A stretch of 46,163 bases of DNA from Acidobacteriota bacterium (GTDB lineage: Bacteria > Acidobacteriota > Terriglobia > JAJPHL01 > JAPKYU01). The stretch is from NCBI GenBank assembly GCA_026394175.1, contig JAPKYU010000013.1, positions 1 through 46,163 on the forward strand. The letters are read 5' to 3'. Shown here one piece after another: positions 1-46,163 of this stretch. The notes beneath the pieces are model-generated. The model did no database searches, had not been told where the DNA came from, and saw only the letters and a list, made by a program, of their open reading frames with translations. Each line of letters begins with the position of its first letter. Positions within the stretch are counted from its first letter, which is position 1. The translations under genes and the position numbers were made by a program.

Positions 1-1
1 G

Positions 2-823
2 GACGAAGCCGCGCTCACCATCAGTGGCGAGCCGCTCGGCCGCCAGCTCGACTGGTGGGAAAAGTCCGAGCGGCGCGCGGAGCTGCGCGAGTTGCTGGAG
101 AAGCGCGATGGCGTCTCGCCGGATTCCGTCATCATGAGCCCGGAGCAGGCGGCGGCCCGCGGCCTGACCAGCACCGTCAGCTACCTCCGCGGCAACCTGG
201 CCCCAGAGGGCGCAATCGTGAAGAGCACCGCCATCGATCCGGCGGTGGTGGACGCGGACGGCGTTTACCGCAAAGAAGGGCCGGCGCGGGTCTTCACGCG
301 GGAGAAAGACGCGGTGGCGGCCATCAAGAGTACCGGCCCGGAGCGGATCAAGGCGGGCGACGTGGTGGTGTTGATTTGCCGCGGGCCGCAGGGCGCGGGC
401 ATGGAGGAAATTTTCCAGGTCACCTCCGCGCTTTCCAACCTGGATTTCGGCAAGCACGTGGCGGTGCTGACCGACGGACGGTTTTCGGGCGTCTCGACGG
501 GCGCTTGCGTGGGCCACATCGGGCCGGAGGCGCTGGCCGGCGGGTCCATCGGCAAAGTGCGCGACGGCGACCTGATCCGCATCGTCATCGACCGCCGCAA
601 GCTGGAAGGAAGCGTAGACCTGGCGGGGACCGCGGAACATCGCTTGGGACCGGAGGAGGGCGCGCGTGTGCTGGCCGCCCGCCCGCCGCGACCCGACCTT
701 GCTCCCGACCCCGACCTGCCCGACGATACCCGCCTCTGGGCGCTGCTGCAGGGCATGGGCGGCGGCGCCTGGGGCGGCTGCGTCTATGACCTTGATGCAC
801 TGAAAGCGCGCACCGGGGGTTAG
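2..823 (+). CDS. IlvD/Edd-family dehydratase, C-terminal part (5' end lies outside the window)
   Basis: The frame is open from the window edge. It carries [34 protein letters not shown] and a C-terminal WGGCVYD, all typical of dihydroxy-acid/sugar-acid dehydratases. Stop TAG is at 821-823. Confidence 0.85.
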
Positions 824-888
824 CCGCAGATTTCACAGATCGCACAGATCTTCTCGGTCCAATCGGTGCAATCTGCGCGATCTGCGGC
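823..888. repeat. Tandem-unit hairpin (CAGAT-containing units of about 9 nt) filling the gap between two convergent stop codons
   Basis: Arm 1 is GCCGCAGATTTCACAGATCGCACAGATC. Arm 2 is GATCTGCGCGATCTGCGGC. The arms overlap the TAG of the dehydratase and the TAG (888-890, minus strand) of ubiX. Confidence 0.75.
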
Positions 889-1460
889 TAAACTCTTTCC
901 CGCATTCCTTCCCAGCGCTTCACCAGGCCGACATCCAGCCCAAACAAATCCAGGACGCGGCCGACGGAGTGGTTCACGATGTCGTCGATGGATTGCGGGT
1001 GGTTGTAGAAGGCGGGCAGCGGCGGGGCGATGATACCGCCCATCAGCGTCACCGCTTCCATGTTGCGGATGTGGGCCAACGTGAAGGGCGCTTCCCGCAC
1101 CAGCAGCACCAGCTTCCGGCGCTCCTTCAGCGTGACGTCGGCGGCGCGCGCCAGCAGGTTGTCGCACACCCCGGTGGCGATCGAGGCCAGCGTCTTCACC
1201 GAACAGGGCGCGATCACCATGCCGTCAGTATGGAACGAGCCGCTGGAAAGCGCCGCGCCGATATCGCCGACCGGATACCAGTGGTCGGCGAGCTTCCGAA
1301 CATCGTCGGCGGTGTAGGAGGTCTCCCAGGCGATGGTGCGCTCGGCCGCCTCCGATATGATCAGGTGCGTCTCGGCGGCCTGCTCCTGGCGCAACACCTG
1401 AAGCAGGCGGATGCCGTAGATCGCGCCCGTTGAGCCGGAAATGCCCACAATCAGCCGCAT
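888..1460 (-). CDS. ubiX: UbiX-type flavin prenyltransferase
   Basis: MRLIVGISGSTGAIYG at the N-terminus, then MVIAPCSVKTLA and LVLLVREAPF motifs. I chose the ATG at 1458-1460 rather than the longer track ORF (start 1511) because family members begin at the MRL/IVGISG strand. Confidence 0.88.
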   Translation of the reverse strand: MRLIVGISGSTGAIYGIRLLQVLRQEQAAETHLIISEAAERTIAWETSYTADDVRKLADHWYPVGDIGAALSSGSFHTDGMVIAPCSVKTLASIATGVCDNLLARAADVTLKERRKLVLLVREAPFTLAHIRNMEAVTLMGGIIAPPLPAFYNHPQSIDDIVNHSVGRVLDLFGLDVGLVKRWEGMRERV

Positions 1461-1764
1461 GGCACGATTATGTACCATAATGGGAACTGTGTGCGGCGCG
1501 GCGGGCGCCACGGCGGGGCACCAACCGCTACGGCCCCGGTCAGCAACACGCTACCGAACTGGAGAGAGGTCATGCGTCGGCCTGCTTCGCTTTCCGGGGA
1601 CGCTCCCCTGCGCCTCTGGCGCTGACTTCCGGGGCTCCCTGGCGGCCCGACCGTGCCGATGCGCATGGGGCGCTCTCTCCCCCTAGCGGGTCTCGTCGCA
1701 CTCCCCCCGCCGCTGAACCCGCTTCCGTACGGGCGGCGACTGTCGCCCCAGGGCCAGGGATTAT

Positions 1765-1784
1765 TGTGATGCACGCACATCACA
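1765..1784. promoter_or_regulatory. Operator-like inverted repeat TGTGATG-N6-CATCACA abutting the -35 element of the cassette promoter
   Basis: Perfect 7+7 bp inverted repeat read directly from the sequence. It ends 6 nt upstream of TTGACA. Confidence 0.3.
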
Positions 1785-1790
1785 GAACCC

Positions 1791-1819
1791 TTGACAACGC
1801 CGAGAAGCGGTAATATCAA
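1791..1819 (+). promoter_or_regulatory. Putative sigma70-type promoter for the two-gene cassette
   Basis: TTGACA (1791-1796), a 17-nt spacer, then TATCAA (1814-1819). It lies about 50 nt upstream of the GGAGG (1859-1863) and GTG start at 1871. Confidence 0.35.
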
Positions 1820-1870
1820 TAGCATCCAGTTCGCGCCGCTTTCCGTCTCATAGGGTGTGGAGGTTGATGA

Positions 1871-2194
1871 GTGACAGATACCGTTTCGAAAACCGGACAC
1901 GACGAAATTGTCCGCCGAAGCGCACTGCTATTGATGATGCGCGGCTACGAAGTCCGAGCCCGAATCGAAGACTGGTTCGAGCCCCCTGATGTCATTTGCG
2001 GTTACCGGCCGGACATTCTGGCCACGCGTGCCAACAGCTTTTTGATCGTCGAGGTGGAGAAGGGCCCGACCGATTGGCCCAAAATCTGCGCGCTGCGTGC
2101 GTTCAAAAACGGACATGCCGACTACAGACTCGTTGTGATTCCCCTCGCAGCTCAATATGACAACGAGCGCTTGTCAGCCGCCATCGGCGGATGA
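1871..2194 (+). CDS. Small PD-(D/E)xK-like (restriction-endonuclease-fold) protein, 107 aa
   Basis: GTG start lies 7 nt after GGAGG. The protein has an acidic N-terminal helix (HDEIVRR), then YRPDILATRANSFLIVEVEKG. This is a PD ... E-x-E-K arrangement resembling Hjc/YraN-type minimal nucleases. The segment has lower GC than its flanks. Confidence 0.6.
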   Translation: MTDTVSKTGHDEIVRRSALLLMMRGYEVRARIEDWFEPPDVICGYRPDILATRANSFLIVEVEKGPTDWPKICALRAFKNGHADYRLVVIPLAAQYDNERLSAAIGG

Positions 2195-3611
2195 TTGCCG
2201 ACAACGATTCCTGATCGCGGTAGCCAAACTCCTTGGCGAGAACCCGGTCGAAGCCGATCCCTCAGCCTGTGTGCGCATTTGCGAGCGCTGGGCGCTTGAG
2301 GAGACGGTGAATACAATCCTGCGCCCGGGCGGCCTTCTTGGCCTGAACCGGGACGTCTTCAGCCGACTGATGATCCAGTGCGGAAAACGTCCCGTCACAG
2401 AGCACTTTTACCAAGCGTTTTTCGCAAAGGCAGCCACGATAGGGCAGTTTGAAGCGGCTGTCGAGAGGTACCGCGTCAAATGCATGCTCCTGTTCGGCAA
2501 CTTCAAGTATGCGTACCGAACCCTCGCGACGGCCAGTCCTCAAAAGCTCCAAAAACTGCTTGAGCAGACAGAACCGCTGGACCAAACCGAGTTTACGAAG
2601 CGACCGGAATTCAACGAGATCGAACGGATACCACTCGAGGACCGGCACCTGCTCGGCTACATCTCCGGAGGACACCAAGATCTCCTGTTCTGCCTAGACT
2701 TCTTTCAGGTTCTTCAAGGATCTCCCGCCGTCAGCAATCTCGGCGAGCTGGGCCTCCAGAAGCAGGAAAAGCTCAGCAAGGTGCTCCGGGAATATGGCCT
2801 CGCGTTCGATCCTGATCGCATCGCCGAGCCTGCCTACCTGGCGCACGTGACGAGCAGGCTTCAAGGGGCGCTTGACTCCGTAAAAAAGCGTGCATCCGAC
2901 GCCATGGAAATGGGCCAGAGGAACACGCGCAGGTACTTGAGCCTCCCGCATCTCGACGTCTACGTGGCTACGTCGATGGAAAAACCTCAGGATTTTGCCT
3001 CTCAGGACAACTTCATCCGCGAGGTCTTCGAGCACAAGGACATCAAGCCTCTGAGGTTGAGATATTTCGATCCGACTCTGTCGTACGCTGACGACCGCGT
3101 CACCAAGGGCCTAATCGAGGCATTGATGCTCCGTCGTGCGAGGGTAACAATCTACAACGCGGGTGCCAAGGACACTCTCGGTAAGGATTCCGAACTGGCT
3201 GCCACATTAGCGCAGGGCAAACCGGTCATAGTCTACGTTGCGGAGGGTGGCGACGAAGCCGAGAAGGAGATACTAAACAGTCGGGCGAAGAAGTTTTTGG
3301 TTGACCACCCCCTGGGGCTGCAGATCGATGTGAATTCCGGAGTGGCACACGGAATAATCGCCGTTCGCTCCGCGCCACAATGCGCACTGCTTCTCCGCAA
3401 GGTTCTGCTCAACCAACTCGAGCTCAAAATTGCGCACGAGGGAGGGAACTACCGGCTTTGCGAGGCGGACACCGGCAGCGTCATTCGGGTTGTGTCGGAC
3501 GATCCCTTCCTGACCCATGCCTTCTGGACATACTTCCATGATACCCGGCGACGGGAATCGGCGCCCGAGCCCCGTCCGAGTGATCGCTCGGCCGCAGCCG
3601 CAGGCGAGTAG
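2157..3611 (+). CDS. Hypothetical 484-aa protein with an unknown helical N-terminal half and a nucleoside 2-deoxyribosyltransferase-like/TIR-like C-terminal domain
   Basis: The ATG at 2157 overlaps the upstream ORF by 38 nt; an alternative in-frame GTG is at 2271. The C-terminal pattern is LDVYVATSM ... YFDPT ... ARVTIYNAGAKDTLGKDSELAATLAQGKPVIVYV. This matches the beta1 / D-x-G-x-x-x-E / GKPV layout of NDT-like Rossmannoid domains. Confidence 0.6.
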   Translation: MTTSACQPPSADDCRQRFLIAVAKLLGENPVEADPSACVRICERWALEETVNTILRPGGLLGLNRDVFSRLMIQCGKRPVTEHFYQAFFAKAATIGQFEAAVERYRVKCMLLFGNFKYAYRTLATASPQKLQKLLEQTEPLDQTEFTKRPEFNEIERIPLEDRHLLGYISGGHQDLLFCLDFFQVLQGSPAVSNLGELGLQKQEKLSKVLREYGLAFDPDRIAEPAYLAHVTSRLQGALDSVKKRASDAMEMGQRNTRRYLSLPHLDVYVATSMEKPQDFASQDNFIREVFEHKDIKPLRLRYFDPTLSYADDRVTKGLIEALMLRRARVTIYNAGAKDTLGKDSELAATLAQGKPVIVYVAEGGDEAEKEILNSRAKKFLVDHPLGLQIDVNSGVAHGIIAVRSAPQCALLLRKVLLNQLELKIAHEGGNYRLCEADTGSVIRVVSDDPFLTHAFWTYFHDTRRRESAPEPRPSDRSAAAAGE

Positions 3612-3669
3612 CTGAGTAGCAGGGTCGGCCCCCGGCGCTGTGCGCCTCGGTTGGCCCCAGGATCCGACC

Positions 3670-3686
3670 GCACGCGCATCGCGTGC
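3670..3686. terminator. Short GC hairpin GCACGCG-cat-CGCGTGC between the convergent cassette ORF and mnmE
   Basis: 7-bp perfect stem seen in the sequence. There is no U-tract, so terminator function is only inferred from its position. Confidence 0.3.
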
Positions 3687-3713
3687 AGACACTCCCTGCT
3701 CGGCGGGAAACGC

Positions 3714-5147
3714 CTATTTCCCGACACAGAACTGGCTGAAGATTCGATCCAACACATCGTCCACCGTGGTCTGGCCGGTAATCATATCCAGGGGGCGCAG
3801 GGCATTGTACAGATCCAGCAGAAGCATTTCATGGGGCACCGCGGCCTGGACCGCGCCGCGAGCCGTATCCAGCGCGGCCAGGGCCTCGCGCAACAGTTGC
3901 TCGTGCCGGATGTTGGTGAGGAAGGCGGTCTCGCGCGAGCCGTCTAGCCCGGGCAGCACGCTATCGAGAATCGCGCGGCGCAAGGCGGGTATGCCCTCGC
4001 CGGTCAGAGCGGAGACCCGCCAGGCCTCAGTGGCACAGCCTTCCAAGTTGTCCGGCACAGGCTTCCCTGGGAGCGCGGCCGTCCCGGCCGCATCCCCGGC
4101 GGGCGAGACGCCCGCGCTCCCAGGAAAGCCTGTGCCACTCAGATCCACCTTGTTCCAGACGAGGAGCGTCGGCCCTGCCTTGCGGCTCTGCTCGATCAGT
4201 TCCTGGTCGGCAGGAAGCAAACCGGCCGCGGCGTCCAGCACCACCAGCGTCAGGTCGGAATCGGCCAGGGCTTCGAACGACTTCTGAACGCCGAGCGACT
4301 CAGCTTCATCGCGCGCCTCGCGAATGCCGGCCGTATCCACCAGCCGCAGCGGAATGCCTTCCAGGTTGATGGTTTCGCTGACCAGGTCGCGGGTGGTGCC
4401 GGGCGCGGCGGTGACGATAGCGCGCTCGCGCTCCACCAGCCGGTTAAACAGGCTGGATTTTCCGACATTGGGGCGGCCGACAATCGCCAGGCTCAAGCCG
4501 GCCTGCACCACACGGCCGTAACGGAAGCTGGAGGCAAAGGCGGCCAGCGGCGCGCGCACGCCTTCGATGCTCTCGAGGATGCGCGCGTCGGGCAGGACCG
4601 AAACGTCGTCCTCGGCGAAATCGATACCCGCTTCCAGCAGCGCGATCAGGTCGACGAGTTGCTTCTTGATCGGCGCCAGCTTGCGGGCCACCGCGCCGGC
4701 CACCTGGCGGGCCGCCACCCGGGCCTGGTAGACGGTCTGCGCCTCGACCAGGTCGCGGACGGCTTCGGCCTGCGCCAGGTCCAGGCGGCCGTTCAGGAAG
4801 GCGCGCAGGGTGAATTCGCCGGGCTCGGCCAGCCGCGCGCCCAGCGCCAGGGCGCGCTCCACCACGAAGCGCAGAACCACCGGCGAGCCGTGGCAGCTCA
4901 CTTCAACTACGTCTTCAGCAGTGTAGGAGTGGGGCGCGCGGAACCAGGTGGCCACGACTTCATCGACCACCTCGCCGGCCTCATCCACCAGTTCGCCCAG
5001 GCGGGCGCGCCACGGCTCCGCATCTGCCGTGGTCCGCACCAGCGCGCCAGCGATGGCGACCGCCTGGCTCCCGGACAAGCGGACGACACCGATGCCGCCC
5101 CGCCCCGGCGGCGTGGAGATGGCCACAATGGTGTCGTCGGTGTGCAT
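3714..5147 (-). CDS. mnmE: tRNA uridine-5-carboxymethylaminomethyl modification GTPase MnmE
   Basis: N-terminal [23 protein letters not shown]-domain motifs [18 protein letters not shown] and NKVD. C-terminal CVGK. Confidence 0.95.
4054..4136. repeat. 83-bp near-perfect palindrome embedded in the mnmE coding sequence
   Basis: Arm GGCACAGGCTTCCCTGGGAGCGCGG (4054-4078) pairs with CCGCGCTCCCAGGAAAGCCTGTGCC (4112-4136). That is 25 nt with one mismatch and a 33-nt spacer. Confidence 0.85.
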
Positions 5148-5148
5148 C

Positions 5149-5215
5149 GGCTGTGGGCTGCAGACTGACAGCCGTGCGAGGCGCTCCTGCAGCCCACAGT
5201 CTACAGCCTACAGCC
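5149..5215. repeat. GCTGTRG-family heptamer hairpin between jag (stop) and mnmE (start)
   Basis: GGCTGTGGGCTGCAG ... CTGCAGCCCACAGTCTACAGCCTACAGCC. Confidence 0.8.
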
Positions 5216-5217
5216 TC

Positions 5218-5760
5218 TCATCGAGAGGGGGCGTGGGGCTTGGAGGACTGGGGACCGGCGGAGGCTTGCGCCGGGTGGATCACCACGCGCCGCTGCGGCC
5301 CGACGCCCTCGCTTTCGGTGCGCACGCCCGCTTCGCCGCGCAGCGCCATGTGGATGATGCGGCGCTCGCGGGAAGTCATGGGATTGAAGCGGTGGGCGAC
5401 GCCGGTGCGGCGGACGCGGTCGGCGGCCGCCTCCGCGGCCAGTTGCAGCTCCTCGACGCGCATCATGCGGTAGTCGTGGCAGTCGAACAGCACGCGCTCC
5501 AGCCGCTCCCCAACCCCGGCCGCCTCCAGCACCGTGTGTTCCAGCGCGGTGAGCAACTCGCCCTTGTTCTGCAGCAGCAGGTCGGCATCCGCGCCGTCGA
5601 AGTTCACGATCAGGTCCGGGTTCTCGAACTCGCGGTCCAGCGCGGCGCTGGCGCGCTGGATCTCGAAGGTCAGGTTGAAACCGGCCAGGCGCAGAATGTC
5701 CTTCAGCAGCGGCTCGATTCGGGCCGCCAGTACGTCCGGGTCAAAAGTTCTTTCCGCCAT
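5218..5760 (-). CDS. jag: Jag/KhpB-type KH + R3H RNA-binding protein
   Basis: R3H segment NPMTSRERRIIHMAL. It sits in the conserved position between yidC and mnmE. Confidence 0.85.
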   Translation of the reverse strand: MAERTFDPDVLAARIEPLLKDILRLAGFNLTFEIQRASAALDREFENPDLIVNFDGADADLLLQNKGELLTALEHTVLEAAGVGERLERVLFDCHDYRMMRVEELQLAAEAAADRVRRTGVAHRFNPMTSRERRIIHMALRGEAGVRTESEGVGPQRRVVIHPAQASAGPQSSKPHAPSR

Positions 5761-5780
5761 GTCCTTCTCGGCTCTGTAGC

Positions 5781-5805
5781 GGCGGTCCCGCTTGGCGGGA
5801 CCGCC
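5781..5805. repeat. GC-rich hairpin GGCGGTCCCGC-ttg-GCGGGACCGCC between yidC and jag
   Basis: 11-bp perfect stem read from the sequence. Confidence 0.7.
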
Positions 5806-5850
5806 ATGTGGGTCGGCCGCGGCTTGACGCGATCCGCGCGCAATGTTCGG

Positions 5851-7614
5851 CTACTTCGCGGCCAGGGCCGGCTTGCGCGGTGGCGCGGCCCCCAACCCCG
5901 CCCTGTTAATGTACCACTGCTGCGCCATGCCCACGAGGTTGCCGACCAGCCAGTAAAGCACCAGCCCGCTGGAGACGTTCATAAACATGAAGCCGAAGAT
6001 CAGGGGCATGAACATGAACATCTTCTGCTGGGCCGGGTCGGTAGCGGTCTGCGGCGTCATCTTCTGCAGCAGGAACATGGTCAGCGTCATGACGATCGGC
6101 AGGATGTAGTAGGGATCCTTGGACGAGAGATCCCGTATCCACCCGAACCACGGCGCGTGACGCATTTCAATGGAAATCGCCAGAACCTTGTAAAACGCAT
6201 ACAGGAACGGAATCTGGAGCAGCATCGGGAAGCACCCGCCCACCGGGTTGACCCCGTGCCTCTTGTAGAGGTCCATGATCTCCTTGTTCTGATCCTGCTT
6301 CTTGGGGTCGTTGAACTTGAACTTCTTGTATTTCTCCTGAACGGCTTTGATCTGCGGAGCAAGCTGCTGCATCTTCAGCGCCGATTTCATGCTTTTCAGC
6401 TTCAGCGGGAACAGCAGGAGGTTAATCACGATGGTGATGATGACGATGGCCCAGCCGTAGTTGCTGACCACGCGGGCGTGAATCCACTTGAGCGCCAGGA
6501 GCAGCGGCTTGGCGATGAATGAGAACCAGCCGAAATCCAGCAGATCGGCCAGGCTCAGCACGGGCTGGCCCTGGCGGGCGCGCTCGGCGGCTCCCGGCTC
6601 GGGATAGACGTGGCTGAGCACGTCCATGGCCTTGGGGCCGACAAAGACGCGCAATCCGTTGGAGGCCTGCCCGCCCGCGCCCACGCCGATCAGCCCGATG
6701 GGGCTCTGCGCCCCTTCCGGCTGGTACTCGGAACGAAAAGCCGCAGCCGCCGCAACGGTGCCCGGACCGGGCGTTTCCGCCGGGGGCATGAAGACGACGG
6801 CAAAAAACAGGTCCTCGACACCGGCATACAGGAACGGCCCGGAGTATTTCGTGTCTGCCTTGATGTTCTTGTATTCGTGCCGCTCGATCCCGGCTGCGGT
6901 GGCGGTCACCACTGTGGCCGTCTGGTAGGCATCGGCCACGGTCTGGTCGCCAAAACCGCCACGCCAGGCGAGCTGATGAGGCACCGGGGCTCCCGCGTTG
7001 CTCACCTCCGAGAACACCTGGGCGACGTAGCTGTTATGTTCGAAGCGGAACTCCTTGCGCGCCGCCAGCGTCCTGTCGCTGTATTCGAAAACCACCTTTG
7101 CCGGCGCTTGCGATCCGCCGGCCTGCACCCGAAACAGCGCATTGGCCAGCTTGTTCCGCAACTCCTCGTCGTCCACCCAGATCAGAAAGGGGTAGCCGAG
7201 CTGGGCGTCCGGGCCGCGATTGACCAGCTCCAGGGCACGGCCGTGGGCATCCTTGTAACCCTTCAAGGTCCAGCTCTTGACGACCGCGCCGCGGTTGGAA
7301 AAGACCACGCGGTACAGATCGTTCTCGAGCGCGGTTTCGCTTTCCTCGCTGGCCTGCTTGACGGCGGCGGCCAGAGGAGCCCGCTTCCCTGCGGCTTTCT
7401 TAGGCGCTTGCGCGGGGGCCTTGGCACCGCCATCCGTGCCGGGCGAGGAAGCAGGCGCCGAAGGCCTGGCTTGCGTCGCAGCCTGCCTGGCAGGCGCCGG
7501 AGGCGGGAAGAAGCGCTGCTGGACGGGCATCCATAGCATCAGCACCAGCGCGGAGAGCGCGAAAGCCAGCAACACCCGCAACTCCATGGGAAAATCTTTC
7601 TTTGAAAAAGCCAT
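5851..7614 (-). CDS. yidC: Membrane protein insertase YidC
   Basis: Large periplasmic domain followed by the conserved core (GWAIVIITIVINLLLFPL, GCFPMLLQIPFLYAFY). An alternative ATG is at 7587. Confidence 0.95.
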   Translation of the reverse strand: MAFSKKDFPMELRVLLAFALSALVLMLWMPVQQRFFPPPAPARQAATQARPSAPASSPGTDGGAKAPAQAPKKAAGKRAPLAAAVKQASEESETALENDLYRVVFSNRGAVVKSWTLKGYKDAHGRALELVNRGPDAQLGYPFLIWVDDEELRNKLANALFRVQAGGSQAPAKVVFEYSDRTLAARKEFRFEHNSYVAQVFSEVSNAGAPVPHQLAWRGGFGDQTVADAYQTATVVTATAAGIERHEYKNIKADTKYSGPFLYAGVEDLFFAVVFMPPAETPGPGTVAAAAAFRSEYQPEGAQSPIGLIGVGAGGQASNGLRVFVGPKAMDVLSHVYPEPGAAERARQGQPVLSLADLLDFGWFSFIAKPLLLALKWIHARVVSNYGWAIVIITIVINLLLFPLKLKSMKSALKMQQLAPQIKAVQEKYKKFKFNDPKKQDQNKEIMDLYKRHGVNPVGGCFPMLLQIPFLYAFYKVLAISIEMRHAPWFGWIRDLSSKDPYYILPIVMTLTMFLLQKMTPQTATDPAQQKMFMFMPLIFGFMFMNVSSGLVLYWLVGNLVGMAQQWYINRAGLGAAPPRKPALAAK

Positions 7615-7684
7615 GGACTCTCTACTTGAATAATCCTCTTAAAACGGCCCCTGAATCAACCGAAAGGCTACAGGCCATCAAACC

Positions 7685-7745
7685 AATTGCGGATTACGGA
7701 TTTCAACCGCTGGTGCTTGAAATCCGCAATCCGAGATCCGAAATT
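7685..7745. repeat. Heptamer hairpin (NCGGATT / AATCCGN units) between yidD (stop) and yidC (start)
   Basis: AATTGCGGATTACGGATTTCAA ... TTGAAATCCGCAATCCGAGATCCGAAATT. Arm 2 overlaps the yidD stop codon. Confidence 0.8.
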
Positions 7746-7953
7746 ACTCGACGGGGTCGTAGCCGCCGCCCCCCAGCGGCCGGCAGCGCCAGAGCCGCTT
7801 CATCGCCATCCAAGCGCCGCGGACCGCGCCATAGCGCTGGATGGCCTCCCGGGCATATTCCGAGCAGCTCGGATAGAACCGGCAGGCCGAAGGCAGCACG
7901 GGCGAAAGGACGCGCTTGTAAAACGCCAGCAAAGCCAGCAGCAGCGCGCGCAT
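7744..7953 (-). CDS. yidD: Membrane protein insertion efficiency factor YidD
   Basis: [32 protein letters not shown] signature. The ATG at 7951-7953 overlaps the rnpA stop (TGATG). The longer track ORF was rejected. Confidence 0.85.
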
Positions 7954-8447
7954 CACGGCGCCGGTCCCTGGCGGCGGGGCCGCCGGGCCGCCACCCAGCG
8001 CCACAGCTCTCGAACCTGCTGTTCCAGGGAAGGGAAAGCGGCTTCCAGAACAGCGCGCCGTGGATTGAAAACGATATGCCACCCAGGTTCCAGCTCCGGC
8101 AGGCTCAACCGGACTGCTTCCCGTAAACGCCGCTTGATGCGATTGCGCTGGGTGGCCTTGCCCAGCGCCCGCGGAGTGGTGAAACCAACACTGCTGCCGG
8201 CTGCATCAGTCGGCAAAACAAACGCCGAGAACAGCGGGCAACTGTATCTCCGGCCGGCCGAATAGACGCGCTCAAACTGGCTGCGCCGCAGCAGGCGAAC
8301 CGAGCGCGGCCAAGGCCTGGGCGGCGGCTGGGGGCCGTTGGCCGGCGGCCGACCGCCGCACCGATCCCGGCCGGGCCCCGCAGTCCCCTCAGACGGTGAG
8401 GCGCGTTCTTCCCTTCGCCCGCCGGGCAGCGAGTACTCTTCGGCCAC
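7953..8447 (-). CDS. rnpA: RNase P protein component (start uncertain)
   Basis: [12 protein letters not shown] and the [15 protein letters not shown] (RNR) motif. The only ATG/GTG/TTG upstream of the conserved core is the GTG at 8447, which lies inside rpmH. Confidence 0.8.
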
Positions 8448-8526
8448 CTTTGGTCCTCATCCTGGCGCGAAAGCCGTGGGTCTTCGCGCGACGGCGCACG
8501 TTTGGCTGGTAGGTCCGCTTCGGCAT
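8389..8526 (-). CDS. rpmH: 50S ribosomal protein L34
   Basis: Not in the ORF track because it is under 60 aa. Manual translation gives [50 protein letters not shown] (8536-8540, minus strand) lies 9 nt upstream of the ATG. Confidence 0.92.
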
Positions 8527-8574
8527 GTGTTCTGGCTCCTATATACGCAAGATGCGCCGCGGCGCAAAAGAACA

Positions 8575-8603
8575 ATTGTAGGCAGCCATGCTTGGAAGGT
8601 CAA
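8575..8603 (-). promoter_or_regulatory. Putative sigma70-type promoter of the rpmH-rnpA-yidD-yidC operon
   Basis: On the minus strand: TTGACC (8603-8598), a 17-nt spacer, TACAAT (8580-8575). It lies about 50 nt upstream of the rpmH ATG. Confidence 0.45.
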
Positions 8604-8789
8604 GCACCACGCCGCGCGCATCGCCTCTAAGCCGCGCTGGGAAAAGGAAATTTAGCGTTTGGACCACAGCGGCCCATCATGGTATCTTCATGCGCCCTGC
8701 TTCAGGGCATTCGAGGAACCGCTCGGGTACAAGCATTTTGTGACCTTGCAGCCCTGCCCGGCTCCCAGGCCGGCGCTGGCGGGACGCTG

Positions 8790-10178
8790 ATGAGCCAGAC
8801 CAATAGCTTGCGCAATTTCTCCATTCCCACCACGGAAGTTTCCCCGGCAGCCGCCGCCCCAGCGGTTCACGACTGGGAACGAATCCGCGAGGCCTTGCGC
8901 TTGCGGATCGACGCGCAGAGTTTTGCCACCTGGTTTGAGCCATCCAGCTTCAGCGGGTCGCACAGCGGAATGCTGTACGTGCGGGTCCCCAATCCAACAT
9001 ACAAGGACTGGATCGACGCCAATTACCAGGGCTTGATTCACGGCATCCTGGCCGAACTGGGCCTGTCCCAACATCGCGTGGAGTTCGTCCCGGAGAAGGA
9101 GCCGGTCTCGGTCCGCCTGCCCGCTCAACGGCCGGCGGCCGGCCAGGGCGAACAGTCGCTGGGTTCCCCGCTCAACGCCAAGCACCTCTTCTCGACCTTC
9201 GTGGTGGGGTCCTCCAACCAGTTCGCGCACGCCGCCGCCGTACAGGTGGCAGCCAACCCCGGCCGTTCCTACAACCCTCTGTTCCTATACGGCGGTGTGG
9301 GGCTGGGGAAGACGCACCTGATGCACGCCATGGGACACGAATTGCGCCGGCGCTTCCCTTCCTGGCGCGTCATGTACGTCTCCTCGGAGCGATTCACGAA
9401 CGAGATGGTGGTATCGCTTCGCGACAACATGATGGCCAGCTTCCACCAGCGCTTTCGCGATGTGGACGCACTGCTGGTTGACGACGTCCAGTTCCTCAGC
9501 GGCAAGGAGCGGACCCAGGAGGAATTCTTCCATACCTTCAACACTCTGTACGAGCGCGGCGTGCAGTTGGCCTTCTCCAGTGACCGGCCTCCCAAAGAAC
9601 TCGAGCGCATTGAGGAGCGCCTGCGGTCGCGTTTCGAGATGGGGCTCAGCGCCGACCTGCAACCCGCCGACCTTGAGACCCGGCAGGCCATTCTCATGAA
9701 AAAGGCGGAGTTGGAGCAGTTCAAGCTGCCTGAGCGAGTGGCTCTATTCATCGCCACCAACGTCCGCTCCAACATCCGCGAGCTTGAGGGCTCTCTGATC
9801 CGGCTCATCGCCTACTCATCCCTCACCGGCGAGACGCCCACTGAAGCCCTGGCCAAGCAAGTGCTCGAAGATCTGCTTGAATCCAGCGAGAAGCGAATTT
9901 CAATCGAGCTGATTCAGAAAACTGTGTGTGATCACTTCGGCCTGCGGATGCAAGAATTGAAGGCCAGAGACCACTCACGCCGTATTGTTTTTCCCCGGCA
10001 GGTCGCAATGTGGCTGGCGCGCGAGTTGACCAAATGGTCCCTGCCTGAGATCGCACGTGCATTCGGCGACAAGCACCACACGACGGTCCTGCACTCCATC
10101 AACAAAATCGCCCGGCAAAGGCTGGTCGATAAAGATTTAAACAGGGTCCTGAATAGGTTACTTGCTTCCCTTGAATGA
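8790..10178 (+). CDS. dnaA: Chromosomal replication initiator DnaA
   Basis: Walker A GGVGLGKTHL and an AAA+ core. C-terminal DNA-binding helix FGDKHHTTVLHSINKI. I chose the ATG at 8790 (MSQTNS...) over the track start at 8679, so the start is moderately uncertain. Confidence 0.93.
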   Translation: MSQTNSLRNFSIPTTEVSPAAAAPAVHDWERIREALRLRIDAQSFATWFEPSSFSGSHSGMLYVRVPNPTYKDWIDANYQGLIHGILAELGLSQHRVEFVPEKEPVSVRLPAQRPAAGQGEQSLGSPLNAKHLFSTFVVGSSNQFAHAAAVQVAANPGRSYNPLFLYGGVGLGKTHLMHAMGHELRRRFPSWRVMYVSSERFTNEMVVSLRDNMMASFHQRFRDVDALLVDDVQFLSGKERTQEEFFHTFNTLYERGVQLAFSSDRPPKELERIEERLRSRFEMGLSADLQPADLETRQAILMKKAELEQFKLPERVALFIATNVRSNIRELEGSLIRLIAYSSLTGETPTEALAKQVLEDLLESSEKRISIELIQKTVCDHFGLRMQELKARDHSRRIVFPRQVAMWLARELTKWSLPEIARAFGDKHHTTVLHSINKIARQRLVDKDLNRVLNRLLASLE

Positions 10179-10547
10179 GTTGCGCCAGCCTGTGGAAAAA
10201 CCCCTGTCAAATGCCTGTTGGCAGCGGTATACAGCGACCGAGCTTCCTACGCCCCGGCGCTGGCAGCAGGCGTCCGTCCTCAGGCTCCAATTCCCGCATC
10301 TCCATCGGAACCAAGGGCCTTGGCAGTTTTCCTCGTTTTCCACCGCGCTACTACTACTATTATTGATTTCTTAAGGGGTTCGGTATAGCAATAGGAGTAC
10401 ACTAGGGACCTGGAGAACGCACAGGAGGCCAGGGAGCCGGCTGTGCTGGCAGGGTGTGCGATCAAGCAGCCGGTTGGGGTGAGCCAAGGGGCCTCCGTAT
10501 CGCGGAGCGATGAGCACATGGGCACTTTAGCCAAGAGCATGAGCCAG
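10179..10547. other. Candidate oriC segment in the dnaA-dnaN spacer (weak)
   Basis: TGTGGAAAA (10191-10199) matches the DnaA-box consensus TGTGGATAA at 8 of 9 positions. TTTTCCACC (10336-10344) matches TTATCCACA at 7 of 9. The locally most AT-rich stretch, CTACTACTACTATTATTGATTTCTTAAGG, is at about 10349-10376. Confidence 0.3.
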
Positions 10548-11660
10548 ATGGAATTCACCGTCAATCAAGCTGATCTGGTCAAGGAACTGGGCCTGTCGCA
10601 GGGCGTAGTTGAGAAGAAGACGACCATCCCCATTCTCTCCAATGTCCTGATTGAGGCGCGTGGCGAAGCCATCGAGTTGACCAGTACGGACCTGGAAATC
10701 GGTGTCCGGAGCGCGTGTCCTGCCAAGGTCTCGGCCGAAGGCTCGGTGACTGTGCCGGCCAAAAAATTACTGGACTACGTGCGCCTCTTGGAGAGTGGTG
10801 AGGTCACGGTGCGGCTGCAGGAGAATTTCTGGGTCCAGATTACCGCCAAGCGGGCCCGAACCCGCATGGTCGGCATGTCGCGTGAGAACTTTCCTGTTCT
10901 GCCGCAGATGCCGGATGTGGTGGCGCACCTGGGGGCCGGGATGCTGCTGGACATGATCGGCAAGGTCATCTTTGCGGTTTCCAGCGAGGAGTCCCGCTAC
11001 ACGCTAAACGGGGCGCTGCTGGTGGTACGGCCTGACTCCGTCATTATGGTTGCCACCGACGGCCACCGCCTGGCTTACGTTGAGGCGCCCTACCAGGCCG
11101 GCGTCTCATCGGAGGTCCGGGCCCTGGTCGGCAAGAAGGCCATGGGCGAGCTGATCCGGTTGTTGTCGCAGCAGGAGGATCCCAATTCCATCCTGGACTT
11201 CGGGCGTGATGAGAGCCACCTGTTTTTCCGCACCGGAGGGCGGCTTCTGATCTCCCGCCTGCTCAGCGGCCAATTCCCGAATTACGAGGCGGTAATTCCA
11301 AAGGAGAACAACCGGGTCGTGGTGCTCGATCGCGACGCGGTCGCCGGCGCGTTGCGGCGCGTATCACAATTTGCGGACGAGAGATCGCACGCCGTGAAAT
11401 TGCAGTTGGCTACCGGCGAGCTGAAGGTCTCGTCATCCAGCTCAGAGAGCGGTGAATCGGAAGAGACGCTGGAAGCGCAATATGAGGGAGACGCCGTGCA
11501 GGTCGGATTCAACTCGCAGTACCTGCTGGATTTCCTCGCGGCGATGGGAACGGGGCCGGTGCGCCTCGAATTCAAGGATGAACAGTCGGCGGGGCAGTTG
11601 TGTCCGGCGGGCGCCGACGCTCCTCAGTACCGCTACATCGTGATGCCCATGCGGATTTAG
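10548..11660 (+). CDS. dnaN: DNA polymerase III beta sliding clamp
   Basis: Begins MEFTVNQADLVKEL... and TIPILSNVLIEA, and ends YRYIVMPMRI. I chose the ATG at 10548 over the upstream track start. Confidence 0.95.
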   Translation: MEFTVNQADLVKELGLSQGVVEKKTTIPILSNVLIEARGEAIELTSTDLEIGVRSACPAKVSAEGSVTVPAKKLLDYVRLLESGEVTVRLQENFWVQITAKRARTRMVGMSRENFPVLPQMPDVVAHLGAGMLLDMIGKVIFAVSSEESRYTLNGALLVVRPDSVIMVATDGHRLAYVEAPYQAGVSSEVRALVGKKAMGELIRLLSQQEDPNSILDFGRDESHLFFRTGGRLLISRLLSGQFPNYEAVIPKENNRVVVLDRDAVAGALRRVSQFADERSHAVKLQLATGELKVSSSSSESGESEETLEAQYEGDAVQVGFNSQYLLDFLAAMGTGPVRLEFKDEQSAGQLCPAGADAPQYRYIVMPMRI

Positions 11661-11668
11661 GCTATAGA

Positions 11669-11714
11669 CCGTAGGCTGTGGGCTGTAGGAGGCATCGAGC
11701 CACAGCCTACAGCC
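11669..11714. repeat. GCTGTRG-family heptamer hairpin between convergent dnaN and a small ORF
   Basis: CCGTAGGCTGTGGGCTGTAGG ... GCCACAGCCTACAGCC. Confidence 0.8.
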
Positions 11715-12019
11715 TAATCCAGGTCGATATCCCGTGGCGGGGGTGGGCTGAGCGGCTCATCCTTGGCTTTCTGGAAGGCCTCCTCGAATTTCCGCTCCAG
11801 CAGTTTCACCCGCTTGCGCTCAGCCTGCACACTTTTCTGAAACTGTTCGTCGCGATGGCTTTCCTTGTCGCGCAAGGCCCGCGCGGCCTCGGCCAGGTCG
11901 GAGATTTTGGGGTGCTTGGGAGGGTTGTCATGTGAGATGACCGCGCGCAGGTCCGCGTCCACTCGAAGGCGGGCGTGGCAGCAAGGACATACGATGTCGA
12001 AGGTGCGTGGCCTGCCCAT
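11714..12019 (-). CDS. Small hypothetical protein (101 aa) with an N-terminal CPCC zinc-ribbon-like motif and a charged coiled-coil tail
   Basis: MGRPRTFDIVCPCCHARLRV... followed by a K/E/R-rich helix. The ATG at 12017-12019 lies 2 nt after the deacetylase stop, which suggests translational coupling. The 353-aa track ORF was rejected because it overlaps the deacetylase gene out of frame. Confidence 0.5.
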   Translation of the reverse strand: MGRPRTFDIVCPCCHARLRVDADLRAVISHDNPPKHPKISDLAEAARALRDKESHRDEQFQKSVQAERKRVKLLERKFEEAFQKAKDEPLSPPPPRDIDLD

Positions 12020-12021
12020 AA

Positions 12022-12960
12022 TCAGCCTCCTCCGCTGCCGGTCCGGGTTTTCGCGGCCAGCACGGCATCGCGCAGCGACAATACCGTGTTGGCGTGGATC
12101 ACGACCGTGTCCGCGACGCGGCGGGCGTAACCGCCGGCCAGTGTGGCCATCACCGGCAGGCCGCGCTCCGCGGCCATGCCGAACACCATGTCGTCGCGCC
12201 GGCGCAGGCCCTCGATCGTCAGCCGCAGGCCTCCCAACTGGTCTTCCTTGTAAGGATCGGCCCCGGCCAGGTGAAACACCAGGTGCGGCTGGAACGAGGA
12301 ATAGGCCCGGCGCAGCGCTTCGCCCAGCAACTCCAGGTATTCGGCGTCTTCCACTCCGTCGGCCAGGTTCACATCCAGGGTGCTGGGCGGCTTGGGAACC
12401 GGGTAGTTGTTCTGCTGGTGGATGGAGAGGGTGAAGACTTCCGGATCGCCGCCAAAAATGGCCGCGGTGCCGTTGCCCTGGTGCACGTCGGTGTCCACGA
12501 TGAGGGCCCTGCGAATGACGCCGTCTTTCTGCAAGCGCCGCACGGCCACGGCTACGTCGTGAACGACGCAGAAGCCTTCGCCGTGGTCGGGGTGGGCGTG
12601 GTGGAATCCGCCGCACAGGTTCATGGCCGCGCCCCGCTCCAGGGCCAGGCGCGAGGCCTGGATGGAGCCGCCCGCCGACAGCCAGAACCCCCGCACCAGT
12701 TCCGCCGAGTAGGGAACTTCCAGGCGCGCGACTTCCCAGTGGCTGAGCGTGCCGGCCCGCAGCTTGCGCACCCACTCGGCGGTGTGAACCAGCAGGATGT
12801 CTTCGTCGCAGGCTTCTCGTGGGGCTACGAAATCGGAAGGCTCGGCGGCGCCCTCGGCCAGCAGGCGCTGGTAGATCAGCCGGTACTTGAGGGCGGGAAA
12901 AACGTGGTCGCCCAGGATCAGTTCGTAATCGTCCGAATAGACAACGGGAAACGGCAGCAT
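12022..12960 (-). CDS. Histone deacetylase/acetoin-utilisation family deacetylase
   Basis: GGFHHAHPDHGEGFCVVHDVAVA, DTDVHQGNGT and AGADPYKED motifs of the HDAC/arginase-fold family. Start is at MLPFPVVY (12958-12960). Confidence 0.9.
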   Translation of the reverse strand: MLPFPVVYSDDYELILGDHVFPALKYRLIYQRLLAEGAAEPSDFVAPREACDEDILLVHTAEWVRKLRAGTLSHWEVARLEVPYSAELVRGFWLSAGGSIQASRLALERGAAMNLCGGFHHAHPDHGEGFCVVHDVAVAVRRLQKDGVIRRALIVDTDVHQGNGTAAIFGGDPEVFTLSIHQQNNYPVPKPPSTLDVNLADGVEDAEYLELLGEALRRAYSSFQPHLVFHLAGADPYKEDQLGGLRLTIEGLRRRDDMVFGMAAERGLPVMATLAGGYARRVADTVVIHANTVLSLRDAVLAAKTRTGSGGG

Positions 12961-13059
12961 GGAACCGCTCCAGCCCGATTGTATCAAAACCCGTCGGGAT
13001 CGCCCCCGCGCCCCTGTGCGGCGCCGCGGGCGGACATCACGGAACAACCAGGGCGGCGG

Positions 13060-13082
13060 ATTCGTAAAAGGTGATTACGAAT
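13060..13082. promoter_or_regulatory. Inverted repeat ATTCGTAA-N7-TTACGAAT in a divergent promoter region
   Basis: 8-bp perfect arms between the deacetylase start (12960) and the DUF4097-like start (13128). Its function is unknown. Confidence 0.2.
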
Positions 13083-13127
13083 AGGGGGCCCGTCCAACCG
13101 CCGAAGAAGATGGCGTAGGAGGCTTTC

Positions 13128-14084
13128 ATGCGTATCGTGGTGAGCGTGCTGGTGGCGCTGGCGGCCGTGTTTGTGATGAACTCGCCGGGGATCGTGCCCA
13201 GGCCGGAGGGCCGTTTCCAGCAGACCCTGTCCGTTTCCGGGCCCGTGGAACTCCGCGTGGCGACCGGCTCCGGCTCGGTCCGGGTGCGGAAAGGCGACTC
13301 CCACAGCGTCCGCATCCAGGCGCACATCCGTGCCGATTCGCGCGGCGACGCGGCGCTGGTGCACGACATCGAGCGGAATCCGCCCATCCGCCAGAGCGGC
13401 AATACCATCACCATTGGAACCGAGGTCCGGCGCTGGGAGCATGTCAGCATTTCCTACGAAGTGACGGTCCCGGAACAGACGCAGGTGGGGGCGCGAACCG
13501 GCGCGGGTTCGGTTGCCGTCTACGGCGTGGCGGGACCGGTTGATGCCGCCAGCGGCTCGGGCTCAGTCAATGCGGAAAACATTGGCGCCCGGGTGCTGGT
13601 CAAGAGCGGCGCCGGTTCCATTGCCGTCAGCCGGGCCGGGGGCGACGTGAACGCCATCACCGGCAGCGGCGGCCTGGAGTTGAACGATATTAAGGGTTCG
13701 GCCGAAGCTGAGACCGGCAGTGGAAGCATCAGCGTATCGGGTGCCACCGGCCGCGTCCGCGCCCACACCCGCTCCGGCCGCGTCCGCGTGGCCAAGGCCA
13801 ATGCCGACGTGGATGCCAAGACCGGCAGTGGCGGCATCGAGGTGGACGGCCGGCCCAAAGCGGCCCGCTGGGAATTGCGCACCGGTTCCGGGCCGGTCAC
13901 GGTCAGCCTTCCTTCCGGTACCGGTTTCGAGTTGGATGCGCACAGCGGTTCGGGCCGCATCAGCACCGCCCACCAACTCACCCGCACAGAGGCCTCGGGC
14001 AAGCACGAATTGCGGGGGCTGGTGGGCCGGCCCGACAACCGCGTCTTCATCCGCACGAGCAGCGGCAGCGTCCGCATCGATTAG
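13128..14084 (+). CDS. DUF4097-like beta-strand repeat protein with an N-terminal signal/anchor
   Basis: AGGAGG lies upstream. The N-terminus is hydrophobic. Units of the form (T/S)GSG(S/G)(I/V)xV recur about every 20 aa. Confidence 0.75.
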   Translation: MRIVVSVLVALAAVFVMNSPGIVPRPEGRFQQTLSVSGPVELRVATGSGSVRVRKGDSHSVRIQAHIRADSRGDAALVHDIERNPPIRQSGNTITIGTEVRRWEHVSISYEVTVPEQTQVGARTGAGSVAVYGVAGPVDAASGSGSVNAENIGARVLVKSGAGSIAVSRAGGDVNAITGSGGLELNDIKGSAEAETGSGSISVSGATGRVRAHTRSGRVRVAKANADVDAKTGSGGIEVDGRPKAARWELRTGSGPVTVSLPSGTGFELDAHSGSGRISTAHQLTRTEASGKHELRGLVGRPDNRVFIRTSSGSVRID

Positions 14085-14199
14085 GCCGTAGGCTGTGGGC
14101 CGTCGGCTGACTGGGTGCGGCCGCTTCCAGTGCTGGGGCCGCGCCTTCGCAGGCCCCCAAACCCGGAGCCCACAGCCCATAGCCCACAGCCCACAGGCC
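14085..14199. repeat. GCTGTRG-family heptamer hairpin with a long loop
   Basis: GCCGTAGGCTGTGGGCCGTCGGCTG ... GAGCCCACAGCCCATAGCCCACAGCCCACAGGCC. The loop carries an inner GCGGCC/GGCCGC stem. Confidence 0.8.
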
Positions 14200-14270
14200 A
14201 ACTAAGCTTTTGCGCTGGTTCGACTTTTGGGGTATTCTGCGATATCGAATTCCCCAGTGCGGGTGTGTCC

Positions 14271-17200
14271 ATGGCCTTCGGTTTGGGATATAACAAGGCA
14301 AAGATCCTCGGGGCAGCGGAGAAATCCGTGCAGCAGGGCAAGATTCCCGCTGCCATCCAGGAATACCAGAAAATCATCGAGAACGAACCGCGCGACCTGA
14401 CGGTCCTGAACATCGTCGGGGACCTGTATCTTCGGATCAACAAAGCCGAAGACGCGCTCAAGTGCTTTTACAAGCTAGGGGAAGCGTACCTGGACGGCGG
14501 ATTCACGCGCAACGCCATTGCCGTGTACCGGCGCATTCTGCGTGTGGACGCCAACGCCATCGACGCCATCGTGCGCCTGGCGGAGTTGTATACCCTTCAG
14601 GGGCAACTGAACGAGGCGCGCTCTCAGTACCAGGCCGCGGGCGAGTATTACGGGCAGCGGAACGAGACGGCCAAGTGCGTCGAGGTGATGGAGAAGACGC
14701 TGCTGCTGGACCCGGAGAACGTGGGGGCCAAGCAGCGGCTGGCGCAGCTCTATGAGCAGGTCAATCGGCGGGAGGAAGCGGCGGCGATGTACCTGTCGGC
14801 CGCCGAGGGGCTGGCGGACCGCGCCAAACCGGCTGAGGCGGAGAAGCTGCTGGCCCACGCCCGGGAGCTGGGCATTTCCGGACCCGAGACGGCCGTGCTG
14901 CAGGCGCGCATTCAGGTGGATGACGGCCGGGCGCAGCAGGCCATCGAGACGCTGCGGGCGCTGGCCCCCGAGCAGACCGACAAGGCGGCGCTCAACGTCC
15001 TGTTCCACGCCTACAGTTCGCTGGAGGACTGGAGCGGTGCCGCCGGGATCGCCCGCCGCCTGCTGGACGAGCACGACGATGTGGCGGGTTTGGCCATGGC
15101 CTGCGACCGGCTGCTGGACCGCGAGCGGTACGCCGAGGCGCTGGAAAACTACCGGCACATGGCCGACCGCCTGATCGCGCAGCACAACACCTCGCCGCTG
15201 GTCGAGGGGCTGCAAAAGATCGTCAAGGCGGAGTCCGCCAATACCGGGGCGCTCAAATTGCTGCGCCACGTTTATCAGGAGACCGGCGAATCCGGCTCCC
15301 TGGCCGAAACGTGCCAGCAACTGGCGGGCGCCCACATGGAGCTGGGCGAGCTGGACGAGGCGCGGGCATTGCTCCAGGACCTGGTTGGGAGCGACCCGGA
15401 CAACCAGCAGTACCTCCGCGACCTGCGCGAGGTGGAAGCCAAGCTGGGGCGGCCGGCCGCACCCCCGCCCGGCGCCGGCCGCATGGAAGCCGCTTTCGCC
15501 GAGGAGTTGGCTGTGCCTCCGGTGGCCGTCCGGGAGCCGCTGACCGCGCAGGAGCAGGAAGCGCTGAACGCCGCGATCACCGAGAGCGATCTATACGTCA
15601 CCTACCGCCAGACCGGCAAGGCCATCGCTCCACTGGAAGCCGTCCTGGCCCGGCTTCCCAGCAACATCACCCTGAACGAGCGGCTGCTGGAGCTGTACGA
15701 GCAGGCGCGGCAGTTCGACAAGGCGGCCGCGCGGGCCGGGGTCTTGCGAAGGGTCTACGGCGGCGCCGGGGACTCCGAGCGCGCGGCGACGTATGCGGAC
15801 AGGCGCGCCCGCCTGCTGGAGCGGGCCGGCGCGGCTGTTGTGGCCGAGCCCGCGGGGGCGCCGGCCGCCGCTCCGCAATTCCCTGAGTTCTCGCTGGCCC
15901 CGCCCGTGGCCGAATTCCCCATCGAGCAGGCGCCCGCGCCGGCCGGGTTCGAGGCCGCTGCCCCGGCGGCGGAGCCGGCTCCGGCCGTTCGCGAGGTGGA
16001 TCTGTCGGACTGGGAGGCGATGCTGGCGGCCCACGAGGTTGCGCCTGTCGCGCCTCCACCGCCGGCCGTCGCGGATTTGGCCCAGGGCGGCAAGCAGATC
16101 GAAGAGTACCTGCGGTCGGGCCAGATTTCGGAGGCCACCACGGTGCTCTCGCAGTTGCAGGAGCAGTTCGCTGGCGCGCCCGAGTTGGACTCCCTGGCCG
16201 AACGCGTGGCCATGGCGGCCATGGGCATGCCGGTGGAGCCGGCCGCGCCCGCCCCGCAGCCCGCCGCTGCGGAGATGGAGCTGGTTTCGGCGGAAGCACA
16301 GCCGGCCCCCGAGGCCAGCTCAACTGTCCAGGAGTTCCAGTTCGGGTCGTTCGGCGAGCCCGCCGGCGCAGAAGCGCCCACGCTGGAATGGCCGGCAGCC
16401 CCGGCACCGCCCCCCGAGCCGACCGTCGCCGAGCAGCCGGCAGCGGTGTCCGAACCGGCGGCGCCGGAGTGGCCGGAGCCGCAGGCGGCGCCTTCGTGGC
16501 CGGAGCCGGAGCCCGCGCCGATCCCTGTTGCCGAGCCGGCTCCACCGGCTGCCGCACCCGACCTTCAACTCCACATCGAGGAGCACCCGGCAGCCACCGA
16601 AGAGTTTGAATTGGCCCTGGAAGAGGAACCGGCGGCTCCACCTCCACCTCCGGCCGCGGCCCCGGCCCCGAAGCCTGCCGCCGTTGCACCGCCTCCCATC
16701 GCTCCGCCGCCGCCCCCGGCCGCGCCCGTCCGGTCGGGTATCGAGAGTCTGGTTGGCGCCTTGGAAGAGGAGTTGGAGGGCATCGCGCCGCCGCCCAAGG
16801 CGCCCGTGGCTCCGCGGCCTGCCCCGGCCGCCGTGCCGCCGCCCCCGGTTGCTGCCGCGCCCGCGCCGGCGCCTGCCGCATCGGGCGGCGCGCTCGCCGA
16901 CGTCTTCGCAGACTTCAAGAAGGACATGGAGGAGGAGGCGGCGGGCTCCGAGGCCGACATCGAAACCCATTTCAACATGGGCGTCGCCTACAAGGAGATG
17001 CGCTTGTTCGATGAGGCCATCGGTGAGTTGCAGAAGGCCTACCAGACGGCGGAGCACACCAAGAGCTACGGCAACTACGTCCGCTGCTGCACCCTGCTGG
17101 CCCATTGCTTTGTCGAAAAAGGCATGCCGCTGCCCGCCGTCCGTTGGCTGGAGAACGCGCTGAAGGCCCCCGGTCTGGAACACGAGGACATATTGGCCCT

Positions 17201-17336
17201 CCGCTATGAAATCGGCTCGGCCAACGAATTGGCCGGCAATAAGAAGGCCGCGCTCGACAGCTTCATGGAAGTCTACGCCTTGAACATCGACTACCGGGAC
17301 GTTGCCGAGCGCATCCGCGGACTGCAGGGAACATAG
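14271..17336 (+). CDS. Tetratricopeptide-repeat protein with a very long Pro/Ala-rich central region
   Basis: N-terminal TPR-like helices (AIQEYQKIIENEP..., AIAVYRRILRVD...). The central region is P/A/E-rich low complexity. The C-terminal TPR unit is HFNMGVAYKEMRLFDEAIGELQKAY. I chose the ATG at 14271. Confidence 0.8.
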   Translation: MAFGLGYNKAKILGAAEKSVQQGKIPAAIQEYQKIIENEPRDLTVLNIVGDLYLRINKAEDALKCFYKLGEAYLDGGFTRNAIAVYRRILRVDANAIDAIVRLAELYTLQGQLNEARSQYQAAGEYYGQRNETAKCVEVMEKTLLLDPENVGAKQRLAQLYEQVNRREEAAAMYLSAAEGLADRAKPAEAEKLLAHARELGISGPETAVLQARIQVDDGRAQQAIETLRALAPEQTDKAALNVLFHAYSSLEDWSGAAGIARRLLDEHDDVAGLAMACDRLLDRERYAEALENYRHMADRLIAQHNTSPLVEGLQKIVKAESANTGALKLLRHVYQETGESGSLAETCQQLAGAHMELGELDEARALLQDLVGSDPDNQQYLRDLREVEAKLGRPAAPPPGAGRMEAAFAEELAVPPVAVREPLTAQEQEALNAAITESDLYVTYRQTGKAIAPLEAVLARLPSNITLNERLLELYEQARQFDKAAARAGVLRRVYGGAGDSERAATYADRRARLLERAGAAVVAEPAGAPAAAPQFPEFSLAPPVAEFPIEQAPAPAGFEAAAPAAEPAPAVREVDLSDWEAMLAAHEVAPVAPPPPAVADLAQGGKQIEEYLRSGQISEATTVLSQLQEQFAGAPELDSLAERVAMAAMGMPVEPAAPAPQPAAAEMELVSAEAQPAPEASSTVQEFQFGSFGEPAGAEAPTLEWPAAPAPPPEPTVAEQPAAVSEPAAPEWPEPQAAPSWPEPEPAPIPVAEPAPPAAAPDLQLHIEEHPAATEEFELALEEEPAAPPPPPAAAPAPKPAAVAPPPIAPPPPPAAPVRSGIESLVGALEEELEGIAPPPKAPVAPRPAPAAVPPPPVAAAPAPAPAASGGALADVFADFKKDMEEEAAGSEADIETHFNMGVAYKEMRLFDEAIGELQKAYQTAEHTKSYGNYVRCCTLLAHCFVEKGMPLPAVRWLENALKAPGLEHEDILALRYEIGSANELAGNKKAALDSFMEVYALNIDYRDVAERIRGLQGT

Positions 17337-17351
17337 ACGCGTACCCGCCAA

Positions 17352-17675
17352 ATGTGGAAGCGGATCCTGTATTTCGTCTTCGTCCTGTTCGCCATCGAGA
17401 TGGGACTGTTTCTCGCCGCCCTGCCCTGGACCTCGCTCTGGGAACGGAATATTCTCGGTTCGCTTTTTCCCGCGTTTCGGCCGGTGCTGTTGAGCAATTA
17501 TTTCCGCGGCGCGCTCACCGGGCTGGGCCTGATCGACATCTGGATTGGCGTTTCCAATCTGTGGAATTCCCGGGAGAACCTGGCGCGGATGGGGAAAGAG
17601 GAACAGGCGGCGCCCGCGGCGCGGCACGCCGGCGAGGGTGAGATGGCGTCCATGCCGCCGGGCCGCAAGCCGTAA
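17352..17675 (+). CDS. Small hypothetical membrane protein (107 aa)
   Basis: Two hydrophobic segments (ILYFVFVLFAIEMGLFLAALPW and ALTGLGLIDIWIGV). It starts 16 nt after the TPR gene. Confidence 0.5.
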   Translation: MWKRILYFVFVLFAIEMGLFLAALPWTSLWERNILGSLFPAFRPVLLSNYFRGALTGLGLIDIWIGVSNLWNSRENLARMGKEEQAAPAARHAGEGEMASMPPGRKP

Positions 17676-17678
17676 AAA

Positions 17679-17758
17679 AGTTTTCAGTTCTGAGTTGTCA
17701 GTTTTCAGTTGGCGGCAGGCTCAACAACTGAAAACTGAGAACTGAAAACTGACAACTG
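17679..17758. repeat. Heptamer hairpin (CAGTTTT / CAGTTCT / GAGTTGT units)
   Basis: AGTTTTCAGTTCTGAGTTGTCAGTTTTCAGTTG ... CAACTGAAAACTGAGAACTGAAAACTGACAACTG. Arms are about 33 nt with a few mismatches. Confidence 0.85.
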
Positions 17759-17762
17759 TCTT

Positions 17763-18386
17763 ATGGGCCGCCGCTCCTATCTGTACTACATCACCGACAG
17801 CTCGCAGCTTGAAACGCCGGAGCGCGTCGATGCCCTGCTGGAGCGCATAGGCGCGGCCTTCCGGGCCGGTGTCGATTGGGTGCAGGTGCGGGAGAAGCGC
17901 ATGCCGGTGCGCGCGCTGTGCGGGCTGGTGGAGCGCGCCGCGCGGCTCCCCGAGAAGGGCGCCGGAAAACTGCTGGTCAACGAGCGGCTGGATGTGGCGC
18001 TGGCCTGCGGCGCCGACGGCGTTCACCTGCCGGCCGACTCGCTGCCCGCCGGCGCCGTGCGCCGCGCGACGCCGCGTGACTTCCTGGTGGGTGTTTCCTG
18101 CCACACCGTGGAGGAGGTGGAAGGGGCCGCGCGAGAAGGCGCAAGCTTTGCCGTGCTCGGTCCCATCTTCGCTACGCCGGGCAAGAGACCGCCGCTGGGT
18201 GTGGACTTGTTGCGCCAGGCCTGCGGCCGCGTGGCGCCGTTGCGCTTTCCCGTGCTGGCGCTTGGCGGGGTCACGTTGGAGAACGCTTTTGCCTGTCTGG
18301 AGGCAGGCGCCGCCGGCCTCGCCGCCATCCGCCTGTTCCAGACCGCCGATGTAGCAAGGGTGGTGGCTCGATTGCGTTCGCTTTGA
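17763..18386 (+). CDS. thiE: Thiamine-phosphate synthase (ThiE family)
   Basis: LYYITD, VQVREK, ADGVHL, GVSCH, GPIFATPGK and LALGGV motifs appear in canonical order. Confidence 0.85.
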   Translation: MGRRSYLYYITDSSQLETPERVDALLERIGAAFRAGVDWVQVREKRMPVRALCGLVERAARLPEKGAGKLLVNERLDVALACGADGVHLPADSLPAGAVRRATPRDFLVGVSCHTVEEVEGAAREGASFAVLGPIFATPGKRPPLGVDLLRQACGRVAPLRFPVLALGGVTLENAFACLEAGAAGLAAIRLFQTADVARVVARLRSL

Positions 18387-18420
18387 GGCAGCCGCCTGGC
18401 ACCTGACACTTGACACCTGC

Positions 18421-19575
18421 TCAGTCCCCCATCAGGCGGCCGTAGCGGCGCCATTCCGGCACGTTGTCGAAAATGGCCTTCATCGCCGCGGTGATGGGAA
18501 TGGCCAGCAGCAAGCCCATCGCCCCCCAGAGCCAGCCCCAGAACATCAGCGAGACCGTCACCACCACGGGGTTCAGATGCAGGCGCGCCCCGATCAGCTT
18601 GGGGTACAGCACGTTGAGCGCGATGATGTGGAAACCGGCCACGCCGGAGGCGATGCCGATCAGCGGCGCCAGCGTATCGTATTTGGTGGCGCCGGCCAGG
18701 ATGGGCGGGATCATGGCCAGCAAAACGCCGAGGTAGGGAACCACGCTCAGAAAGCCGCTGATGGGCGCCATCAGCGCCGCGTAGGGCAACCCCATCATCA
18801 CGAACAGGAGCGCGGAGGCCGTCGAAAGAATCGCACCGATGATCACGTTGCCGAAGATGAACCCGCGGATCATCATGGTGATGCCGTCCAGCGTCTTCTC
18901 GGCCGCCATGCGGTTTCCGGCCGCGAACAGGATCACCGAGTTGCGCCGCAAGTGGTCTTTCCAGGCCAGCAGGAAGTAAATCAGGAACGGAACGAAGCTG
19001 ACCATGAACACGATCTCGGTGGCCGAACGGAGGCCGGCGCCCAGGTAGGTGGTCCAGTCGGTCTGCGGGGCGGCGGCGCGCACCGGGCGCCGCGCGCTCT
19101 TCTCCACCGCCATCATCGTGTCGGTCTGCTCCTGGATCTGCTCGGCTTTCTGGCGGAAGCGGAGCACGTGGCGCCGCAGCTTCTCCGAATAGCTGGGATA
19201 ATCACTCACAAAGGCCTGGGCCTGGGCGTAGAACAAGTAAAACGCTCCGTAGGCGATCCCAAGCAGGGCCATCACCATCAGCAGGGAGCCCACGGCGCGG
19301 GGCAGGCCGCGGCGGTCCAGCCAGCTCACCACCGGGTCGCAAAGAAAGAAAAACAGGAGCGACACCACGAAGGTCATCACGAAGGAACTGGCCAAGTACA
19401 GAAAGCCGAGCACCACGGCTGCGGCCACCAGGCGCAGGCCGAACGCGCGTTGCCGGACCGGAGTATCGTGTGCTGTCGCCACGGCGCTGGTGACAAAGTA
19501 CCACAGCAGCGCCGCGGATAAAACAGCATGCGGGGCGCAATCTTGGGGAGCGATCGTCTCACCGCAAAGACACAC
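18421..19575 (-). CDS. AI-2E family (PerM/UPF0118) transporter
   Basis: Polytopic membrane protein with the C-terminal LNPVVVTVSLMFWGWLWGAMGLLLAIPITA signature. The start is uncertain: GTG at 19575, with several in-frame GTGs downstream. Confidence 0.85.
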   Translation of the reverse strand: MCLCGETIAPQDCAPHAVLSAALLWYFVTSAVATAHDTPVRQRAFGLRLVAAAVVLGFLYLASSFVMTFVVSLLFFFLCDPVVSWLDRRGLPRAVGSLLMVMALLGIAYGAFYLFYAQAQAFVSDYPSYSEKLRRHVLRFRQKAEQIQEQTDTMMAVEKSARRPVRAAAPQTDWTTYLGAGLRSATEIVFMVSFVPFLIYFLLAWKDHLRRNSVILFAAGNRMAAEKTLDGITMMIRGFIFGNVIIGAILSTASALLFVMMGLPYAALMAPISGFLSVVPYLGVLLAMIPPILAGATKYDTLAPLIGIASGVAGFHIIALNVLYPKLIGARLHLNPVVVTVSLMFWGWLWGAMGLLLAIPITAAMKAIFDNVPEWRRYGRLMGD

Positions 19576-19655
19576 AGAACGCCAAGCTCACGAAGGGGCC
19601 GCCGCCGGCTCTTTGTGGCCTTCGCGTCCTTGGTGCCTTGGTGGTGGAGGGGAGG

Positions 19656-19919
19656 TTATTTTTTCTGGTACCAGTTGGTGTTGATCTCGGCGAAGTGCTT
19701 CCACTTCTCCGGCAGGTCGTCCAGCGCGAAGATGGCCGAGACCGGGCAGACCGGCACGCAGGCGCCGCAGTCGATGCACTCGATGGGATCGATGTACAGC
19801 ATGGTCTCGCCCTCGAATGTCGATTCGTCTTTCCTGGGATGGATGCAATCGACCGGGCAGGCGTCCACGCACGCCGTGTCCTTCACGTTTATGCAAGGTT
19901 CAGCGATCACGTAAGCCAT
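19656..19919 (-). CDS. Ferredoxin (Fe-S cluster-binding Cys motifs)
   Basis: CVDACPVDC and CIDCGACVPVCP cysteine motifs. Confidence 0.9.
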   Translation of the reverse strand: MAYVIAEPCINVKDTACVDACPVDCIHPRKDESTFEGETMLYIDPIECIDCGACVPVCPVSAIFALDDLPEKWKHFAEINTNWYQKK

Positions 19920-20037
19920 CGGCTAGCGACTCTCCTTCAACTTGAAAATACCACAAAGCCGGGAGCGACACAAAGGACGCCGCGGTCTTTTTTGGGCCGG
20001 CTTCTGTCTTCCCTGCTTTTTGTGGTCAAATCTCTAC

Positions 20038-21867
20038 ATGAAACGTTACTCGCTGCTGATTGGTGTTCTGGCGGCCGTCGGAGTGGCAGCCGCGGCCTAC
20101 GCCGTGCAAGCGCAGAAAGCACCAGCCGCCAAGGCCACGCCAGCCGAAGCGCGGGCCTTTCTCACCAGGGCCCAGGCGCGGTTGCTGGAGCTGTGGGCCA
20201 AGGCCGACCGCGCTTCCTGGGTGCAGAGCACCTACATCACCGACGACACCGAACAGATCGCGGCCGAGGCCCAGAAAGACGTGATCGCGGCGGCGACCGA
20301 TCTGGCGCTGGACGCCCGCCGCTTCGACGGCCTCAAGCTGCCTGCCGACACGGCGCGCAAGCTGGAATTGCTGAAGCTTGCCCTCACGCTGCCGGCGCCG
20401 GCGGACCCGCGGAAACAGGCCGAGCTGACGCGCATCGCCGCCTCGCTCGAAGGCGATTACGGCAAGGGCAAGTACTGCCCCGAGGGGCCGCAGGGCAAGT
20501 GTTATTCGCTGAACGACCTGGAGAACATCATGGCCCAAAGCCGCGACCCCGACCAGTTGCTGATGGCCTGGCGCGGCTGGCACAGCATCTCGCCGCCCAT
20601 GCGCCAGCGCTACCAGCGCTTCGTGGAGCTGGCCAACGAGGGTGCGCGCACCCTGGGCTTCGCCGACATGGGCGCGCTGTGGCGCTCGAAGTACGACATG
20701 CCGCCGGAGCAGTTCTCGGCCGAGGTGGAGCGGCTGTGGCAGCAGGTGCGGCCGCTGTACGAGGCGCTGCATACCTACGTGCGCGCCCGGCTCATCCGCA
20801 AGTACGGCAAGGCGGCGGAGCGGCCCGACGGCCTGATCCCCGCCCACCTGCTGGGCAACATGTGGGCCCAGCAGTGGGACAACATCTACCCGCTGGTGGA
20901 GCCGCCCGGCAGCGCCACCGGCTATGACCTGACCGAGCTGCTGAAAGCGAAGAACGTCACCCCGCTCGAGATGGTCCGCTACGGCGAGCGCTTCTTCACC
21001 TCGCTGGGCTTCGATCCCCTGCCGAAGGGCTTCTGGGAACGCTCGATGTTCACCAAGCCGCGCGACCGCGACGTGGTCTGCCACGCCAGCGCCTGGGACG
21101 TGGACCAAGTCGAGGACCTGCGGCTGAAGATGTGCATCGAGATCAAGGGCGAGGACCTGGTCACCATCCATCACGAACTGGGCCACAACTTTTACCAGCG
21201 CGCCTACAGCACGCTGCCCCCGCTGTATCGCGACAGCGCCAACGACGGCTTCCACGAGGCCATCGGCGACACCATCGCCCTGTCGGTGACGCCTGCCTAC
21301 CTCAACAAGATCGGGTTGCTGGCCCAGGCGCCGAAGGAGGGAAGCGAGCTGGGCGAGCTGATGATGCGGGCCTTGGACAAGGTCGCGTTCCTGCCCTTCG
21401 GCCTGCTGATCGACCAGTGGCGATGGAAAGTGTTCTCCGGCCAGATCAAGCCCGCCGACTACAACAAGACCTGGTGGGAACTGCGAAAGAAATACCAGGG
21501 AGTCGCCCCGCCGCTGGAGCGCAGTGAGGCGGATTTCGACCCCGGAGCGAAGTATCACGTTCCGGCCAACGTGCCCTACACCCGCTACTTCCTGGCCGAC
21601 ATTCTCCAGTTCCAGTTCCACCGCGGGCTGTGCCGCGCGGCCGGCCACCAGGGGCCGCTGCATCGCTGCTCGATTTACGCCAATGCGGCCGCCGGAGCTA
21701 AGCTCAGGCAGGTGCTGGAGATGGGCAAGAGCCAGCCGTGGCCCGAGGCGCTGAAGGCCCTCACCGGGGAAGACCGCATGGATGCTACCGCCATCCTGGA
21801 TTACTTCGCCCCGCTCAAGAAATGGCTGGACGAGCAGAACAGGAGACCAGTGACGAGTGACAAGTGA
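20038..21867 (+). CDS. M2-family (angiotensin-converting-enzyme-like) zinc metallopeptidase with a signal peptide
   Basis: [10 protein letters not shown] plus HEAIGD (HEXXH + E). Signal peptide is [23 protein letters not shown] chose the ATG at 20038. Confidence 0.9.
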
Positions 21868-21938
21868 CCAGTGACGAGCAAGCAGCAGCGTCCAACAGGC
21901 GCTTCCCTTGTTCACTCGTCACTTGTCACTCGTCACTG
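21845..21938. repeat. Heptamer hairpin (GACNAGT units) overlapping the 3' end of the M2 peptidase gene
   Basis: GACCAGTGACGAGTGACAAGTGACCAGTGACGAGCAAG ... CTTGTTCACTCGTCACTTGTCACTCGTCACTG. 21 consecutive bp pair perfectly. Confidence 0.85.
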
Positions 21939-22162
21939 CCGTAGAAACAGCAAGGGCCGCTCGGGGAGGGTTGAGCGGCCCTGGCAGACAGCGCGGTCTA
22001 CGCGGGAGAGAAGCCCGCGCCGTTTCCGCCCATCCCTCGGGCACGCCCATCTCCACTCCCAACCTGCTGATTTTAAAAGCACTGGAAAAAGAGAAAAGCG
22101 CCTCAATACAGACAAATTGTGCATCAGGGCTTGAAGCGGGTCAGCGTGTCGGGGTCCCGGAA

Positions 22163-22261
22163 GGGGCTGTAGGCTGTGGGGTATAGGGCTGAGCTATGGG
22201 CTGGAGGCGAAGCTGTAAGTAGGATCGGCCGCACCTACAGCCTACGGCCCACAGCCTCAGC
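22163..22261. repeat. GCTGTRG-family heptamer hairpin overlapping the 3' end of the Usp gene
   Basis: GGGGCTGTAGGCTGTGGGGTATAGGGCTGAGCTATGGGCTGG ... CCTACAGCCTACGGCCCACAGCCTCAGC. Confidence 0.8.
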
Positions 22262-23239
22262 TTTAGCGGGGGCGGCCAGCGCCCGGCTCTCGGCCATGGC
22301 CAGCGAGGAGGCCAGCGCGCTGGTCAGGCCCAGGCGGCCCACCACCAGCACCGGGCAGGGCGCGCCATCGACGATGCGGCTGGCCAGCGAAGGCCACAGC
22401 GGGATGCCCAGCGGCGGGCAATGCGCGCCGATCACCAGCAAATCGGCGCCGACATCGGCTGCCGTCTCGATGATCTCTTCATCGGCGCGCCCATAGCGCA
22501 CCACGGTCCTGGGCGCGGGCTCCAGCCACTCCGGGCAAATCGGCGAGGAAAGCAGTCTCTGGCCCTCCGCGCTCAGGCCGGCCAGGAACTGGCAGAGGTT
22601 GAAAGCTTCATCATGGCCGCGGCGATGATCCTTGCGTTCCACATGGAGCAGGATGATCTCGGCCGAATAATGGCGCGCCAGCATCATTCCGGCCAGCACG
22701 GCCGGCTCACTGGGCGGATCGAAGCGCGTGCCGATCACGATCCGCAGTCGCCGGTCGGACAGCAGGCCCGCCGCCGGCACACGCAGCCCGGTGCAGACGG
22801 CGGCGCCATTCAGCGCCAGAACCGGGCAGGGTGCCTGCCGGTACAGCTTCTCCTGCATCCAGTTCATGCGCATGACCAGGGGCCGGCTGGAGCTGGCACC
22901 CAGCAGCAGCACATCGGAGTGCGACCTGCCCAGCAGCGACAACAGCACCGACGTGGCATCCCCCGTCATCACGTGCGCTTCGACGGGCACGCCCATGCGC
23001 GGGGTGCTGCGGACCAGTTCCTCCAGTTGCTGCCCCGCCTGGGAGTAATCCACGCCCCAGTCCAACCCGCCCGTATCCGGAAGGGCGTGGCCGCCGACAT
23101 GTACCCCGGGAACGGGAACCGCGGTGGCGGCCAGTATGCGGGCGCCGAAACCGCGGGCCAGCAGGATCGCGGCTTCCAGCAAATGCCTCGCCAGCGCTGA
23201 AAAATCAATGTAGACGACTATGCTTCGCACCTGGATCAT
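22235..23239 (-). CDS. Tandem universal stress protein (UspA-family) domains
   Basis: Two Usp-like halves. Each ends in a (D)LLxxGA ... G(S/A) ... PCPVL(V/A) pattern (VLLLGASS...APCPVLAL and DLLVIGAH...APCPVLVVG). Confidence 0.8.
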   Translation of the reverse strand: MIQVRSIVVYIDFSALARHLLEAAILLARGFGARILAATAVPVPGVHVGGHALPDTGGLDWGVDYSQAGQQLEELVRSTPRMGVPVEAHVMTGDATSVLLSLLGRSHSDVLLLGASSSRPLVMRMNWMQEKLYRQAPCPVLALNGAAVCTGLRVPAAGLLSDRRLRIVIGTRFDPPSEPAVLAGMMLARHYSAEIILLHVERKDHRRGHDEAFNLCQFLAGLSAEGQRLLSSPICPEWLEPAPRTVVRYGRADEEIIETAADVGADLLVIGAHCPPLGIPLWPSLASRIVDGAPCPVLVVGRLGLTSALASSLAMAESRALAAPAKAEAVGRRL

Positions 23240-23666
23240 GATTCATCGTCCGCGGATGCAAGTTACTTGCCGGGACAAGGCCGCAGGCCACGGGCTGCGG
23301 CTACCGGGCGCGGATGCCCTCCAGCCTGCGATCCGCAGCCTTGCAGCTTGGACAAAAGCGAGCGCGACTCTTCTGCGGCTCCGGGTGGACCGCAGCGAAG
23401 AAACAGCTCGCCTGCGGCAGGCTTCCGTCTCAATCCCGTGTTGGCACCGGGAGAGCGCAGACAGCGCTGCCGGGTATGATGGCGGACCAGCGCGCTTGCT
23501 TGGGCTCACTGAATGCACGCCAAAGGCCTCAGCTTTAGCGGGGCGAAGCGAGCCATCTCGCGACCATCTGTCCACAGTTTGGGCGTTTCCGGGGACACTA
23601 GCGACAGTTTGGCGGATCAGATACAGGAGGCACCCCGGCCCTTGGTGGTCGGCACCGGGATGTTGG

Positions 23667-23735
23667 GGGCGCTGCTTGCCGCGCCCCCAATTGCAGGCTA
23701 AGTACTCTCAAATTAGGGCGCAGCAAGCAGCGCCC
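23667..23735. repeat. Isolated long hairpin inside a 698-bp gene-free region
   Basis: GGGCGCTGCTTGCCGCGCCC (23667-23686) pairs with GGGCGCAGCAAGCAGCGCCC (23716-23735). That is 20 bp with one mismatch and a comparatively AT-rich 29-nt loop. Confidence 0.8.
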
Positions 23736-23937
23736 ACGCCTTGGCTTGGGCGGTAGAGGCTGATCTGCTGCGTGTTTTCGCACCACGTTCCCACGGACCG
23801 GGCATCGCCGGGCAGAGCAGATCCTCTCCTCTAACCTCTTTTGGTTCACTATAAGACGCGTGACGCTCAGACAGTCGCGGCCACCGCTTTCTTTGGCAAG
23901 CCCCGTGCCTGTAGACAATGGAGACGTCTGGCCTGTT

Positions 23938-25062
23938 ATGAATATCGGAGTCGTCAAGGAAACAGCCAGGTGCGAGTCCCGAGTAGCTCTGACACCGGCC
24001 GCCGTCCGCCGCCTGGTGGAGAACTCTAACCGCGTGTTTGTTCAGCGCGGAGCCGGCGAACGCAGCCATTTCCCGGACAGCAGCTACGTGGCGGCGGGCG
24101 CTGAGATCGCCTTCTCGCCTGCCGAAGTGATCGACCGCTGTGAGTTGCTGGTCAAGGTCGGCAACTTGACCCGCGATGAAATGCAGCAGTTGCACAACCA
24201 CCAGGCGGTGATGGCGTGGTTCCATCTGATTGTGGCCGACCGGGATGAGATCACGCTGTTGCTGGACAAGCGCATCGCGGCCATCGGCTACGAAGTGATC
24301 GAAGCGGTCGACGGGCGCCTCCCGGTCCTTCAGCCCATGAGCGAGGTCGCCGGGCCGATGGCGGTGGCGGTGGCCGGGCACTTGCTGCGCTCCACTTCCG
24401 GAGGCCGGGGCATCCTGCTGGGGGGCGCGCCGGGCGTGGCGCCAGCGCGGGTGTTGATCCTGGGCGCGGGGACGGTAGGCAGCACGGCCGCCCGCACCGC
24501 CCTCAATAGCGGCGCCACCACCTACGTGCTCGATCTGGACGTTCACAAACTGCGCCGCCTGCTTACGGTGGCGCCCGGAGCCATTACCGAGGTATCGGAT
24601 GCGGCCACCGTCGAGGAACTGGTGCCCCCGGCCGACGTGCTGATCGGCGCCGTCCTGGTTCACGGCGGGCTGACGCCGCACCTGGTTTCACGGCCACTGG
24701 TGGAGCGCATGCAGCCGGGCAGCGTCATCGTGGATCTTTCCATCGACCAGGGCGGTTGCGTGGAGACCAGCCGGCCCACCACGCTGGCCGACCCGGTCTT
24801 CCGCCACTCGGACGTGCTTCATTACTGCGTGCCCAACATGACGGCCGATATCGCCCGGACCGCCAGCGCCGTGCTCTCGCAGGCCAGCCTGCCCTACATC
24901 CTGGCGCTGACCGGCTTGGGGCTGGAGCAGGCGCTGCAACGCTCGCCGGAACTGGCCCGCGGGGTTTTCACGCTTTGGGGAGAGTGCGCCAACAAGGCGC
25001 TGGCCGAACGGTGGAGCATTCCGCATCGCGAGGTATCCACCATGGTCGGCCGGCAGATCTGA
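23938..25062 (+). CDS. ald: Alanine dehydrogenase
   Basis: MNIGVVKE...RVALTPAAV, VLILGAGTVG, and GSVIVDLSIDQGGCVETSRPTT ... HYCVPNM. Confidence 0.82.
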   Translation: MNIGVVKETARCESRVALTPAAVRRLVENSNRVFVQRGAGERSHFPDSSYVAAGAEIAFSPAEVIDRCELLVKVGNLTRDEMQQLHNHQAVMAWFHLIVADRDEITLLLDKRIAAIGYEVIEAVDGRLPVLQPMSEVAGPMAVAVAGHLLRSTSGGRGILLGGAPGVAPARVLILGAGTVGSTAARTALNSGATTYVLDLDVHKLRRLLTVAPGAITEVSDAATVEELVPPADVLIGAVLVHGGLTPHLVSRPLVERMQPGSVIVDLSIDQGGCVETSRPTTLADPVFRHSDVLHYCVPNMTADIARTASAVLSQASLPYILALTGLGLEQALQRSPELARGVFTLWGECANKALAERWSIPHREVSTMVGRQI

Positions 25063-25073
25063 CTGGCGAAGCC

Positions 25074-26393
25074 ATGAAGAGCTGGACAAACGCCTTTCGC
25101 GAGAAGCTCACGACCGCCGAGCGCGCCGTGGAGCGGGTGAGCTCCGGCGATCGTGTCTACGTGCACCCCGGCTGCGCGGAGCCGGAAACGCTGGTCTCGG
25201 CGCTGCTGAAGCGGGCCGGCCAGCTTGCCAACGTGGAGATCGTGCACCTGCTGACGCTGGGCAAGGCCGACTACGTGAAGCCGGAGTATCGCGGCCGCTT
25301 CCGCCACAACGCCCTGTTCATCGGCAGCAACGTCCGGGAGGCGGTGACCGAGGGGCGCGCCGACTACACGCCGGTTTTTCTGTGCGAGATCGAGCGCCTG
25401 TTCACCTCCGGCCAGTTGCCGCTGGACGGCGCGCTGGTGCAGCTCTCCCCTCCCGACGAGCACGGGTACATGAGCCTGGGAGTGGGGGTGGATTGCACGC
25501 TGACGGCCGCCCGCTGCGCGCGCTACGTGATCGCCGAGGTGAACGACCGGATGCCGCGCGCCCTGGGGGATTCCTTCCTGCACGTCACCAAGGTGAGCGC
25601 CATCGTCGAGACCTCGCACCCCCTGGCCGAGCTGCTCCCCGTGCCCTTCACCGAGCTGCATCACCGCATCGCGCAGAACGTGGCCGCGCTGATTCCCGAC
25701 GGCGCCACCCTGCAAATGGGCATCGGCGGCATTCCCGACGCCGTGCTCTCCTGCCTGCGCGACCGCAAGGACCTTGGCATCCACAGCGAGATGGTTTCCG
25801 ATGGGGTGATTCCCCTGATCGAATCGGGCGTGGTCAACGGCGAGAAGAAAACATTGCACACCGGGAAGGTGGTGGCCGGTTTCATGCTGGGCACCCGGCG
25901 GCTGGCGGATTTCATCCATGACAACCCGATTTTCGAGTTCCATCCCACCAGCTACGTGAACGATCCCTTCATCATCGCGCAGAACGAGAACATGATCGCC
26001 ATCAACTCGGCGCTGCAGATCGACCTGACCGGGCAGGTCTGCGCGGACTCGATCGGCACGACGCTGTACAGCGGGATTGGGGGGCAGGTGGACTTCGTGC
26101 GCGGCGCGGCGCGCTCCAAGGGCGGCAAGCCCATTATCGCCATGCCTTCGACGGCCAAGGATGGAGGCGTGTCGCGTATCTCGTCGCTGCTTTCCGGGGC
26201 CGGGGTCGTTACCTCGCGCGGCGATGTCCATTACGTGGTGACCGAGCACGGCGTCGCCTACCTGCATGGGAAGACCTTGCGGCAGCGCGCCGAGGCGCTG
26301 ATCGCCATCGCCGACCCGGCGTTTCGCGACCAGTTGTACGATTTCGCCTACCGCGCGCATTACCTGGAGCCGAAGTGTGTCGCCGTACCCTAA
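25074..26393 (+). CDS. Acetyl-CoA hydrolase/transferase family protein (4-hydroxybutyrate CoA-transferase-like)
   Basis: Family-typical blocks YVHPGCAEP, LQMGIGGIPDAV, HSEMVSDG, NSALQIDLTGQV and SGIGGQVDF. It starts 11 nt after ald. Confidence 0.88.
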   Translation: MKSWTNAFREKLTTAERAVERVSSGDRVYVHPGCAEPETLVSALLKRAGQLANVEIVHLLTLGKADYVKPEYRGRFRHNALFIGSNVREAVTEGRADYTPVFLCEIERLFTSGQLPLDGALVQLSPPDEHGYMSLGVGVDCTLTAARCARYVIAEVNDRMPRALGDSFLHVTKVSAIVETSHPLAELLPVPFTELHHRIAQNVAALIPDGATLQMGIGGIPDAVLSCLRDRKDLGIHSEMVSDGVIPLIESGVVNGEKKTLHTGKVVAGFMLGTRRLADFIHDNPIFEFHPTSYVNDPFIIAQNENMIAINSALQIDLTGQVCADSIGTTLYSGIGGQVDFVRGAARSKGGKPIIAMPSTAKDGGVSRISSLLSGAGVVTSRGDVHYVVTEHGVAYLHGKTLRQRAEALIAIADPAFRDQLYDFAYRAHYLEPKCVAVP

Positions 26394-26396
26394 GAA

Positions 26397-26439
26397 GGCT
26401 GTAGGCTGTGGGCTGTGGGTCGGCCCACAGCCTACAGCC
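26397..26439. repeat. GCTGTRG-family heptamer hairpin (best-preserved copy)
   Basis: GGCTGTAGGCTGTGGGC (26397-26413) pairs perfectly over 17 bp with GCCCACAGCCTACAGCC (26423-26439). The loop is 9 nt. Confidence 0.9.
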
Positions 26440-26469
26440 CACAAGGGGGGGAAAGGGGGGAAACAAACC

Positions 26470-26925
26470 ATGCCAGGCGCCATTGTCGGGGAAGTTCTTG
26501 TCCGCCAGGTGACCCCGGAGGAACTGCCGCTGCTGGAAGCAATGTACGGCAGCTTCGAGCCCAAGGAAGTTGCCTTGGGCCTGCCGCCGCGCGATCCCGA
26601 GCGGCGCCGCGAGTGGCTGAAGGCATTGCTGGAGGGAATCAACTTTGTCGGCGTGATCGGCCAGGCGGTGGTTGGGCACCTGGCCATCATGCCCGCCGGG
26701 CAGGCGGGCGAGCTGGCCTGCTTCGTGCACCAGGACTATCGCTGGCGCGGCGTGGCTACGGCCATGGGCAACGCCGCGGTCGCCGACGCCCGCCGGCGCG
26801 GCCTGACATGGCTCTGGGTGCTCATCGGCAGCGACAACTCACCGGCCCGCAGCGCCCTGCTCAACTACGGGTTCCACACCGCCTGGGAATCCCAGGGCGA
26901 AATGAAGATGACCTTCGCGTTGTGA
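26470..26925 (+). CDS. GNAT-family N-acetyltransferase
   Basis: Acetyl-CoA-binding segment of the Q/RxxGxG/A type (HQDYRWRGVATAMGNAAV) and a C-terminal NSPARSALLNYGF. A purine-rich RBS lies upstream of the ATG at 26470. Confidence 0.75.
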   Translation: MPGAIVGEVLVRQVTPEELPLLEAMYGSFEPKEVALGLPPRDPERRREWLKALLEGINFVGVIGQAVVGHLAIMPAGQAGELACFVHQDYRWRGVATAMGNAAVADARRRGLTWLWVLIGSDNSPARSALLNYGFHTAWESQGEMKMTFAL

Positions 26926-26931
26926 ATCGGC

Positions 26932-28320
26932 TTACTGGCTGAGGACGGCCGCGGCGGGATTCAGCTTGATGGAGTTGGAGAGGGCGCGCTGCTCGTAGTA
27001 GCCGCGCTCGTGCAGATAGCGATAGACGCGGCCGGCCACCTGGGCCGCCAGCGGGCCCATCACCGACCGCCCGCCGCGCAGCAGCACCACCACAACGGTT
27101 CTGGGATTGTCGGGAGCCTCGTAGGAGGCGAACCAGCCGAGCCGCGTGCCACCCTGGCTGCAGGTTCCGGTTTTGCCGGCGACCGTGTCGTAGGGGTCAT
27201 CCAGGCGGCGGGCCGTGCCGCGGACCACCGCCGCCATCATTCCCTCGCGCAACTGCGGCAGGATGTCCCCGATTTCCAGTTCGCGCTTGATGCGCGGCTG
27301 GAAGGCCTCGATCTCGGCCTGGCTGCGCGGGTACTGCAGGTAGTAAAGCGTTCCTCCGTTGGCCACCGCGGAAACGAACGCGGCGAGCTGCAACGGTGTA
27401 GCCTGAATCTCCCGCCCGAAACTGGAGAGCAGGCCGACGCCGCCCAGCCGCGGCGGGGTATCGGGGAAAGTGCCCAGATGCTCGCCGGCGATGCCGTAGC
27501 CCGCCAGTTCTCCGAAGCCGAAATCACGGGCGTACTTGCTCAGCCTGGGAAACCCTACCTGGGCACCGATCCTGGCGAAGTAAGGATTGTTGGAGTGCGC
27601 CAGGGCCTCGGTCAGGTTCATCGACCAGCGGCGTCCGAGCGGCACCCGGGTGTCCTTGGTAATAATGCCTTCGCGCAGGGCGGCGACGGCCACGGGCAGC
27701 TTGACCGTGGAGCAGGGCGTGTAGCCGTTGTCCAGCGCCAGCTTCTGATTCACCATCGAGAGGATGCGCCCGTCGTTGGGGTTCACCACAACGACGCTGC
27801 CGTTGAGCGGGCCCAGGGCTTCCACCGCGGCCGCTCGCACCGCCGGGTCCTCGCCCACTGCTTGGTCCCCGGCCGTAGAATCCGCATATGGGCTGGCCGT
27901 CCAGGTCTGGCGGGAAGAGCGGCGGACCGGCCGGCGCGTGGCAGGCCGCTTGCGCGCCGTCGTCGTCTTCTTCGCCGAGGTGGTGGTTTTTGCGGAAGCG
28001 GGTTTCTTCGCCGCGGCCGTGGCGGCATTGGCGCTGCCGGATGTGGTTTTCGCCGCGGGGGCCTTCTTGGCGGCGGCTCCTGATGTGCTTCTCGCCGCCG
28101 CGGCCTTACGGGTCGTGGCTTTTGCCGACTTGGCCTTGGCGGGAGCAGCCTTGGCGGCGGCTGCGCTCGTGGAAGCGCTCTTCGCCGCGCCCGCCTTGCG
28201 GGAACTCGTGGTCTTAGGCGTTGACGCGGATTCTTGAACGGCGGCCCAGGCTTGGAAGCCCGCCAGGCCCGTAGCTAGAAACAGCACCCAACAGGAGCGG
28301 CCGAAAACGATGAATCGCAT
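26932..28320 (-). CDS. Penicillin-binding transpeptidase-domain protein with an Ala/Lys/Thr-rich N-terminal linker
   Basis: Signal/anchor, then a low-complexity AKT-rich region of about 105 aa. The transpeptidase motifs follow: STVK (SxxK), SNN (SxN) and KTGT. Confidence 0.85.
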   Translation of the reverse strand: MRFIVFGRSCWVLFLATGLAGFQAWAAVQESASTPKTTSSRKAGAAKSASTSAAAAKAAPAKAKSAKATTRKAAAARSTSGAAAKKAPAAKTTSGSANAATAAAKKPASAKTTTSAKKTTTARKRPATRRPVRRSSRQTWTASPYADSTAGDQAVGEDPAVRAAAVEALGPLNGSVVVVNPNDGRILSMVNQKLALDNGYTPCSTVKLPVAVAALREGIITKDTRVPLGRRWSMNLTEALAHSNNPYFARIGAQVGFPRLSKYARDFGFGELAGYGIAGEHLGTFPDTPPRLGGVGLLSSFGREIQATPLQLAAFVSAVANGGTLYYLQYPRSQAEIEAFQPRIKRELEIGDILPQLREGMMAAVVRGTARRLDDPYDTVAGKTGTCSQGGTRLGWFASYEAPDNPRTVVVVLLRGGRSVMGPLAAQVAGRVYRYLHERGYYEQRALSNSIKLNPAAAVLSQ

Positions 28321-28646
28321 TTCCTCTCGTTACTAAGTGGATTCTGTCTGCTTGCGTGAGGCGCGATGGCCATCCAAATCTGTAGGCCCCCGGGCTGAGC
28401 TGCCACCGCATCCGTGCATCCTGCCTTCACCTAAAATGGATGCGCCGGGAGCGCTTCAGGCATTCAAAAATCTTGTTGAGGTACCAACCCCGTTAGATTT
28501 TGTGCCGCAAAAAGGGCGGCTGTCCAGCACATTCGCGGCTGGCGGGTGCCGGATTGTGCAATGGAACACAAACCAAGGACAGGTGAACAGGGGTCGAACC
28601 GGCTTCAGAATCAGTGTTGATCTGTATGCACCCGTGAACCGATTCC

Positions 28647-29738
<1,092 letters not shown>

Positions 29739-29761
29739 GAGTGCCAACTTCCTTTCGTCAC

Positions 29762-29814
29762 GTCCCAAATCCCAAGTCCCAAGGCGGAACGACCTTGGAC
29801 CTTGGACTTTGGAC
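29762..29814. repeat. Heptamer hairpin (CCCAART / TTGGAC units) between the VWA gene stop and the recA start
   Basis: GTCCCAAATCCCAAGTCCCAAGG-cggaacga-CCTTGGACCTTGGACTTTGGAC. Confidence 0.85.
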
Positions 29815-29822
29815 TGCTTCTG

Positions 29823-30788
29823 TTATTCGCGAACCGCGAAGTAACCTTTGCGCGCCCTGATCTTGACTCCCTTGCGCTGCGATACCACCTCGATGGAGTG
29901 GAAGGAACCGTCCCGGGGAGTGTTGGGCCGGTACAGCAATGCGTACTGGCTGCGCAATTCCTGCCCGATGCGCTCGAAGGAAGTATTCAGGTCGGCGGCC
30001 TTGAACGGAAAGAACACGCGGCCCCCGGTCTCCTCGGCGAAGCGCCGCAGCACGCGGTCGCCCTGCTGCTCGCCTCCCGCCGGCTTGGCGCTTTTCTCGG
30101 TCTGCTCGGGATTGCCGCGGTTGGTGCTGATGGCGAAGATGGTCACTTCGCCGCGCTGGGCCATGGCCAGCGTGTCCTCGCGGCTGCCTCGGCTCTGGTT
30201 GTCGTCGCCATCGCTGATCAGGATGATGGTGCGCCGCACGCCGCCGCCCGGTTCCTCGGCCATCAGCTTGTCGCGCACCGCATGGTAAATGGCGTCGTAC
30301 ATGGCCGTTCCGCCGCCCGGCCGCAGCGAGTGGATGGCCTCGCTGAGCTTCCCCAGGTCGTCGGTGAAGTCCTGGACCACCTCGGCATTGGTGTCGAACG
30401 ACAGCACCATGGCCCGGTCGGTCTTGGGCCGCAGCACGGAGTTGAGGAACTCGATGGCTGCTTCCTGCTCGAATTTGAACCGTTCCCGGACGCTGTTGCT
30501 GGCGTCGATCAGCAGCCCGATGCGCAGGGGCAGGTCGCTCTCCTTGGTGAACTCCAGGATCTCCTGTTTCTTCTTGTTGTCGAAAACATGGATTTCATCC
30601 CTGGAGAGGTCGGTGACGAACCGTTCCTTGCGGTCCAGCGCGGTGAACAGCACCGGGACGCGCTCGACGCGCACGATAATGGGGCGTTGCGCGGTGGGGG
30701 TTGCCGGGGTGGGCTGCTGGGCGAGCAGGCCAATAGCTACAGGGAGCAAGGCCGCCCCCGCGGCGAGAGCAAGACGATACTTACGCAT
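29823..30788 (-). CDS. von Willebrand factor A domain protein (secreted)
   Basis: MIDAS-type LLIDASNSV, GGGTAMYDA and ILISDGDDN. Signal peptide is MRKYRLALAAGAALLPVAIGLLA. Confidence 0.85.
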   Translation of the reverse strand: MRKYRLALAAGAALLPVAIGLLAQQPTPATPTAQRPIIVRVERVPVLFTALDRKERFVTDLSRDEIHVFDNKKKQEILEFTKESDLPLRIGLLIDASNSVRERFKFEQEAAIEFLNSVLRPKTDRAMVLSFDTNAEVVQDFTDDLGKLSEAIHSLRPGGGTAMYDAIYHAVRDKLMAEEPGGGVRRTIILISDGDDNQSRGSREDTLAMAQRGEVTIFAISTNRGNPEQTEKSAKPAGGEQQGDRVLRRFAEETGGRVFFPFKAADLNTSFERIGQELRSQYALLYRPNTPRDGSFHSIEVVSQRKGVKIRARKGYFAVRE

Positions 30789-30833
30789 GGCGAACAACAA
30801 TAAAATCTCCGGCAATTATAGCAGAGACGCCTG

Positions 30834-30956
30834 CTACTCCGGCTTGCGTCGGCCTCCGCGCCGTCCTCCGTCGCGCCGCACCACGTGGTCCACGACTTTG
30901 ATCAGCGCGTTCAGGTTCTCCTCGGTCAGGAACTCGATTGTCTTCTCCACGTCCAT
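30834..30956 (-). CDS. Possible 40-aa ORF (MDVEKTIEFLTEENLNALIKVVDHVVRRDGGRRGGRRKPE)
   Basis: Manual translation only. It is not in the track, I recognise no homology, and it sits upstream of the VWA gene. Confidence 0.2.
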   Translation of the reverse strand: MDVEKTIEFLTEENLNALIKVVDHVVRRDGGRRGGRRKPE

Positions 30957-31039
30957 GGTTCTGCAGAGAGTCTAGCCGAGGGCCGACTGGCGGTCAAGCA
31001 AGCCCCCCAGGGTGCTCCCGCGCCGTGTGGCGGCGGCCG

Positions 31040-32704
31040 TCACCGGCCCAGGGATTTCAGGCGGGCGGCCTCAAACTCGTCGCCCTTTTTCCAGCCGGGC
31101 AGCGCCTCCGCGATGGCCGCCTGCCAGCCGATGTAGATCCCGATGGCCGCCGCCTGCTCGGCCGCCGAATAATCCCAGTTGGGATTGAACTCATCGGAGG
31201 GCTGGTGGTAGTGCCTGGCGCGGTATTCGGCTTCCTGCTTCTCGCCCCACCCGGGCGGCTTGCCGATGACGTCGCTGCCCAGGTCGAGTGTGAAGGCGGG
31301 GATTCCGACCTTGGCCAGGCTGAAGTGGTCGGAGCGATAGTAGTAGCCCTGCTCGGGATGCTCCTCGGGCACGATGCGGAAATTCAGCGCCCGCGCGGCC
31401 TGCCGGGCAATCGGCTCCAGCGTGCTCCGTTCGATGCCCGGCATTTGCGCGTCGCGAGTCTTGCCCAGGAACGACAAGCCGTCGTAGTTGATATCGACCG
31501 CGGTCCTGGCTGCCGGGACGGCCGGGTGGGCGGCGTAATAGGCGGAGCCGCGCAAGCCGGCCTCCTCCCCTGTCACCGCCGCAAAGACAATCGAGCGGCG
31601 CGGGCGAAGCGGCGCGGCCGCAAACGCCCGCGCCAGCTCCAGCAAGATTCCCATGCCCGAAGCGTTGTCCACCGCGCCGTTGTAAATTGCATCTCCATTG
31701 ACCGGCTCGCCGACACCCAGGTGGTCATGGTGCGCGGTATAGACGACCGCCTGGTCCTTCAGCTTGGGATCGCTGCCTTCCAGCACCCCGATGACGTTGG
31801 CCGTGCGGATGGGCCGGACCTTCGAGACCAGGTGCGAGCGCAGCCGCACGCCGAGATCGACGGGGCGGAAGTCGAGCCGGGCGGCTGCGGCGGTCAGCTT
31901 GTCCAGGTCCTGCCCGGCCAGGGCCGCCACCCGGCGGGCGGCGGCCTCCGTGATCCAGGAGGCGATTTTCAGGGCCGGCTCGCCGGGGCGCACCTCGACG
32001 TAGGCCTGCTCGCGTCCCCAGGAGTTGCGCACTACGTTCCATCCGTAGCCGGCCGACTGCGGGGTATGAACGAGCACGGCGCCCGCCGCGCCTCTCCGCG
32101 TGGCCTCTTCGTACTTGTAGGTCCAGCGGCCGTAGTAGGTGAGCGCCTTGCCGCCGAAGAGTTTCGGGTCGTCCGAGGGCGGGTCGTTCACCAGCATCAG
32201 CAGCACTTTGCCGCGCAAATCGGCGCCCTTGTAGTCGTCCCACTGGTACTCGGGGGCCACGATGCCGTACCCGACAAAAACCATGGCCGCGTCAACGTCC
32301 GACACCGCCGTCTGGGCCTCGTTGTTGGCCACGTAGTCGGCCAGGTATTCCGGCCGGATTTCCTGGCCGTCTTTTACGACGGCCAGCGTGCTGGAACGGT
32401 CCGTTTCCACGCCCACCAGCGGGACCGGCTGGATATAGGAGCCGTTCACCGCCGGTTTCAACCCGGCCAATTCAAACTGCGCTGCGATATAGTCAATGGC
32501 GACCTGCCCGCCGCGCTGGCCGGTGCCTCGCCCCTCCAGCGAATCGCCGGAGAGGAACTTCTGGTGTGCCCGGACGTGGCCGCCCTTGAACTGCCGGGCC
32601 ACCGCCCGCCAGCCCTCAGTGCCCGCGGGCGCTTTCGACGCCGGGCCGGTTGCCTGCGCGCCGGCCATCAGCGCGCATCCAAAAATGGCTAGAATTGTGC
32701 GCAT
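31040..32704 (-). CDS. M28-family aminopeptidase with a PA domain (secreted)
   Basis: HHDHLG, DNASG, TGEEAGLRGS and YHQPSDE metal-ligand blocks. Signal peptide is MRTILAIFGCALMAGAQA. Confidence 0.85.
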   Translation of the reverse strand: MRTILAIFGCALMAGAQATGPASKAPAGTEGWRAVARQFKGGHVRAHQKFLSGDSLEGRGTGQRGGQVAIDYIAAQFELAGLKPAVNGSYIQPVPLVGVETDRSSTLAVVKDGQEIRPEYLADYVANNEAQTAVSDVDAAMVFVGYGIVAPEYQWDDYKGADLRGKVLLMLVNDPPSDDPKLFGGKALTYYGRWTYKYEEATRRGAAGAVLVHTPQSAGYGWNVVRNSWGREQAYVEVRPGEPALKIASWITEAAARRVAALAGQDLDKLTAAAARLDFRPVDLGVRLRSHLVSKVRPIRTANVIGVLEGSDPKLKDQAVVYTAHHDHLGVGEPVNGDAIYNGAVDNASGMGILLELARAFAAAPLRPRRSIVFAAVTGEEAGLRGSAYYAAHPAVPAARTAVDINYDGLSFLGKTRDAQMPGIERSTLEPIARQAARALNFRIVPEEHPEQGYYYRSDHFSLAKVGIPAFTLDLGSDVIGKPPGWGEKQEAEYRARHYHQPSDEFNPNWDYSAAEQAAAIGIYIGWQAAIAEALPGWKKGDEFEAARLKSLGR

Positions 32705-32739
32705 GGGGCCATTGTAATTCATTCGTAATTCGAACGAGG

Positions 32740-32820
32740 AATGGGACGCAGATGAACGCAGATAAACGCAGATCAGGTGCAATTCAATCCGCGTTCATCC
32801 GCGTTCATCAACGTCCCATC
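32740..32820. repeat. Tandem-unit hairpin (about 10-nt CGCAGATRAA units) in a divergent 5' region
   Basis: AATGGGACGCAGATGAACGCAGATAAACGCAGATCAGG ... AATCCGCGTTCATCCGCGTTCATCAACGTCCCATC. Confidence 0.8.
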
Positions 32821-35349
32821 GAATCACTCTACTGGATCGCGTTCGTGGCGCTGATGGCGCTGGTGGCCGCCGTGTTCTGGCGCGCCTTGTTTACTTCCGA
32901 CACTTTCTTTTTCCGCGACATCTCCTTCGCTCACTTCCCGCGGGCCGTCGAGCTTCGCACGCTGGTGCGGAGCGGCCAACTGCCGATCTGGAACCCCTTC
33001 GAGCACTTCGGCGAACCGGTGAGCGTCAACGCCAATTACCTGCTGTTCTACCCCACGGCCTGGCTGGCCTGGATGCTGCCGGCGGCTTACGGTTTCAAAC
33101 TCCATTACCTGCTGCATTTTTTCGTGCTGGCCGCGGGCACCTTTCTGCTGGCGCGGCGGATCGGCCTGCGCCCCTTCGCCTGCTTTCTGGCCGGCGCGCT
33201 GTTCGTCTTCAGCGGTCCCATCGTCTCACTGGGCGCCTTCTACAACCTGCTTCCGGCGGTGGCCTGGATGCCGCTGGCGGTGCTGGCTGCCGATTACCAG
33301 ATGCGGCGGGGCGGCTGGAAGGGTACGGGCGCCCTGGCCGGCGCGCTCACCTTGCAGGTGTTCGCGGGTGAGCCGCTGACCAGCCTGGCCACCGCCGCGC
33401 TGGCGCTCGGCTGGGCGCTCGCCTTTCACGGCGATGCGCGCGCGGCAGCCTGGGCGGGAATGAACCGCAGGGTGCTGGGCCGTTTCCTGCTGGCGCTGCT
33501 GCTGGCCGCCGGATTCTCCGCCATCCAGGTGGTGCCGGCACTGTGGCACATGCCGGACACCGTCCGCGGCTCGTTCGGCTTTGACCAAACCTTGTTCTGG
33601 TCGCTCCATCCCCTGAAAGGCCTGGAACTGGTCCTTCCCGATTTCCTCGGCAACCCGCTCTACGACTCCACTCCTTGGATTTACCTGGAAGGACGCGAGG
33701 TCTATTTCCTGCTGTCGCTGTACATCGGGATCGTTCCGCTGGCGCTGGCGGTGTTGGCGGTGGCGGGGCGCGGGTCGTCCGTCGCGCCATCCGCGAGAGT
33801 GTTTTGGGCTGCGGCGGCGCTGATCGCCCTGCTGCTGGCGCTGGGGCGCTACACGCCGCTCTCCTATGTTTTCTATTACCTGATTCCCATCTACCGCGTG
33901 GTTCGCTTTCCGGTGAAGTTCCTGGCGCCGTTCGCGCTGGCGGTCGCGCAATTGGCGGCCATCGCGGCCGATCGGCTGCTCTCAGACCGAGCGGCTTGCC
34001 CGGCGGGGCCAACCGGCCGCTGGCTGCTGCGCGCCTGCGTGGCGCTGGCGCTGGCCTGGGCCGGCATTTCGGCCTTGATTCTGGCCGCGCCGGCGGCAGC
34101 GCGGCGGCTCATGGCGCCGCTGGTCAGCCTGGTGTTTACTCACACGCGCGCGCTGGCCATCCGCCAGGCGCTTCCGCTGGACCGCGCCGAAATCCTGGCG
34201 CAGGCAAACGACTGGCTGCTGTATGTGATCCCCGCCCGCTTGCCGTATGTGCTCGGCTCGGCACTGCTGGTGGCGGCGCTGTTGTACTTGCGCCGGCGAG
34301 GTTTTCTGCGCCCATGGCTGGTATGGGCGGCCGGCGGCCTGGCCGTTCTTCAGTTGATCGGGCTTCACGCTGATCTGAACCCGCTGGCCGGCCGGAGTTA
34401 CTTTGACGACCGGCCGCCGGTGGCCCGCTACCTGGATAACGCTCCCCGTCCACTCGTCGCGGGGACGCCGGGATTGCCGCATCGTGTCTTCGTGGAGCCA
34501 GCGTTGACGCCGCCGGGGCTCGCTTCGGCGTTTGTTTCCGTGGACCTCAGCCAGGTGGACTTTCTGCCGCCTGCGGCGCACGTCTACTACGCCTACCGCA
34601 TGAGCCTGCAGTCCGGCGCGGGGCTGTCAGGGTTGGAAGGAGCGTTCACCGCCGACCCCGAGCACATCCTGGTGAACGCCCAGGAGACGCTCAACCACAT
34701 GGTCTACGACATGGGCCTGGCGGGGGAACAACTGGCCCGGCTGTTGCGCGTGGTGGGCGTCGAGTACGCCGTGCTGCTGCGCTATTCGGCGCCCGCGGGC
34801 CTGGAGCTGATCGGCGCGTTCCCCAACGCCACCGCAACGCCGGCGCGGCTCTACCGGGTGCGCGGCGCGATGCCGCGGGCGTATCTCGCGCCCGCCGCCG
34901 GCGGCGCCTGGCTGCCTCCCGGCGAGGCCACCATCCGCTGCATGATCGCGCCCGATTTCGACCCGGCTTCCCAGGTGGTGCTGGACCCGGCGACGGGCGC
35001 CGGGCAGGTTCCGGCCGCCCCCGCAGCGGGTTTCTCCGGGAAGGCGCGGATTCTGGAGCGCCAGGCGGATCGCGTCGCGGTCGAAACCGATGCAAACCAG
35101 GCGGCCTGGCTGGTGCTGAACGACAGCTACAATGCCGGATGGAAAGTATCGTTGGACGGGAACGCAGCGCCATTGCTGCGGGCCAACCAGATGTTCCGCG
35201 CCGTCGCGGTGCCGCCGGGGAGGCATCAGGTGGTGTTCCGCTATCGGCCGCCGGCGCTGCTGCTCGGCGCGGCCATCAGCCTGGCCAGCGCCTTGCTGGC
35301 GGCGTTGGCCGGCGCAATTGAACGGAAACGCAGCTCTGCCGCGGTTTAG
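32752..35349 (+). CDS. YfhO-like large polytopic membrane protein (start uncertain)
   Basis: More than 12 hydrophobic segments, then a C-terminal soluble domain and a final TM (NDSYNAGWKVSLDG...RHQVVFRYRPP...). This layout is typical of the YfhO family. Candidate starts are 32752 (inside the hairpin), 32845 (GTG) and 32854 (ATG). Confidence 0.7.
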   Translation: MNADKRRSGAIQSAFIRVHQRPIESLYWIAFVALMALVAAVFWRALFTSDTFFFRDISFAHFPRAVELRTLVRSGQLPIWNPFEHFGEPVSVNANYLLFYPTAWLAWMLPAAYGFKLHYLLHFFVLAAGTFLLARRIGLRPFACFLAGALFVFSGPIVSLGAFYNLLPAVAWMPLAVLAADYQMRRGGWKGTGALAGALTLQVFAGEPLTSLATAALALGWALAFHGDARAAAWAGMNRRVLGRFLLALLLAAGFSAIQVVPALWHMPDTVRGSFGFDQTLFWSLHPLKGLELVLPDFLGNPLYDSTPWIYLEGREVYFLLSLYIGIVPLALAVLAVAGRGSSVAPSARVFWAAAALIALLLALGRYTPLSYVFYYLIPIYRVVRFPVKFLAPFALAVAQLAAIAADRLLSDRAACPAGPTGRWLLRACVALALAWAGISALILAAPAAARRLMAPLVSLVFTHTRALAIRQALPLDRAEILAQANDWLLYVIPARLPYVLGSALLVAALLYLRRRGFLRPWLVWAAGGLAVLQLIGLHADLNPLAGRSYFDDRPPVARYLDNAPRPLVAGTPGLPHRVFVEPALTPPGLASAFVSVDLSQVDFLPPAAHVYYAYRMSLQSGAGLSGLEGAFTADPEHILVNAQETLNHMVYDMGLAGEQLARLLRVVGVEYAVLLRYSAPAGLELIGAFPNATATPARLYRVRGAMPRAYLAPAAGGAWLPPGEATIRCMIAPDFDPASQVVLDPATGAGQVPAAPAAGFSGKARILERQADRVAVETDANQAAWLVLNDSYNAGWKVSLDGNAAPLLRANQMFRAVAVPPGRHQVVFRYRPPALLLGAAISLASALLAALAGAIERKRSSAAV

Positions 35350-35358
35350 AATGGCGGG

Positions 35359-36468
35359 ATGAGATTCCTGCCGTTGCTGTTGATGGTGGCCGCCAGCGCC
35401 TCGCCTGCCGAGGAGCGGCCCAGGGCCAGGGATATTGGGCTGGCTCCGGGGATCCTCGCCCCCGGCCCGCTCAACGCCATCACCGATGTCGAAGGCGTCC
35501 GCGTCGGCCAGGTGACGATCATCGAAGGCGACAACGTGCGGACCGGCGTCACGGCCATCCTGCCCCACCCCGGCAACATCTTCCAGGAAAAAGTGCCGGC
35601 CGCCGTCCACGTGGGAAACGGCTTCGGCAAGCTGGCCGGTTCGACTCAGGTCGAGGAACTCGGCGTCATGGAGACGCCCATCGTGCTGACCAACACGCTC
35701 AGCGTGTGGCGGGCGGCTGAAGCCGTTGTCGAATATACGCTGGCGCTGGAGGGCAACCAGAAGGTGATGTCGGTGAACCCACTGGTGGCCGAGACCAACG
35801 ACGGCGGGTTGAACGACATCCGCGGCATGCACGTCGAAAAGCGCCACGTGCTGGAGGCCATCCGCGGAGCGCGCGGCGGCGCGGTCGAAGAAGGCGCCGT
35901 CGGCGCGGGCACCGGAACGGCGGCCTTCGGCTTCAAGGGCGGTATCGGCACCGCCTCCCGGCTGATCCGGGCGGCGGCGGCCGGCTACACGGTGGGCGTG
36001 CTGGTGCAAACCAATTTCGGCGGCGTGCTCACCATGGACGGCGTGCCGGTGGGCCGCGAGCTGGGCCGCTACCTGTTCAAAGGCGAAACCGGCGATGGTT
36101 CCATCATCATGGTGGTGGCCACCGACGCGCCGCTGGATGCCCGGCAACTCAAGCGCCTGGCCCGCCGCGCCATGCTCGGCCTGGCGCGCACCGGATCGCC
36201 CTCGACGCACGGCAGCGGTGACTACGTGATCGCGTTTTCGACCGCGCCGCCGCTGCGCTACCGCTTCGGCTCCGCCGGTGTTCAATCCCGCGCCGTGCTG
36301 GCCGACGATTCCCTCACCCCGCTGTTCCAAGCGGCGGTGGAGGCCACCGAAGAAGCGATTTACAATTCCCTGCTGAAGGCCGCCACCATGCGCGGCTTTC
36401 GCGGCGCCGTGGTCGAGGCGCTGCCCGTGGACAGGGTCAAGCAGATCATGCGAAAGTATGGCCGGTAA
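35359..36468 (+). CDS. P1 (S58/DmpA) family aminopeptidase
   Basis: GPLNAITDVEGVRVG, VAETNDGGLNDI and GAGTGTAAFGFKGGIGTAS blocks, plus a signal peptide. Confidence 0.85.
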   Translation: MRFLPLLLMVAASASPAEERPRARDIGLAPGILAPGPLNAITDVEGVRVGQVTIIEGDNVRTGVTAILPHPGNIFQEKVPAAVHVGNGFGKLAGSTQVEELGVMETPIVLTNTLSVWRAAEAVVEYTLALEGNQKVMSVNPLVAETNDGGLNDIRGMHVEKRHVLEAIRGARGGAVEEGAVGAGTGTAAFGFKGGIGTASRLIRAAAAGYTVGVLVQTNFGGVLTMDGVPVGRELGRYLFKGETGDGSIIMVVATDAPLDARQLKRLARRAMLGLARTGSPSTHGSGDYVIAFSTAPPLRYRFGSAGVQSRAVLADDSLTPLFQAAVEATEEAIYNSLLKAATMRGFRGAVVEALPVDRVKQIMRKYGR

Positions 36469-36471
36469 TCA

Positions 36472-36529
36472 GGCTGTAGGCCGTAGGCTGTGGGCCGCAG
36501 GCTCTTCCTGCAGCCCACAGCCTACAGCC
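36472..36529. repeat. GCTGTRG-family heptamer hairpin
   Basis: GGCTGTAGGCCGTAGGCTGTGGGCCGCAGG-ctctt-CCTGCAGCCCACAGCCTACAGCC. Confidence 0.85.
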
Positions 36530-36541
36530 GAAGGAGAGATC

Positions 36542-37507
36542 ATGAAATATCGCACACTGGGCCGCACCAACTTGCGCGTTTCCGACATCGGCTTCGGCGC
36601 CTGGGGCATCGGCGGCAGCATGTGGATCGGGGCGCAGGACGAGGAATCGGTTCGGGCCCTGGAGCGCGCCATCGACGGCGGCCTCAACTTCATCGATACG
36701 GCGCTGGCCTATGGCGACGGCCACAGCGAGCAGGTTGTGGGCGGCGTGGTGAAACGCCATCCGGAGCTGATGGTGGCCACCAAGGTTCCGCCCAAAAACC
36801 TGGTCTGGCCGGCGCGGCCCGGCGTGCTCATCGACAGGGTTTTTCCCTATGACTACATCGTTGCCCGCACCGAGCAGTCGCTGAAGAACCTGGACATAGA
36901 GACCGTGCACCTGCAGCAGTTGCACGTCTGGTCGCCGGAATGGATCGGCGCCGACGACTGGCGGAGGGCGGCCGAGAAACTGAAGCGCGACGGCAAGATC
37001 CGTTTCTTCGGCATCTCGGTGAACGACCACCAGCCGGAGTCGGTGATGGAGGTGCTGCGGACCGGCCTCATCGACGTCATCCAGGTGATCTACAACATCT
37101 TCGACCAATCGCCGGAGGACGCGCTGCTGGGGCTGTGCGAGGAGCTGAACATCGGCGTGATCGCCCGAGTGCCGTTCGACGAGGGCAGCCTGACGGGCAA
37201 CATCCGCCCCGACACCACCTTCCCGCCGGGCGACTGGCGGCACGGCTATTTCGCCGGCGACCGCAAGCGGCAGGTCTGGGAGCGCATCGAGAAACTGCGC
37301 CCCCTGGTGGAGCCGCACGCGGCCGGCTTGGCGGACGTGGACCTGCGCTTCTGCCTCAGCCACCCGGCCGTCTCCACCGTGATCCCCGGCATTCGCACGG
37401 TGAAGCACGCCGAAGAGAATTGCGCTTCCAGCGACCGCGGCCCGCTGCCGCCCCAGTTGCTGCAGGAACTGCGGAAGCACCGCTGGGTGCGCAACTTCTA
37501 CGACTGA
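36542..37507 (+). CDS. Aldo/keto reductase
   Basis: MKYRTLGRTNLRVSDIGFGAWGIGG, NFIDTALAYGDGHSE and a GISV block. GAAGGAGA RBS lies upstream. Confidence 0.9.
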   Translation: MKYRTLGRTNLRVSDIGFGAWGIGGSMWIGAQDEESVRALERAIDGGLNFIDTALAYGDGHSEQVVGGVVKRHPELMVATKVPPKNLVWPARPGVLIDRVFPYDYIVARTEQSLKNLDIETVHLQQLHVWSPEWIGADDWRRAAEKLKRDGKIRFFGISVNDHQPESVMEVLRTGLIDVIQVIYNIFDQSPEDALLGLCEELNIGVIARVPFDEGSLTGNIRPDTTFPPGDWRHGYFAGDRKRQVWERIEKLRPLVEPHAAGLADVDLRFCLSHPAVSTVIPGIRTVKHAEENCASSDRGPLPPQLLQELRKHRWVRNFYD

Positions 37508-37540
37508 TCCGCGAAGATTCCCGCGGCGTCCCGCCGCCAT

Positions 37541-37616
37541 GATGTAGCGCCGGCGTCCCGCCGGTAATCGTCCTCCGGTCGCCGATCGGTTACCGGCGAG
37601 ACGCCGGCGCTACATC
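37541..37616. repeat. Long palindrome (27-nt arms, not heptameric)
   Basis: GATGTAGCGCCGGCGTCCCGCCGGTAA pairs with TTACCGGCGAGACGCCGGCGCTACATC. There is one mismatch and a 22-nt spacer. Confidence 0.85.
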
Positions 37617-37658
37617 CGGGGCGCGAGACGCGCAGGGGCCTGTGCTAACCTTTCAACC

Positions 37659-38879
37659 ATGGGGGGTGCGGGAACCAGTGCCGAATTCGACCTGCCCGCC
37701 GCCCTTTCCTTGCTGCCGGCCGCGCTCGACTTCACTGCGGATTTCGATTTCACCAGCGTCCCGGAAGGCCCGGGCGTGTTTCTGCTGGAGACCGGGGGCG
37801 AGTCGTTCCTGGGCAAAAGCGCCTCGCTGCGGCGGCGGCTGGCGCGGCTGCTGGCGGAATGCGGAGTGCGGGACGCCGAGCGCGGAACACCACCATCCGT
37901 GTCGCCCACTCTGCATTCCGCACTACGCACTCCGCGCCCCCGGCTGAATCTGCGGGCTGCGACCCGCCGGATCCACTACCGCGCCACCGGCTCGGCGTTT
38001 GAGACCACACTGCTGCTGTACCAGGCCATGCGGGCGCTTTATCCGCAGCGTTACCGCGAGCTGCTTCGTTTGCGGCATCCGCCGCTGCTGAAATTAAATC
38101 TCGACAACCCCTGGCCGCGGAGCTATGTGACGCGGCGGCTGGGACGCAAGCGGGCGCTTTACTACGGCCCCTTCCCCTCCCGCGCGGCCGCCGAGAAATT
38201 CGCGCCCCAGATCCTCGACCTGTTCCTGGTGCGGCGCTGCCGCGAGGAGATTCGCCCCGATCCGGCGCACCCCGGCTGCATTTACGGGGAGATGAACATG
38301 TGCCTGCGGCCGTGCCAGAACGCAGCCACTTCCGAGCAGTACCAGGAGGAGGCCGGGCGGCTGGCATCTTTCCTCACCACGGCGGGAGCTTCGCTGCTGA
38401 AGGAGCTGGAGACCGAGCGCGACCGGGCCTCCGAGGCCCTCGATTTCGAGGAGGCGGCGCGGCTGCACAAGCGCATCGAAAAGGTGCGCGAGGCGCTCAA
38501 GCACCGGCCCGACCTGGCCGTGGACCTGGAGCGGTTGCACGGCCTGGTGGTCCAGCGCGCCGCCGCGGAGCAGAGCGCCGCGCCGGCTGCGCCCGCGGTC
38601 ATGCTGTTTCCCGTGTGGCGGGGCTACCTGCTGCCGGCCATCCGGCTGGCGCTGGAAGTGATCGACGGCAAGCCGGTCTCGCTCGACGCCCGGTTGCGGG
38701 AGGCCCTTTCGGGCCTTGGTTTCCGCGGCGGCACGTCGCGCGTCCGCGCCGAGCACATGGCCCTGCTGGCGCGCTGGTACTACCGCGGCGCCCGCCAGGG
38801 CGAGTTCGTTCCCTTCGAAAGCTATGAGCGCATTCCCTTCCGCAAGGTGGTGGGAGCCATCAGCCGTGTCTTGCGCTGA
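37659..38879 (+). CDS. UvrC N-terminal-half homolog (GIY-YIG-like + Cys-rich + UVR domain) lacking the UvrC C-terminal nuclease/HhH half
   Basis: PGVFLL...FLGKSASLRRRL (GIY-YIG-like). SAFETTLLLYQAMRALYPQRY. YYGPFPS. The Cys cluster C-x12-C-x7-C-x3-C (RRCREEIRPDPAHPGCIYGEMNMCLRPC). UVR helix DFEEAARLHKRIEKV. Confidence 0.7.
   Translation: MGGAGTSAEFDLPAALSLLPAALDFTADFDFTSVPEGPGVFLLETGGESFLGKSASLRRRLARLLAECGVRDAERGTPPSVSPTLHSALRTPRPRLNLRAATRRIHYRATGSAFETTLLLYQAMRALYPQRYRELLRLRHPPLLKLNLDNPWPRSYVTRRLGRKRALYYGPFPSRAAAEKFAPQILDLFLVRRCREEIRPDPAHPGCIYGEMNMCLRPCQNAATSEQYQEEAGRLASFLTTAGASLLKELETERDRASEALDFEEAARLHKRIEKVREALKHRPDLAVDLERLHGLVVQRAAAEQSAAPAAPAVMLFPVWRGYLLPAIRLALEVIDGKPVSLDARLREALSGLGFRGGTSRVRAEHMALLARWYYRGARQGEFVPFESYERIPFRKVVGAISRVLR
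37853..37939. repeat. GCGGAGT-family heptamer inverted repeat located inside the UvrC-like CDS
   Basis: GGCGGAATGCGGAGTGCGGG ... CTGCATTCCGCACTACGCACTCCGCGCCC. It is translated as ...AECGVRDAERGTPPSVSPTLHSALRTPR... Confidence 0.75.
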
Positions 38880-39185
38880 TCAGACGGCCACCAGGACGTC
38901 TTCCCCTTCCACCTTCACTTCGTAGCAGCGGGTCTTGACGGCGGGATCGTGCGCGCACTCCCCGGTCTTCAGGTTCCATTGCCAGAAATGCCAGGGGCAT
39001 TCGACCAGATCGCCGCTGATCTGGCCCTCGGCCAGCGGGCCGCCCTGGTGCAGGCATTCGCCGTCGATGGCGAAGATCTGCCCCTCGAGATTGGCCAGGA
39101 GAATCTTGCGGTCACCGGCGCTCACCTCCCGCATGGCGCCGGCGGCGATGTCGGAAAAGCGCGCAACTTTGAAGAAACTGGGCAA
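38880..39185 (-). CDS. Rieske [2Fe-2S] ferredoxin-type protein
   Basis: CLHQGGPL ... CPWHFW (the CxH ... CxxH ligands). The start is TTG, the only start codon upstream of the conserved N-terminus. Confidence 0.82.
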   Translation of the reverse strand: MPSFFKVARFSDIAAGAMREVSAGDRKILLANLEGQIFAIDGECLHQGGPLAEGQISGDLVECPWHFWQWNLKTGECAHDPAVKTRCYEVKVEGEDVLVAV

Positions 39186-39219
39186 CCTGGCACCTGACGC
39201 CTGAAAGCTGGACGGACAA

Positions 39220-39780
39220 CTATCGCGGATTCGGAACCTGGGCGATCATCACGCGCTTCTTGAAGTCCTCGACCATCGAGGGCTCCAGGCGCACCTCGGT
39301 GGGCCGCTTGGCCAGCGTCATGTGGTCGATCTTGTCCTGCAGCTTCAGCAGGGCGTAGAAGAGGTTTTCGGGACGGGGCGGGCAGCCGATGACGTACACA
39401 TCCACCGGCACGATCTTGTCCACGCCCTGCAGGACCGCATAGGTGTTGAACGGGCCGCCGACACTGGAGCAGGCGCCCATCGAGATCACCCATTTCGGCT
39501 CGGGCATCTGCTCGTAAATGCGCTTCAGCGGCGGAGCCATCTTCAGGGTGACAGTGCCGGCCACAATCATCAAGTCGGACTGCCGCGGGCTGGGCCGGAA
39601 CACCTCGGCGCCAAACCGCGCGATGTCGAACCGCGAGGTGCCGGCGGCGATCATTTCGATGGCGCAGCAGGCCAGGCCGAACGTCAGCGGCCAGATCGAT
39701 GACTGCCGCGCCCAGTTAAACACGTAGTCAACGGTGGTGATAATGAAGTTCTTCTCAAACCTGTTGTCAAGAACACCCAT
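39220..39780 (-). CDS. nuoB: NADH-quinone oxidoreductase subunit B (NuoB/NQO6 family), not adjacent to other nuo genes
   Basis: [20 protein letters not shown] and VIGCPPRPE cluster-N2 ligand motifs. I chose the ATG at 39778-39780. The 343-aa track ORF extension was rejected because it is antisense to the corrinoid protein gene. Confidence 0.9.
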
Positions 39781-39948
39781 TCTCGGTCGGCTCCGTTGAT
39801 GGAGAATCCCTTCCACCAAAGGATAGCATATGGGGCACGGCCGCGGTAAGCGGGAGACGGGAAAGTCCGGAGGTGGCGCAGGGGCGCGCGGATACACGCG
39901 GATTACGCTATACTGGCCGGACAATTCGCTTATGAGGCAGGAGGATGG

Positions 39949-40605
39949 ATGACGGACCTGAAGGGACTCTATGATGCGATCCTGAACGGCGACGCGAAAG
40001 CCGCCGCCGCGTTGACCGCCCAGGCGCTGGCGGAGGAGCGCGACCCGCTGGAGATGGTCAACCAGTACATGTCGCCGGCCATGGACGAAGTGGGCCGGCG
40101 CTTCGAAGCGGAAGAATATTTCGTGCCCGAGTTGCTGTTGTCGGCGCGGGCCATGAAAGCCGCGCTGGCGCTGGTCCGGCCGCTGCTGGCCGCCCGCGGC
40201 GCGAAGCCCGCCGGGCGCGTGGCGATTGGCACAGTGAAAGGCGACCTGCACGACATCGGCAAGAACCTGGTAGCCTCGCTGCTGGAAGGCGGCGGGTTCC
40301 AGATCCAGGACCTGGGCGCCGATGTCAGTGCGGAGAAGTTTGTCCAGGCGGCTCGCGACGGCGATGCCCAGATCATTGCCCTCTCGGCGCTGTTGACGGT
40401 CACCATGCGCGGGATGAAAACCACCATCGACGCGCTGAAGGAAGCCGGCGTGCGCGACCGCGTCAAAGTGATCGTGGGTGGGGCTCCCATCACCCAGAGA
40501 TACGCCGACGAGATCGGCGCCGACGGATATGCGGAAAACGCCAGCGCGGCGGTGGCCCTGACCCGCAGGCTGGTTGGCGCCGGCCCGCAGGCCGTCCTGC
40601 AGTAA
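39949..40605 (+). CDS. Cobalamin (B12)-binding corrinoid protein (B12-binding_2 cap + Rossmann domain)
   Basis: The DxHxxG motif (GDLHDIGKN), SALLT and VIVGGAP blocks. AGGAGG RBS at 39938-39943. Confidence 0.85.
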
Positions 40606-40632
40606 GTGCGGAGTGCGGAGTGTGGGGTGGGG
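40606..40632. repeat. Single arm of the GCGGAGT heptamer family immediately after the corrinoid protein stop codon
   Basis: GTGCGGAGTGCGGAGTGTGGGGTGGGG. I see no convincing local partner arm. Confidence 0.7.
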
Positions 40633-40665
40633 AATAAACGCTTTCTCAGCACTCAGCTCTTTCGA

Positions 40666-41202
40666 TTACCCGCGAAAAACCTCCGGCTTCAGCACCGCCA
40701 CGTAGGGCAGGTTGCGGTAGTGCTGCTGGTAATCCAGGCCGTAGCCCACCACGAAGCGGTCGGGGATCTCAAAGCAGCGATAGCGCAACGGCACATCCGC
40801 CAGGCGCCGCGGTTTCTTATCCAGGAAGGCGCAGGCGGCCAGGCTGGAGGGCTGGCGCAGCGTCAAGGTCTTCATCAGGTAACGCAGGGTCAAGCCGGTA
40901 TCGACGATGTCCTCCACCAACAGGACATGCTGGCCGGCGATGCTCTCGTCCAGGTCCTTGGCGATGCGCACCATGCCGCTGCCGGAGGCCAGCGGGAACG
41001 GCGATACGGCTAGAAAATCCATGCGCACCGGCAGCGGCAGGGCGCGGGCCAGGTCGGCCGCGAAAAACACGGCGCCGCGCAGCACGGTGACCAGGGTGAT
41101 TTCCTTTTCCTGGTAGTCCGCCGCGATTTCGCCGGCCACCCGCTCGATGGCCGCGCGGATCTCCTCCTCGGTAAACAGCACGCGCTCCAGGTCTTCGTGC
41201 AT
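40666..41202 (-). CDS. hpt: Hypoxanthine phosphoribosyltransferase
   Basis: PRPP-binding loop VLLVEDIVDTGLTL and C-terminal YRNLPYV. Confidence 0.9.
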   Translation of the reverse strand: MHEDLERVLFTEEEIRAAIERVAGEIAADYQEKEITLVTVLRGAVFFAADLARALPLPVRMDFLAVSPFPLASGSGMVRIAKDLDESIAGQHVLLVEDIVDTGLTLRYLMKTLTLRQPSSLAACAFLDKKPRRLADVPLRYRCFEIPDRFVVGYGLDYQQHYRNLPYVAVLKPEVFRG

Positions 41203-41239
41203 ACGCAGAGTTTAAAGTTTCAAGTTCAAAGTTCCGGAT

Positions 41240-41512
41240 CTACAGGAAGGCCACGGACTGGAGGCCCGACACCTCGAAGCGCTTCCGGCAGCGCATGTTC
41301 TTGCACTGCACCATGTCGTCGCGGCGCACGCTGTAGGACTTGGCCGAAGCAAAACGGCGCCGGTCCTGCTCGCCGGCGTGAGGCGGCAGGGACGCTTTCT
41401 TTTTCCGCTGCACCCAGCGCAAATCGTAGGTTTCGCTCTGGCGGCAAGACGGGCAGTGCAGCGTCGCCGGCAGCGTCACTTCGGTCTCGACGAAGAAGTC
41501 TTTTTCTTCCAT
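41240..41512 (-). CDS. Small hypothetical protein with Cys pairs (CxxC ... CxxxxC), 90 aa
   Basis: HCPSCRQ and CKNMRCRK. It sits between the SPFH gene and hpt on the same strand. I recognise no family. Confidence 0.5.
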   Translation of the reverse strand: MEEKDFFVETEVTLPATLHCPSCRQSETYDLRWVQRKKKASLPPHAGEQDRRRFASAKSYSVRRDDMVQCKNMRCRKRFEVSGLQSVAFL

Positions 41513-41625
41513 GCAGCCTTCATCCCCTATTCTAAATGCCGATTTCCCCGCCTTCAGGTGCGCAGCCTCAGCGTCTCTGCGGTGAGTTCCTCGGTTGCGG
41601 CCATCGCCGCGCCGTGCCTTTGTGA

Positions 41626-42396
41626 TTACGAGCCCGGGATGGCCGCCTTCAGCTTTCCTTCAAACGCCTTCAGGATGTCAATGGGGAGCGGGAAGACGAT
41701 GGTGGTGTTCTTCTCCGTGCCGATTTCGGTAAGCGTCTGCAGGTAGCGCAGGGTGATAGTCAGCGGTTCGGTCGCCATGGTGTGGGCGGCGGCGGCCAGC
41801 CGCTCGGCGGCCGAGTATTCGCCCTCGGCGTGGATGATCTTGGCGCGGCGCTCGCGCTCGGCTTCTGCCTGTTTGGCGATGGCCCGCTGCATCTCGGTCG
41901 GCAGGTCGACCTGCTTCACTTCCACCTTGGCCACCTTGATGCCCCAGGGCTCGGTGTCCAGGTCCAGGATGCTTTGCAGCCGGGTGTTCAGCTTCTCGCG
42001 CTGCGACAGCAGTTCGTCCAGCTCCACCTCGCCCAGCACGCTGCGCAGCGTGGTCTGGGCAAGCTGCGAGGTGGCGTACAGGTAGTTGGCTACCTCGACG
42101 ACCGCCTTGCGCGTCTCGATCACCCGGAAATAAATGACCGCGTTCACTTTCACGCTCACGTTGTCGCGCGTGATGACGTCCTGCTGGGGCACTTCCATCA
42201 CCTCCAGCCGCAGCGAGACGCGCACCATGCGGTCGATGGGCGCGAACACCAGCACCAGGCCCGGCCCCTTGGCCGCGGCCAGCAGCCGGCCCAGGCGGAA
42301 GATGACGCCGCGCTCGTATTCGTTGAGGATCTTGATGGAGCTGATCAGGTAAATGGCGATGATGATAATCGCCAGCAAGGTGCCGCTAATCGGCAT
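41626..42396 (-). CDS. SPFH/Band-7 (stomatin-like) protein
   Basis: Stomatin-like core ([48 protein letters not shown]). I chose the ATG at 42394-42396, 5 nt after GGAGG. Confidence 0.9.
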
Positions 42397-42409
42397 ACGC
42401 ACCTCCGAA

Positions 42410-42506
42410 AAGTTAAGAGTTATGAGTTAAGAGTTAAGAGTTGGCCAACCCGCCCGGGATGACTGCAGTTCCCAATCCATAACTCTTAACTCTTAACTCT
42501 TAATTC
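42410..42506. repeat. Heptamer hairpin (GAGTTAA units) between the NfeD and SPFH genes, overlapping the NfeD 3' end
   Basis: AAGTTAAGAGTTATGAGTTAAGAGTTAAGAGTTGG ... CCATAACTCTTAACTCTTAACTCTTAATTC. Confidence 0.85.
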
Positions 42507-43874
42507 TTCGCCCTCGGGCTCGACCTTCAGAAGCAGGCCCTCGACGGCCCGCACGCGCACCCGGGCGCCGCGCAGCACCGGGGTGCTGCTGACGGCATTC
42601 CAGATTTCGCCGTGGACAAAGATCTTGCCTTCCGGCGCCAGGTCGGTCTGCGCCGTCCCGATTTGGTCCACCAGGCCCGCTTCGCCCGTGGTGACCTTGC
42701 TCTTCCAGGCCTGAATGGCCAGGCGCAGCAGTAACGTGGTGATCACGCCGAGCGGAATGGCTACCGAGAGTGCGGTCGTCAGTTTCACCTTCATCTCCGG
42801 AACGGGCGCGTTGATAAGGATCAGAGCGCCGATCACCATGGCCGCGATGCCGCCGGCGGCCAGCACGCCATGGGTCATGAATTTGGCCTCCAGAACGAAG
42901 AAAACGAACGCCAGGACGATCAGCAGCGCACCCGTCCAGTTGATGGGCAACAGGGACAGGGCGAACATGCCGAGCACCAGCATGATGGCCCCGGCCACCC
43001 CGGGCACGATCAGACCCGGATGCGTGAATTCAATATACAGGCCCAGCGCGCCCAGCGCCAGCAGGATGAAGGCGATGTTGGGATCGATGATGTGGCGCAG
43101 GAACTCGTACCGGGCACTGCCGGTGTAATCGTCCAACCGCGCGTTGGCCAGGCGCAGGGTCACCTGGCGGCCGTCGAAGCGCCGGATGGTCTTGCCGTCC
43201 ATCTTGGCCAGCAGGTCGTGCGGCGAATCGGCGACTACATCGATCAGGCGCTCCTTGAGGGCCTCGGTTTCGGTGAAGGACTTGCTTTCCAGGATGCCCT
43301 TCTGGGCCAGGTCGGGGTTGCGGCCGCGCTTGCCGGCGATAGAGCGGACGTAGGCGGCGGCATCCTGCTCGACCTTCTGCTTCATCACCTCGTCCATCTT
43401 CTCGCCCAGCAACACCGGGTGCGCGGCGCCGGTGTTGGTTCCGGGGGCCATGGAGGCCACGTCGCAGGAGAGCAGGATCACGAAGCCGGCGGAGGCCGCG
43501 CGGCTGCCGCTGGGCCCCACCCAGGCCATCACCGGCACCGGGGAGGCCAGGATCTTCTCCACGATGGCGCGCATGGAGGAGTCCAGCCCGCCCGGCGTGC
43601 TCAGCCGCAGCAGCACCGCTTCGGCATGCTGGGCCGCCGCTTTGTTCAACCCCTGCTCGACGTATTCGGCGGTCAGCGGGTGGACCATGCCGTCCAGGTC
43701 GATTTCCAGCACCAGCGGCTGCCGGGCAGCCTCGGCGGCCGGGGAGACAGCGCCGCGGTTGACGCCCGGGGCCAGCAAGACCAGCAGCGCCAGGGCGGCC
43801 ACCGCCGCCGGGAGTCCGCCACTCCGCACTCCGCACTCCGCACTCCGCATTTTGTTCATCCGAAATCTATTCAT
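42486..43874 (-). CDS. NfeD-family membrane-bound ClpP-class serine protease
   Basis: ClpP-like N-terminal domain (LSTPGGLDSSMRAI, GSRAASAGFVIL). Multi-TM middle region. C-terminal NfeD OB-fold (GKIFVHGEIWNAVS). It is paired with the SPFH gene downstream. Confidence 0.85.
   Translation of the reverse strand: MNRFRMNKMRSAECGVRSGGLPAAVAALALLVLLAPGVNRGAVSPAAEAARQPLVLEIDLDGMVHPLTAEYVEQGLNKAAAQHAEAVLLRLSTPGGLDSSMRAIVEKILASPVPVMAWVGPSGSRAASAGFVILLSCDVASMAPGTNTGAAHPVLLGEKMDEVMKQKVEQDAAAYVRSIAGKRGRNPDLAQKGILESKSFTETEALKERLIDVVADSPHDLLAKMDGKTIRRFDGRQVTLRLANARLDDYTGSARYEFLRHIIDPNIAFILLALGALGLYIEFTHPGLIVPGVAGAIMLVLGMFALSLLPINWTGALLIVLAFVFFVLEAKFMTHGVLAAGGIAAMVIGALILINAPVPEMKVKLTTALSVAIPLGVITTLLLRLAIQAWKSKVTTGEAGLVDQIGTAQTDLAPEGKIFVHGEIWNAVSSTPVLRGARVRVRAVEGLLLKVEPEGEELRVKS
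43814..43850. repeat. (ACTCCGC)x4 tandem heptamer array, a single arm of the GCGGAGT family, inside the 5' end of the NfeD ORF
   Basis: Four exact ACTCCGC units at 43821-43848, preceded by one degenerate unit. On the minus strand it encodes MRSAECGVRSGG. Confidence 0.85.
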
Positions 43875-45475
43875 GGCGAACGCATCTGAATGGTCTGCAG
43901 GACCGAGCGGGCGGCCACGTTGCCCGGCTCCATCGACAGCACCTGCTGCGCGTGTCGCTGCGCCTCCTGCAGCTTATTCTGCTCCAGATAGACCTTGGCG
44001 AGCAACAGGTGGGCGTCCACGGGCTTGGGGGCGGCCAGCGCCAGCTCCGCCTCGCGGATGGCCTCCTCTTTCTGCCCGCCGCGCTCGTAGAGCCGGGCCA
44101 GCAGCAGGTGGGTGTCGGAGGCCTGGGGATCCAGCGTCGCAGCCTCTTTCAATTCGTTGAGGGCTTCGGCGTCGTTCTGCTCGCGGAACAGGTCGCGGCC
44201 GCGCTCCAGGTGCACCTGCGCATGCTGGGTCCTGGGCAGGCGCGAAAGCTTCTCCTCGTCCAGGGTCTGCAGCGTCAGTTGCAACTGGCGGAAACTGGGC
44301 TCGTCGTAATTGCGCTTGATGCGCTCCAGGCCCTCCAGGGCGCGGTCATCCAGGTTGGTGAAGCGGAGGCCGGCAGGATTGCGGCTGAGCAGCTCGCGCT
44401 CGCGCGCCGCGTCGGCCGTGTTGCCGGCGCGCTCCAGCGACTTCAGCAGCACGGCCCGCGCTTCGGCGTCGTTGGGGCGGCCGGCCAGCACCAGCCGCAG
44501 GCGCCGCGCGGCCGACGCGTATTGGCCGTTCCGGTAATACCAGTAGCCGACGTTGAACTGGTAATCGGCGTCGGCCGGATCGGCGTCCGCCGCCTTGCGG
44601 AAGTTGTCCAGCGCCGCCCGGCGGTTCAGCCGCGACTGCGCGGCCCCCAGGTTGTTGTACACCTCGTTCAGCGGCAGCCGCGCGGCCACCGCCTGCAACG
44701 CGGTCTCCGCCTTGTCGTAGTCTTCCCGCCGGAAATAGCAGATGCCCAGCAGGAAGTTGGCCTCCAGGTAGTTGCTCTCGTCGTGCTTCAGCTTCGAGAG
44801 CCAGAGAATGGCCGTGGCATAGTCGCGGCTCTGAAAATAGATTTTGCCAAGCTGCAGGGCGGCCCGGCTGAGGCCCGGCTCAAGCCGCACGGCCTCGCGG
44901 AAATACTTGATCTGCTGGGGGCGCGAAGAGGCCGAGAGGCCGCGGATGTAATTCTCCCAGGCGTCGAGGCGGAGGCGCGGCGGCGCGGGCGACAGGGTGA
45001 TGCCCGGCAACTGTCCGGCCAGCGCCTCGGCCACCCGGTCCTGGATGTTCAGCAACTCCGGCAGCGGGGCCGCTGCCTCGGCCCTGCCGGCCAGCTTGGG
45101 CGGGTGCATTTCCAGAACGTCGGCGCTGGCGCGGAGCTGGTTGGTGGCGGGCTCCAGCGTGAACTGGCCGATGATCACGCAATCGGCGTCGGTGGTTTCG
45201 GCCAGCTTCAGAATGGTGGCGCGGCTCAGGATGCCGGCCGGGGGAATGCCCAGCGCGTCGAAGGCCGCCGCGCGCTCCTCCCGGGTGACCACGTAGGTCT
45301 GCGGCCCGGTGAAGCGGTCCGACAGCGCTTCCACCAAGCTCTCGCCGATCCATTCCAGGCTGGCATTGCGCGTCTGGTTTTCGAACGGGAGAATCAGCAC
45401 GGTGCCGCCGGCCGCCGCTGCCGCAAGCAGGAGGGGCAACACCCCCGCCAGGCAGAGCCTCCGCACAAGTCTCAT
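43871..45475 (-). CDS. Tetratricopeptide-repeat protein with a signal peptide
   Basis: Signal peptide plus LILPFEN...EWIGESL N-domain, then multiple TPR units. The stop overlaps the NfeD start (ATGA). I chose the ATG at 45473-45475. Confidence 0.8.
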   Translation of the reverse strand: MRLVRRLCLAGVLPLLLAAAAAGGTVLILPFENQTRNASLEWIGESLVEALSDRFTGPQTYVVTREERAAAFDALGIPPAGILSRATILKLAETTDADCVIIGQFTLEPATNQLRASADVLEMHPPKLAGRAEAAAPLPELLNIQDRVAEALAGQLPGITLSPAPPRLRLDAWENYIRGLSASSRPQQIKYFREAVRLEPGLSRAALQLGKIYFQSRDYATAILWLSKLKHDESNYLEANFLLGICYFRREDYDKAETALQAVAARLPLNEVYNNLGAAQSRLNRRAALDNFRKAADADPADADYQFNVGYWYYRNGQYASAARRLRLVLAGRPNDAEARAVLLKSLERAGNTADAARERELLSRNPAGLRFTNLDDRALEGLERIKRNYDEPSFRQLQLTLQTLDEEKLSRLPRTQHAQVHLERGRDLFREQNDAEALNELKEAATLDPQASDTHLLLARLYERGGQKEEAIREAELALAAPKPVDAHLLLAKVYLEQNKLQEAQRHAQQVLSMEPGNVAARSVLQTIQMRSP

Positions 45476-45514
45476 CAAAGGCTGTCTCCCCCGTTATTAT
45501 AGCCCCATCGCCAG

Positions 45515-45574
45515 CCGGAAGGCGGAAGGCAGTAGGCAGAAAGCAGAAGGCGGAAGGCGGAAAGCCGAAAGCGG
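45515..45574. repeat. Left arm of the GGCRGAA-family heptamer inverted repeat flanking the four-helix-bundle gene
   Basis: CCGGAAGGCGGAAGGCAGTAGGCAGAAAGCAGAAGGCGGAAGGCGGAAAGCCGAAAGCGG. It ends 1 nt before the stop codon of the enclosed gene. Confidence 0.85.
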
Positions 45575-45970
45575 CTATGCGGGCGTGAACTTCTTGGCCT
45601 CCATCATCATCTTACCGAGCATCCTGCCCAACTGTTCATAATCCGTCGTCAATTGCGCGTGAGCGCCCTCCGATAAATACGCGCAGTCAAAGGCGAAGTC
45701 CAGCCACACCTTTGTTTCAGTTGCCTCGGCGTCGGCATCCGCCATCTTCGAAGAAAACATACTCGGATATTGGCGTTTCCGAAAACCCTCCGCGATGTTG
45801 GCCGCAACACTGCGCGATGAGCGGCGAACCTGGTCGGTCAGGGAGAAGCGCTCATCCTTCGGGAACTTCTTTGAGGCATCGAATATCTGCATGGCCAGCT
45901 TGTAAGCCAACTGATAAGCCCACAGATCGCGATGCCCCCTCAGCGCTGCAGGTTGGTCCGTGTTTTCCAC
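45575..45970 (-). CDS. Four-helix-bundle protein (23S rRNA intervening-sequence protein / Avd-like family)
   Basis: HRDLWAYQLAYKLAMQIF, FSLTDQVRRSSRSVAANIAEG and a C-terminal helix pattern typical of the family. GC is lower than in the flanks. The start is GTG. Confidence 0.8.
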   Translation of the reverse strand: MENTDQPAALRGHRDLWAYQLAYKLAMQIFDASKKFPKDERFSLTDQVRRSSRSVAANIAEGFRKRQYPSMFSSKMADADAEATETKVWLDFAFDCAYLSEGAHAQLTTDYEQLGRMLGKMMMEAKKFTPA

Positions 45971-46010
45971 TTTCTGCCTTCTGCTTTCTGCTTTCCGCCT
46001 TCTGCCTACC
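45967..46010. repeat. Right arm of the GGCRGAA-family inverted repeat
   Basis: CCACTTTCTGCCTTCTGCTTTCTGCTTTCCGCCTTCTGCCTACC, the reverse complement of the left-arm units. It overlaps the enclosed gene's start and the neighbouring gene's stop. Confidence 0.85.
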
Positions 46011-46163
46011 GGACCCAGTCGGCGATGAACACGTTGAACTCGTAGCGCTGCTTGGCGTTGCGGTCGGAAATGAAGACCAGCTTCTTGCCGTCGCGCGAAA
46101 ACATGGGGAAGGAATTGAACCCGCCGGAGCTGGTCACCTGCTCCAGCCCCGTGCCATCGATGT
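46006..46163 (-). CDS. C-terminal fragment of a PD40/TolB-like beta-propeller repeat protein (5' end outside the window)
   Basis: The reverse frame reads ...DGTGLEQVTSSGGFNSFPMFSRDGKKLVFISDRNAKQRYEFNVFIADWVR, then stop (TAG at 46006-46008). Confidence 0.6.
   Translation of the reverse strand, partial: IDGTGLEQVTSSGGFNSFPMFSRDGKKLVFISDRNAKQRYEFNVFIADWVR

Follow-up and report, generated by a model that had tools for sequence, protein, structure and literature searches.

The 46,163-nt stretch of Acidobacteriota DNA analyzed here (the window) is strewn with inverted repeats whose arms are tandem arrays of a short, mostly heptanucleotide unit, which raises the question of whether these hairpins arose at each gene end separately or are copies of a dispersed element. 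At a relaxed threshold for period-7 detection, the window contains 31 tandem arrays, whereas 20 dinucleotide-preserving shuffles average 1.6 and never exceed 3. Periods of 8–10 yield only 1–3 arrays, and array density amounts to 0.35 per kb, as opposed to the 0.012 per kb seen across 1.37 Mb of sequence of 80 other Acidobacteriota. Hairpins were located by inverted-repeat detection combined with folding; their z-scores lie between -9.6 and -3.2, and no more than 1 of 200 shuffled sequences folded equally well. The analysis confirmed that the heptamer palindromes are real and lie far above chance expectation. The window harbors 13 heptamer-armed hairpins, two hairpins with units of 9–10 nt, four solo arrays, and one pair whose two arrays are separated by 390 nt (Table 1); the GCTGTRG unit recurs at six unrelated loci and GCGGAGT at three. 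The palindromic architecture, previously claimed for at least 19 loci, applies to about 16, the four solo direct arrays being additional. Two of the latter, near 40606 and 43814, had been taken for inverted repeats although a partner arm is unconvincing, and the other two (18395–18416 and 41209–41234) had not been listed. The loci at 823 and 32740 are hairpins as described but depart from the heptamer period, while the inverted pair at 45515/45967 had been recognized without the PF05635 gene that it encloses.

Table 1. Array-bearing elements of the window and their surroundings (z, folding z-score; MFE, minimum free energy)
Element	Position	Strand	Context
Hairpin, 9–10-nt CAGAT-containing units	820–891		ilvD/edd-like (+) / flavoprotein (-) convergent junction; both neighboring stop codons inside arms; MFE -36 kcal/mol, z -5.8
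GCTGTRG hairpin	5149–5216		fills jag/R3H–mnmE spacer, both genes on minus strand
CGGATTN hairpin	7686–7744		immediately 3′ of yidD stop codon; yidC 70 nt downstream
GCTGTRG hairpin	11661–11716		dnaN (+) / orf101 (-) convergent junction; arms abut both TAG stops
GCTGTRG hairpin, 63-nt loop	14082–14201		begins at DUF4097 gene stop codon; TPR gene downstream
CAGTTNT / NAACTGA hairpin	17670–17766		orf107–thiE spacer; z -6.9
Solo CCTGACA array	18395–18416	+	thiE / AI-2E transporter gene convergent junction
AGTGACN hairpin	21845–21938		TGA of ACE-like (peptidase M2) ORF within 5′ arm; z -9.6
GCTGTRG hairpin	22164–22256		3′ end of Usp gene (minus strand)
GCTGTRG hairpin	26396–26443		3 nt past acetyl-CoA hydrolase gene stop codon; perfect 19-bp stem, z -8.1
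GTCCCAA / CTTGGAC hairpin	29763–29815		VWA gene–recA spacer (minus strand)
Hairpin, 10-nt ACGCAGATRA unit	32741–32819		M28 peptidase / YfhO-like divergent region; z -8.9
GCTGTRG hairpin	36471–36529		2 nt past S58 peptidase stop; aldo-keto reductase gene downstream
GCGGAGT hairpin	37854–37935	+	within UvrC-like ORF (37659–38879)
Solo GCGGAGT array	40605–40633	+	B12-binding / phosphoribosyltransferase gene convergent junction
Solo AAGTTTA-type array	41209–41234	-	ends 10 nt 5′ of phosphoribosyltransferase start codon
GAGTTAA hairpin	42406–42510		NfeD–Band7 spacer
Solo (GCGGAGT)4 array	43820–43849	-	directly past TPR gene stop; conserved part of NfeD downstream
Cassette downstream pyrimidine-rich arm, (TTCTGCC / TTCCGCC)8 on sense strand	45516–45574	-	
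PF05635 / TIGR02436 ORF (23S rRNA intervening-sequence protein, S23p, four-helix-bundle, bAvd-like)	45575–45970	-	
Cassette upstream purine-rich arm, (GGCAGAA / GGCGGAA)6 on sense strand	45964–46011	-	starts at PD40 gene TAG stop

On the gene map of the window, an element is present at about 5 of the 8 convergent junctions, about 11 of the 25 tandem ones, and a single one of the 6 divergent ones, namely that with the copy at 32741; the initial annotation had likewise mentioned one copy in a divergent 5′ region. In all 13 hairpins and in the cassette, the 5′ arm overlaps the upstream stop codon or starts 0–7 nt away from it, in agreement with the earlier remark on arms at stop codons; copies within a conserved operon, likewise remarked upon, were found in yidD-yidC-jag-mnmE. 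Several unit families contain stop codons, and in arrays of NAACTGA, AGTGACN, and GAGTTAA none of the three frames is free of them; since 7 is not divisible by 3, a stop-containing unit can stop every frame within three units. The GCGGAGT unit has no stop codon in any frame, and such a stop-free unit lets a copy persist in frame within a gene: the hairpin at 37854–37935 is an in-frame insertion of about 24 amino acids in a UvrC-like protein, missing from most homologues, and is the one intragenic case among the roughly 20 heptamer elements of the window. A palindrome of non-heptamer type is also present in mnmE. The idea that several copies are translated holds fully for 37854–37935; at 21845 and 42508, just the final few codons enter the array, the 5′ arm of the latter hairpin supplying the final seven or so NfeD codons together with the TAA stop.

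Comparison of orthologous spacers in relatives, as proposed in the initial annotation, revealed insertion, unit replacement (in the more distant relatives), and copy-number change alike. Between jag and mnmE, the window and its relative L081 carry GCTGTRG in different copy numbers, L082 features an AAGTTTA hairpin, and L083 has a 39-nt spacer without an array. The dnaN–orf101 site contains two units in the window, four in L081, and no array in L082 and L083, and the NfeD–Band7 site holds a hairpin of about 100 nt as opposed to spacers of 28–31 nt in L174 and L175. At the TPR gene stop, (GCGGAGT)4 in the window and (CGGATTG)5 in L174 occupy the same place; the GCGGAGT family also appears at a non-orthologous site in L175. 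Unit numbers are unequal between the window and L081 at four sites, and the upstream arm of the cassette comprises six units versus nine in L172, a 99% relative. The genome represented by L082 and L173 has GGGACYT as its dominant unit, unlike the window. Taken together, the elements are insertions at or just past stop codons, for the most part in spacers between co-directional or convergent genes, with a dominant unit family particular to each genome and a copy number that varies between close relatives. No recent filled-versus-empty polymorphism was caught among the closest relatives, no target-site duplications were noticed on reading the element flanks by eye, and no transposase or RAYT matched among the window ORFs submitted to Pfam.

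In the cassette, the arms surrounding the PF05635 ORF pair across about 400 nt in the minimum-free-energy fold (z -4.7). This gene-bearing form of the heptamer element is general. Inverted period-7 arms surround 48 of 74 metagenomic PF05635 loci and none of 237 displaced controls, and inverted short-period (mostly 7-nt) arms occur at six of seven cyanobacterial plasmid copies examined; in an Oscillatoria copy (L164), the two flanking arrays have direct rather than inverted orientation. A copy in Azospirillum, flanked by (GGACRGA)n arms, resides within a 23S rRNA gene. The same architecture, a purine-rich array upstream and its complement downstream, was shown to bracket the window ORF, its homologues, and a classical intervening sequence (IVS) of 23S rRNA, from which we infer that the hairpins are the ORF-less form of IVS-type elements. 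In L123, an ORF-less hairpin is built from the cassette's own unit. Contigs with a PF05635 gene contain 0.25 other arrays per kb, with diverse units, and PF05635 clades differ in their flanking unit. The gene is not required in cis; among stretches of viral contigs with GGCAGWA arrays, just 1 of 100 contains it, and solo arrays are common (195). Other cargo inside conserved operons includes a toxin–antitoxin pair and a defence candidate, and in L151 a purine array stands in front of each cargo gene. The two PDB relatives comprise five chains each as deposited. A general link between heptamer arrays and PF05635 was not found in the literature searched.

All hairpins fold strongly, most elements are clear palindromes whose stems are near-perfect, and the predicted stem length of the transcribed hairpins is roughly 17–45 bp. 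As noted initially, direct reading of the sequence finds no U-tract 3′ of the stems. Arm pairing is maintained only loosely: copy numbers of partner arms are uncorrelated (rho 0.04), and an arm resembles its own partner modestly more than arms of other loci (0.66 vs 0.57). On the sense strand of the cassette arms, G·U and A·C mismatches show no asymmetry (73 vs 66), and sense RNA out-folds antisense RNA at only six of nine hairpins, which provides no strand-specific signature. On balance, it seems probable that the hairpins belong to a REP/MITE-like family of heptanucleotide palindromes, the ORF-less form of IVS-type elements, whose stems act as RNase III or 3′-end structures rather than as classical terminators. 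Such a lineage-restricted family would consist of small dispersed palindromes, each arm a short array of one heptanucleotide, that insert at or just past stop codons and change in unit number by replication slippage, each arm independently; once transcribed, the stems may punctuate transcripts as RNase III cleavage sites or 3′ exonuclease blocks. The RNase III role is plausible by analogy only, because 23S IVS stems share the heptamer architecture and RNase III cuts them in Coxiella. The self-propagating repeat class suggested at the outset turned out to be the best fit, given the unit shared by unrelated loci, the insertions, the unit replacement, and the intragenic in-frame copy.

Alternatively, the hairpins might have been born locally by slippage and inverted duplication and selected as U-tract-independent terminators, with no dispersal. 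Arms at stop codons, strong G+C-rich stems, elements at most convergent junctions, and differing copy numbers in close relatives are compatible with this idea, as is the lack of enrichment for canonical U-tract terminators (15 sites vs an expected 14.9 in positions 1–20000). It is nevertheless unlikely, since copies lie within yidD-yidC-jag-mnmE and NfeD/Band7, where a terminator would have polar effects, another copy sits in frame within a gene, one unit occurs at six unrelated loci plus other sites in other genomes, and the wholesale swap between GCTGTRG and AAGTTTA at one site is impossible by point mutation. The plain terminator role considered initially is likewise weakened by copies inside the operon and inside coding sequence. 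It is quite unlikely, too, that the arrays are iterated DNA- or RNA-binding sites for a multimer, which might be the pentameric PF05635 protein or a ribosome-associated protein, with hairpin potential being secondary. The solo arrays of the window and the viral contigs, the loosely kept pairing with uncorrelated arms, the missing G·U/A·C asymmetry, the purine array before each cargo gene in L151, the clade-specific units, and the five-chain PDB entries would all suit such sites, and the sense strand is preferentially the purine-rich one (in 52% of cases, an ORF terminates no more than 60 nt upstream of it, compared with 27% when the opposite strand is considered and 21% for random positions). 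However, 99 of the 100 viral-contig array stretches lack a nearby PF05635 gene, most window elements are palindromic with near-perfect stems, and co-variation of unit and protein clade is explained equally well by co-inheritance.

That the arrays act as non-B DNA, either as G-quadruplexes (G4), as proposed for Xanthomonas and Nostoc heptamers, or by cruciform extrusion, is highly improbable. Runs of GCTGTGG do give G3-N4 tracts, the complementary strand of 14167–14200 has four GGG tracts, and G4 formation by GGGAATC repeats has been shown (Rehm et al., 2015, PMC4692102), but most units (CAGTTNT, GAGTTAA, AGTGACN, CGGATTN, and GCGGAGT) are devoid of G3 tracts, and GCTGTRG arrays contain TAG as well as TGG units, such that few have four of these tracts. 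Chance or an assembly artefact has practically no probability and is refuted by the excess of arrays over shuffles and by L081 and L172, independent assemblies from other samples with the same elements at the same sites.

For the preferred REP/MITE-like palindrome family, the earlier verdict that the elements match nothing known was overstated, as the GGGAATC repeats of Xanthomonas, the STRR and TAACTGA repeats of cyanobacteria, and the IVS heptamers of Coxiella are close analogues. REP, BIME, and REPIN sequences share with the window elements the short imperfect palindromes, very many copies, species-specific families, and sites at gene 3′ ends and within operons; the RAYT gene between REPs resembles the PF05635 gene between inverted arrays, and GCTGTAG includes GTAG, the tetranucleotide typical of one REP superfamily. 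In contrast, REP arms have no internal periodicity, and in the window no RAYT was seen, the flanked gene encoding a four-helix-bundle protein rather than a transposase. Rickettsia palindromic elements are palindromic repeats able to insert in frame into protein-coding genes, much like the copy in the UvrC-like gene and the mnmE palindrome, but their sequence is unrelated, heptamer periodicity is absent, and intragenic location is confined to a single heptamer element in the window. Mazel and colleagues reportedly described cyanobacterial STRR heptamers in 1990, and the GTCCCAA unit (29763–29815) resembles STRR1 (CCCCAGT). As in the window, STRR and TAACTGA repeats comprise several tandem-heptamer families that are intergenic and often located just 5′ of start codons, and the NAACTGA arm at 17726–17758 and its L082 counterpart are the TAACTGA unit. 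They have been described mainly as direct repeats, whereas the window copies are mostly palindromic. TAACTGA repeats in Beggiatoaceae, Cyanobacteria, and Bacteroidetes form 169 direct sets and one inverted set (MacGregor, 2015, PMC4679880). The Xanthomonas GGGAATC heptamers are arranged in tandem, usually in about four copies, with 70–75 convergent pairs per genome forming inverted repeats, and are intergenic, mostly between co-directional or convergent and rarely between divergent ORFs (Rehm et al., 2015, PMC4692102). That study concerned one G-rich, G4-forming unit and did not make the PF05635 link, whereas the window genome, from a different phylum (Acidobacteriota), has many unit families, most of them not G4-capable. 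In the Coxiella IVS, tandem GACAGAT heptamers of strain-variable copy number precede the S23p ORF, and RNase III cuts at the first repeat in the stem (Warrier et al., 2016, PMC4990558). RNase III cleavage is known just for such rRNA IVS, to which the window stems are likened by architecture; the window cassette lies between protein-coding genes rather than in rRNA, and most window elements are ORF-less. The 23S IVS of Coxiella and Leptospira and the window cassette nonetheless have in common the same ORF family and complementary termini that form a long stem.

The window has a G+C content of 65%, carries ~40 genes and covers a chromosomal origin neighbourhood, with mnmE, jag/R3H, yidC, and yidD on the minus strand and dnaA and dnaN on the plus strand. 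Its DnaN and YidC homologues assign it to Acidobacteriota, alongside Terriglobia-like metagenome-assembled genomes. Both Tandem Repeats Finder and our own periodicity scan show period 7 to be strongly over-represented: at the relaxed threshold of the scan, 31 period-7 arrays are found, as compared to a mean of 1.6 and a maximum of 3 in 20 dinucleotide-preserving shuffles, while periods of 8–10 nt yield 1–3 arrays only. The enrichment over shuffled controls that the initial annotation had proposed as a check is borne out, and its observation of heptamer arrays is real. It had also ascribed inverted arms to all of its loci. Inverted-repeat detection and folding recover 13 hairpins whose arms are heptamer arrays and two further hairpins with 9–10-nt units (RNA folding z-scores of −3.2 to −9.6); four arrays are instead partnerless. 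The claimed lack of a U-tract 3′ of the stems agrees with the sequence, in which no T-run follows any stem, and canonical terminator-like sites within the first 20 kb number 15, with 14.9 expected from shuffles. No Rfam family reaches gathering score anywhere in the window—the outcome of a search suggested at the outset—and the hits to the hairpins at E ≤ 0.5, all of them to eukaryotic miRNA precursor models, fall below threshold and were taken as spurious. Searches of the window for tRNA, tmRNA, and rRNA returned none.

Heptamer elements are inserted at gene ends. In every hairpin, the 5′ arm overlaps the upstream stop codon or begins at most 7 nt from a stop, in keeping with the association between arms and stop codons noted earlier. 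According to our own gene map, elements occupy ~5 of 8 convergent, ~11 of 25 co-directional, and 1 of 6 divergent junctions, and a single element lies inside a gene; ORF-less copies of the architecture occur at gene ends about once per 2.5 kb of the window. In several families, the unit includes a stop codon. Because the period is 7 nt, arrays of such units—exemplified by NAACTGA, AGTGACN, and GAGTTAA—present stops in all three frames, and ORFs therefore end inside the arms. The only fully intragenic copy has a unit that is stop-free in every frame and encodes a ~24-residue insertion that is missing from the majority of homologues of this UvrC-like protein. The earlier statement that several elements are translated holds for this copy in its entirety and, in NfeD, for no more than the last ~7 codons and the TAA stop, which consist of array sequence. 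Heptamer elements give gene calls spurious extensions at the N and C termini and spurious in-frame insertions.

Coordinates of features in the window and in compared contigs
Sequence	Position	Feature
Window	1550–3700	Segment of ~60% G+C (flanks, 65–69%)
Window	2157–3611	484-codon ORF within this segment; no Pfam match
Window	3714–5147 (−)	mnmE
Window	4054–4136	G+C-rich 83-nt palindrome within mnmE; heptamer periodicity absent
Window	5790–5815	Ordinary G+C-rich hairpin (GGCGGTCCCGC...GCGGGACCGCC) in the yidC–jag spacer
Window	18395; 40605; 41209; 43820	Solo arrays
Window	26396–26443	Hairpin
Window	26446–26463	GGGGGGAAAGGGGGGAAA, two 9-nt purine units directly 3′ of the preceding hairpin, upstream of a GNAT gene
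Window	37526–37631	Palindrome with 45-nt arms, between aldo-keto reductase and UvrC-like genes
Window	37854–37935	Intragenic heptamer element, unit GCGGAGT
Window	45516–45574	Cassette, downstream pyrimidine-rich arm
Window	45575–45970 (−)	Cassette, PF05635 ORF
Window	45964–46011	Cassette, upstream purine-rich arm
L082 (relative)	8919–8998	Heptamer hairpin (CCAGGTY)n / (GGGACTT)n in the yidC–jag spacer
L082 (relative)	10617–10651	(GACCTGG)5 array at the MnmE spot of the window's palindromic insertion
L172 (relative)	3232–3375	PF05635 ORF: GCG in place of the opening GTG of the window (45970); gene call begins ~26 codons later than the window ORF
L173 (relative)	2948–3303	Site of the window cassette, upstream of TPR–NfeD: arms (GCGGCYT)n / (AAGYCGC)n; interior of ~330 nt with roughly eight small G+C-rich hairpins, PF05635 ORF absent
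L095 (PF05635 locus)	1669–2940	317-residue ORF between GGCAGWA-family purine and pyrimidine arrays, adjoining a PF05635 cassette
L151 (PF05635 locus)	1877–4243	~2.3-kb insert between pgk and tpiA
L157 (PF05635 locus)	2815–2975; 3397–3676	Arrays of the cassette pyrimidine unit, ~19 and ~40 copies, flanking a PF05635 gene
L298 (IMG/VR)	3600–7300	Run of small genes with (CYACAGC)n arrays at their 5′ ends

A scan of genome contigs with DnaN retrieved distant Acidobacteriota only (51–62% identity), which serve as a negative control for arrays and not as orthologues. These genomes are without the elements: array density is 0.35 per kb in the window as opposed to 0.012 per kb in the distant Acidobacteriota, and the trait is therefore restricted to the window's lineage. 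Close relatives were found via YidC and NfeD homologues and comprise L172 (99% NfeD identity), L081 (91% YidC identity), L082 and L173 from one sample (71% YidC and 85% NfeD identity), and L083, L174, and L175 (66–80%). The comparison of orthologous spacers proposed by the initial annotation uncovered copy-number change, unit replacement, and array-free spacers alike. In the 91–99% relatives, each site carries the identical unit, and at five sites one arm or both vary in unit number; the cassette upstream arm, for instance, counts 6 units in the window as against 9 in L172, the downstream arm being identical. At ~71–85% identity, sites remain filled with another unit: GCTGTRG in the window is AAGTTTA in L082 between jag and mnmE, (GCGGAGT)4 is (CGGATTG)5 in L174 3′ of the TPR gene stop codon, and the GAGTTAA hairpin between NfeD and Band7 corresponds to a solo (CAGGTCY)5 array in L173. 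The most distant relatives have array-free spacers of 8–39 nt. Genomes also differ in their dominant unit, which is GCTGTRG in the window and L081 and GGGACYT/CAGGTCY in L082 and L173, and the GCGGAGT family recurs at a non-orthologous site in L175. As grouping units across loci at one mismatch is too permissive for statistics, dispersal was judged by unit recurrence within a genome and by specific cross-genome cases. The elements form a family of heptamer-array palindromes that is dispersed and lineage-specific; they change rapidly in copy number and are replaced over time. Turning one array into another is beyond the reach of point mutation; along with the in-frame insertion, the comparisons indicate that elements arrive as pre-formed units, after which copy number shifts fast.

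Other palindromes and spacers of this genome also vary among relatives. The palindrome within mnmE coincides with a 28-residue in-frame MnmE insertion that L081 also has and that is missing from L082 and L083. It has the motifs GGCGTCCCGCC / GGCGAGACGCC in common with the palindrome next to the aldo-keto reductase gene, which is absent from the corresponding place in L172; these shared motifs suggest a second, non-periodic palindromic repeat family. Since synteny with L081–L083 breaks just past mnmE, the neighbouring segment of lower G+C content may be acquired. The two purine units that precede the GNAT gene resemble the purine-rich leaders preceding cyanobacterial PF05635 genes.

The pair of arrays near the window's end had been listed as one of the inverted-repeat loci; it is no small hairpin and encloses a 131-codon ORF belonging to PF05635 / TIGR02436 (23S rRNA intervening sequence protein, S23p, four-helix-bundle or bAvd-like), the other window elements being ORF-less. 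Co-oriented PD40 and TPR genes flank this cassette, the upstream arm of which starts at the PD40 TAG stop codon, and both arrays are predicted to pair in one long stem within a 516-nt transcript (z −4.7). Exact look-up of the protein returned no record and PADLOC left it unmatched; relatives of known structure are 2GSC (Xanthomonas campestris XCC0516) and 2RLD, with five chains deposited each. In the 99% relative, the PF05635 ORF may be decaying, as proposed for the Coxiella S23p ORF. A cluster of small hairpins like that within the L173 arms is located 3′ of mnmE in L083.

PF05635 / S23p is a very large family (3,412 proteins matched at E ≤ 1e-5). A metagenome scan furnished 80 homologous loci with G+C contents of 43–67%. 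An inverted repeat with period-7 arms surrounds the ORF in 48 of 74 testable loci and in none of 237 control intervals, equal in size and displaced within the same contigs. The unit at these metagenomic loci always belongs to the GGCAGAA / GGCAGTA / GGCGGAA family, with the purine-rich arm upstream on the sense strand. A tblastn search of 72,556 plasmids gave 24 matches, 22 of them cyanobacterial, and the cyanobacterial copies read feature arrays of other purine-rich units, such as (GCAGGGG)n upstream and (CCCCTGC)n downstream in Nostoc or (GGGAAAA)n and (TTTTCCC)n in Geminocystis; in Oscillatoria, the two flanking arrays are direct rather than inverted. The match in Azospirillum lipoferum, armed with (GGACRGA)n and its complement, lies within a 23S rRNA gene and hence represents a classical intervening sequence (IVS). 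In the Coxiella IVS, tandem GACAGAT heptamers of strain-dependent copy number precede the S23p ORF, and an RNase III cut has been mapped in the 28-bp terminal stem at the first repeat (PMC4990558). Some loci are more elaborate. The insert between pgk and tpiA carries a DUF433/DUF5615 toxin–antitoxin pair, a PF05635 gene, and an ORF of 234 residues of unknown identity, each cargo being preceded by a GGCAGWA purine array and the set being closed by a single complementary pyrimidine array, a layout that recalls integron cassettes. Another insertion separates galT and galK (L101), the ORF on L095 matches the PADLOC candidate defence family PDC-S11 (E = 1e-61), L111 contains a second, decayed copy accompanied by an array, and in L123 an ORF-less hairpin built from the cassette unit separates two other genes. 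Contigs picked solely for their PF05635 gene harbor 0.25 further arrays per kb, with diverse units and often as hairpins, and no PF05635 homologue occurs in the 1.37 Mb of Acidobacteriota sequence that is poor in arrays.

Approached from the arrays, the link looks different. PF05635-like ORFs were detected in 1 of 100 viral-collection stretches with (GGCAGWA)3 and in 0 of 26 with (GCTGTRG)3, the HMM having recovered 80 of 80 positive controls; this rules out a PF05635 gene beside every array. The (GGCAGWA)3 stretches comprise 195 solo arrays, 33 short hairpins, and 25 long-range pairs, and some viral-collection contigs possess a hairpin in nearly all intergenic spacers. A census of long-range array pairs mainly caught successive intergenic hairpins in place of true cassettes. 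The purine-rich strand is the sense strand of the gene ending just upstream in 52% of cases and the other strand in 27%, random positions giving 21%. In L298, the arrays appear to be translated within signal-peptide-like N-termini (...ATAYSLQPTAC...).

Perfect or near-perfect transcript stems of ~17–45 bp are a known type of RNase III substrate. The most likely effect of the stems, which span ~17–45 bp and would act once transcribed, is RNA processing or 3′-end protection, favored because the stems are of the RNase III type and because of the IVS precedent. The elements share the stem of a classical intrinsic (Rho-independent) terminator and lack its T-run; moreover, this role fits poorly since copies reside inside the yidD–yidC–jag–mnmE operon and inside an ORF, and not at the ends of transcription units. 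Selection on pairing at the RNA level is not detectable: sense-strand mismatches in 46 independent cassettes are of the G·U type in 73 and of the A·C type in 66 instances, which is not significant, and among 9 window hairpins folding energy favors the sense strand in 6 and the antisense strand in 3. Nor are the arms mirror copies of each other, given that copy numbers of paired arms are uncorrelated and that the match of an arm to its true partner exceeds that to arms taken from elsewhere by only a modest margin (0.66 vs. 0.57, p = 7e-4). The conserved feature is an array of a given unit at one place and of its complement at the other; a two-array stem of this kind tolerates slippage because pairing survives in any register.

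S23p/IVS cassettes and the window hairpins have a common architecture. A far-reaching reading of this would regard inverted heptamer arrays as the termini of mobile gene cassettes that form a widespread class not recognised so far, with the 23S rRNA IVS as no more than its best-known insertion site. Such cassettes would insert at operon stop codons (pgk–tpiA, galT–galK, PD40–TPR) and rRNA helices and carry an Avd-like PF05635 protein, toxin–antitoxin pairs, or defence candidates; PF05635 would be an element-encoded factor recognising the arrays, and the thousands of heptamer hairpins without an ORF and of unpaired arrays carried by Acidobacteriota, cyanobacteria (STRR), Xanthomonas, and phage-like contigs would be non-autonomous derivatives. 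We regard this reading as unlikely. The PF05635 gene is commonly flanked by arrays (48 of 74 loci) and arrays rarely have the gene, which matches the REP/RAYT pattern; the asymmetry is equally consistent with that pattern and with the gene being one of several cargoes. With regard to MITEs, which combine terminal inverted repeats with a target-site duplication and derive from an autonomous IS, no target-site duplication was noticed beside the arms on a non-systematic reading, and no parent IS was identified.

Compared to known systems, the elements share with REP/REPIN sequences the extragenic location of imperfect, short, high-copy palindromes at gene 3′ ends and within operons. Of the GTAG or CGTC head conserved beside REP palindromes, GTAG forms part of the GCTGTAG unit only and is absent from other units, and no window ORF submitted matches a RAYT/Y1 transposase in Pfam, the window covering 46 kb of the genome. 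CRISPR arrays differ in consisting of direct repeats set apart by unique, similarly sized spacers, whereas the units here are contiguous, 7 nt long, and arranged in inverted pairs of arrays. Knowledge of heptanucleotide repeats goes back to 1990 for cyanobacteria and to 2015 for Xanthomonas, and neither group of repeats is known to have an origin or function that is generally accepted. Cyanobacterial STRR and TAACTGA repeats and the inverted GGGAATC arrays of Xanthomonas are close described kin: the window likewise displays tandem 7-nt units in at least two to three copies, over-represented relative to other periods, and convergent intergenic array pairs of conserved position and variable length among relatives. 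The G3 tracts expected of G-quadruplexes are missing from most window units. With the 23S rRNA IVS, the window cassette shares the S23p ORF, complementary termini forming a long stem around it, and tandem heptamers 5′ of it; IVS sites are helix 9, 25 or 45, whereas the cassette lies outside rRNA. We know of no established function of S23p/PF05635 outside diversity-generating retroelements. Among the papers searched, none ties PF05635 to heptamer arrays in general, the Coxiella IVS paper treating one element only, so that the general association and the multi-cargo operon cassettes appear to be undescribed. The heptamer hairpins themselves have kin already described in Xanthomonas GGGAATC, STRR/TAACTGA, REP/REPIN, and 23S rRNA IVS elements, and the window ties such heptanucleotide repeats to S23p/PF05635 through an ORF placed in an inverted-array stem, across phyla and in a genuine rRNA IVS.

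Follow-up and report, generated by a model that had tools for sequence, protein, structure and literature searches.

We use the term window for the whole stretch of acidobacterial DNA that was analysed, which is 46,163 nucleotides long. It contains two overlapping genes, termed ORF A and ORF B (A and B for short), that are flanked by the housekeeping genes ubiX and mnmE (Table 1). Beyond mnmE the gene order is jag, yidC, yidD, dnaA and dnaN, and the A-B pair lies approximately 5 kb from dnaA. The first-pass annotation of this DNA had described two overlapping ORFs in a segment of low GC content, and both features are confirmed. The GC content of A and B is 0.571 and 0.581, compared to 0.649 for ubiX, 0.685 for mnmE, 0.692 for jag and 0.655 for the whole window, and their GC3 values are 0.66 and 0.69, compared to 0.77-0.88 in the neighbouring genes. 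The 38-nucleotide overlap suggests that the two ORFs are translationally coupled.

Table 1. Positions of genes, domains and sequence features in the window.
Feature	Position	Strand	Remarks
ubiX (flavoprotein)	888-1460	-	left flanking housekeeping gene
Inverted repeat TGTGATG-N6-CATCACA	1765-1784		perfect 7+7; abuts the -35 element
TTGACA (1791-1796), 17-nt spacer, TATCAA (1814-1819)	1791-1819	+	promoter-like; inside phylogenetic footprint
GGAGG Shine-Dalgarno sequence	1859-1863	+	7 nt before the GTG of A; kept in L095 and L097
ORF A	1871-2194	+	107 aa, GTG start
A/B overlap	2157-2194	+	38 nt; 3' end of A, 5' end of B
ORF B	2157-3611	+	484 aa, ATG start
B N-terminal domain	2157-2942	+	residues 1-262, predicted all-helical
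B C-terminal domain	2943-3611	+	residues 263 to ~461, then disordered tail; predicted divergent NDT/SLOG-like Rossmannoid
Mosaic tract relative to L095	2520-3900		mid-B through mnmE 3' end
mnmE	3714-5147	-	right flanking housekeeping gene, convergent with B

The borders of this cassette had been reported to be free of an integrase, a tRNA and obvious direct repeats, which agrees with our scans. No tRNA was found at the borders, no integrase is present among the scanned ORFs or annotated neighbours, and the only border repeats are short chance repeats, none of which is convincing. Thus, the cassette shows none of the classical marks of a genomic island, be it an integrase or transposase gene, a tRNA as target or direct repeats at its flanks. 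Moreover, no Rfam family was detected in the window, and neither were defence or mobility genes other than A-B, the latter of which counts against reading the pair as a conflict module.

The promoter-like element and the Shine-Dalgarno sequence upstream of A are both found where the first-pass annotation had placed them. The former is part of a footprint, TTGACAAC...GCGGTAATAT[C/G]AATAGCATC, which is kept in two diverged relatives (L095 and L097), whereas the remaining spacer is not. On the plus strand of the window, only two perfect TTGACA hexamers are present. A consensus promoter scan did not call the element because TATCAA lacks the final T (T6). The inverted repeat, the leftmost part of the block that is conserved in relatives, is a weak candidate for a possible operator. 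While it is indeed perfect, at least one perfect 7+7 repeat occurs in 29% of dinucleotide shuffles of the spacer, and of its seven positions six are kept in the nearest relative L095, but the repeat is lost in L097. We therefore rejected the operator reading on the grounds of non-significance and poor conservation. A CRP-like reading of TGTGA...TCACA was rejected as well, since the half-sites are 10 nt apart, whereas the CRP consensus has 6 nt between them.

Predicted folds of the two proteins

The predicted model of A (pLDDT 86.1) has the topology H3-23, E27-30, E49-53, E56-63, H66-81, E85-91, and its core is arranged as alpha-beta-beta-beta-alpha-beta, as in Hjc-type nucleases. Foldseek searches with this model retrieve Hjc (2eo0, 2wiw, 4tkd), the R2 RLE endonuclease domain and Bax1 with probabilities of 0.98-1.0. 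At the sequence level, most orthologues of A have a precomputed match to PF18743 (AHJR-like), marked as weak where flagged. The copy in the window scores below the gathering threshold of this family (17.1 bits compared to the cut-off of 26.1, E=0.004), and sequence and profile searches of the PDB with A yielded nothing meaningful. In an alignment of 40 orthologues the residues H10, D11, P47, D48, K64, D68, P70 and K71 are invariant, and E61 is nearly so (at least 90% conserved). The motifs that had been quoted for both A and B are found in the translations. However, the acidic/lysine motif of A reads E61-x-x-K64, with residue 63 being E, K or T. Its spacing differs by one residue from the canonical (D/E)-x-K, which is a point against reading A-B as a conflict module. 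The invariance of H10-D11 supports the GTG start that yields 107 amino acids; in some metagenome gene calls A is cut to 86 amino acids. Thus, the model and the profile matches support the earlier proposal of a minimal PD-(D/E)xK fold of the Hjc/YraN type, and A is predicted to be a minimal Hjc/AHJR-like protein of this class and a putative nuclease. While it shares the core fold with Hjc/AHJR proteins (PF18743) and has a PD...E..K arrangement that resembles their site, it differs from them by the spacing of E61 and K64, by the family-specific D68-W-P-K71 motif and by being always tied to B, a pairing not known for Hjc.

For B (pLDDT of the predicted model 87.6), about 260 N-terminal helical residues had been described as impossible to place. 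This assessment stands: the N-terminal domain has no credible structural match in the PDB or BFVD and none in Pfam, and matches to eIF2B, MthK and polyproteins were discarded due to their low probability. Its most variable part comprises residues ~120-262. The C-terminal domain, in contrast, is predicted to adopt a divergent Rossmannoid fold of the NDT/SLOG type. Foldseek retrieves 2a0k, 6qai, 7m5h, 4ohb, 2klh, 7o62, 4fyh and 4jen with probabilities of 0.94-1.0, and the structures nearest to residues ~263-450 are NDTs, DNPH1 and the MilB/BcmB N-glycosidases, with Foldseek probabilities of 0.99-1.0 and target-normalised TM scores of 0.45-0.65. The viral structures among the matches are phage NDTs. 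TIR structures appear lower in the list (BcThsB at rank 12, the RRS1 TIR at rank 28), and no TIR Pfam match was found among 36 members of the B family. Thus, of the suggested NDT/TIR-like nature of the C-terminal ~190 residues, the NDT-like fold is supported (Foldseek probability 1.0), but membership in the TIR family is not.

Sequence searches with B itself are silent. The window copy has no match to Pfam even at E<=1, NDT models included, none to NCBIfam, PADLOC or PHROGs, and sequence and profile searches of the PDB with B or its C-terminal domain gave nothing meaningful. Among the 36 family members, the only recurrent weak Pfam matches are Nuc_deoxyrib_tr (PF05014; seven members, best E=2.3e-4) and SLOG cluster 4 (PF18306; sub-threshold in ten C-terminal domains, best E=0.0052, none in the window copy). 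Across phyla, N256, D267, Y269, A271-T-S-M274, R302, F304, P306-T307, K317, E321, G342-K-D344, E346, G354-K355, H384-P-L386, R444 and F456 of B are invariant. E346 of G342-K-D-S-E346 and the G354-K355-P segment are invariant in 36 sequences from many phyla, and we take G342-K-D-S-E346...G354-K-P-V to be placed where NDT-type enzymes carry their nucleophile Glu and the GKP turn, which is a resemblance of motifs rather than a superposition. Characterised members of the NDT/SLOG-type fold cleave N-glycosidic bonds, but a domain of the SLOG type can also serve to sense ligands without any catalysis. That B is catalytic we infer only from the conservation of its motifs. Compared to its best structural matches, the NDT/DNPH1 (Rcl)/MilB-BcmB-BlsM group (PF05014 and relatives), B has the additional invariant residues R302, K317, E321, H384-P-L and R444 as well as the 260-residue helical N-terminal domain. 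Moreover, the B family is closed: its 884 clusters (at 50% identity) do not spill over into classical NDTs.

Distribution, neighbourhoods and history of the pair

A adjoins B in all 17 acidobacterial loci examined, and the orthologous genes overlap or abut each other. Fusions of A and B are found among 7 of the best 120 B matches, the pairwise identities of A and B correlate with each other (r = 0.86), and both genes are under purifying selection (dN/dS 0.18-0.33; 0.19-0.33 for A). A coupled pair, as proposed in the first-pass annotation, is thus confirmed by co-occurrence in other genomes, co-divergence and occasional fusion. Being co-inherited and sometimes fused, A and B very likely work as one complex.

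Relatives of B were detected in 278 of 185,579 species representatives, which are scattered over at least 10 phyla; representatives from the close clade account for 8 among the best 80 of the 278. The A-B pair is found in soil Acidobacteria. The B family has no model in Pfam, NCBIfam or PADLOC, and our search found no literature on it.

No A-B pair adjoins mnmE in 80 related acidobacterial loci. However, even the closest MnmE proteins of the metagenome collection share no more than 55-63% identity with that of the window, and absence there therefore indicates lineage specificity rather than an empty site. The arrangement ubiX, A-B, mnmE is kept in three diverged lineages, including L095 and L097; B is 79% and 69% identical in the other two, with dS reaching ~1. 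For the flanking genes dS is 0.2-0.3 relative to L095, and for B it is ~1 relative to L097. A recent horizontal insertion specific to the source genome, which the GC and GC3 values below those of the flanking genes, the 80 loci without A-B and a hypervariable spacer between ubiX and the cassette would all favour, is very unlikely in view of these data, and as a recent event it is largely refuted. The site is occupied in L095 and L097, where flanks and cassette have diverged together, and A-B has a lower GC content than its flanks in every one of the 17 host genomes, meaning that the GC deficit is a property of the gene pair and carries no date stamp. In addition, the identity of B to other Acidobacteria (~50-57%) is on par with that of DnaA, DnaN and MnmE (52-63%), and the missing integrase, tRNA and border repeat also speak against a recent insertion. 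The originally proposed horizontally acquired cassette is only partly supported: the absence at 80 loci, the patchy distribution and the low GC content speak for it, but the occupation of the same site in three diverged lineages speaks against a recent insertion.

Relative to L095, the sequence contains a mosaic tract (Table 1) in which dS is 0.4-1.1, compared to 0.1-0.3 in A, the first 120 codons of B and the flanking genes. It is probably a recombination tract. Positive selection on the variable segment of B was rejected; since dS is elevated and dN/dS is 0.16-0.38, recombination is the better fit.

In about half of the acidobacterial loci A-B lies beside replication or repair genes and not in defence islands. 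It is found directly after dnaN (L007/L015, L092, L009/L014 and L011), convergent with gyrA (L178 and L180, with gyrB nearby in L180 and L092), adjoining lexA (L179) or two genes away from PolX (L094). In two Clostridia genomes, homologues of B that occur without A are encoded 3-6 kb away from dnaN and dnaA. The recurrence of a position close to the origin or adjacent to replication genes in distant relatives indicates that this location is not a random accident. We rejected the linkage as a family-wide trait, however, since it holds only in the acidobacterial clade and one Clostridia subgroup and was not seen in the other ~60 loci of the wider B family.

Other neighbours are of the defence type. 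Genes for DprA-like, Eco57I/MmeI-type methylase-RE and SNF2-PLD proteins lie beside A-B in L012, and PDDEXK_1 and a YjiV_N helicase (L091) or SIR2-Macro (L094) are found near it. In other phyla, the partners of B are a Dam methylase, an N-terminal HTH or the membrane protein 8xMP, for which a literature search gave nothing relevant, and members of the family often lie beside R-M-like or OLD-type systems. The neighbours of HTH-B proteins include Dam with a DndB-domain protein, SNF2 with an MmeI-like enzyme and a kinase, an OLD ATPase-TOPRIM protein and a PNP_UDP protein. A D12-class N6-adenine methyltransferase is operonic with the B homologue in 7 of 21 long HTH-B loci. A cognate DNA methyltransferase is found only in this distant HTH-B subfamily; neither the window cassette nor any of the 17 A-B loci has one. 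Such apparent swapping of partners around a B core is a modular pattern typical of defence systems.

Known systems and possible functions of A-B

No named defence system had been assigned to A-B in the first-pass annotation, and this holds: searches of PADLOC-DB v2.0.0 found no family at E<=1 for either protein, and a PHROG search found no match. In retron Ec86, an NDT-like effector depletes adenine derivatives on phage attack (10.1101/2023.08.16.553469; PMC13276650), and the type II-A retron effector is coupled to a DNA-recognising component, with DNA methylation as a cue (10.1101/2023.08.16.553469; PMC13276650). The C-terminal domain of B belongs to the same fold class as the type II-A (Ec86/Eco1, Sen2) effectors, which carry a catalytic-type Glu, and relatives of B are associated with DNA methylases. 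However, neither a reverse transcriptase nor an msr/msd RNA is present near A-B (no Rfam match; the neighbours are ubiX and mnmE), B has a distinct helical N-terminal domain, its partner is a predicted PD-(D/E)xK nuclease, and sequence similarity is not detectable, as PADLOC, which includes retron effectors, gave no match. SLOG domains occur in nucleotide-centred conflict systems and act as ligand sensors in Thoeris (PMC13276650). The ligand of the ThsA SLOG domain is gcADPR. B belongs to the same Rossmannoid assemblage as the SLOG proteins (LOG-like; ThsA; PF18306), but A-B has no SIR2 or TIR partner, and the top structural matches of B are NDT-type and not LOG-type.

We consider A-B to be a two-component accessory module acting on nucleic acids or nucleotides, most probably an uncharacterised anti-phage or anti-foreign-DNA conflict system, a reading whose chances we judge to be about even. 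A defence function is suggested by domain logic and neighbourhoods. What speaks against it is that PADLOC and PHROG models do not match, that about half of the acidobacterial loci have the pair next to genes of replication or repair, and that a catalytic role of B is judged from its motifs. In such a system a trigger would be sensed, or specificity conferred, by the helical N-terminal domain of B, which varies and recombines most in its second half. The NDT-like domain would cleave the N-glycosidic bond of a nucleotide, depleting it as the retron Ec86 effector, DNPH1 or MilB do, or that of a base in DNA, and A would supply DNA cleavage.

The alternative with the best prospects, though an unlikely one, is a replication-linked role in DNA maintenance, in which B would clean up the nucleotide pool or remove aberrant or modified bases from DNA, leaving A to process the abasic or branched DNA that results, as an accessory repair and not an immune activity. 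DNPH1, which sanitises hmdUMP, and Hjc are among the fold relatives of B and A, and this role would suit the position beside dnaN, gyrA, lexA and PolX in several relatives, the ~5 kb distance to dnaA in the window and the B-only homologues near dnaN and dnaA in Clostridia. However, dnaN, gyrB and gyrA form one ancestral cluster, and several of these associations may therefore be a single inherited position, with no linkage in the other ~60 loci of the family. Moreover, the patchy distribution, including the absence beside mnmE in 80 related loci, speaks against such a role, and the persistent GC deficit and the swapping of Dam, HTH and membrane protein partners are untypical of core repair genes. 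It is quite unlikely that B is a sensor without catalysis, which, like ThsA with its SLOG domain, would bind a ligand derived from a nucleotide and allosterically switch on A as the sole effector. The SLOG cluster 4 matches in 10 of 36 family members, ligand sensing in Thoeris (PMC13276650) and a constant B core with varying effector-like partners (nuclease A, 8xMP) fit this idea. Yet no signal-producing enzyme (TIR, cyclase) is present in or beside the cassette, many B homologues have no recognisable effector partner, the structures most similar to B are those of enzymes (NDT, MilB, DNPH1), and the putative nucleophile Glu of B is invariant across phyla.

In R.PabI-type restriction a DNA glycosylase serves as the 'R' component. 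The combination of HTH-B and a methyltransferase follows the gene logic of R-M systems, in which 'R' could cleave glycosidic bonds, but A-B in the window lacks a methyltransferase, and the fold of B is presumably unrelated to R.PabI. It is decidedly unlikely, but conceivable, that the B family represents a new class of the NDT fold that acts on DNA and not on free nucleotides, as part of a restriction or surveillance device combining glycosylase and nuclease. In that case B would excise a base depending on sequence or modification, A would cut at the lesion, and self DNA in the HTH-B subfamily would be labelled by Dam-type methylation; the acidobacterial device would lie beside dnaN, gyrA or oriC because its substrate would be newly replicated DNA. 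The least probable reading, to which we give hardly any weight, is an addiction pair of the toxin-antitoxin type, in which one protein is toxic, the other neutralises it and the pair merely maintains itself. The small operon of two genes with overlapping reading frames, the accessory distribution and a PhdYeFM antitoxin gene adjoining A-B in L180 would be compatible with it. However, stable A-B fusions do not fit easily with a toxin and a labile antitoxin, invariant sites of an enzyme-like character are kept in both proteins, and B is also found by itself or together with very different partners.

Whether A-B serves in conflict or in DNA maintenance, the conserved residues D48 and K64 of A and E346, D267, Y269, R302 and H384 of B are direct targets for mutagenesis. 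The B family is sizeable, and if its role is defence, A-B would be a new two-gene architecture in nucleotide-centred immunity, and NDT-like effectors would have a second use that does not depend on retrons. If, on the other hand, it serves DNA maintenance at a replication gene cluster, it would represent an accessory repair activity that has gone unrecognised in a phylum abundant in soils.

The A-B cassette and its two proteins

The cassette lies between ubiX and mnmE, its two reading frames sharing 38 nt, and in identical metagenome contigs the wider gene order is ilvD, ubiX, A, B, mnmE, jag, yidC, yidD, dnaA and dnaN. The compositional dip described in the first-pass annotation is borne out by GC (0.571 in A and 0.581 in B, vs 0.649-0.692 in ubiX, mnmE and jag and 0.655 in the window) as well as by GC3 (0.66 and 0.69, vs 0.77-0.88 for the neighbours). 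The expression signals that it had proposed, TTGACA-17-TATCAA, a GGAGG 7 nt ahead of the GTG and a perfect 7+7 bp inverted repeat, are likewise all found where it had placed them. A perfect TTGACA occurs just twice on the plus strand of the window, and comparison with two diverged relatives reveals a clear phylogenetic footprint, the block TTGACAAC...GCGGTAATAT[C/G]AATAGCATC, in a spacer that is otherwise unalignable. The cassette promoter was not called by a consensus scan, because its -10 hexamer, TATCAA, lacks the final T. The inverted repeat is not significant alone, since at least one such repeat is present in 29% of shuffles, and it is missing from the more distant of the two relatives. 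Scans of the window and the cassette borders found no tRNA, Rfam family, border repeat or integrase. In the comparison with L095, a diverged relative with the same layout, the ubiX-cassette spacer is near-unalignable (53-72% identity), unlike ubiX, the promoter block and A (91-97%), and the start of the conserved block coincides almost exactly with the inverted repeat (1765).

Positions of the features discussed, in the window and in other loci (L numbers) that encode relatives of B
Locus	Feature	Position	Strand	Remark
Window	ubiX	888-1460	-	one flank of the cassette
Window	ubiX-cassette spacer	1461-1772
Window	ORF A	1871-2194	+	GTG start, 107 aa
Window	ORF B	2157-3611	+	484 aa
Window	mnmE	3714-5147	-	other flank of the cassette
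Window	dnaN and genes after it	10521-13600		L001 annotation
Window	Peptidase_M2 protein	19942-21867	+	641 aa
L001	shortened A	9778-10038
L007	A-B pair	8001-9724
L092	A-B pair	7001-8736
L009	A-B pair	7688-9353
L011	A-B pair	7700-9359
L178	A-B pair	6688-8410
L180	A-B pair	6695-8365
L179	A-B pair	5956-7675
L094	A-B pair	7001-8670
L017	A-B fusion	9547-11145
L012	A-paired B and neighbours	2431-9734
L036	HTH-fused B and neighbours	265-7595
L030	HTH-B and neighbours	7629-12714
L042	HTH-B and neighbours	6656-10063
L068, L072, L077, L049, L081	HTH-B subfamily
L027	8xMP	7415-7879
L042	8xMP	9578-10063
L043	8xMP	9151-9639
L067	8xMP	306-842
L077	8xMP	9612-10100
L031	B-only homologue and origin genes	7872-15640
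L055	B-only homologue near origin genes

Neither A nor B passes Pfam thresholds. A reaches 17.1 bits against the Pfam AHJR-like family, under the cut-off of 26.1, and a profile search recovers 175 orthologues, most of them carrying PF18743. Its AlphaFold model (pLDDT 86) has the nuclease core alpha-beta-beta-beta-alpha-beta and is matched by Foldseek to Hjc resolvases, the R2 RLE endonuclease domain and Bax1 (probability 0.98-1.0), which upholds the earlier assignment to a PD-(D/E)xK-like fold. H10, D11, P47, D48, K64, D68, P70 and K71 are invariant among 40 orthologues and E61 nearly so; the acidic-lysine spacing is E-x-x-K, whereas the canonical one is E-x-K. Metagenome gene callers shorten A to 86 aa, starting from an internal ATG, but the 107-aa GTG start is correct, because H10-D11 is invariant.

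For B, no sequence match was found in Pfam, NCBIfam, PADLOC, PHROGs or the PDB. Its model (pLDDT 87.6, pTM 0.84) consists of an all-helical domain (residues 1-262), for which the fold searches returned no structural match, followed by an alpha/beta domain (268-447). The latter matches nucleoside 2-deoxyribosyltransferases (NDTs), MilB/BcmB/BlsM and DNPH1/Rcl (probability 0.94-1.0), with ThsB/TIR lower in the list, and phage NDTs in a viral structure library; the fold of the NDT/TIR-like domain guessed from the sequence is thus upheld, with the NDT type on top. Moreover, the only recurrent weak Pfam matches among 36 C-domains from many phyla are SLOG cluster 4 (in 10) and Nuc_deoxyrib_tr (in 7). 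Residues invariant across phyla are N256, D267, Y269, ATSM271-274, R302, F304, P306-T307, K317, E321, G342-K-D344, E346, G354-K355, H384-P-L386, R444 and F456. The segment G-K-D-S-E...G-K-P-V resembles in motif the part of NDT, DNPH1 and LOG enzymes that carries the nucleophile Glu, and may be its counterpart.

Pairing of A with B and the wider B family

A and B form a single unit: homologues of A adjoin B in all 17 loci examined in the close acidobacterial clade, the two can be fused, and they diverge together (r = 0.86 between their pairwise identities across loci), in agreement with the coupling first suggested by the overlapping frames. A is mostly upstream of B, overlapping or abutting it, and is downstream and convergent in one subclade. 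Single polypeptides with A at the N terminus account for 7 of the best 120 B matches, and L017 is a further fusion. Both proteins are under purifying selection (dN/dS 0.18-0.33).

An exhaustive profile search among 1.84 billion representatives places 884 clusters (50% identity) in the B family at E<=1e-3, 432 of them at E<=1e-30, with a constant two-domain architecture and without spill-over into classical NDTs. Relatives occur in 278 of 185,579 species representatives, from Acidobacteriota, Myxococcota, Bacteroidota, Planctomycetota, Verrucomicrobiota, Clostridia, Chloroflexota, Actinomycetota and other groups. Outside the close clade, A was not found with B. A B protein of about 650 aa with an N-terminal XRE-type HTH (HTH-B) is encoded in 21 of 80 loci, and in seven of these 21 its gene shares an operon with that of a D12-class (Dam-like) N6-adenine DNA methyltransferase; in L030 the methyltransferase gene is followed by that of a 769-aa DndB-domain protein. 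A gene for 8xMP ('octameric membrane protein', PF24838), a membrane protein family on which we found no literature, adjoins the B homologue in five loci of different phyla. Besides the DndB-domain protein, the company of these loci includes an SNF2 helicase alongside both an MmeI/Eco57I-type enzyme and a protein kinase, as well as an OLD-family ATPase-TOPRIM nuclease and, finally, a PNP_UDP-domain protein. Within the A-B clade, the pair of L012 adjoins three such genes, for a DprA-like protein, for an enzyme of the Eco57I/MmeI type and for an SNF2-PLD protein; that of L091 adjoins PDDEXK_1 and a 1,697-aa YjiV_N helicase, and that of L094 has SIR2-Macro nearby. Swapping of partners around a constant core, amid neighbours of this sort, is what conflict systems usually show. 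The A-paired B of L012 and the HTH-fused B of L036, two very different subtypes, both adjoin a methylase-restriction enzyme of the Eco57I/MmeI type and an SNF2 helicase, which in L012 is fused to PLD, with the DprA-like protein in addition in L012 and the protein kinase in L036; this company may represent a recurrent larger system or island.

Age and origin of the locus

The reading of the cassette as a recent insertion is only partly right. Its accessory character stands: the pair is patchy across species representatives and absent next to mnmE in 80 acidobacterial loci, whose MnmE is related (55-63% identical) but too distant for them to count as true empty sites. Recency does not, since the ubiX/A-B/mnmE arrangement is shared by L095 (identity 92% for A and 79% for B) and by a second relative, L097 (76% and 69%), with comparable identities in the flanks (ubiX 94% and 89%, mnmE 90% and 68%, respectively). 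B is about 50-57% identical to its counterparts in other Acidobacteria, on a par with DnaA, DnaN and MnmE (52-63%). In each of the 17 hosts, moreover, the GC content of the pair falls below that of its surroundings, by 1.5 to 18.7 points, and the deficit is therefore a standing property of the pair, not the mark of a recent event here. Such a standing deficit is common in the mobile accessory pool.

Compared with L095, dS is 0.21-0.32 in the flanking genes, 0.13 in A and 0.10 in B codons 1-120, then 0.7-1.1 in codons 121-262, 0.63 in codons 263-370 and 0.38 in codons 371-462. The tract of low identity (window ~2520-3900) runs from mid-B through the intergenic region into the last ~190 nt of mnmE (3' end). 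Because dN/dS in the divergent part of B stays low (0.16-0.38), the tract probably stems from homologous exchange with a divergent allele, the donor lineage having the same locus layout, and not from positive selection.

Gene neighbourhoods and possible roles

Within the close clade, the pair lies directly 3' of dnaA-dnaN in L007/L015, L092, L009/L014 and L011, is convergent with gyrA in L178 and L180 (gyrB is nearby in L180 and L092), adjoins lexA in L179 and is two genes from PolX in L094; in the window it is ~5 kb from dnaA. In two Clostridia genomes a B-only homologue is 3-6 kb from dnaN and dnaA. The B-only homologues near origin genes in Christensenellaceae and other Clostridia (L031 and L055) show an unusual order, dnaN, rubrerythrin on the opposite strand, then dnaA. 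In the window dnaN is followed by a 101-aa ORF, a histone-deacetylase-family gene and a DUF4097 gene instead of recF or gyrB, and in L011 the pair sits between dnaN and a DUF4097 gene. The pair adjoins ubiX in the window, and the L017 fusion adjoins ubiD, whose product is the enzyme that partners UbiX; the parallel may be fortuitous or a trace of earlier synteny. Finally, the window encodes a bacterial homologue of angiotensin-converting enzyme (full-length match to Peptidase_M2, E=1.6e-231).

In its predicted mode of action the pair resembles known conflict systems centred on nucleotides, yet it is a member of no named one. No PADLOC model matches either protein, in line with the earlier failure to assign a named defence system. 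The pair differs from retrons in having neither reverse transcriptase nor ncRNA, from restriction-modification in that the cassette has no methyltransferase, and from Thoeris in that no TIR or SIR2 partner is present. Our literature search on NDT-like or SLOG defence components returned retron and Thoeris work only. We regard A-B as a family and a pairing not described before, on a theme that is itself recognised.

That A-B is a conflict module is the leading reading, at about even odds in our judgement. The pair joins a minimal nuclease fold, whose putative catalytic site looks intact, to an NDT/SLOG-type domain that has an invariant Glu and is rich in invariant basic residues. Its members are paired in every acidobacterial locus examined and are fused now and then, its population genetics are those of an accessory element, and its neighbours are frequently of defence type. 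In such a module the helical domain of B would serve sensing or specificity, the NDT-like domain would cleave an N-glycosidic bond, and A would cleave DNA. The substrate of the NDT-like domain would be either a base in DNA or a nucleotide, the latter on the model of the effector of retron Ec86 and its depletion of adenine derivatives (10.1101/2023.08.16.553469; PMC13276650). The recurrent link to replication and repair genes in distant Acidobacteria is unaccounted for by this defence reading. It would fit a repair or replication-linked role in DNA maintenance, which we consider unlikely. Part of the linkage may go back to a single position in an ancestral dnaA-dnaN-gyrB-gyrA cluster, rearranged since, and the linkage is not seen in the remaining ~60 loci of the wider B family; the slots vary, however (3' of dnaN, ahead of gyrA, or in the ubiX-mnmE interval), and DNA maintenance therefore stays alive as the main rival. 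That B is a non-catalytic ligand sensor switching on A seems to us quite improbable. Smaller weight still goes to a toxin-antitoxin pair and to a literal recent island, the latter being opposed by the layout shared with L095 and L097, the comparable flank divergence and the GC deficit in every host. Candidate two-gene defence modules are numerous; the interest of the present one lies in a B family that is large and unannotated, and in its curious linkage to replication genes.

Follow-up and report, generated by a model that had tools for sequence, protein, structure and literature searches.

Which role does a small gene of the 23S rRNA intervening sequence (IVS) protein family play when it is found outside rRNA, enclosed between two inverted arrays of 7-base repeats, and do gene and repeats belong together? 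This question is raised by a locus at the end of a 46,163-nt stretch of acidobacterial DNA (assembly GCA_026394175.1, contig JAPKYU010000013.1, positions 1 to 46,163; in the following, the window). A first-pass annotation, based on the sequence alone, had described a complete four-helix-bundle gene of lower GC content than its flanks, bracketed by arms of GGCRGAA-type heptamers, the right one of which overlaps its start codon and the stop codon of the neighboring PD40 gene. This observation is correct in each of its elements apart from minor details of arm length. The annotation had further suggested that the locus reproduces the IVS design outside rRNA and is related to the ORF-less heptamer hairpins of the window, and this interpretation is supported only in part.

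Anatomy of the locus

The gene (45575-45970, minus strand) has a GTG start codon (45968-45970) and encodes a protein of 131 amino acids. The protein matches the profiles PF05635 (E 1.2e-30; 106.3 bits against a cut-off of 33.8) and TIGR02436 (E 4e-28; 97.8 bits against 24), and it is 67-97% identical to 27 homologs over 92-100% of its length. Its size lies within the about 110-135 amino acids typical of the family. An exact-sequence look-up found no identical protein on record. Sequence matches to the structures 2GSC (E 3e-8) and 2RLD (E 3e-6), each deposited with five chains, are in line with the superfamily assignment, while fold and pentameric assembly of this protein are inferred from sequence only.

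In gene orientation, the 5' arm (45964-46012, minus strand) consists of about six tandem heptamers with the unit RGCRGAA on the gene strand. Tandem Repeats Finder reports it at 45972-46007 with period 7 and 5.1 copies, or at 45965-46011 with period 14. This arm is a few bases longer than the 44 nt first annotated and contains the TAG stop codon of the upstream gene (46006-46008), an SD-like GAAGG (45977-45981), and the GTG start codon. The 3' arm (45515-45574, minus strand; YYCYGCY on the gene strand) starts at the base after the TAG stop codon of the ORF (CTA on the plus strand, 45575-45577) and was called at 45516-45574 with period 7, 8.4 copies, and 82% matches. The best ungapped complementarity is found between 45515-45563 and 45964-46012, with 84% over 49 nt, and is the longest inverted repeat in the window.

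Both strands of 45495-46030 are predicted to fold into this stem, with -230.5 kcal/mol for the sense RNA (z -4.6) and -220.3 kcal/mol for the antisense RNA (z -6.3), and none of 100 shuffled sequences folded as well. The predicted stem continues for about 10 bp beyond the heptamers, with 45506-45514 (CATCGCCAG) pairing with 46013-46029 inside the PD40 coding end, but this extension is not conserved in a 97%-identical copy of the gene at another locus (L085).

The GC content of the ORF is 55.6% (GC3 0.70), in contrast to 68.8% for the adjacent TPR gene, 65.5% for the window, and GC3 values of 0.74-0.90 for host genes. The window holds 12 period-7 arrays scoring at least 11, compared to none in 30 dinucleotide shuffles, and other periods give 0-2 arrays. 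Within the window, GGCRGAA-type arrays occur only at this gene.

The upstream neighbor (46006-46163, minus strand) is the 3' end of a PD40-repeat gene that runs off the window, and its visible 51 amino acids match PF07676 (E 2e-8). The same junction is seen in L085 and in a further locus, L086. The downstream neighbor (43871-45478, minus strand) is a TPR gene, the first of a conserved TPR-NfeD-Band7 string. Directly after the 3' arm lies a TATAAT (-10-like) box of this gene (45496-45501, minus strand), and the motif GGCTATAATAAC is conserved in relatives with and without the gene in the hairpin. A promoter and terminator consensus scan of 45300-46163, with a two-hexamer promoter consensus, found nothing; it called neither this box nor any promoter for the four-helix-bundle gene itself. 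No Rfam family, rRNA included, was found in the window, and the neighbors are PD40 and TPR genes; the stem-plus-ORF-in-loop design does occur here outside rRNA, as the first-pass annotation had inferred. The protein matches no PADLOC defense-system family at E up to 0.01.

Conservation of the gene-in-hairpin design

To determine whether the arrangement is a local accident, 80 loci from other genomes of Acidobacteriota, Chloroflexota, Bacteroidota, Planctomycetota, Calditrichota, Cloacimonadota, Verrucomicrobiota, and Desulfobacterota were examined. A flank-to-flank inverted repeat score of at least 12 was found at 49% of the family genes but at 2.7% of 186 other genes in the same loci, an 18-fold difference, and a score of at least 16 at 33% and 0%, respectively. 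A 6-8-mer array on at least one side was found at 55% compared to 9.7%. Depending on the criterion, 49-64% of 75 family genes are flanked by inverted repeat arrays, against 2.7-6.5% of the 186 others, and about a third to a half of family members show no clear arms at these thresholds. A lack of such arms at other family members had been named beforehand as a finding that would refute the proposed link, and this test did not refute it. A control with random intervals overstated the enrichment, because arrays are intergenic, and was replaced by the gene-flank control given here. Cyanobacterial plasmid copies of the gene have GCAGGGR/YCCCTGC arms, which brings the design to at least nine phyla, although one cyanobacterial copy (L210) has its arrays in direct rather than inverted orientation.

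The arms belong to the gene. In the loci examined, GGCRGAA arrays occur only next to the gene. An 80%-identical gene in the loci L088 and L089 has the same arm type but lies between galK and an MR_MLE gene, whereas a relative with a 92%-identical galK has neither arms nor ORF after galK. The downstream neighbor of this relative also differs. The TPR-NfeD-Band7 synteny was likewise used to search for an empty site, but the upstream neighbor differs in every relative (L081-L084, L087), and a locus with a 100%-identical TPR gene (L216) also carries the gene with its arms. As no clean empty site with both flanks conserved was obtained, mobility rests on the occurrence of the same arms and ORF at different sites.

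The repeat unit tracks the protein clade. For cross-phylum pairs, the Spearman correlation is 0.32, which was reached in 0 of 1000 permutations. Divergent paralogs on one contig have different arms (L004, L055, L065, L077, L079), while similar paralogs share them (L034). The ORF is under strong purifying selection (pN 0.12 and pS 0.82 against L088), whereas the arms turn over about eight times faster: against L085, the ORF differs at 1.8% of bases and the 5' arm at 5 of 35. A reading of compensatory changes between the arms of the window and L085, by inspection, was uninformative due to the register ambiguity of tandem repeats.

The gene is in sense orientation with its upstream neighbor in 63 of 72 loci and with its downstream neighbor in 56 of 75. 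The order of GGCAG upstream and CTGCC downstream was initially regarded as a polarity relative to the gene. However, an inverted repeat reads the same on both strands, and this order is thus a handedness of the hairpin and not evidence about gene orientation. A stem acting at the RNA level should favor G:U over A:C mismatches on the sense strand; this test was only weakly positive over 43 loci (90 against 59, p 0.014), was negative in the window itself (2 against 4), and is not decisive.

Relation to ORF-less heptamer hairpins

The first-pass annotation had proposed that the ORF-less hairpins of the window may be decayed or non-autonomous versions of an IVS-like element or, alternatively, that the protein may act on such stems. 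Neither is shown, and the evidence is divided. ORF-less and ORF-bearing hairpins share period 7 and the same handedness, with the G/purine-rich arm on the 5' side. A relative whose TPR gene is 85% identical (L087) has an ORF-less GGCAG-type hairpin at the same spot before the TPR promoter. As a hairpin is thus present in a relative that lacks the ORF, this partly meets the second condition named beforehand as refuting the proposed link, that the arms turn out to belong to neighboring terminators present in relatives lacking the ORF. The co-variation of arm unit and protein clade would fit a protein that acts on its own arms. In contrast, the other hairpins of the window use other units, and only 5 of about 105 GGCRGAA arrays sampled from metagenomes lie next to such a gene, so that about 95% lack it. 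A translated search for decayed ORFs in long ORF-less loops found nothing in the 290-nt loop of a heptamer stem in L081 and a weak hit (E 6e-4) in the 520-nt loop of L139.

A proposed IVS-type cassette outside rRNA

The locus is best explained, with a probability of roughly 0.55, as a copy of an IVS-type cassette outside rRNA, in which a four-helix-bundle (S23p/TIGR02436) gene travels together with two inverted arrays of a cognate heptamer and which is lodged in the spacer between a PD40 and a TPR gene. In this view, the cassette has no promoter of its own and would be transcribed by read-through from the upstream host gene, as suggested by its orientation and by the arm starting at the host stop codon. 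In the transcript, the arms would pair into an imperfect duplex of about 45-50 bp enclosing the ORF. As the arms are tandem repeats, they can pair in many registers, so that the stem would survive slippage. The duplex would be a substrate for RNase III, and cleavage would cut the ORF-bearing loop out of the host transcript, as in the IVSs of Coxiella, Leptospira, and Salmonella. The TPR gene would keep its own -10 box just after the arm, so that the insertion would do little harm. As the SD-like motif and the start codon lie inside the 5' arm, translation would probably depend on stem opening or processing. The protein probably recognizes or needs its own arms. The cassette, arms included, would relocate within and between genomes, for which recombination into pre-existing heptamer hairpins of the same unit is the most economical guess.

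Of these steps, the analysis shows the maintenance of the protein by selection, the co-variation of arms and clade, and the occurrence of the same arms and ORF at different sites, and it shows the pairing by folding only; co-transcription, stem formation and RNase III processing in vivo, the dependence of translation on the stem, recognition of the arms by the protein, and the means of relocation are inferred from sequence, orientation, and homology. Both strands fold equally well, so that a role at the DNA level, as a cruciform or protein-binding array, is not excluded. Heptamer arrays, including GGCRGAA, are also common without this gene, and for Coxiella it is argued that the protein is not even made (PMC4990558).

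The S23p/TIGR02436 family is very large, with 3,412 cluster hits for this one query and 70-75% identity across phyla, but has remained without a known function since it was noticed in rRNA IVSs in the early 1990s, and bacterial heptamer tandem repeats have been unexplained for as long. Literature searches on the family, on heptamer repeats, and on IVSs found no paper describing repeats that flank family members outside rRNA, the only relevant one being the Coxiella IVS study (PMC4990558). The analysis shows a family-wide association of the gene with a hairpin of cognate heptamers, which travel and co-vary with it, and its sense orientation with host genes. With the rRNA IVS read as one special case of this design, two vague puzzles become one testable model. 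In addition, such cassettes split operons and may create processing sites, and their arrays can mislead repeat or CRISPR finders and break assemblies.

Alternative explanations

The alternative that survives best, although it is regarded as unlikely, is a relationship similar to that of RAYTs and REPINs, in which the four-helix-bundle pentamer would be a trans-acting factor that recognizes, propagates, or generates its cognate arrays. The ORF-less arrays and hairpins would then be non-autonomous products, and the gene flanked by its own repeats the master copy. Besides the co-variation of unit and clade, also within one genome, the shared period and handedness, and the hairpin of L087, this is supported by the enrichment of ORF-less arrays with the unit of the local gene nearby (40% against 6.7% for random pairing). 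Unit types of the window's ORF-less hairpins (GCGGART, GGCTGTR) flank other paralogs elsewhere (the second copy in L004, and L074), and the family is concentrated in cyanobacteria, a taxon known for heptamer repeats. However, the protein has no recognizable nuclease, recombinase, or polymerase motif, and most ORF-less arrays are single or composite rather than hairpins. The low proportion of GGCRGAA arrays next to such a gene, with only five such genes in 646 kb of array-selected DNA, also speaks against it, but is what a high ratio of non-autonomous to master copies would give as well.

An extension of this alternative, which is less likely still but not excluded, is that four-helix-bundle proteins are the missing partner of the heptamer arrays and hairpins in the intergenic DNA of cyanobacteria, Acidobacteriota, Bacteroidota, and other phyla. 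Each protein clade would recognize its own heptamer, the gene-in-hairpin would be the autonomous form, and the ORF-less arrays and hairpins, including about 17 in this window, as well as the rRNA IVSs would be non-autonomous or inserted derivatives. If true, this would be a new class of mobile element with no recognizable transposase.

It is improbable that the arms are operator arrays through which the protein controls its own expression, with the hairpin as a by-product of sites on both sides. The co-variation, the location of the SD-like motif and start codon inside the 5' arm, and the binding of nucleic acid by the related Avd would fit, but this does not explain the consistent inverted arrangement and handedness, the same design in an rRNA helix whose stem is cut by RNase III, or the sense co-orientation with host genes. 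Equally improbable is a passive insertion of the gene into the loop of an ordinary host terminator or spacer hairpin. The many ORF-less heptamer hairpins at gene ends in the window and its relatives and the ORF-less stems of L087 and L081 would agree with it, but it is disfavored because GGCRGAA arms accompany the gene at different sites and in different phyla, are otherwise absent from those loci, and follow the protein clade and not the host, and because of the strength of the association relative to other genes. A remnant or accessory (Avd) gene of a diversity-generating retroelement (DGR) is rejected. Weak hits to bAvd (PF22296, 38.9 bits against a cut-off of 40), NF033474 (40.2 against 80), and the PHROG family "Avd protein of DGR" would agree with it, but both curated cut-offs are missed, no viral relatives of this clade were found among viral contigs, the neighbors are PD40, TPR, NfeD, and Band7 genes, and neither a reverse transcriptase nor a template/variable repeat pair or long direct repeat lies near the gene in the sequence seen, which ends 329 nt upstream. 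Just beyond the window end, L085 shows only the PD40 gene.

Comparison with known systems

The Avd proteins of DGRs belong to the same four-helix-bundle superfamily, but Avd genes are not known to lie inside heptamer hairpins. MITEs and other non-autonomous IS derivatives share terminal inverted repeats, small size, and ORF-less relatives with the locus, but here no transposase partner is known, no target-site duplication was seen, and the arms are tandem arrays of variable length.

In REP elements/REPINs with RAYT transposases, a single gene is also flanked by inverted copies of a short repeat that is dispersed without the gene, the repeat type co-varies with the protein clade, and copies are intergenic and form hairpins. 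ORF-less GGCAG-type hairpins are seen in L087 and in the loci L104, L112, L145, L162, L165, and L186. However, the protein is not a Y1 (IS200/IS605-like) transposase, its only Pfam hits being PF05635 and PF22296, the repeats are tandem heptamer arrays rather than single palindromes, and there is no evidence yet that the protein moves them. Cyanobacterial STRR (short tandemly repeated repetitive) sequences are intergenic tandem heptamers of unknown origin, often able to form hairpins, and cyanobacterial four-helix-bundle genes are themselves flanked by GCAGGGR heptamers. However, STRRs are not known to have been described with an associated gene, the window comes from a 65% GC, apparently acidobacterial genome, and the units differ.

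The closest system is the 23S rRNA IVS with an S23p ORF, as in Coxiella burnetii helix 45 and also in Leptospira and others, and the tie is stronger than the first-pass annotation had assumed. The Coxiella IVS has a 28-bp terminal stem, is excised by RNase III, and carries 2-3 GACAGAT heptamers plus GACAGAA, with a copy number that varies between strains, directly upstream of its S23p ORF (PMC4990558). Thus, a homologous ORF in the loop of a long stem of terminal inverted repeats, its sense orientation in the host transcript (at the present locus inferred from its strand, which is that of both neighbors), tandem heptamers with a CAGA core and varying copy number directly upstream (GACAGAT in Coxiella, RGCRGAA here), and a distribution that suggests horizontal spread (PMC4990558) are in common. 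In contrast to IVSs, which are inserted in helices 25, 45, or 9 of the 23S rRNA, the present element lies between two protein-coding genes, its arms are longer arrays of about 6 and 8.4 units on both sides, and its excision by RNase III is inferred by homology. Its ORF is under strong purifying selection, whereas the Coxiella ORF is reported to be decaying and probably untranslated.

Gene order and anatomy of the cassette

All genes of the region are read from the minus strand. A PD40-repeat gene (PF07676, E 2e-8) runs in from beyond the window end and stops at the TAG at 46008-46006. It is followed by a 131-aa ORF extending from the GTG at 45970 to the TAG at 45577-45575, by a TPR gene (45478-43871), and by NfeD and Band7 genes. 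In profile searches, the ORF is a clear member of PF05635 (106 bits against a cut-off of 33.8) and TIGR02436 (98 bits against 24), while it misses the cut-offs of the Avd models. Its relatives by sequence in the PDB are 2GSC and 2RLD, each deposited with five chains.

About six tandem heptamers of the type RGCRGAA lie directly upstream of the ORF, starting at the PD40 stop codon and running through the GTG start, and 8.4 heptamers of the complementary type lie directly after the stop codon of the ORF. The two arms pair over 49 nt at 84%, which is the longest inverted repeat in the window. Both strands are predicted to fold into this stem, and none of 100 shuffled sequences folds as well. The ORF has a GC content of 55.6% and a GC3 of 0.70, in a window with 65.5% GC whose genes have GC3 values of 0.74-0.90. 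An SD-like GAAGG is located 6 nt before the GTG, inside the arm, and a conserved GGCTATAATAAC (-10-like) motif for the TPR gene follows the 3' arm. The first-pass annotation, which had described a four-helix-bundle gene of lower GC bracketed by two inverted heptamer arms, is therefore correct in all essentials.

Inverted heptamer arrays as a property of the gene family

To determine whether this arrangement is restricted to one locus, 28 close homologues were aligned and 80 loci were retrieved from species-representative genomes. Most of the genes are flanked by short tandem arrays of period 7, less often 6 or 8, and the array on one side is the reverse complement of the array on the other. 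As arrays are intergenic, random intervals are too lenient a control, and the flanks of 186 other called genes in the same loci were used instead. A flank-to-flank inverted repeat score of at least 12 was found at 49% of the four-helix-bundle genes against 2.7% of the other genes, a score of at least 16 at 33% against 0%, and an array on at least one side at 55% against 9.7%. The loci cover Acidobacteriota, Chloroflexota, Bacteroidota, Planctomycetota, Calditrichota, Cloacimonadota, Verrucomicrobiota and Desulfobacterota. In addition, cyanobacterial plasmid copies (Nostoc, Leptolyngbya) show GCAGGGR / YCCCTGC arms. An exception is found on an Oscillatoria plasmid (locus L210, 1336-2066), in which the GGGAGAGT-type arrays on the two sides of the four-helix-bundle gene are in direct, not inverted, orientation.

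A large CRISPR-association screen lists "23S rRNA IVP" among the proteins linked to CRISPR arrays (PMC10910872, figure legend). Because these genes are flanked by short tandem arrays, part of that link could be a repeat-finder artefact.

Association of the arms with the gene

GGCRGAA arrays occur in the window only at this gene, and in the 80 loci only next to the gene. A gene whose protein is 80% identical, with synonymous sites saturated (pS 0.82, pN 0.12), has the same arm type, but lies between galK and an MR_MLE gene rather than between PD40 and TPR (loci L088/L089). A relative with a 92%-identical galK has neither arms nor ORF after galK, although its downstream neighbour also differs.

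When the genes are clustered by protein sequence, the arm unit follows the cluster rather than the host. AGAGATS arms occur in a Kiritimatiellales and a Bacteroidales genome, GGYGGTT-type arms in a Calditrichota and a Chryseobacterium genome, and GGCAGAA and GGCAGTA arms in Acidobacteriota, Anaerolineae and a Scalindua genome, while octamers occur in another clade. The 5-mer similarity of the arms correlates with protein identity even for pairs from different phyla, with a Spearman coefficient of 0.32 that was reached in 0 of 1000 permutations. On single contigs, divergent paralogues have different arms. In locus L004, two divergent paralogues (1860-2345 and 2950-3420) lie 1 kb apart, one before and one after the same host gene, each in its own heptamer hairpin (GCGGAAY and GGCAGAA), and the stop codons of the host genes abut the arms. 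Contigs L055, L065, L077 and L079 show the same pattern of different arms, whereas two similar paralogues in L034 share GGCAGGA arms.

The arms change fast. Between the window and a 97%-identical copy at the same site (L085), the ORF differs at 1.8% of bases and the TPR gene at 2.5%, while the 5' arm differs at 5 of 35 bases and the 3' arm has 7 units instead of 8. Even so, the arms stay within the same unit type over long divergence.

Orientation relative to host genes

As an inverted repeat reads the same on both strands, the arms give no information about the direction of the gene, and the position of GGCAG upstream cannot be read as a polarity relative to it. When orientation was tested separately, the gene was found on the same strand as its upstream neighbour in 63 of 72 loci and as its downstream neighbour in 56 of 75. 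The gaps are small, with medians of 110 and 84 nt including the arms. A consensus scan found no promoter in front of the ORF in the window, which points to expression by read-through from host genes. At the upstream junctions, the stop codon of the host gene is very often the TAG that begins or lies within the first heptamer (TAGGCAG...), as in L003, L009, L012, L013, L016, L017 and L024 and at 46006-46008 in the window. GGCAGTA arrays carry TAG in all three frames, so that such an arm would end any reading frame it enters.

Heptamer arrays and hairpins without the ORF

The window contains 12 strong period-7 arrays against 0 in shuffled sequences, while other periods give 0-2. In all, there are about 17 ORF-less tandem-heptamer arrays, most of them hairpins, located at or over the stop codons of genes and each with its own unit, for example AGTTTTC (or CAGTTTT), CAGTGAC, GGCYGTR, GTCCCAA, GAGTTAA and GCGGAGT. 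They are found at 820-891, 5186-5216, 7719-7744, 11672-11716, 14081-14201, 17670-17766, 18395-18419, 21848-21938, 26397-26443, 29762-29815, 36479-36529, 37854-37921, 40605-40633, 41209-41233, 42406-42510 and 43815-43849. The array at 43815-43849 (GCGGAGT x5) lies inside the annotated 5' end of the NfeD ORF, right after the overlapping TPR stop and NfeD start, and the same unit recurs at 37854-37921 (a hairpin) and at 40605-40633. The corresponding spot in relatives (L082 about 5150-5210, L083 about 5125-5180, L085 about 2470-2510) holds other heptamers (GCSGATT in L082) or none, and orthologous spacers in relatives likewise carry different heptamers or none. A further hairpin at 32741-32819 is built from a 10-base unit (ACGCAGATRA x3, and its complement), whose GCAGAT core is similar to the heptamer units. 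Two long G+C-rich palindromes at 4054-4136 and 37526-37631 (38 nt at 89% and 45 nt at 84%) are not tandem repeats and resemble REP-like elements.

The ORF-less hairpins share with the cassette both the period and a handedness. In hairpins made of tandem 6-8-mers, in the window and in loci such as L023, L083, L093, L126, L157 and L161, the G/purine-rich array is the 5' arm in 30 of 34 ORF-less and in 15 of 15 ORF-bearing cases. Since an inverted repeat reads the same on both strands, this asymmetry cannot come from the direction of transcription or replication.

At the very site of the cassette, a relative with an 85%-identical TPR gene (L087, 28-107) has an ORF-less GGCAGG / CCTGCC heptamer hairpin just upstream of the conserved TPR promoter, with a short 5' arm of about 21 nt and a 3' array of about 50 nt. 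A 74% relative (L081) has a GCGGCTT-type heptamer stem around a 290-nt loop without the ORF, which is filled with nested palindromes similar to the two palindromes in the window. Unit types of the ORF-less hairpins of the window do flank other paralogues elsewhere, as GCGGAAY flanks the second gene copy of L004 and GGCTGTA lies upstream of the gene in locus L074. ORF-less arrays with the unit of the local gene are enriched near the genes, at 40% against 6.7%.

The reverse test is sobering, however. Of 120 metagenome stretches chosen only for three RGCRGAA units, about 105 arrays were evaluable, and only 5 of these lie next to such a gene. Nine arrays are arms of ORF-less hairpins, and most are single or composite arrays abutting other heptamer arrays. 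The intergenic composite arrays (metagenome contigs L091, L099, L101, L114, L155, L166 and L171) consist of several different heptamer arrays lying back to back, for example (CAGTAGT)5 (CAGAAGG)8 (CAGAGGG)5 in L099 or (GGCAGAA)15 followed by CCCCACTT and AATTCAT arrays in L155, and have no four-helix-bundle gene and no inverted partner. In L139 (2748-3374), GGCAGAA / TTCTGCC arms enclose a loop of about 520 nt that gives only a weak four-helix-bundle HMM hit (E 6e-4), so it may be a decaying copy of the gene.

Heptamer arrays are therefore a much wider phenomenon than the gene. The suggestion of the first-pass annotation that the ORF-less hairpins are related to the cassette, or that the protein acts on such stems, is only partly supported. 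Two readings remain possible: the ORF-less structures could be derivatives of the cassettes, in a RAYT/REPIN-like relationship, or the cassettes could simply use and home to a pre-existing class of host repeats.

Proposed mechanism

The present analysis establishes the anatomy, the predicted stem, the family-wide association, the co-inheritance and co-variation of arms and ORF, purifying selection on the ORF, the fast turnover of the arms, the sense orientation in host gene strings, and the occurrence of the same cassette at different sites. The G:U-versus-A:C test for selection on the sense-strand RNA stem is only marginal (90 against 59, p 0.014; 2 against 4 in the window), and a DNA-level role is therefore not excluded. 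RNase III excision is known for the homologous IVS from the literature, whereas co-transcription with the PD40 gene, RNA-level stem formation and RNase III processing at this locus, control of translation by the stem, recognition of the arms by the protein, and the way in which the cassette moves are inferred.

Relationship to 23S rRNA intervening sequences

IVS elements with this ORF and with inverted termini are known, and the heptamers in the Coxiella IVS were noted in passing. In the literature searched, which lacks most subscription journals so that a prior description cannot be excluded, no description was found that non-rRNA members of this very large family are typically nested in inverted tandem-heptamer arrays, that this holds across at least nine phyla, that the unit co-varies with the protein clade, or that the genes ride in sense orientation in host transcription units. 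The finding gives an orphan protein family and the unexplained bacterial heptamer repeats a common and testable frame.

The 428-nt helix-45 IVS of Coxiella burnetii has been shown to have a 28-bp terminal stem and to be cut by RNase III in the stem (Warrier et al. 2016, PMC4990558). It carries two or three tandem GACAGAT heptamers, plus a GACAGAA, directly upstream of the S23p start. The copy number of these heptamers varies between strains, and the ORF lies in sense orientation in the rRNA precursor. The element in the window is not a 23S rRNA IVS in the strict sense, because it is not located in rRNA, and that it works like an IVS is an inference. Its anatomy nevertheless matches that of the Coxiella element, and only the host transcript differs. 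The element is therefore regarded as an IVS-type cassette outside rRNA, and the rRNA IVS as one insertion context of a broader element family.
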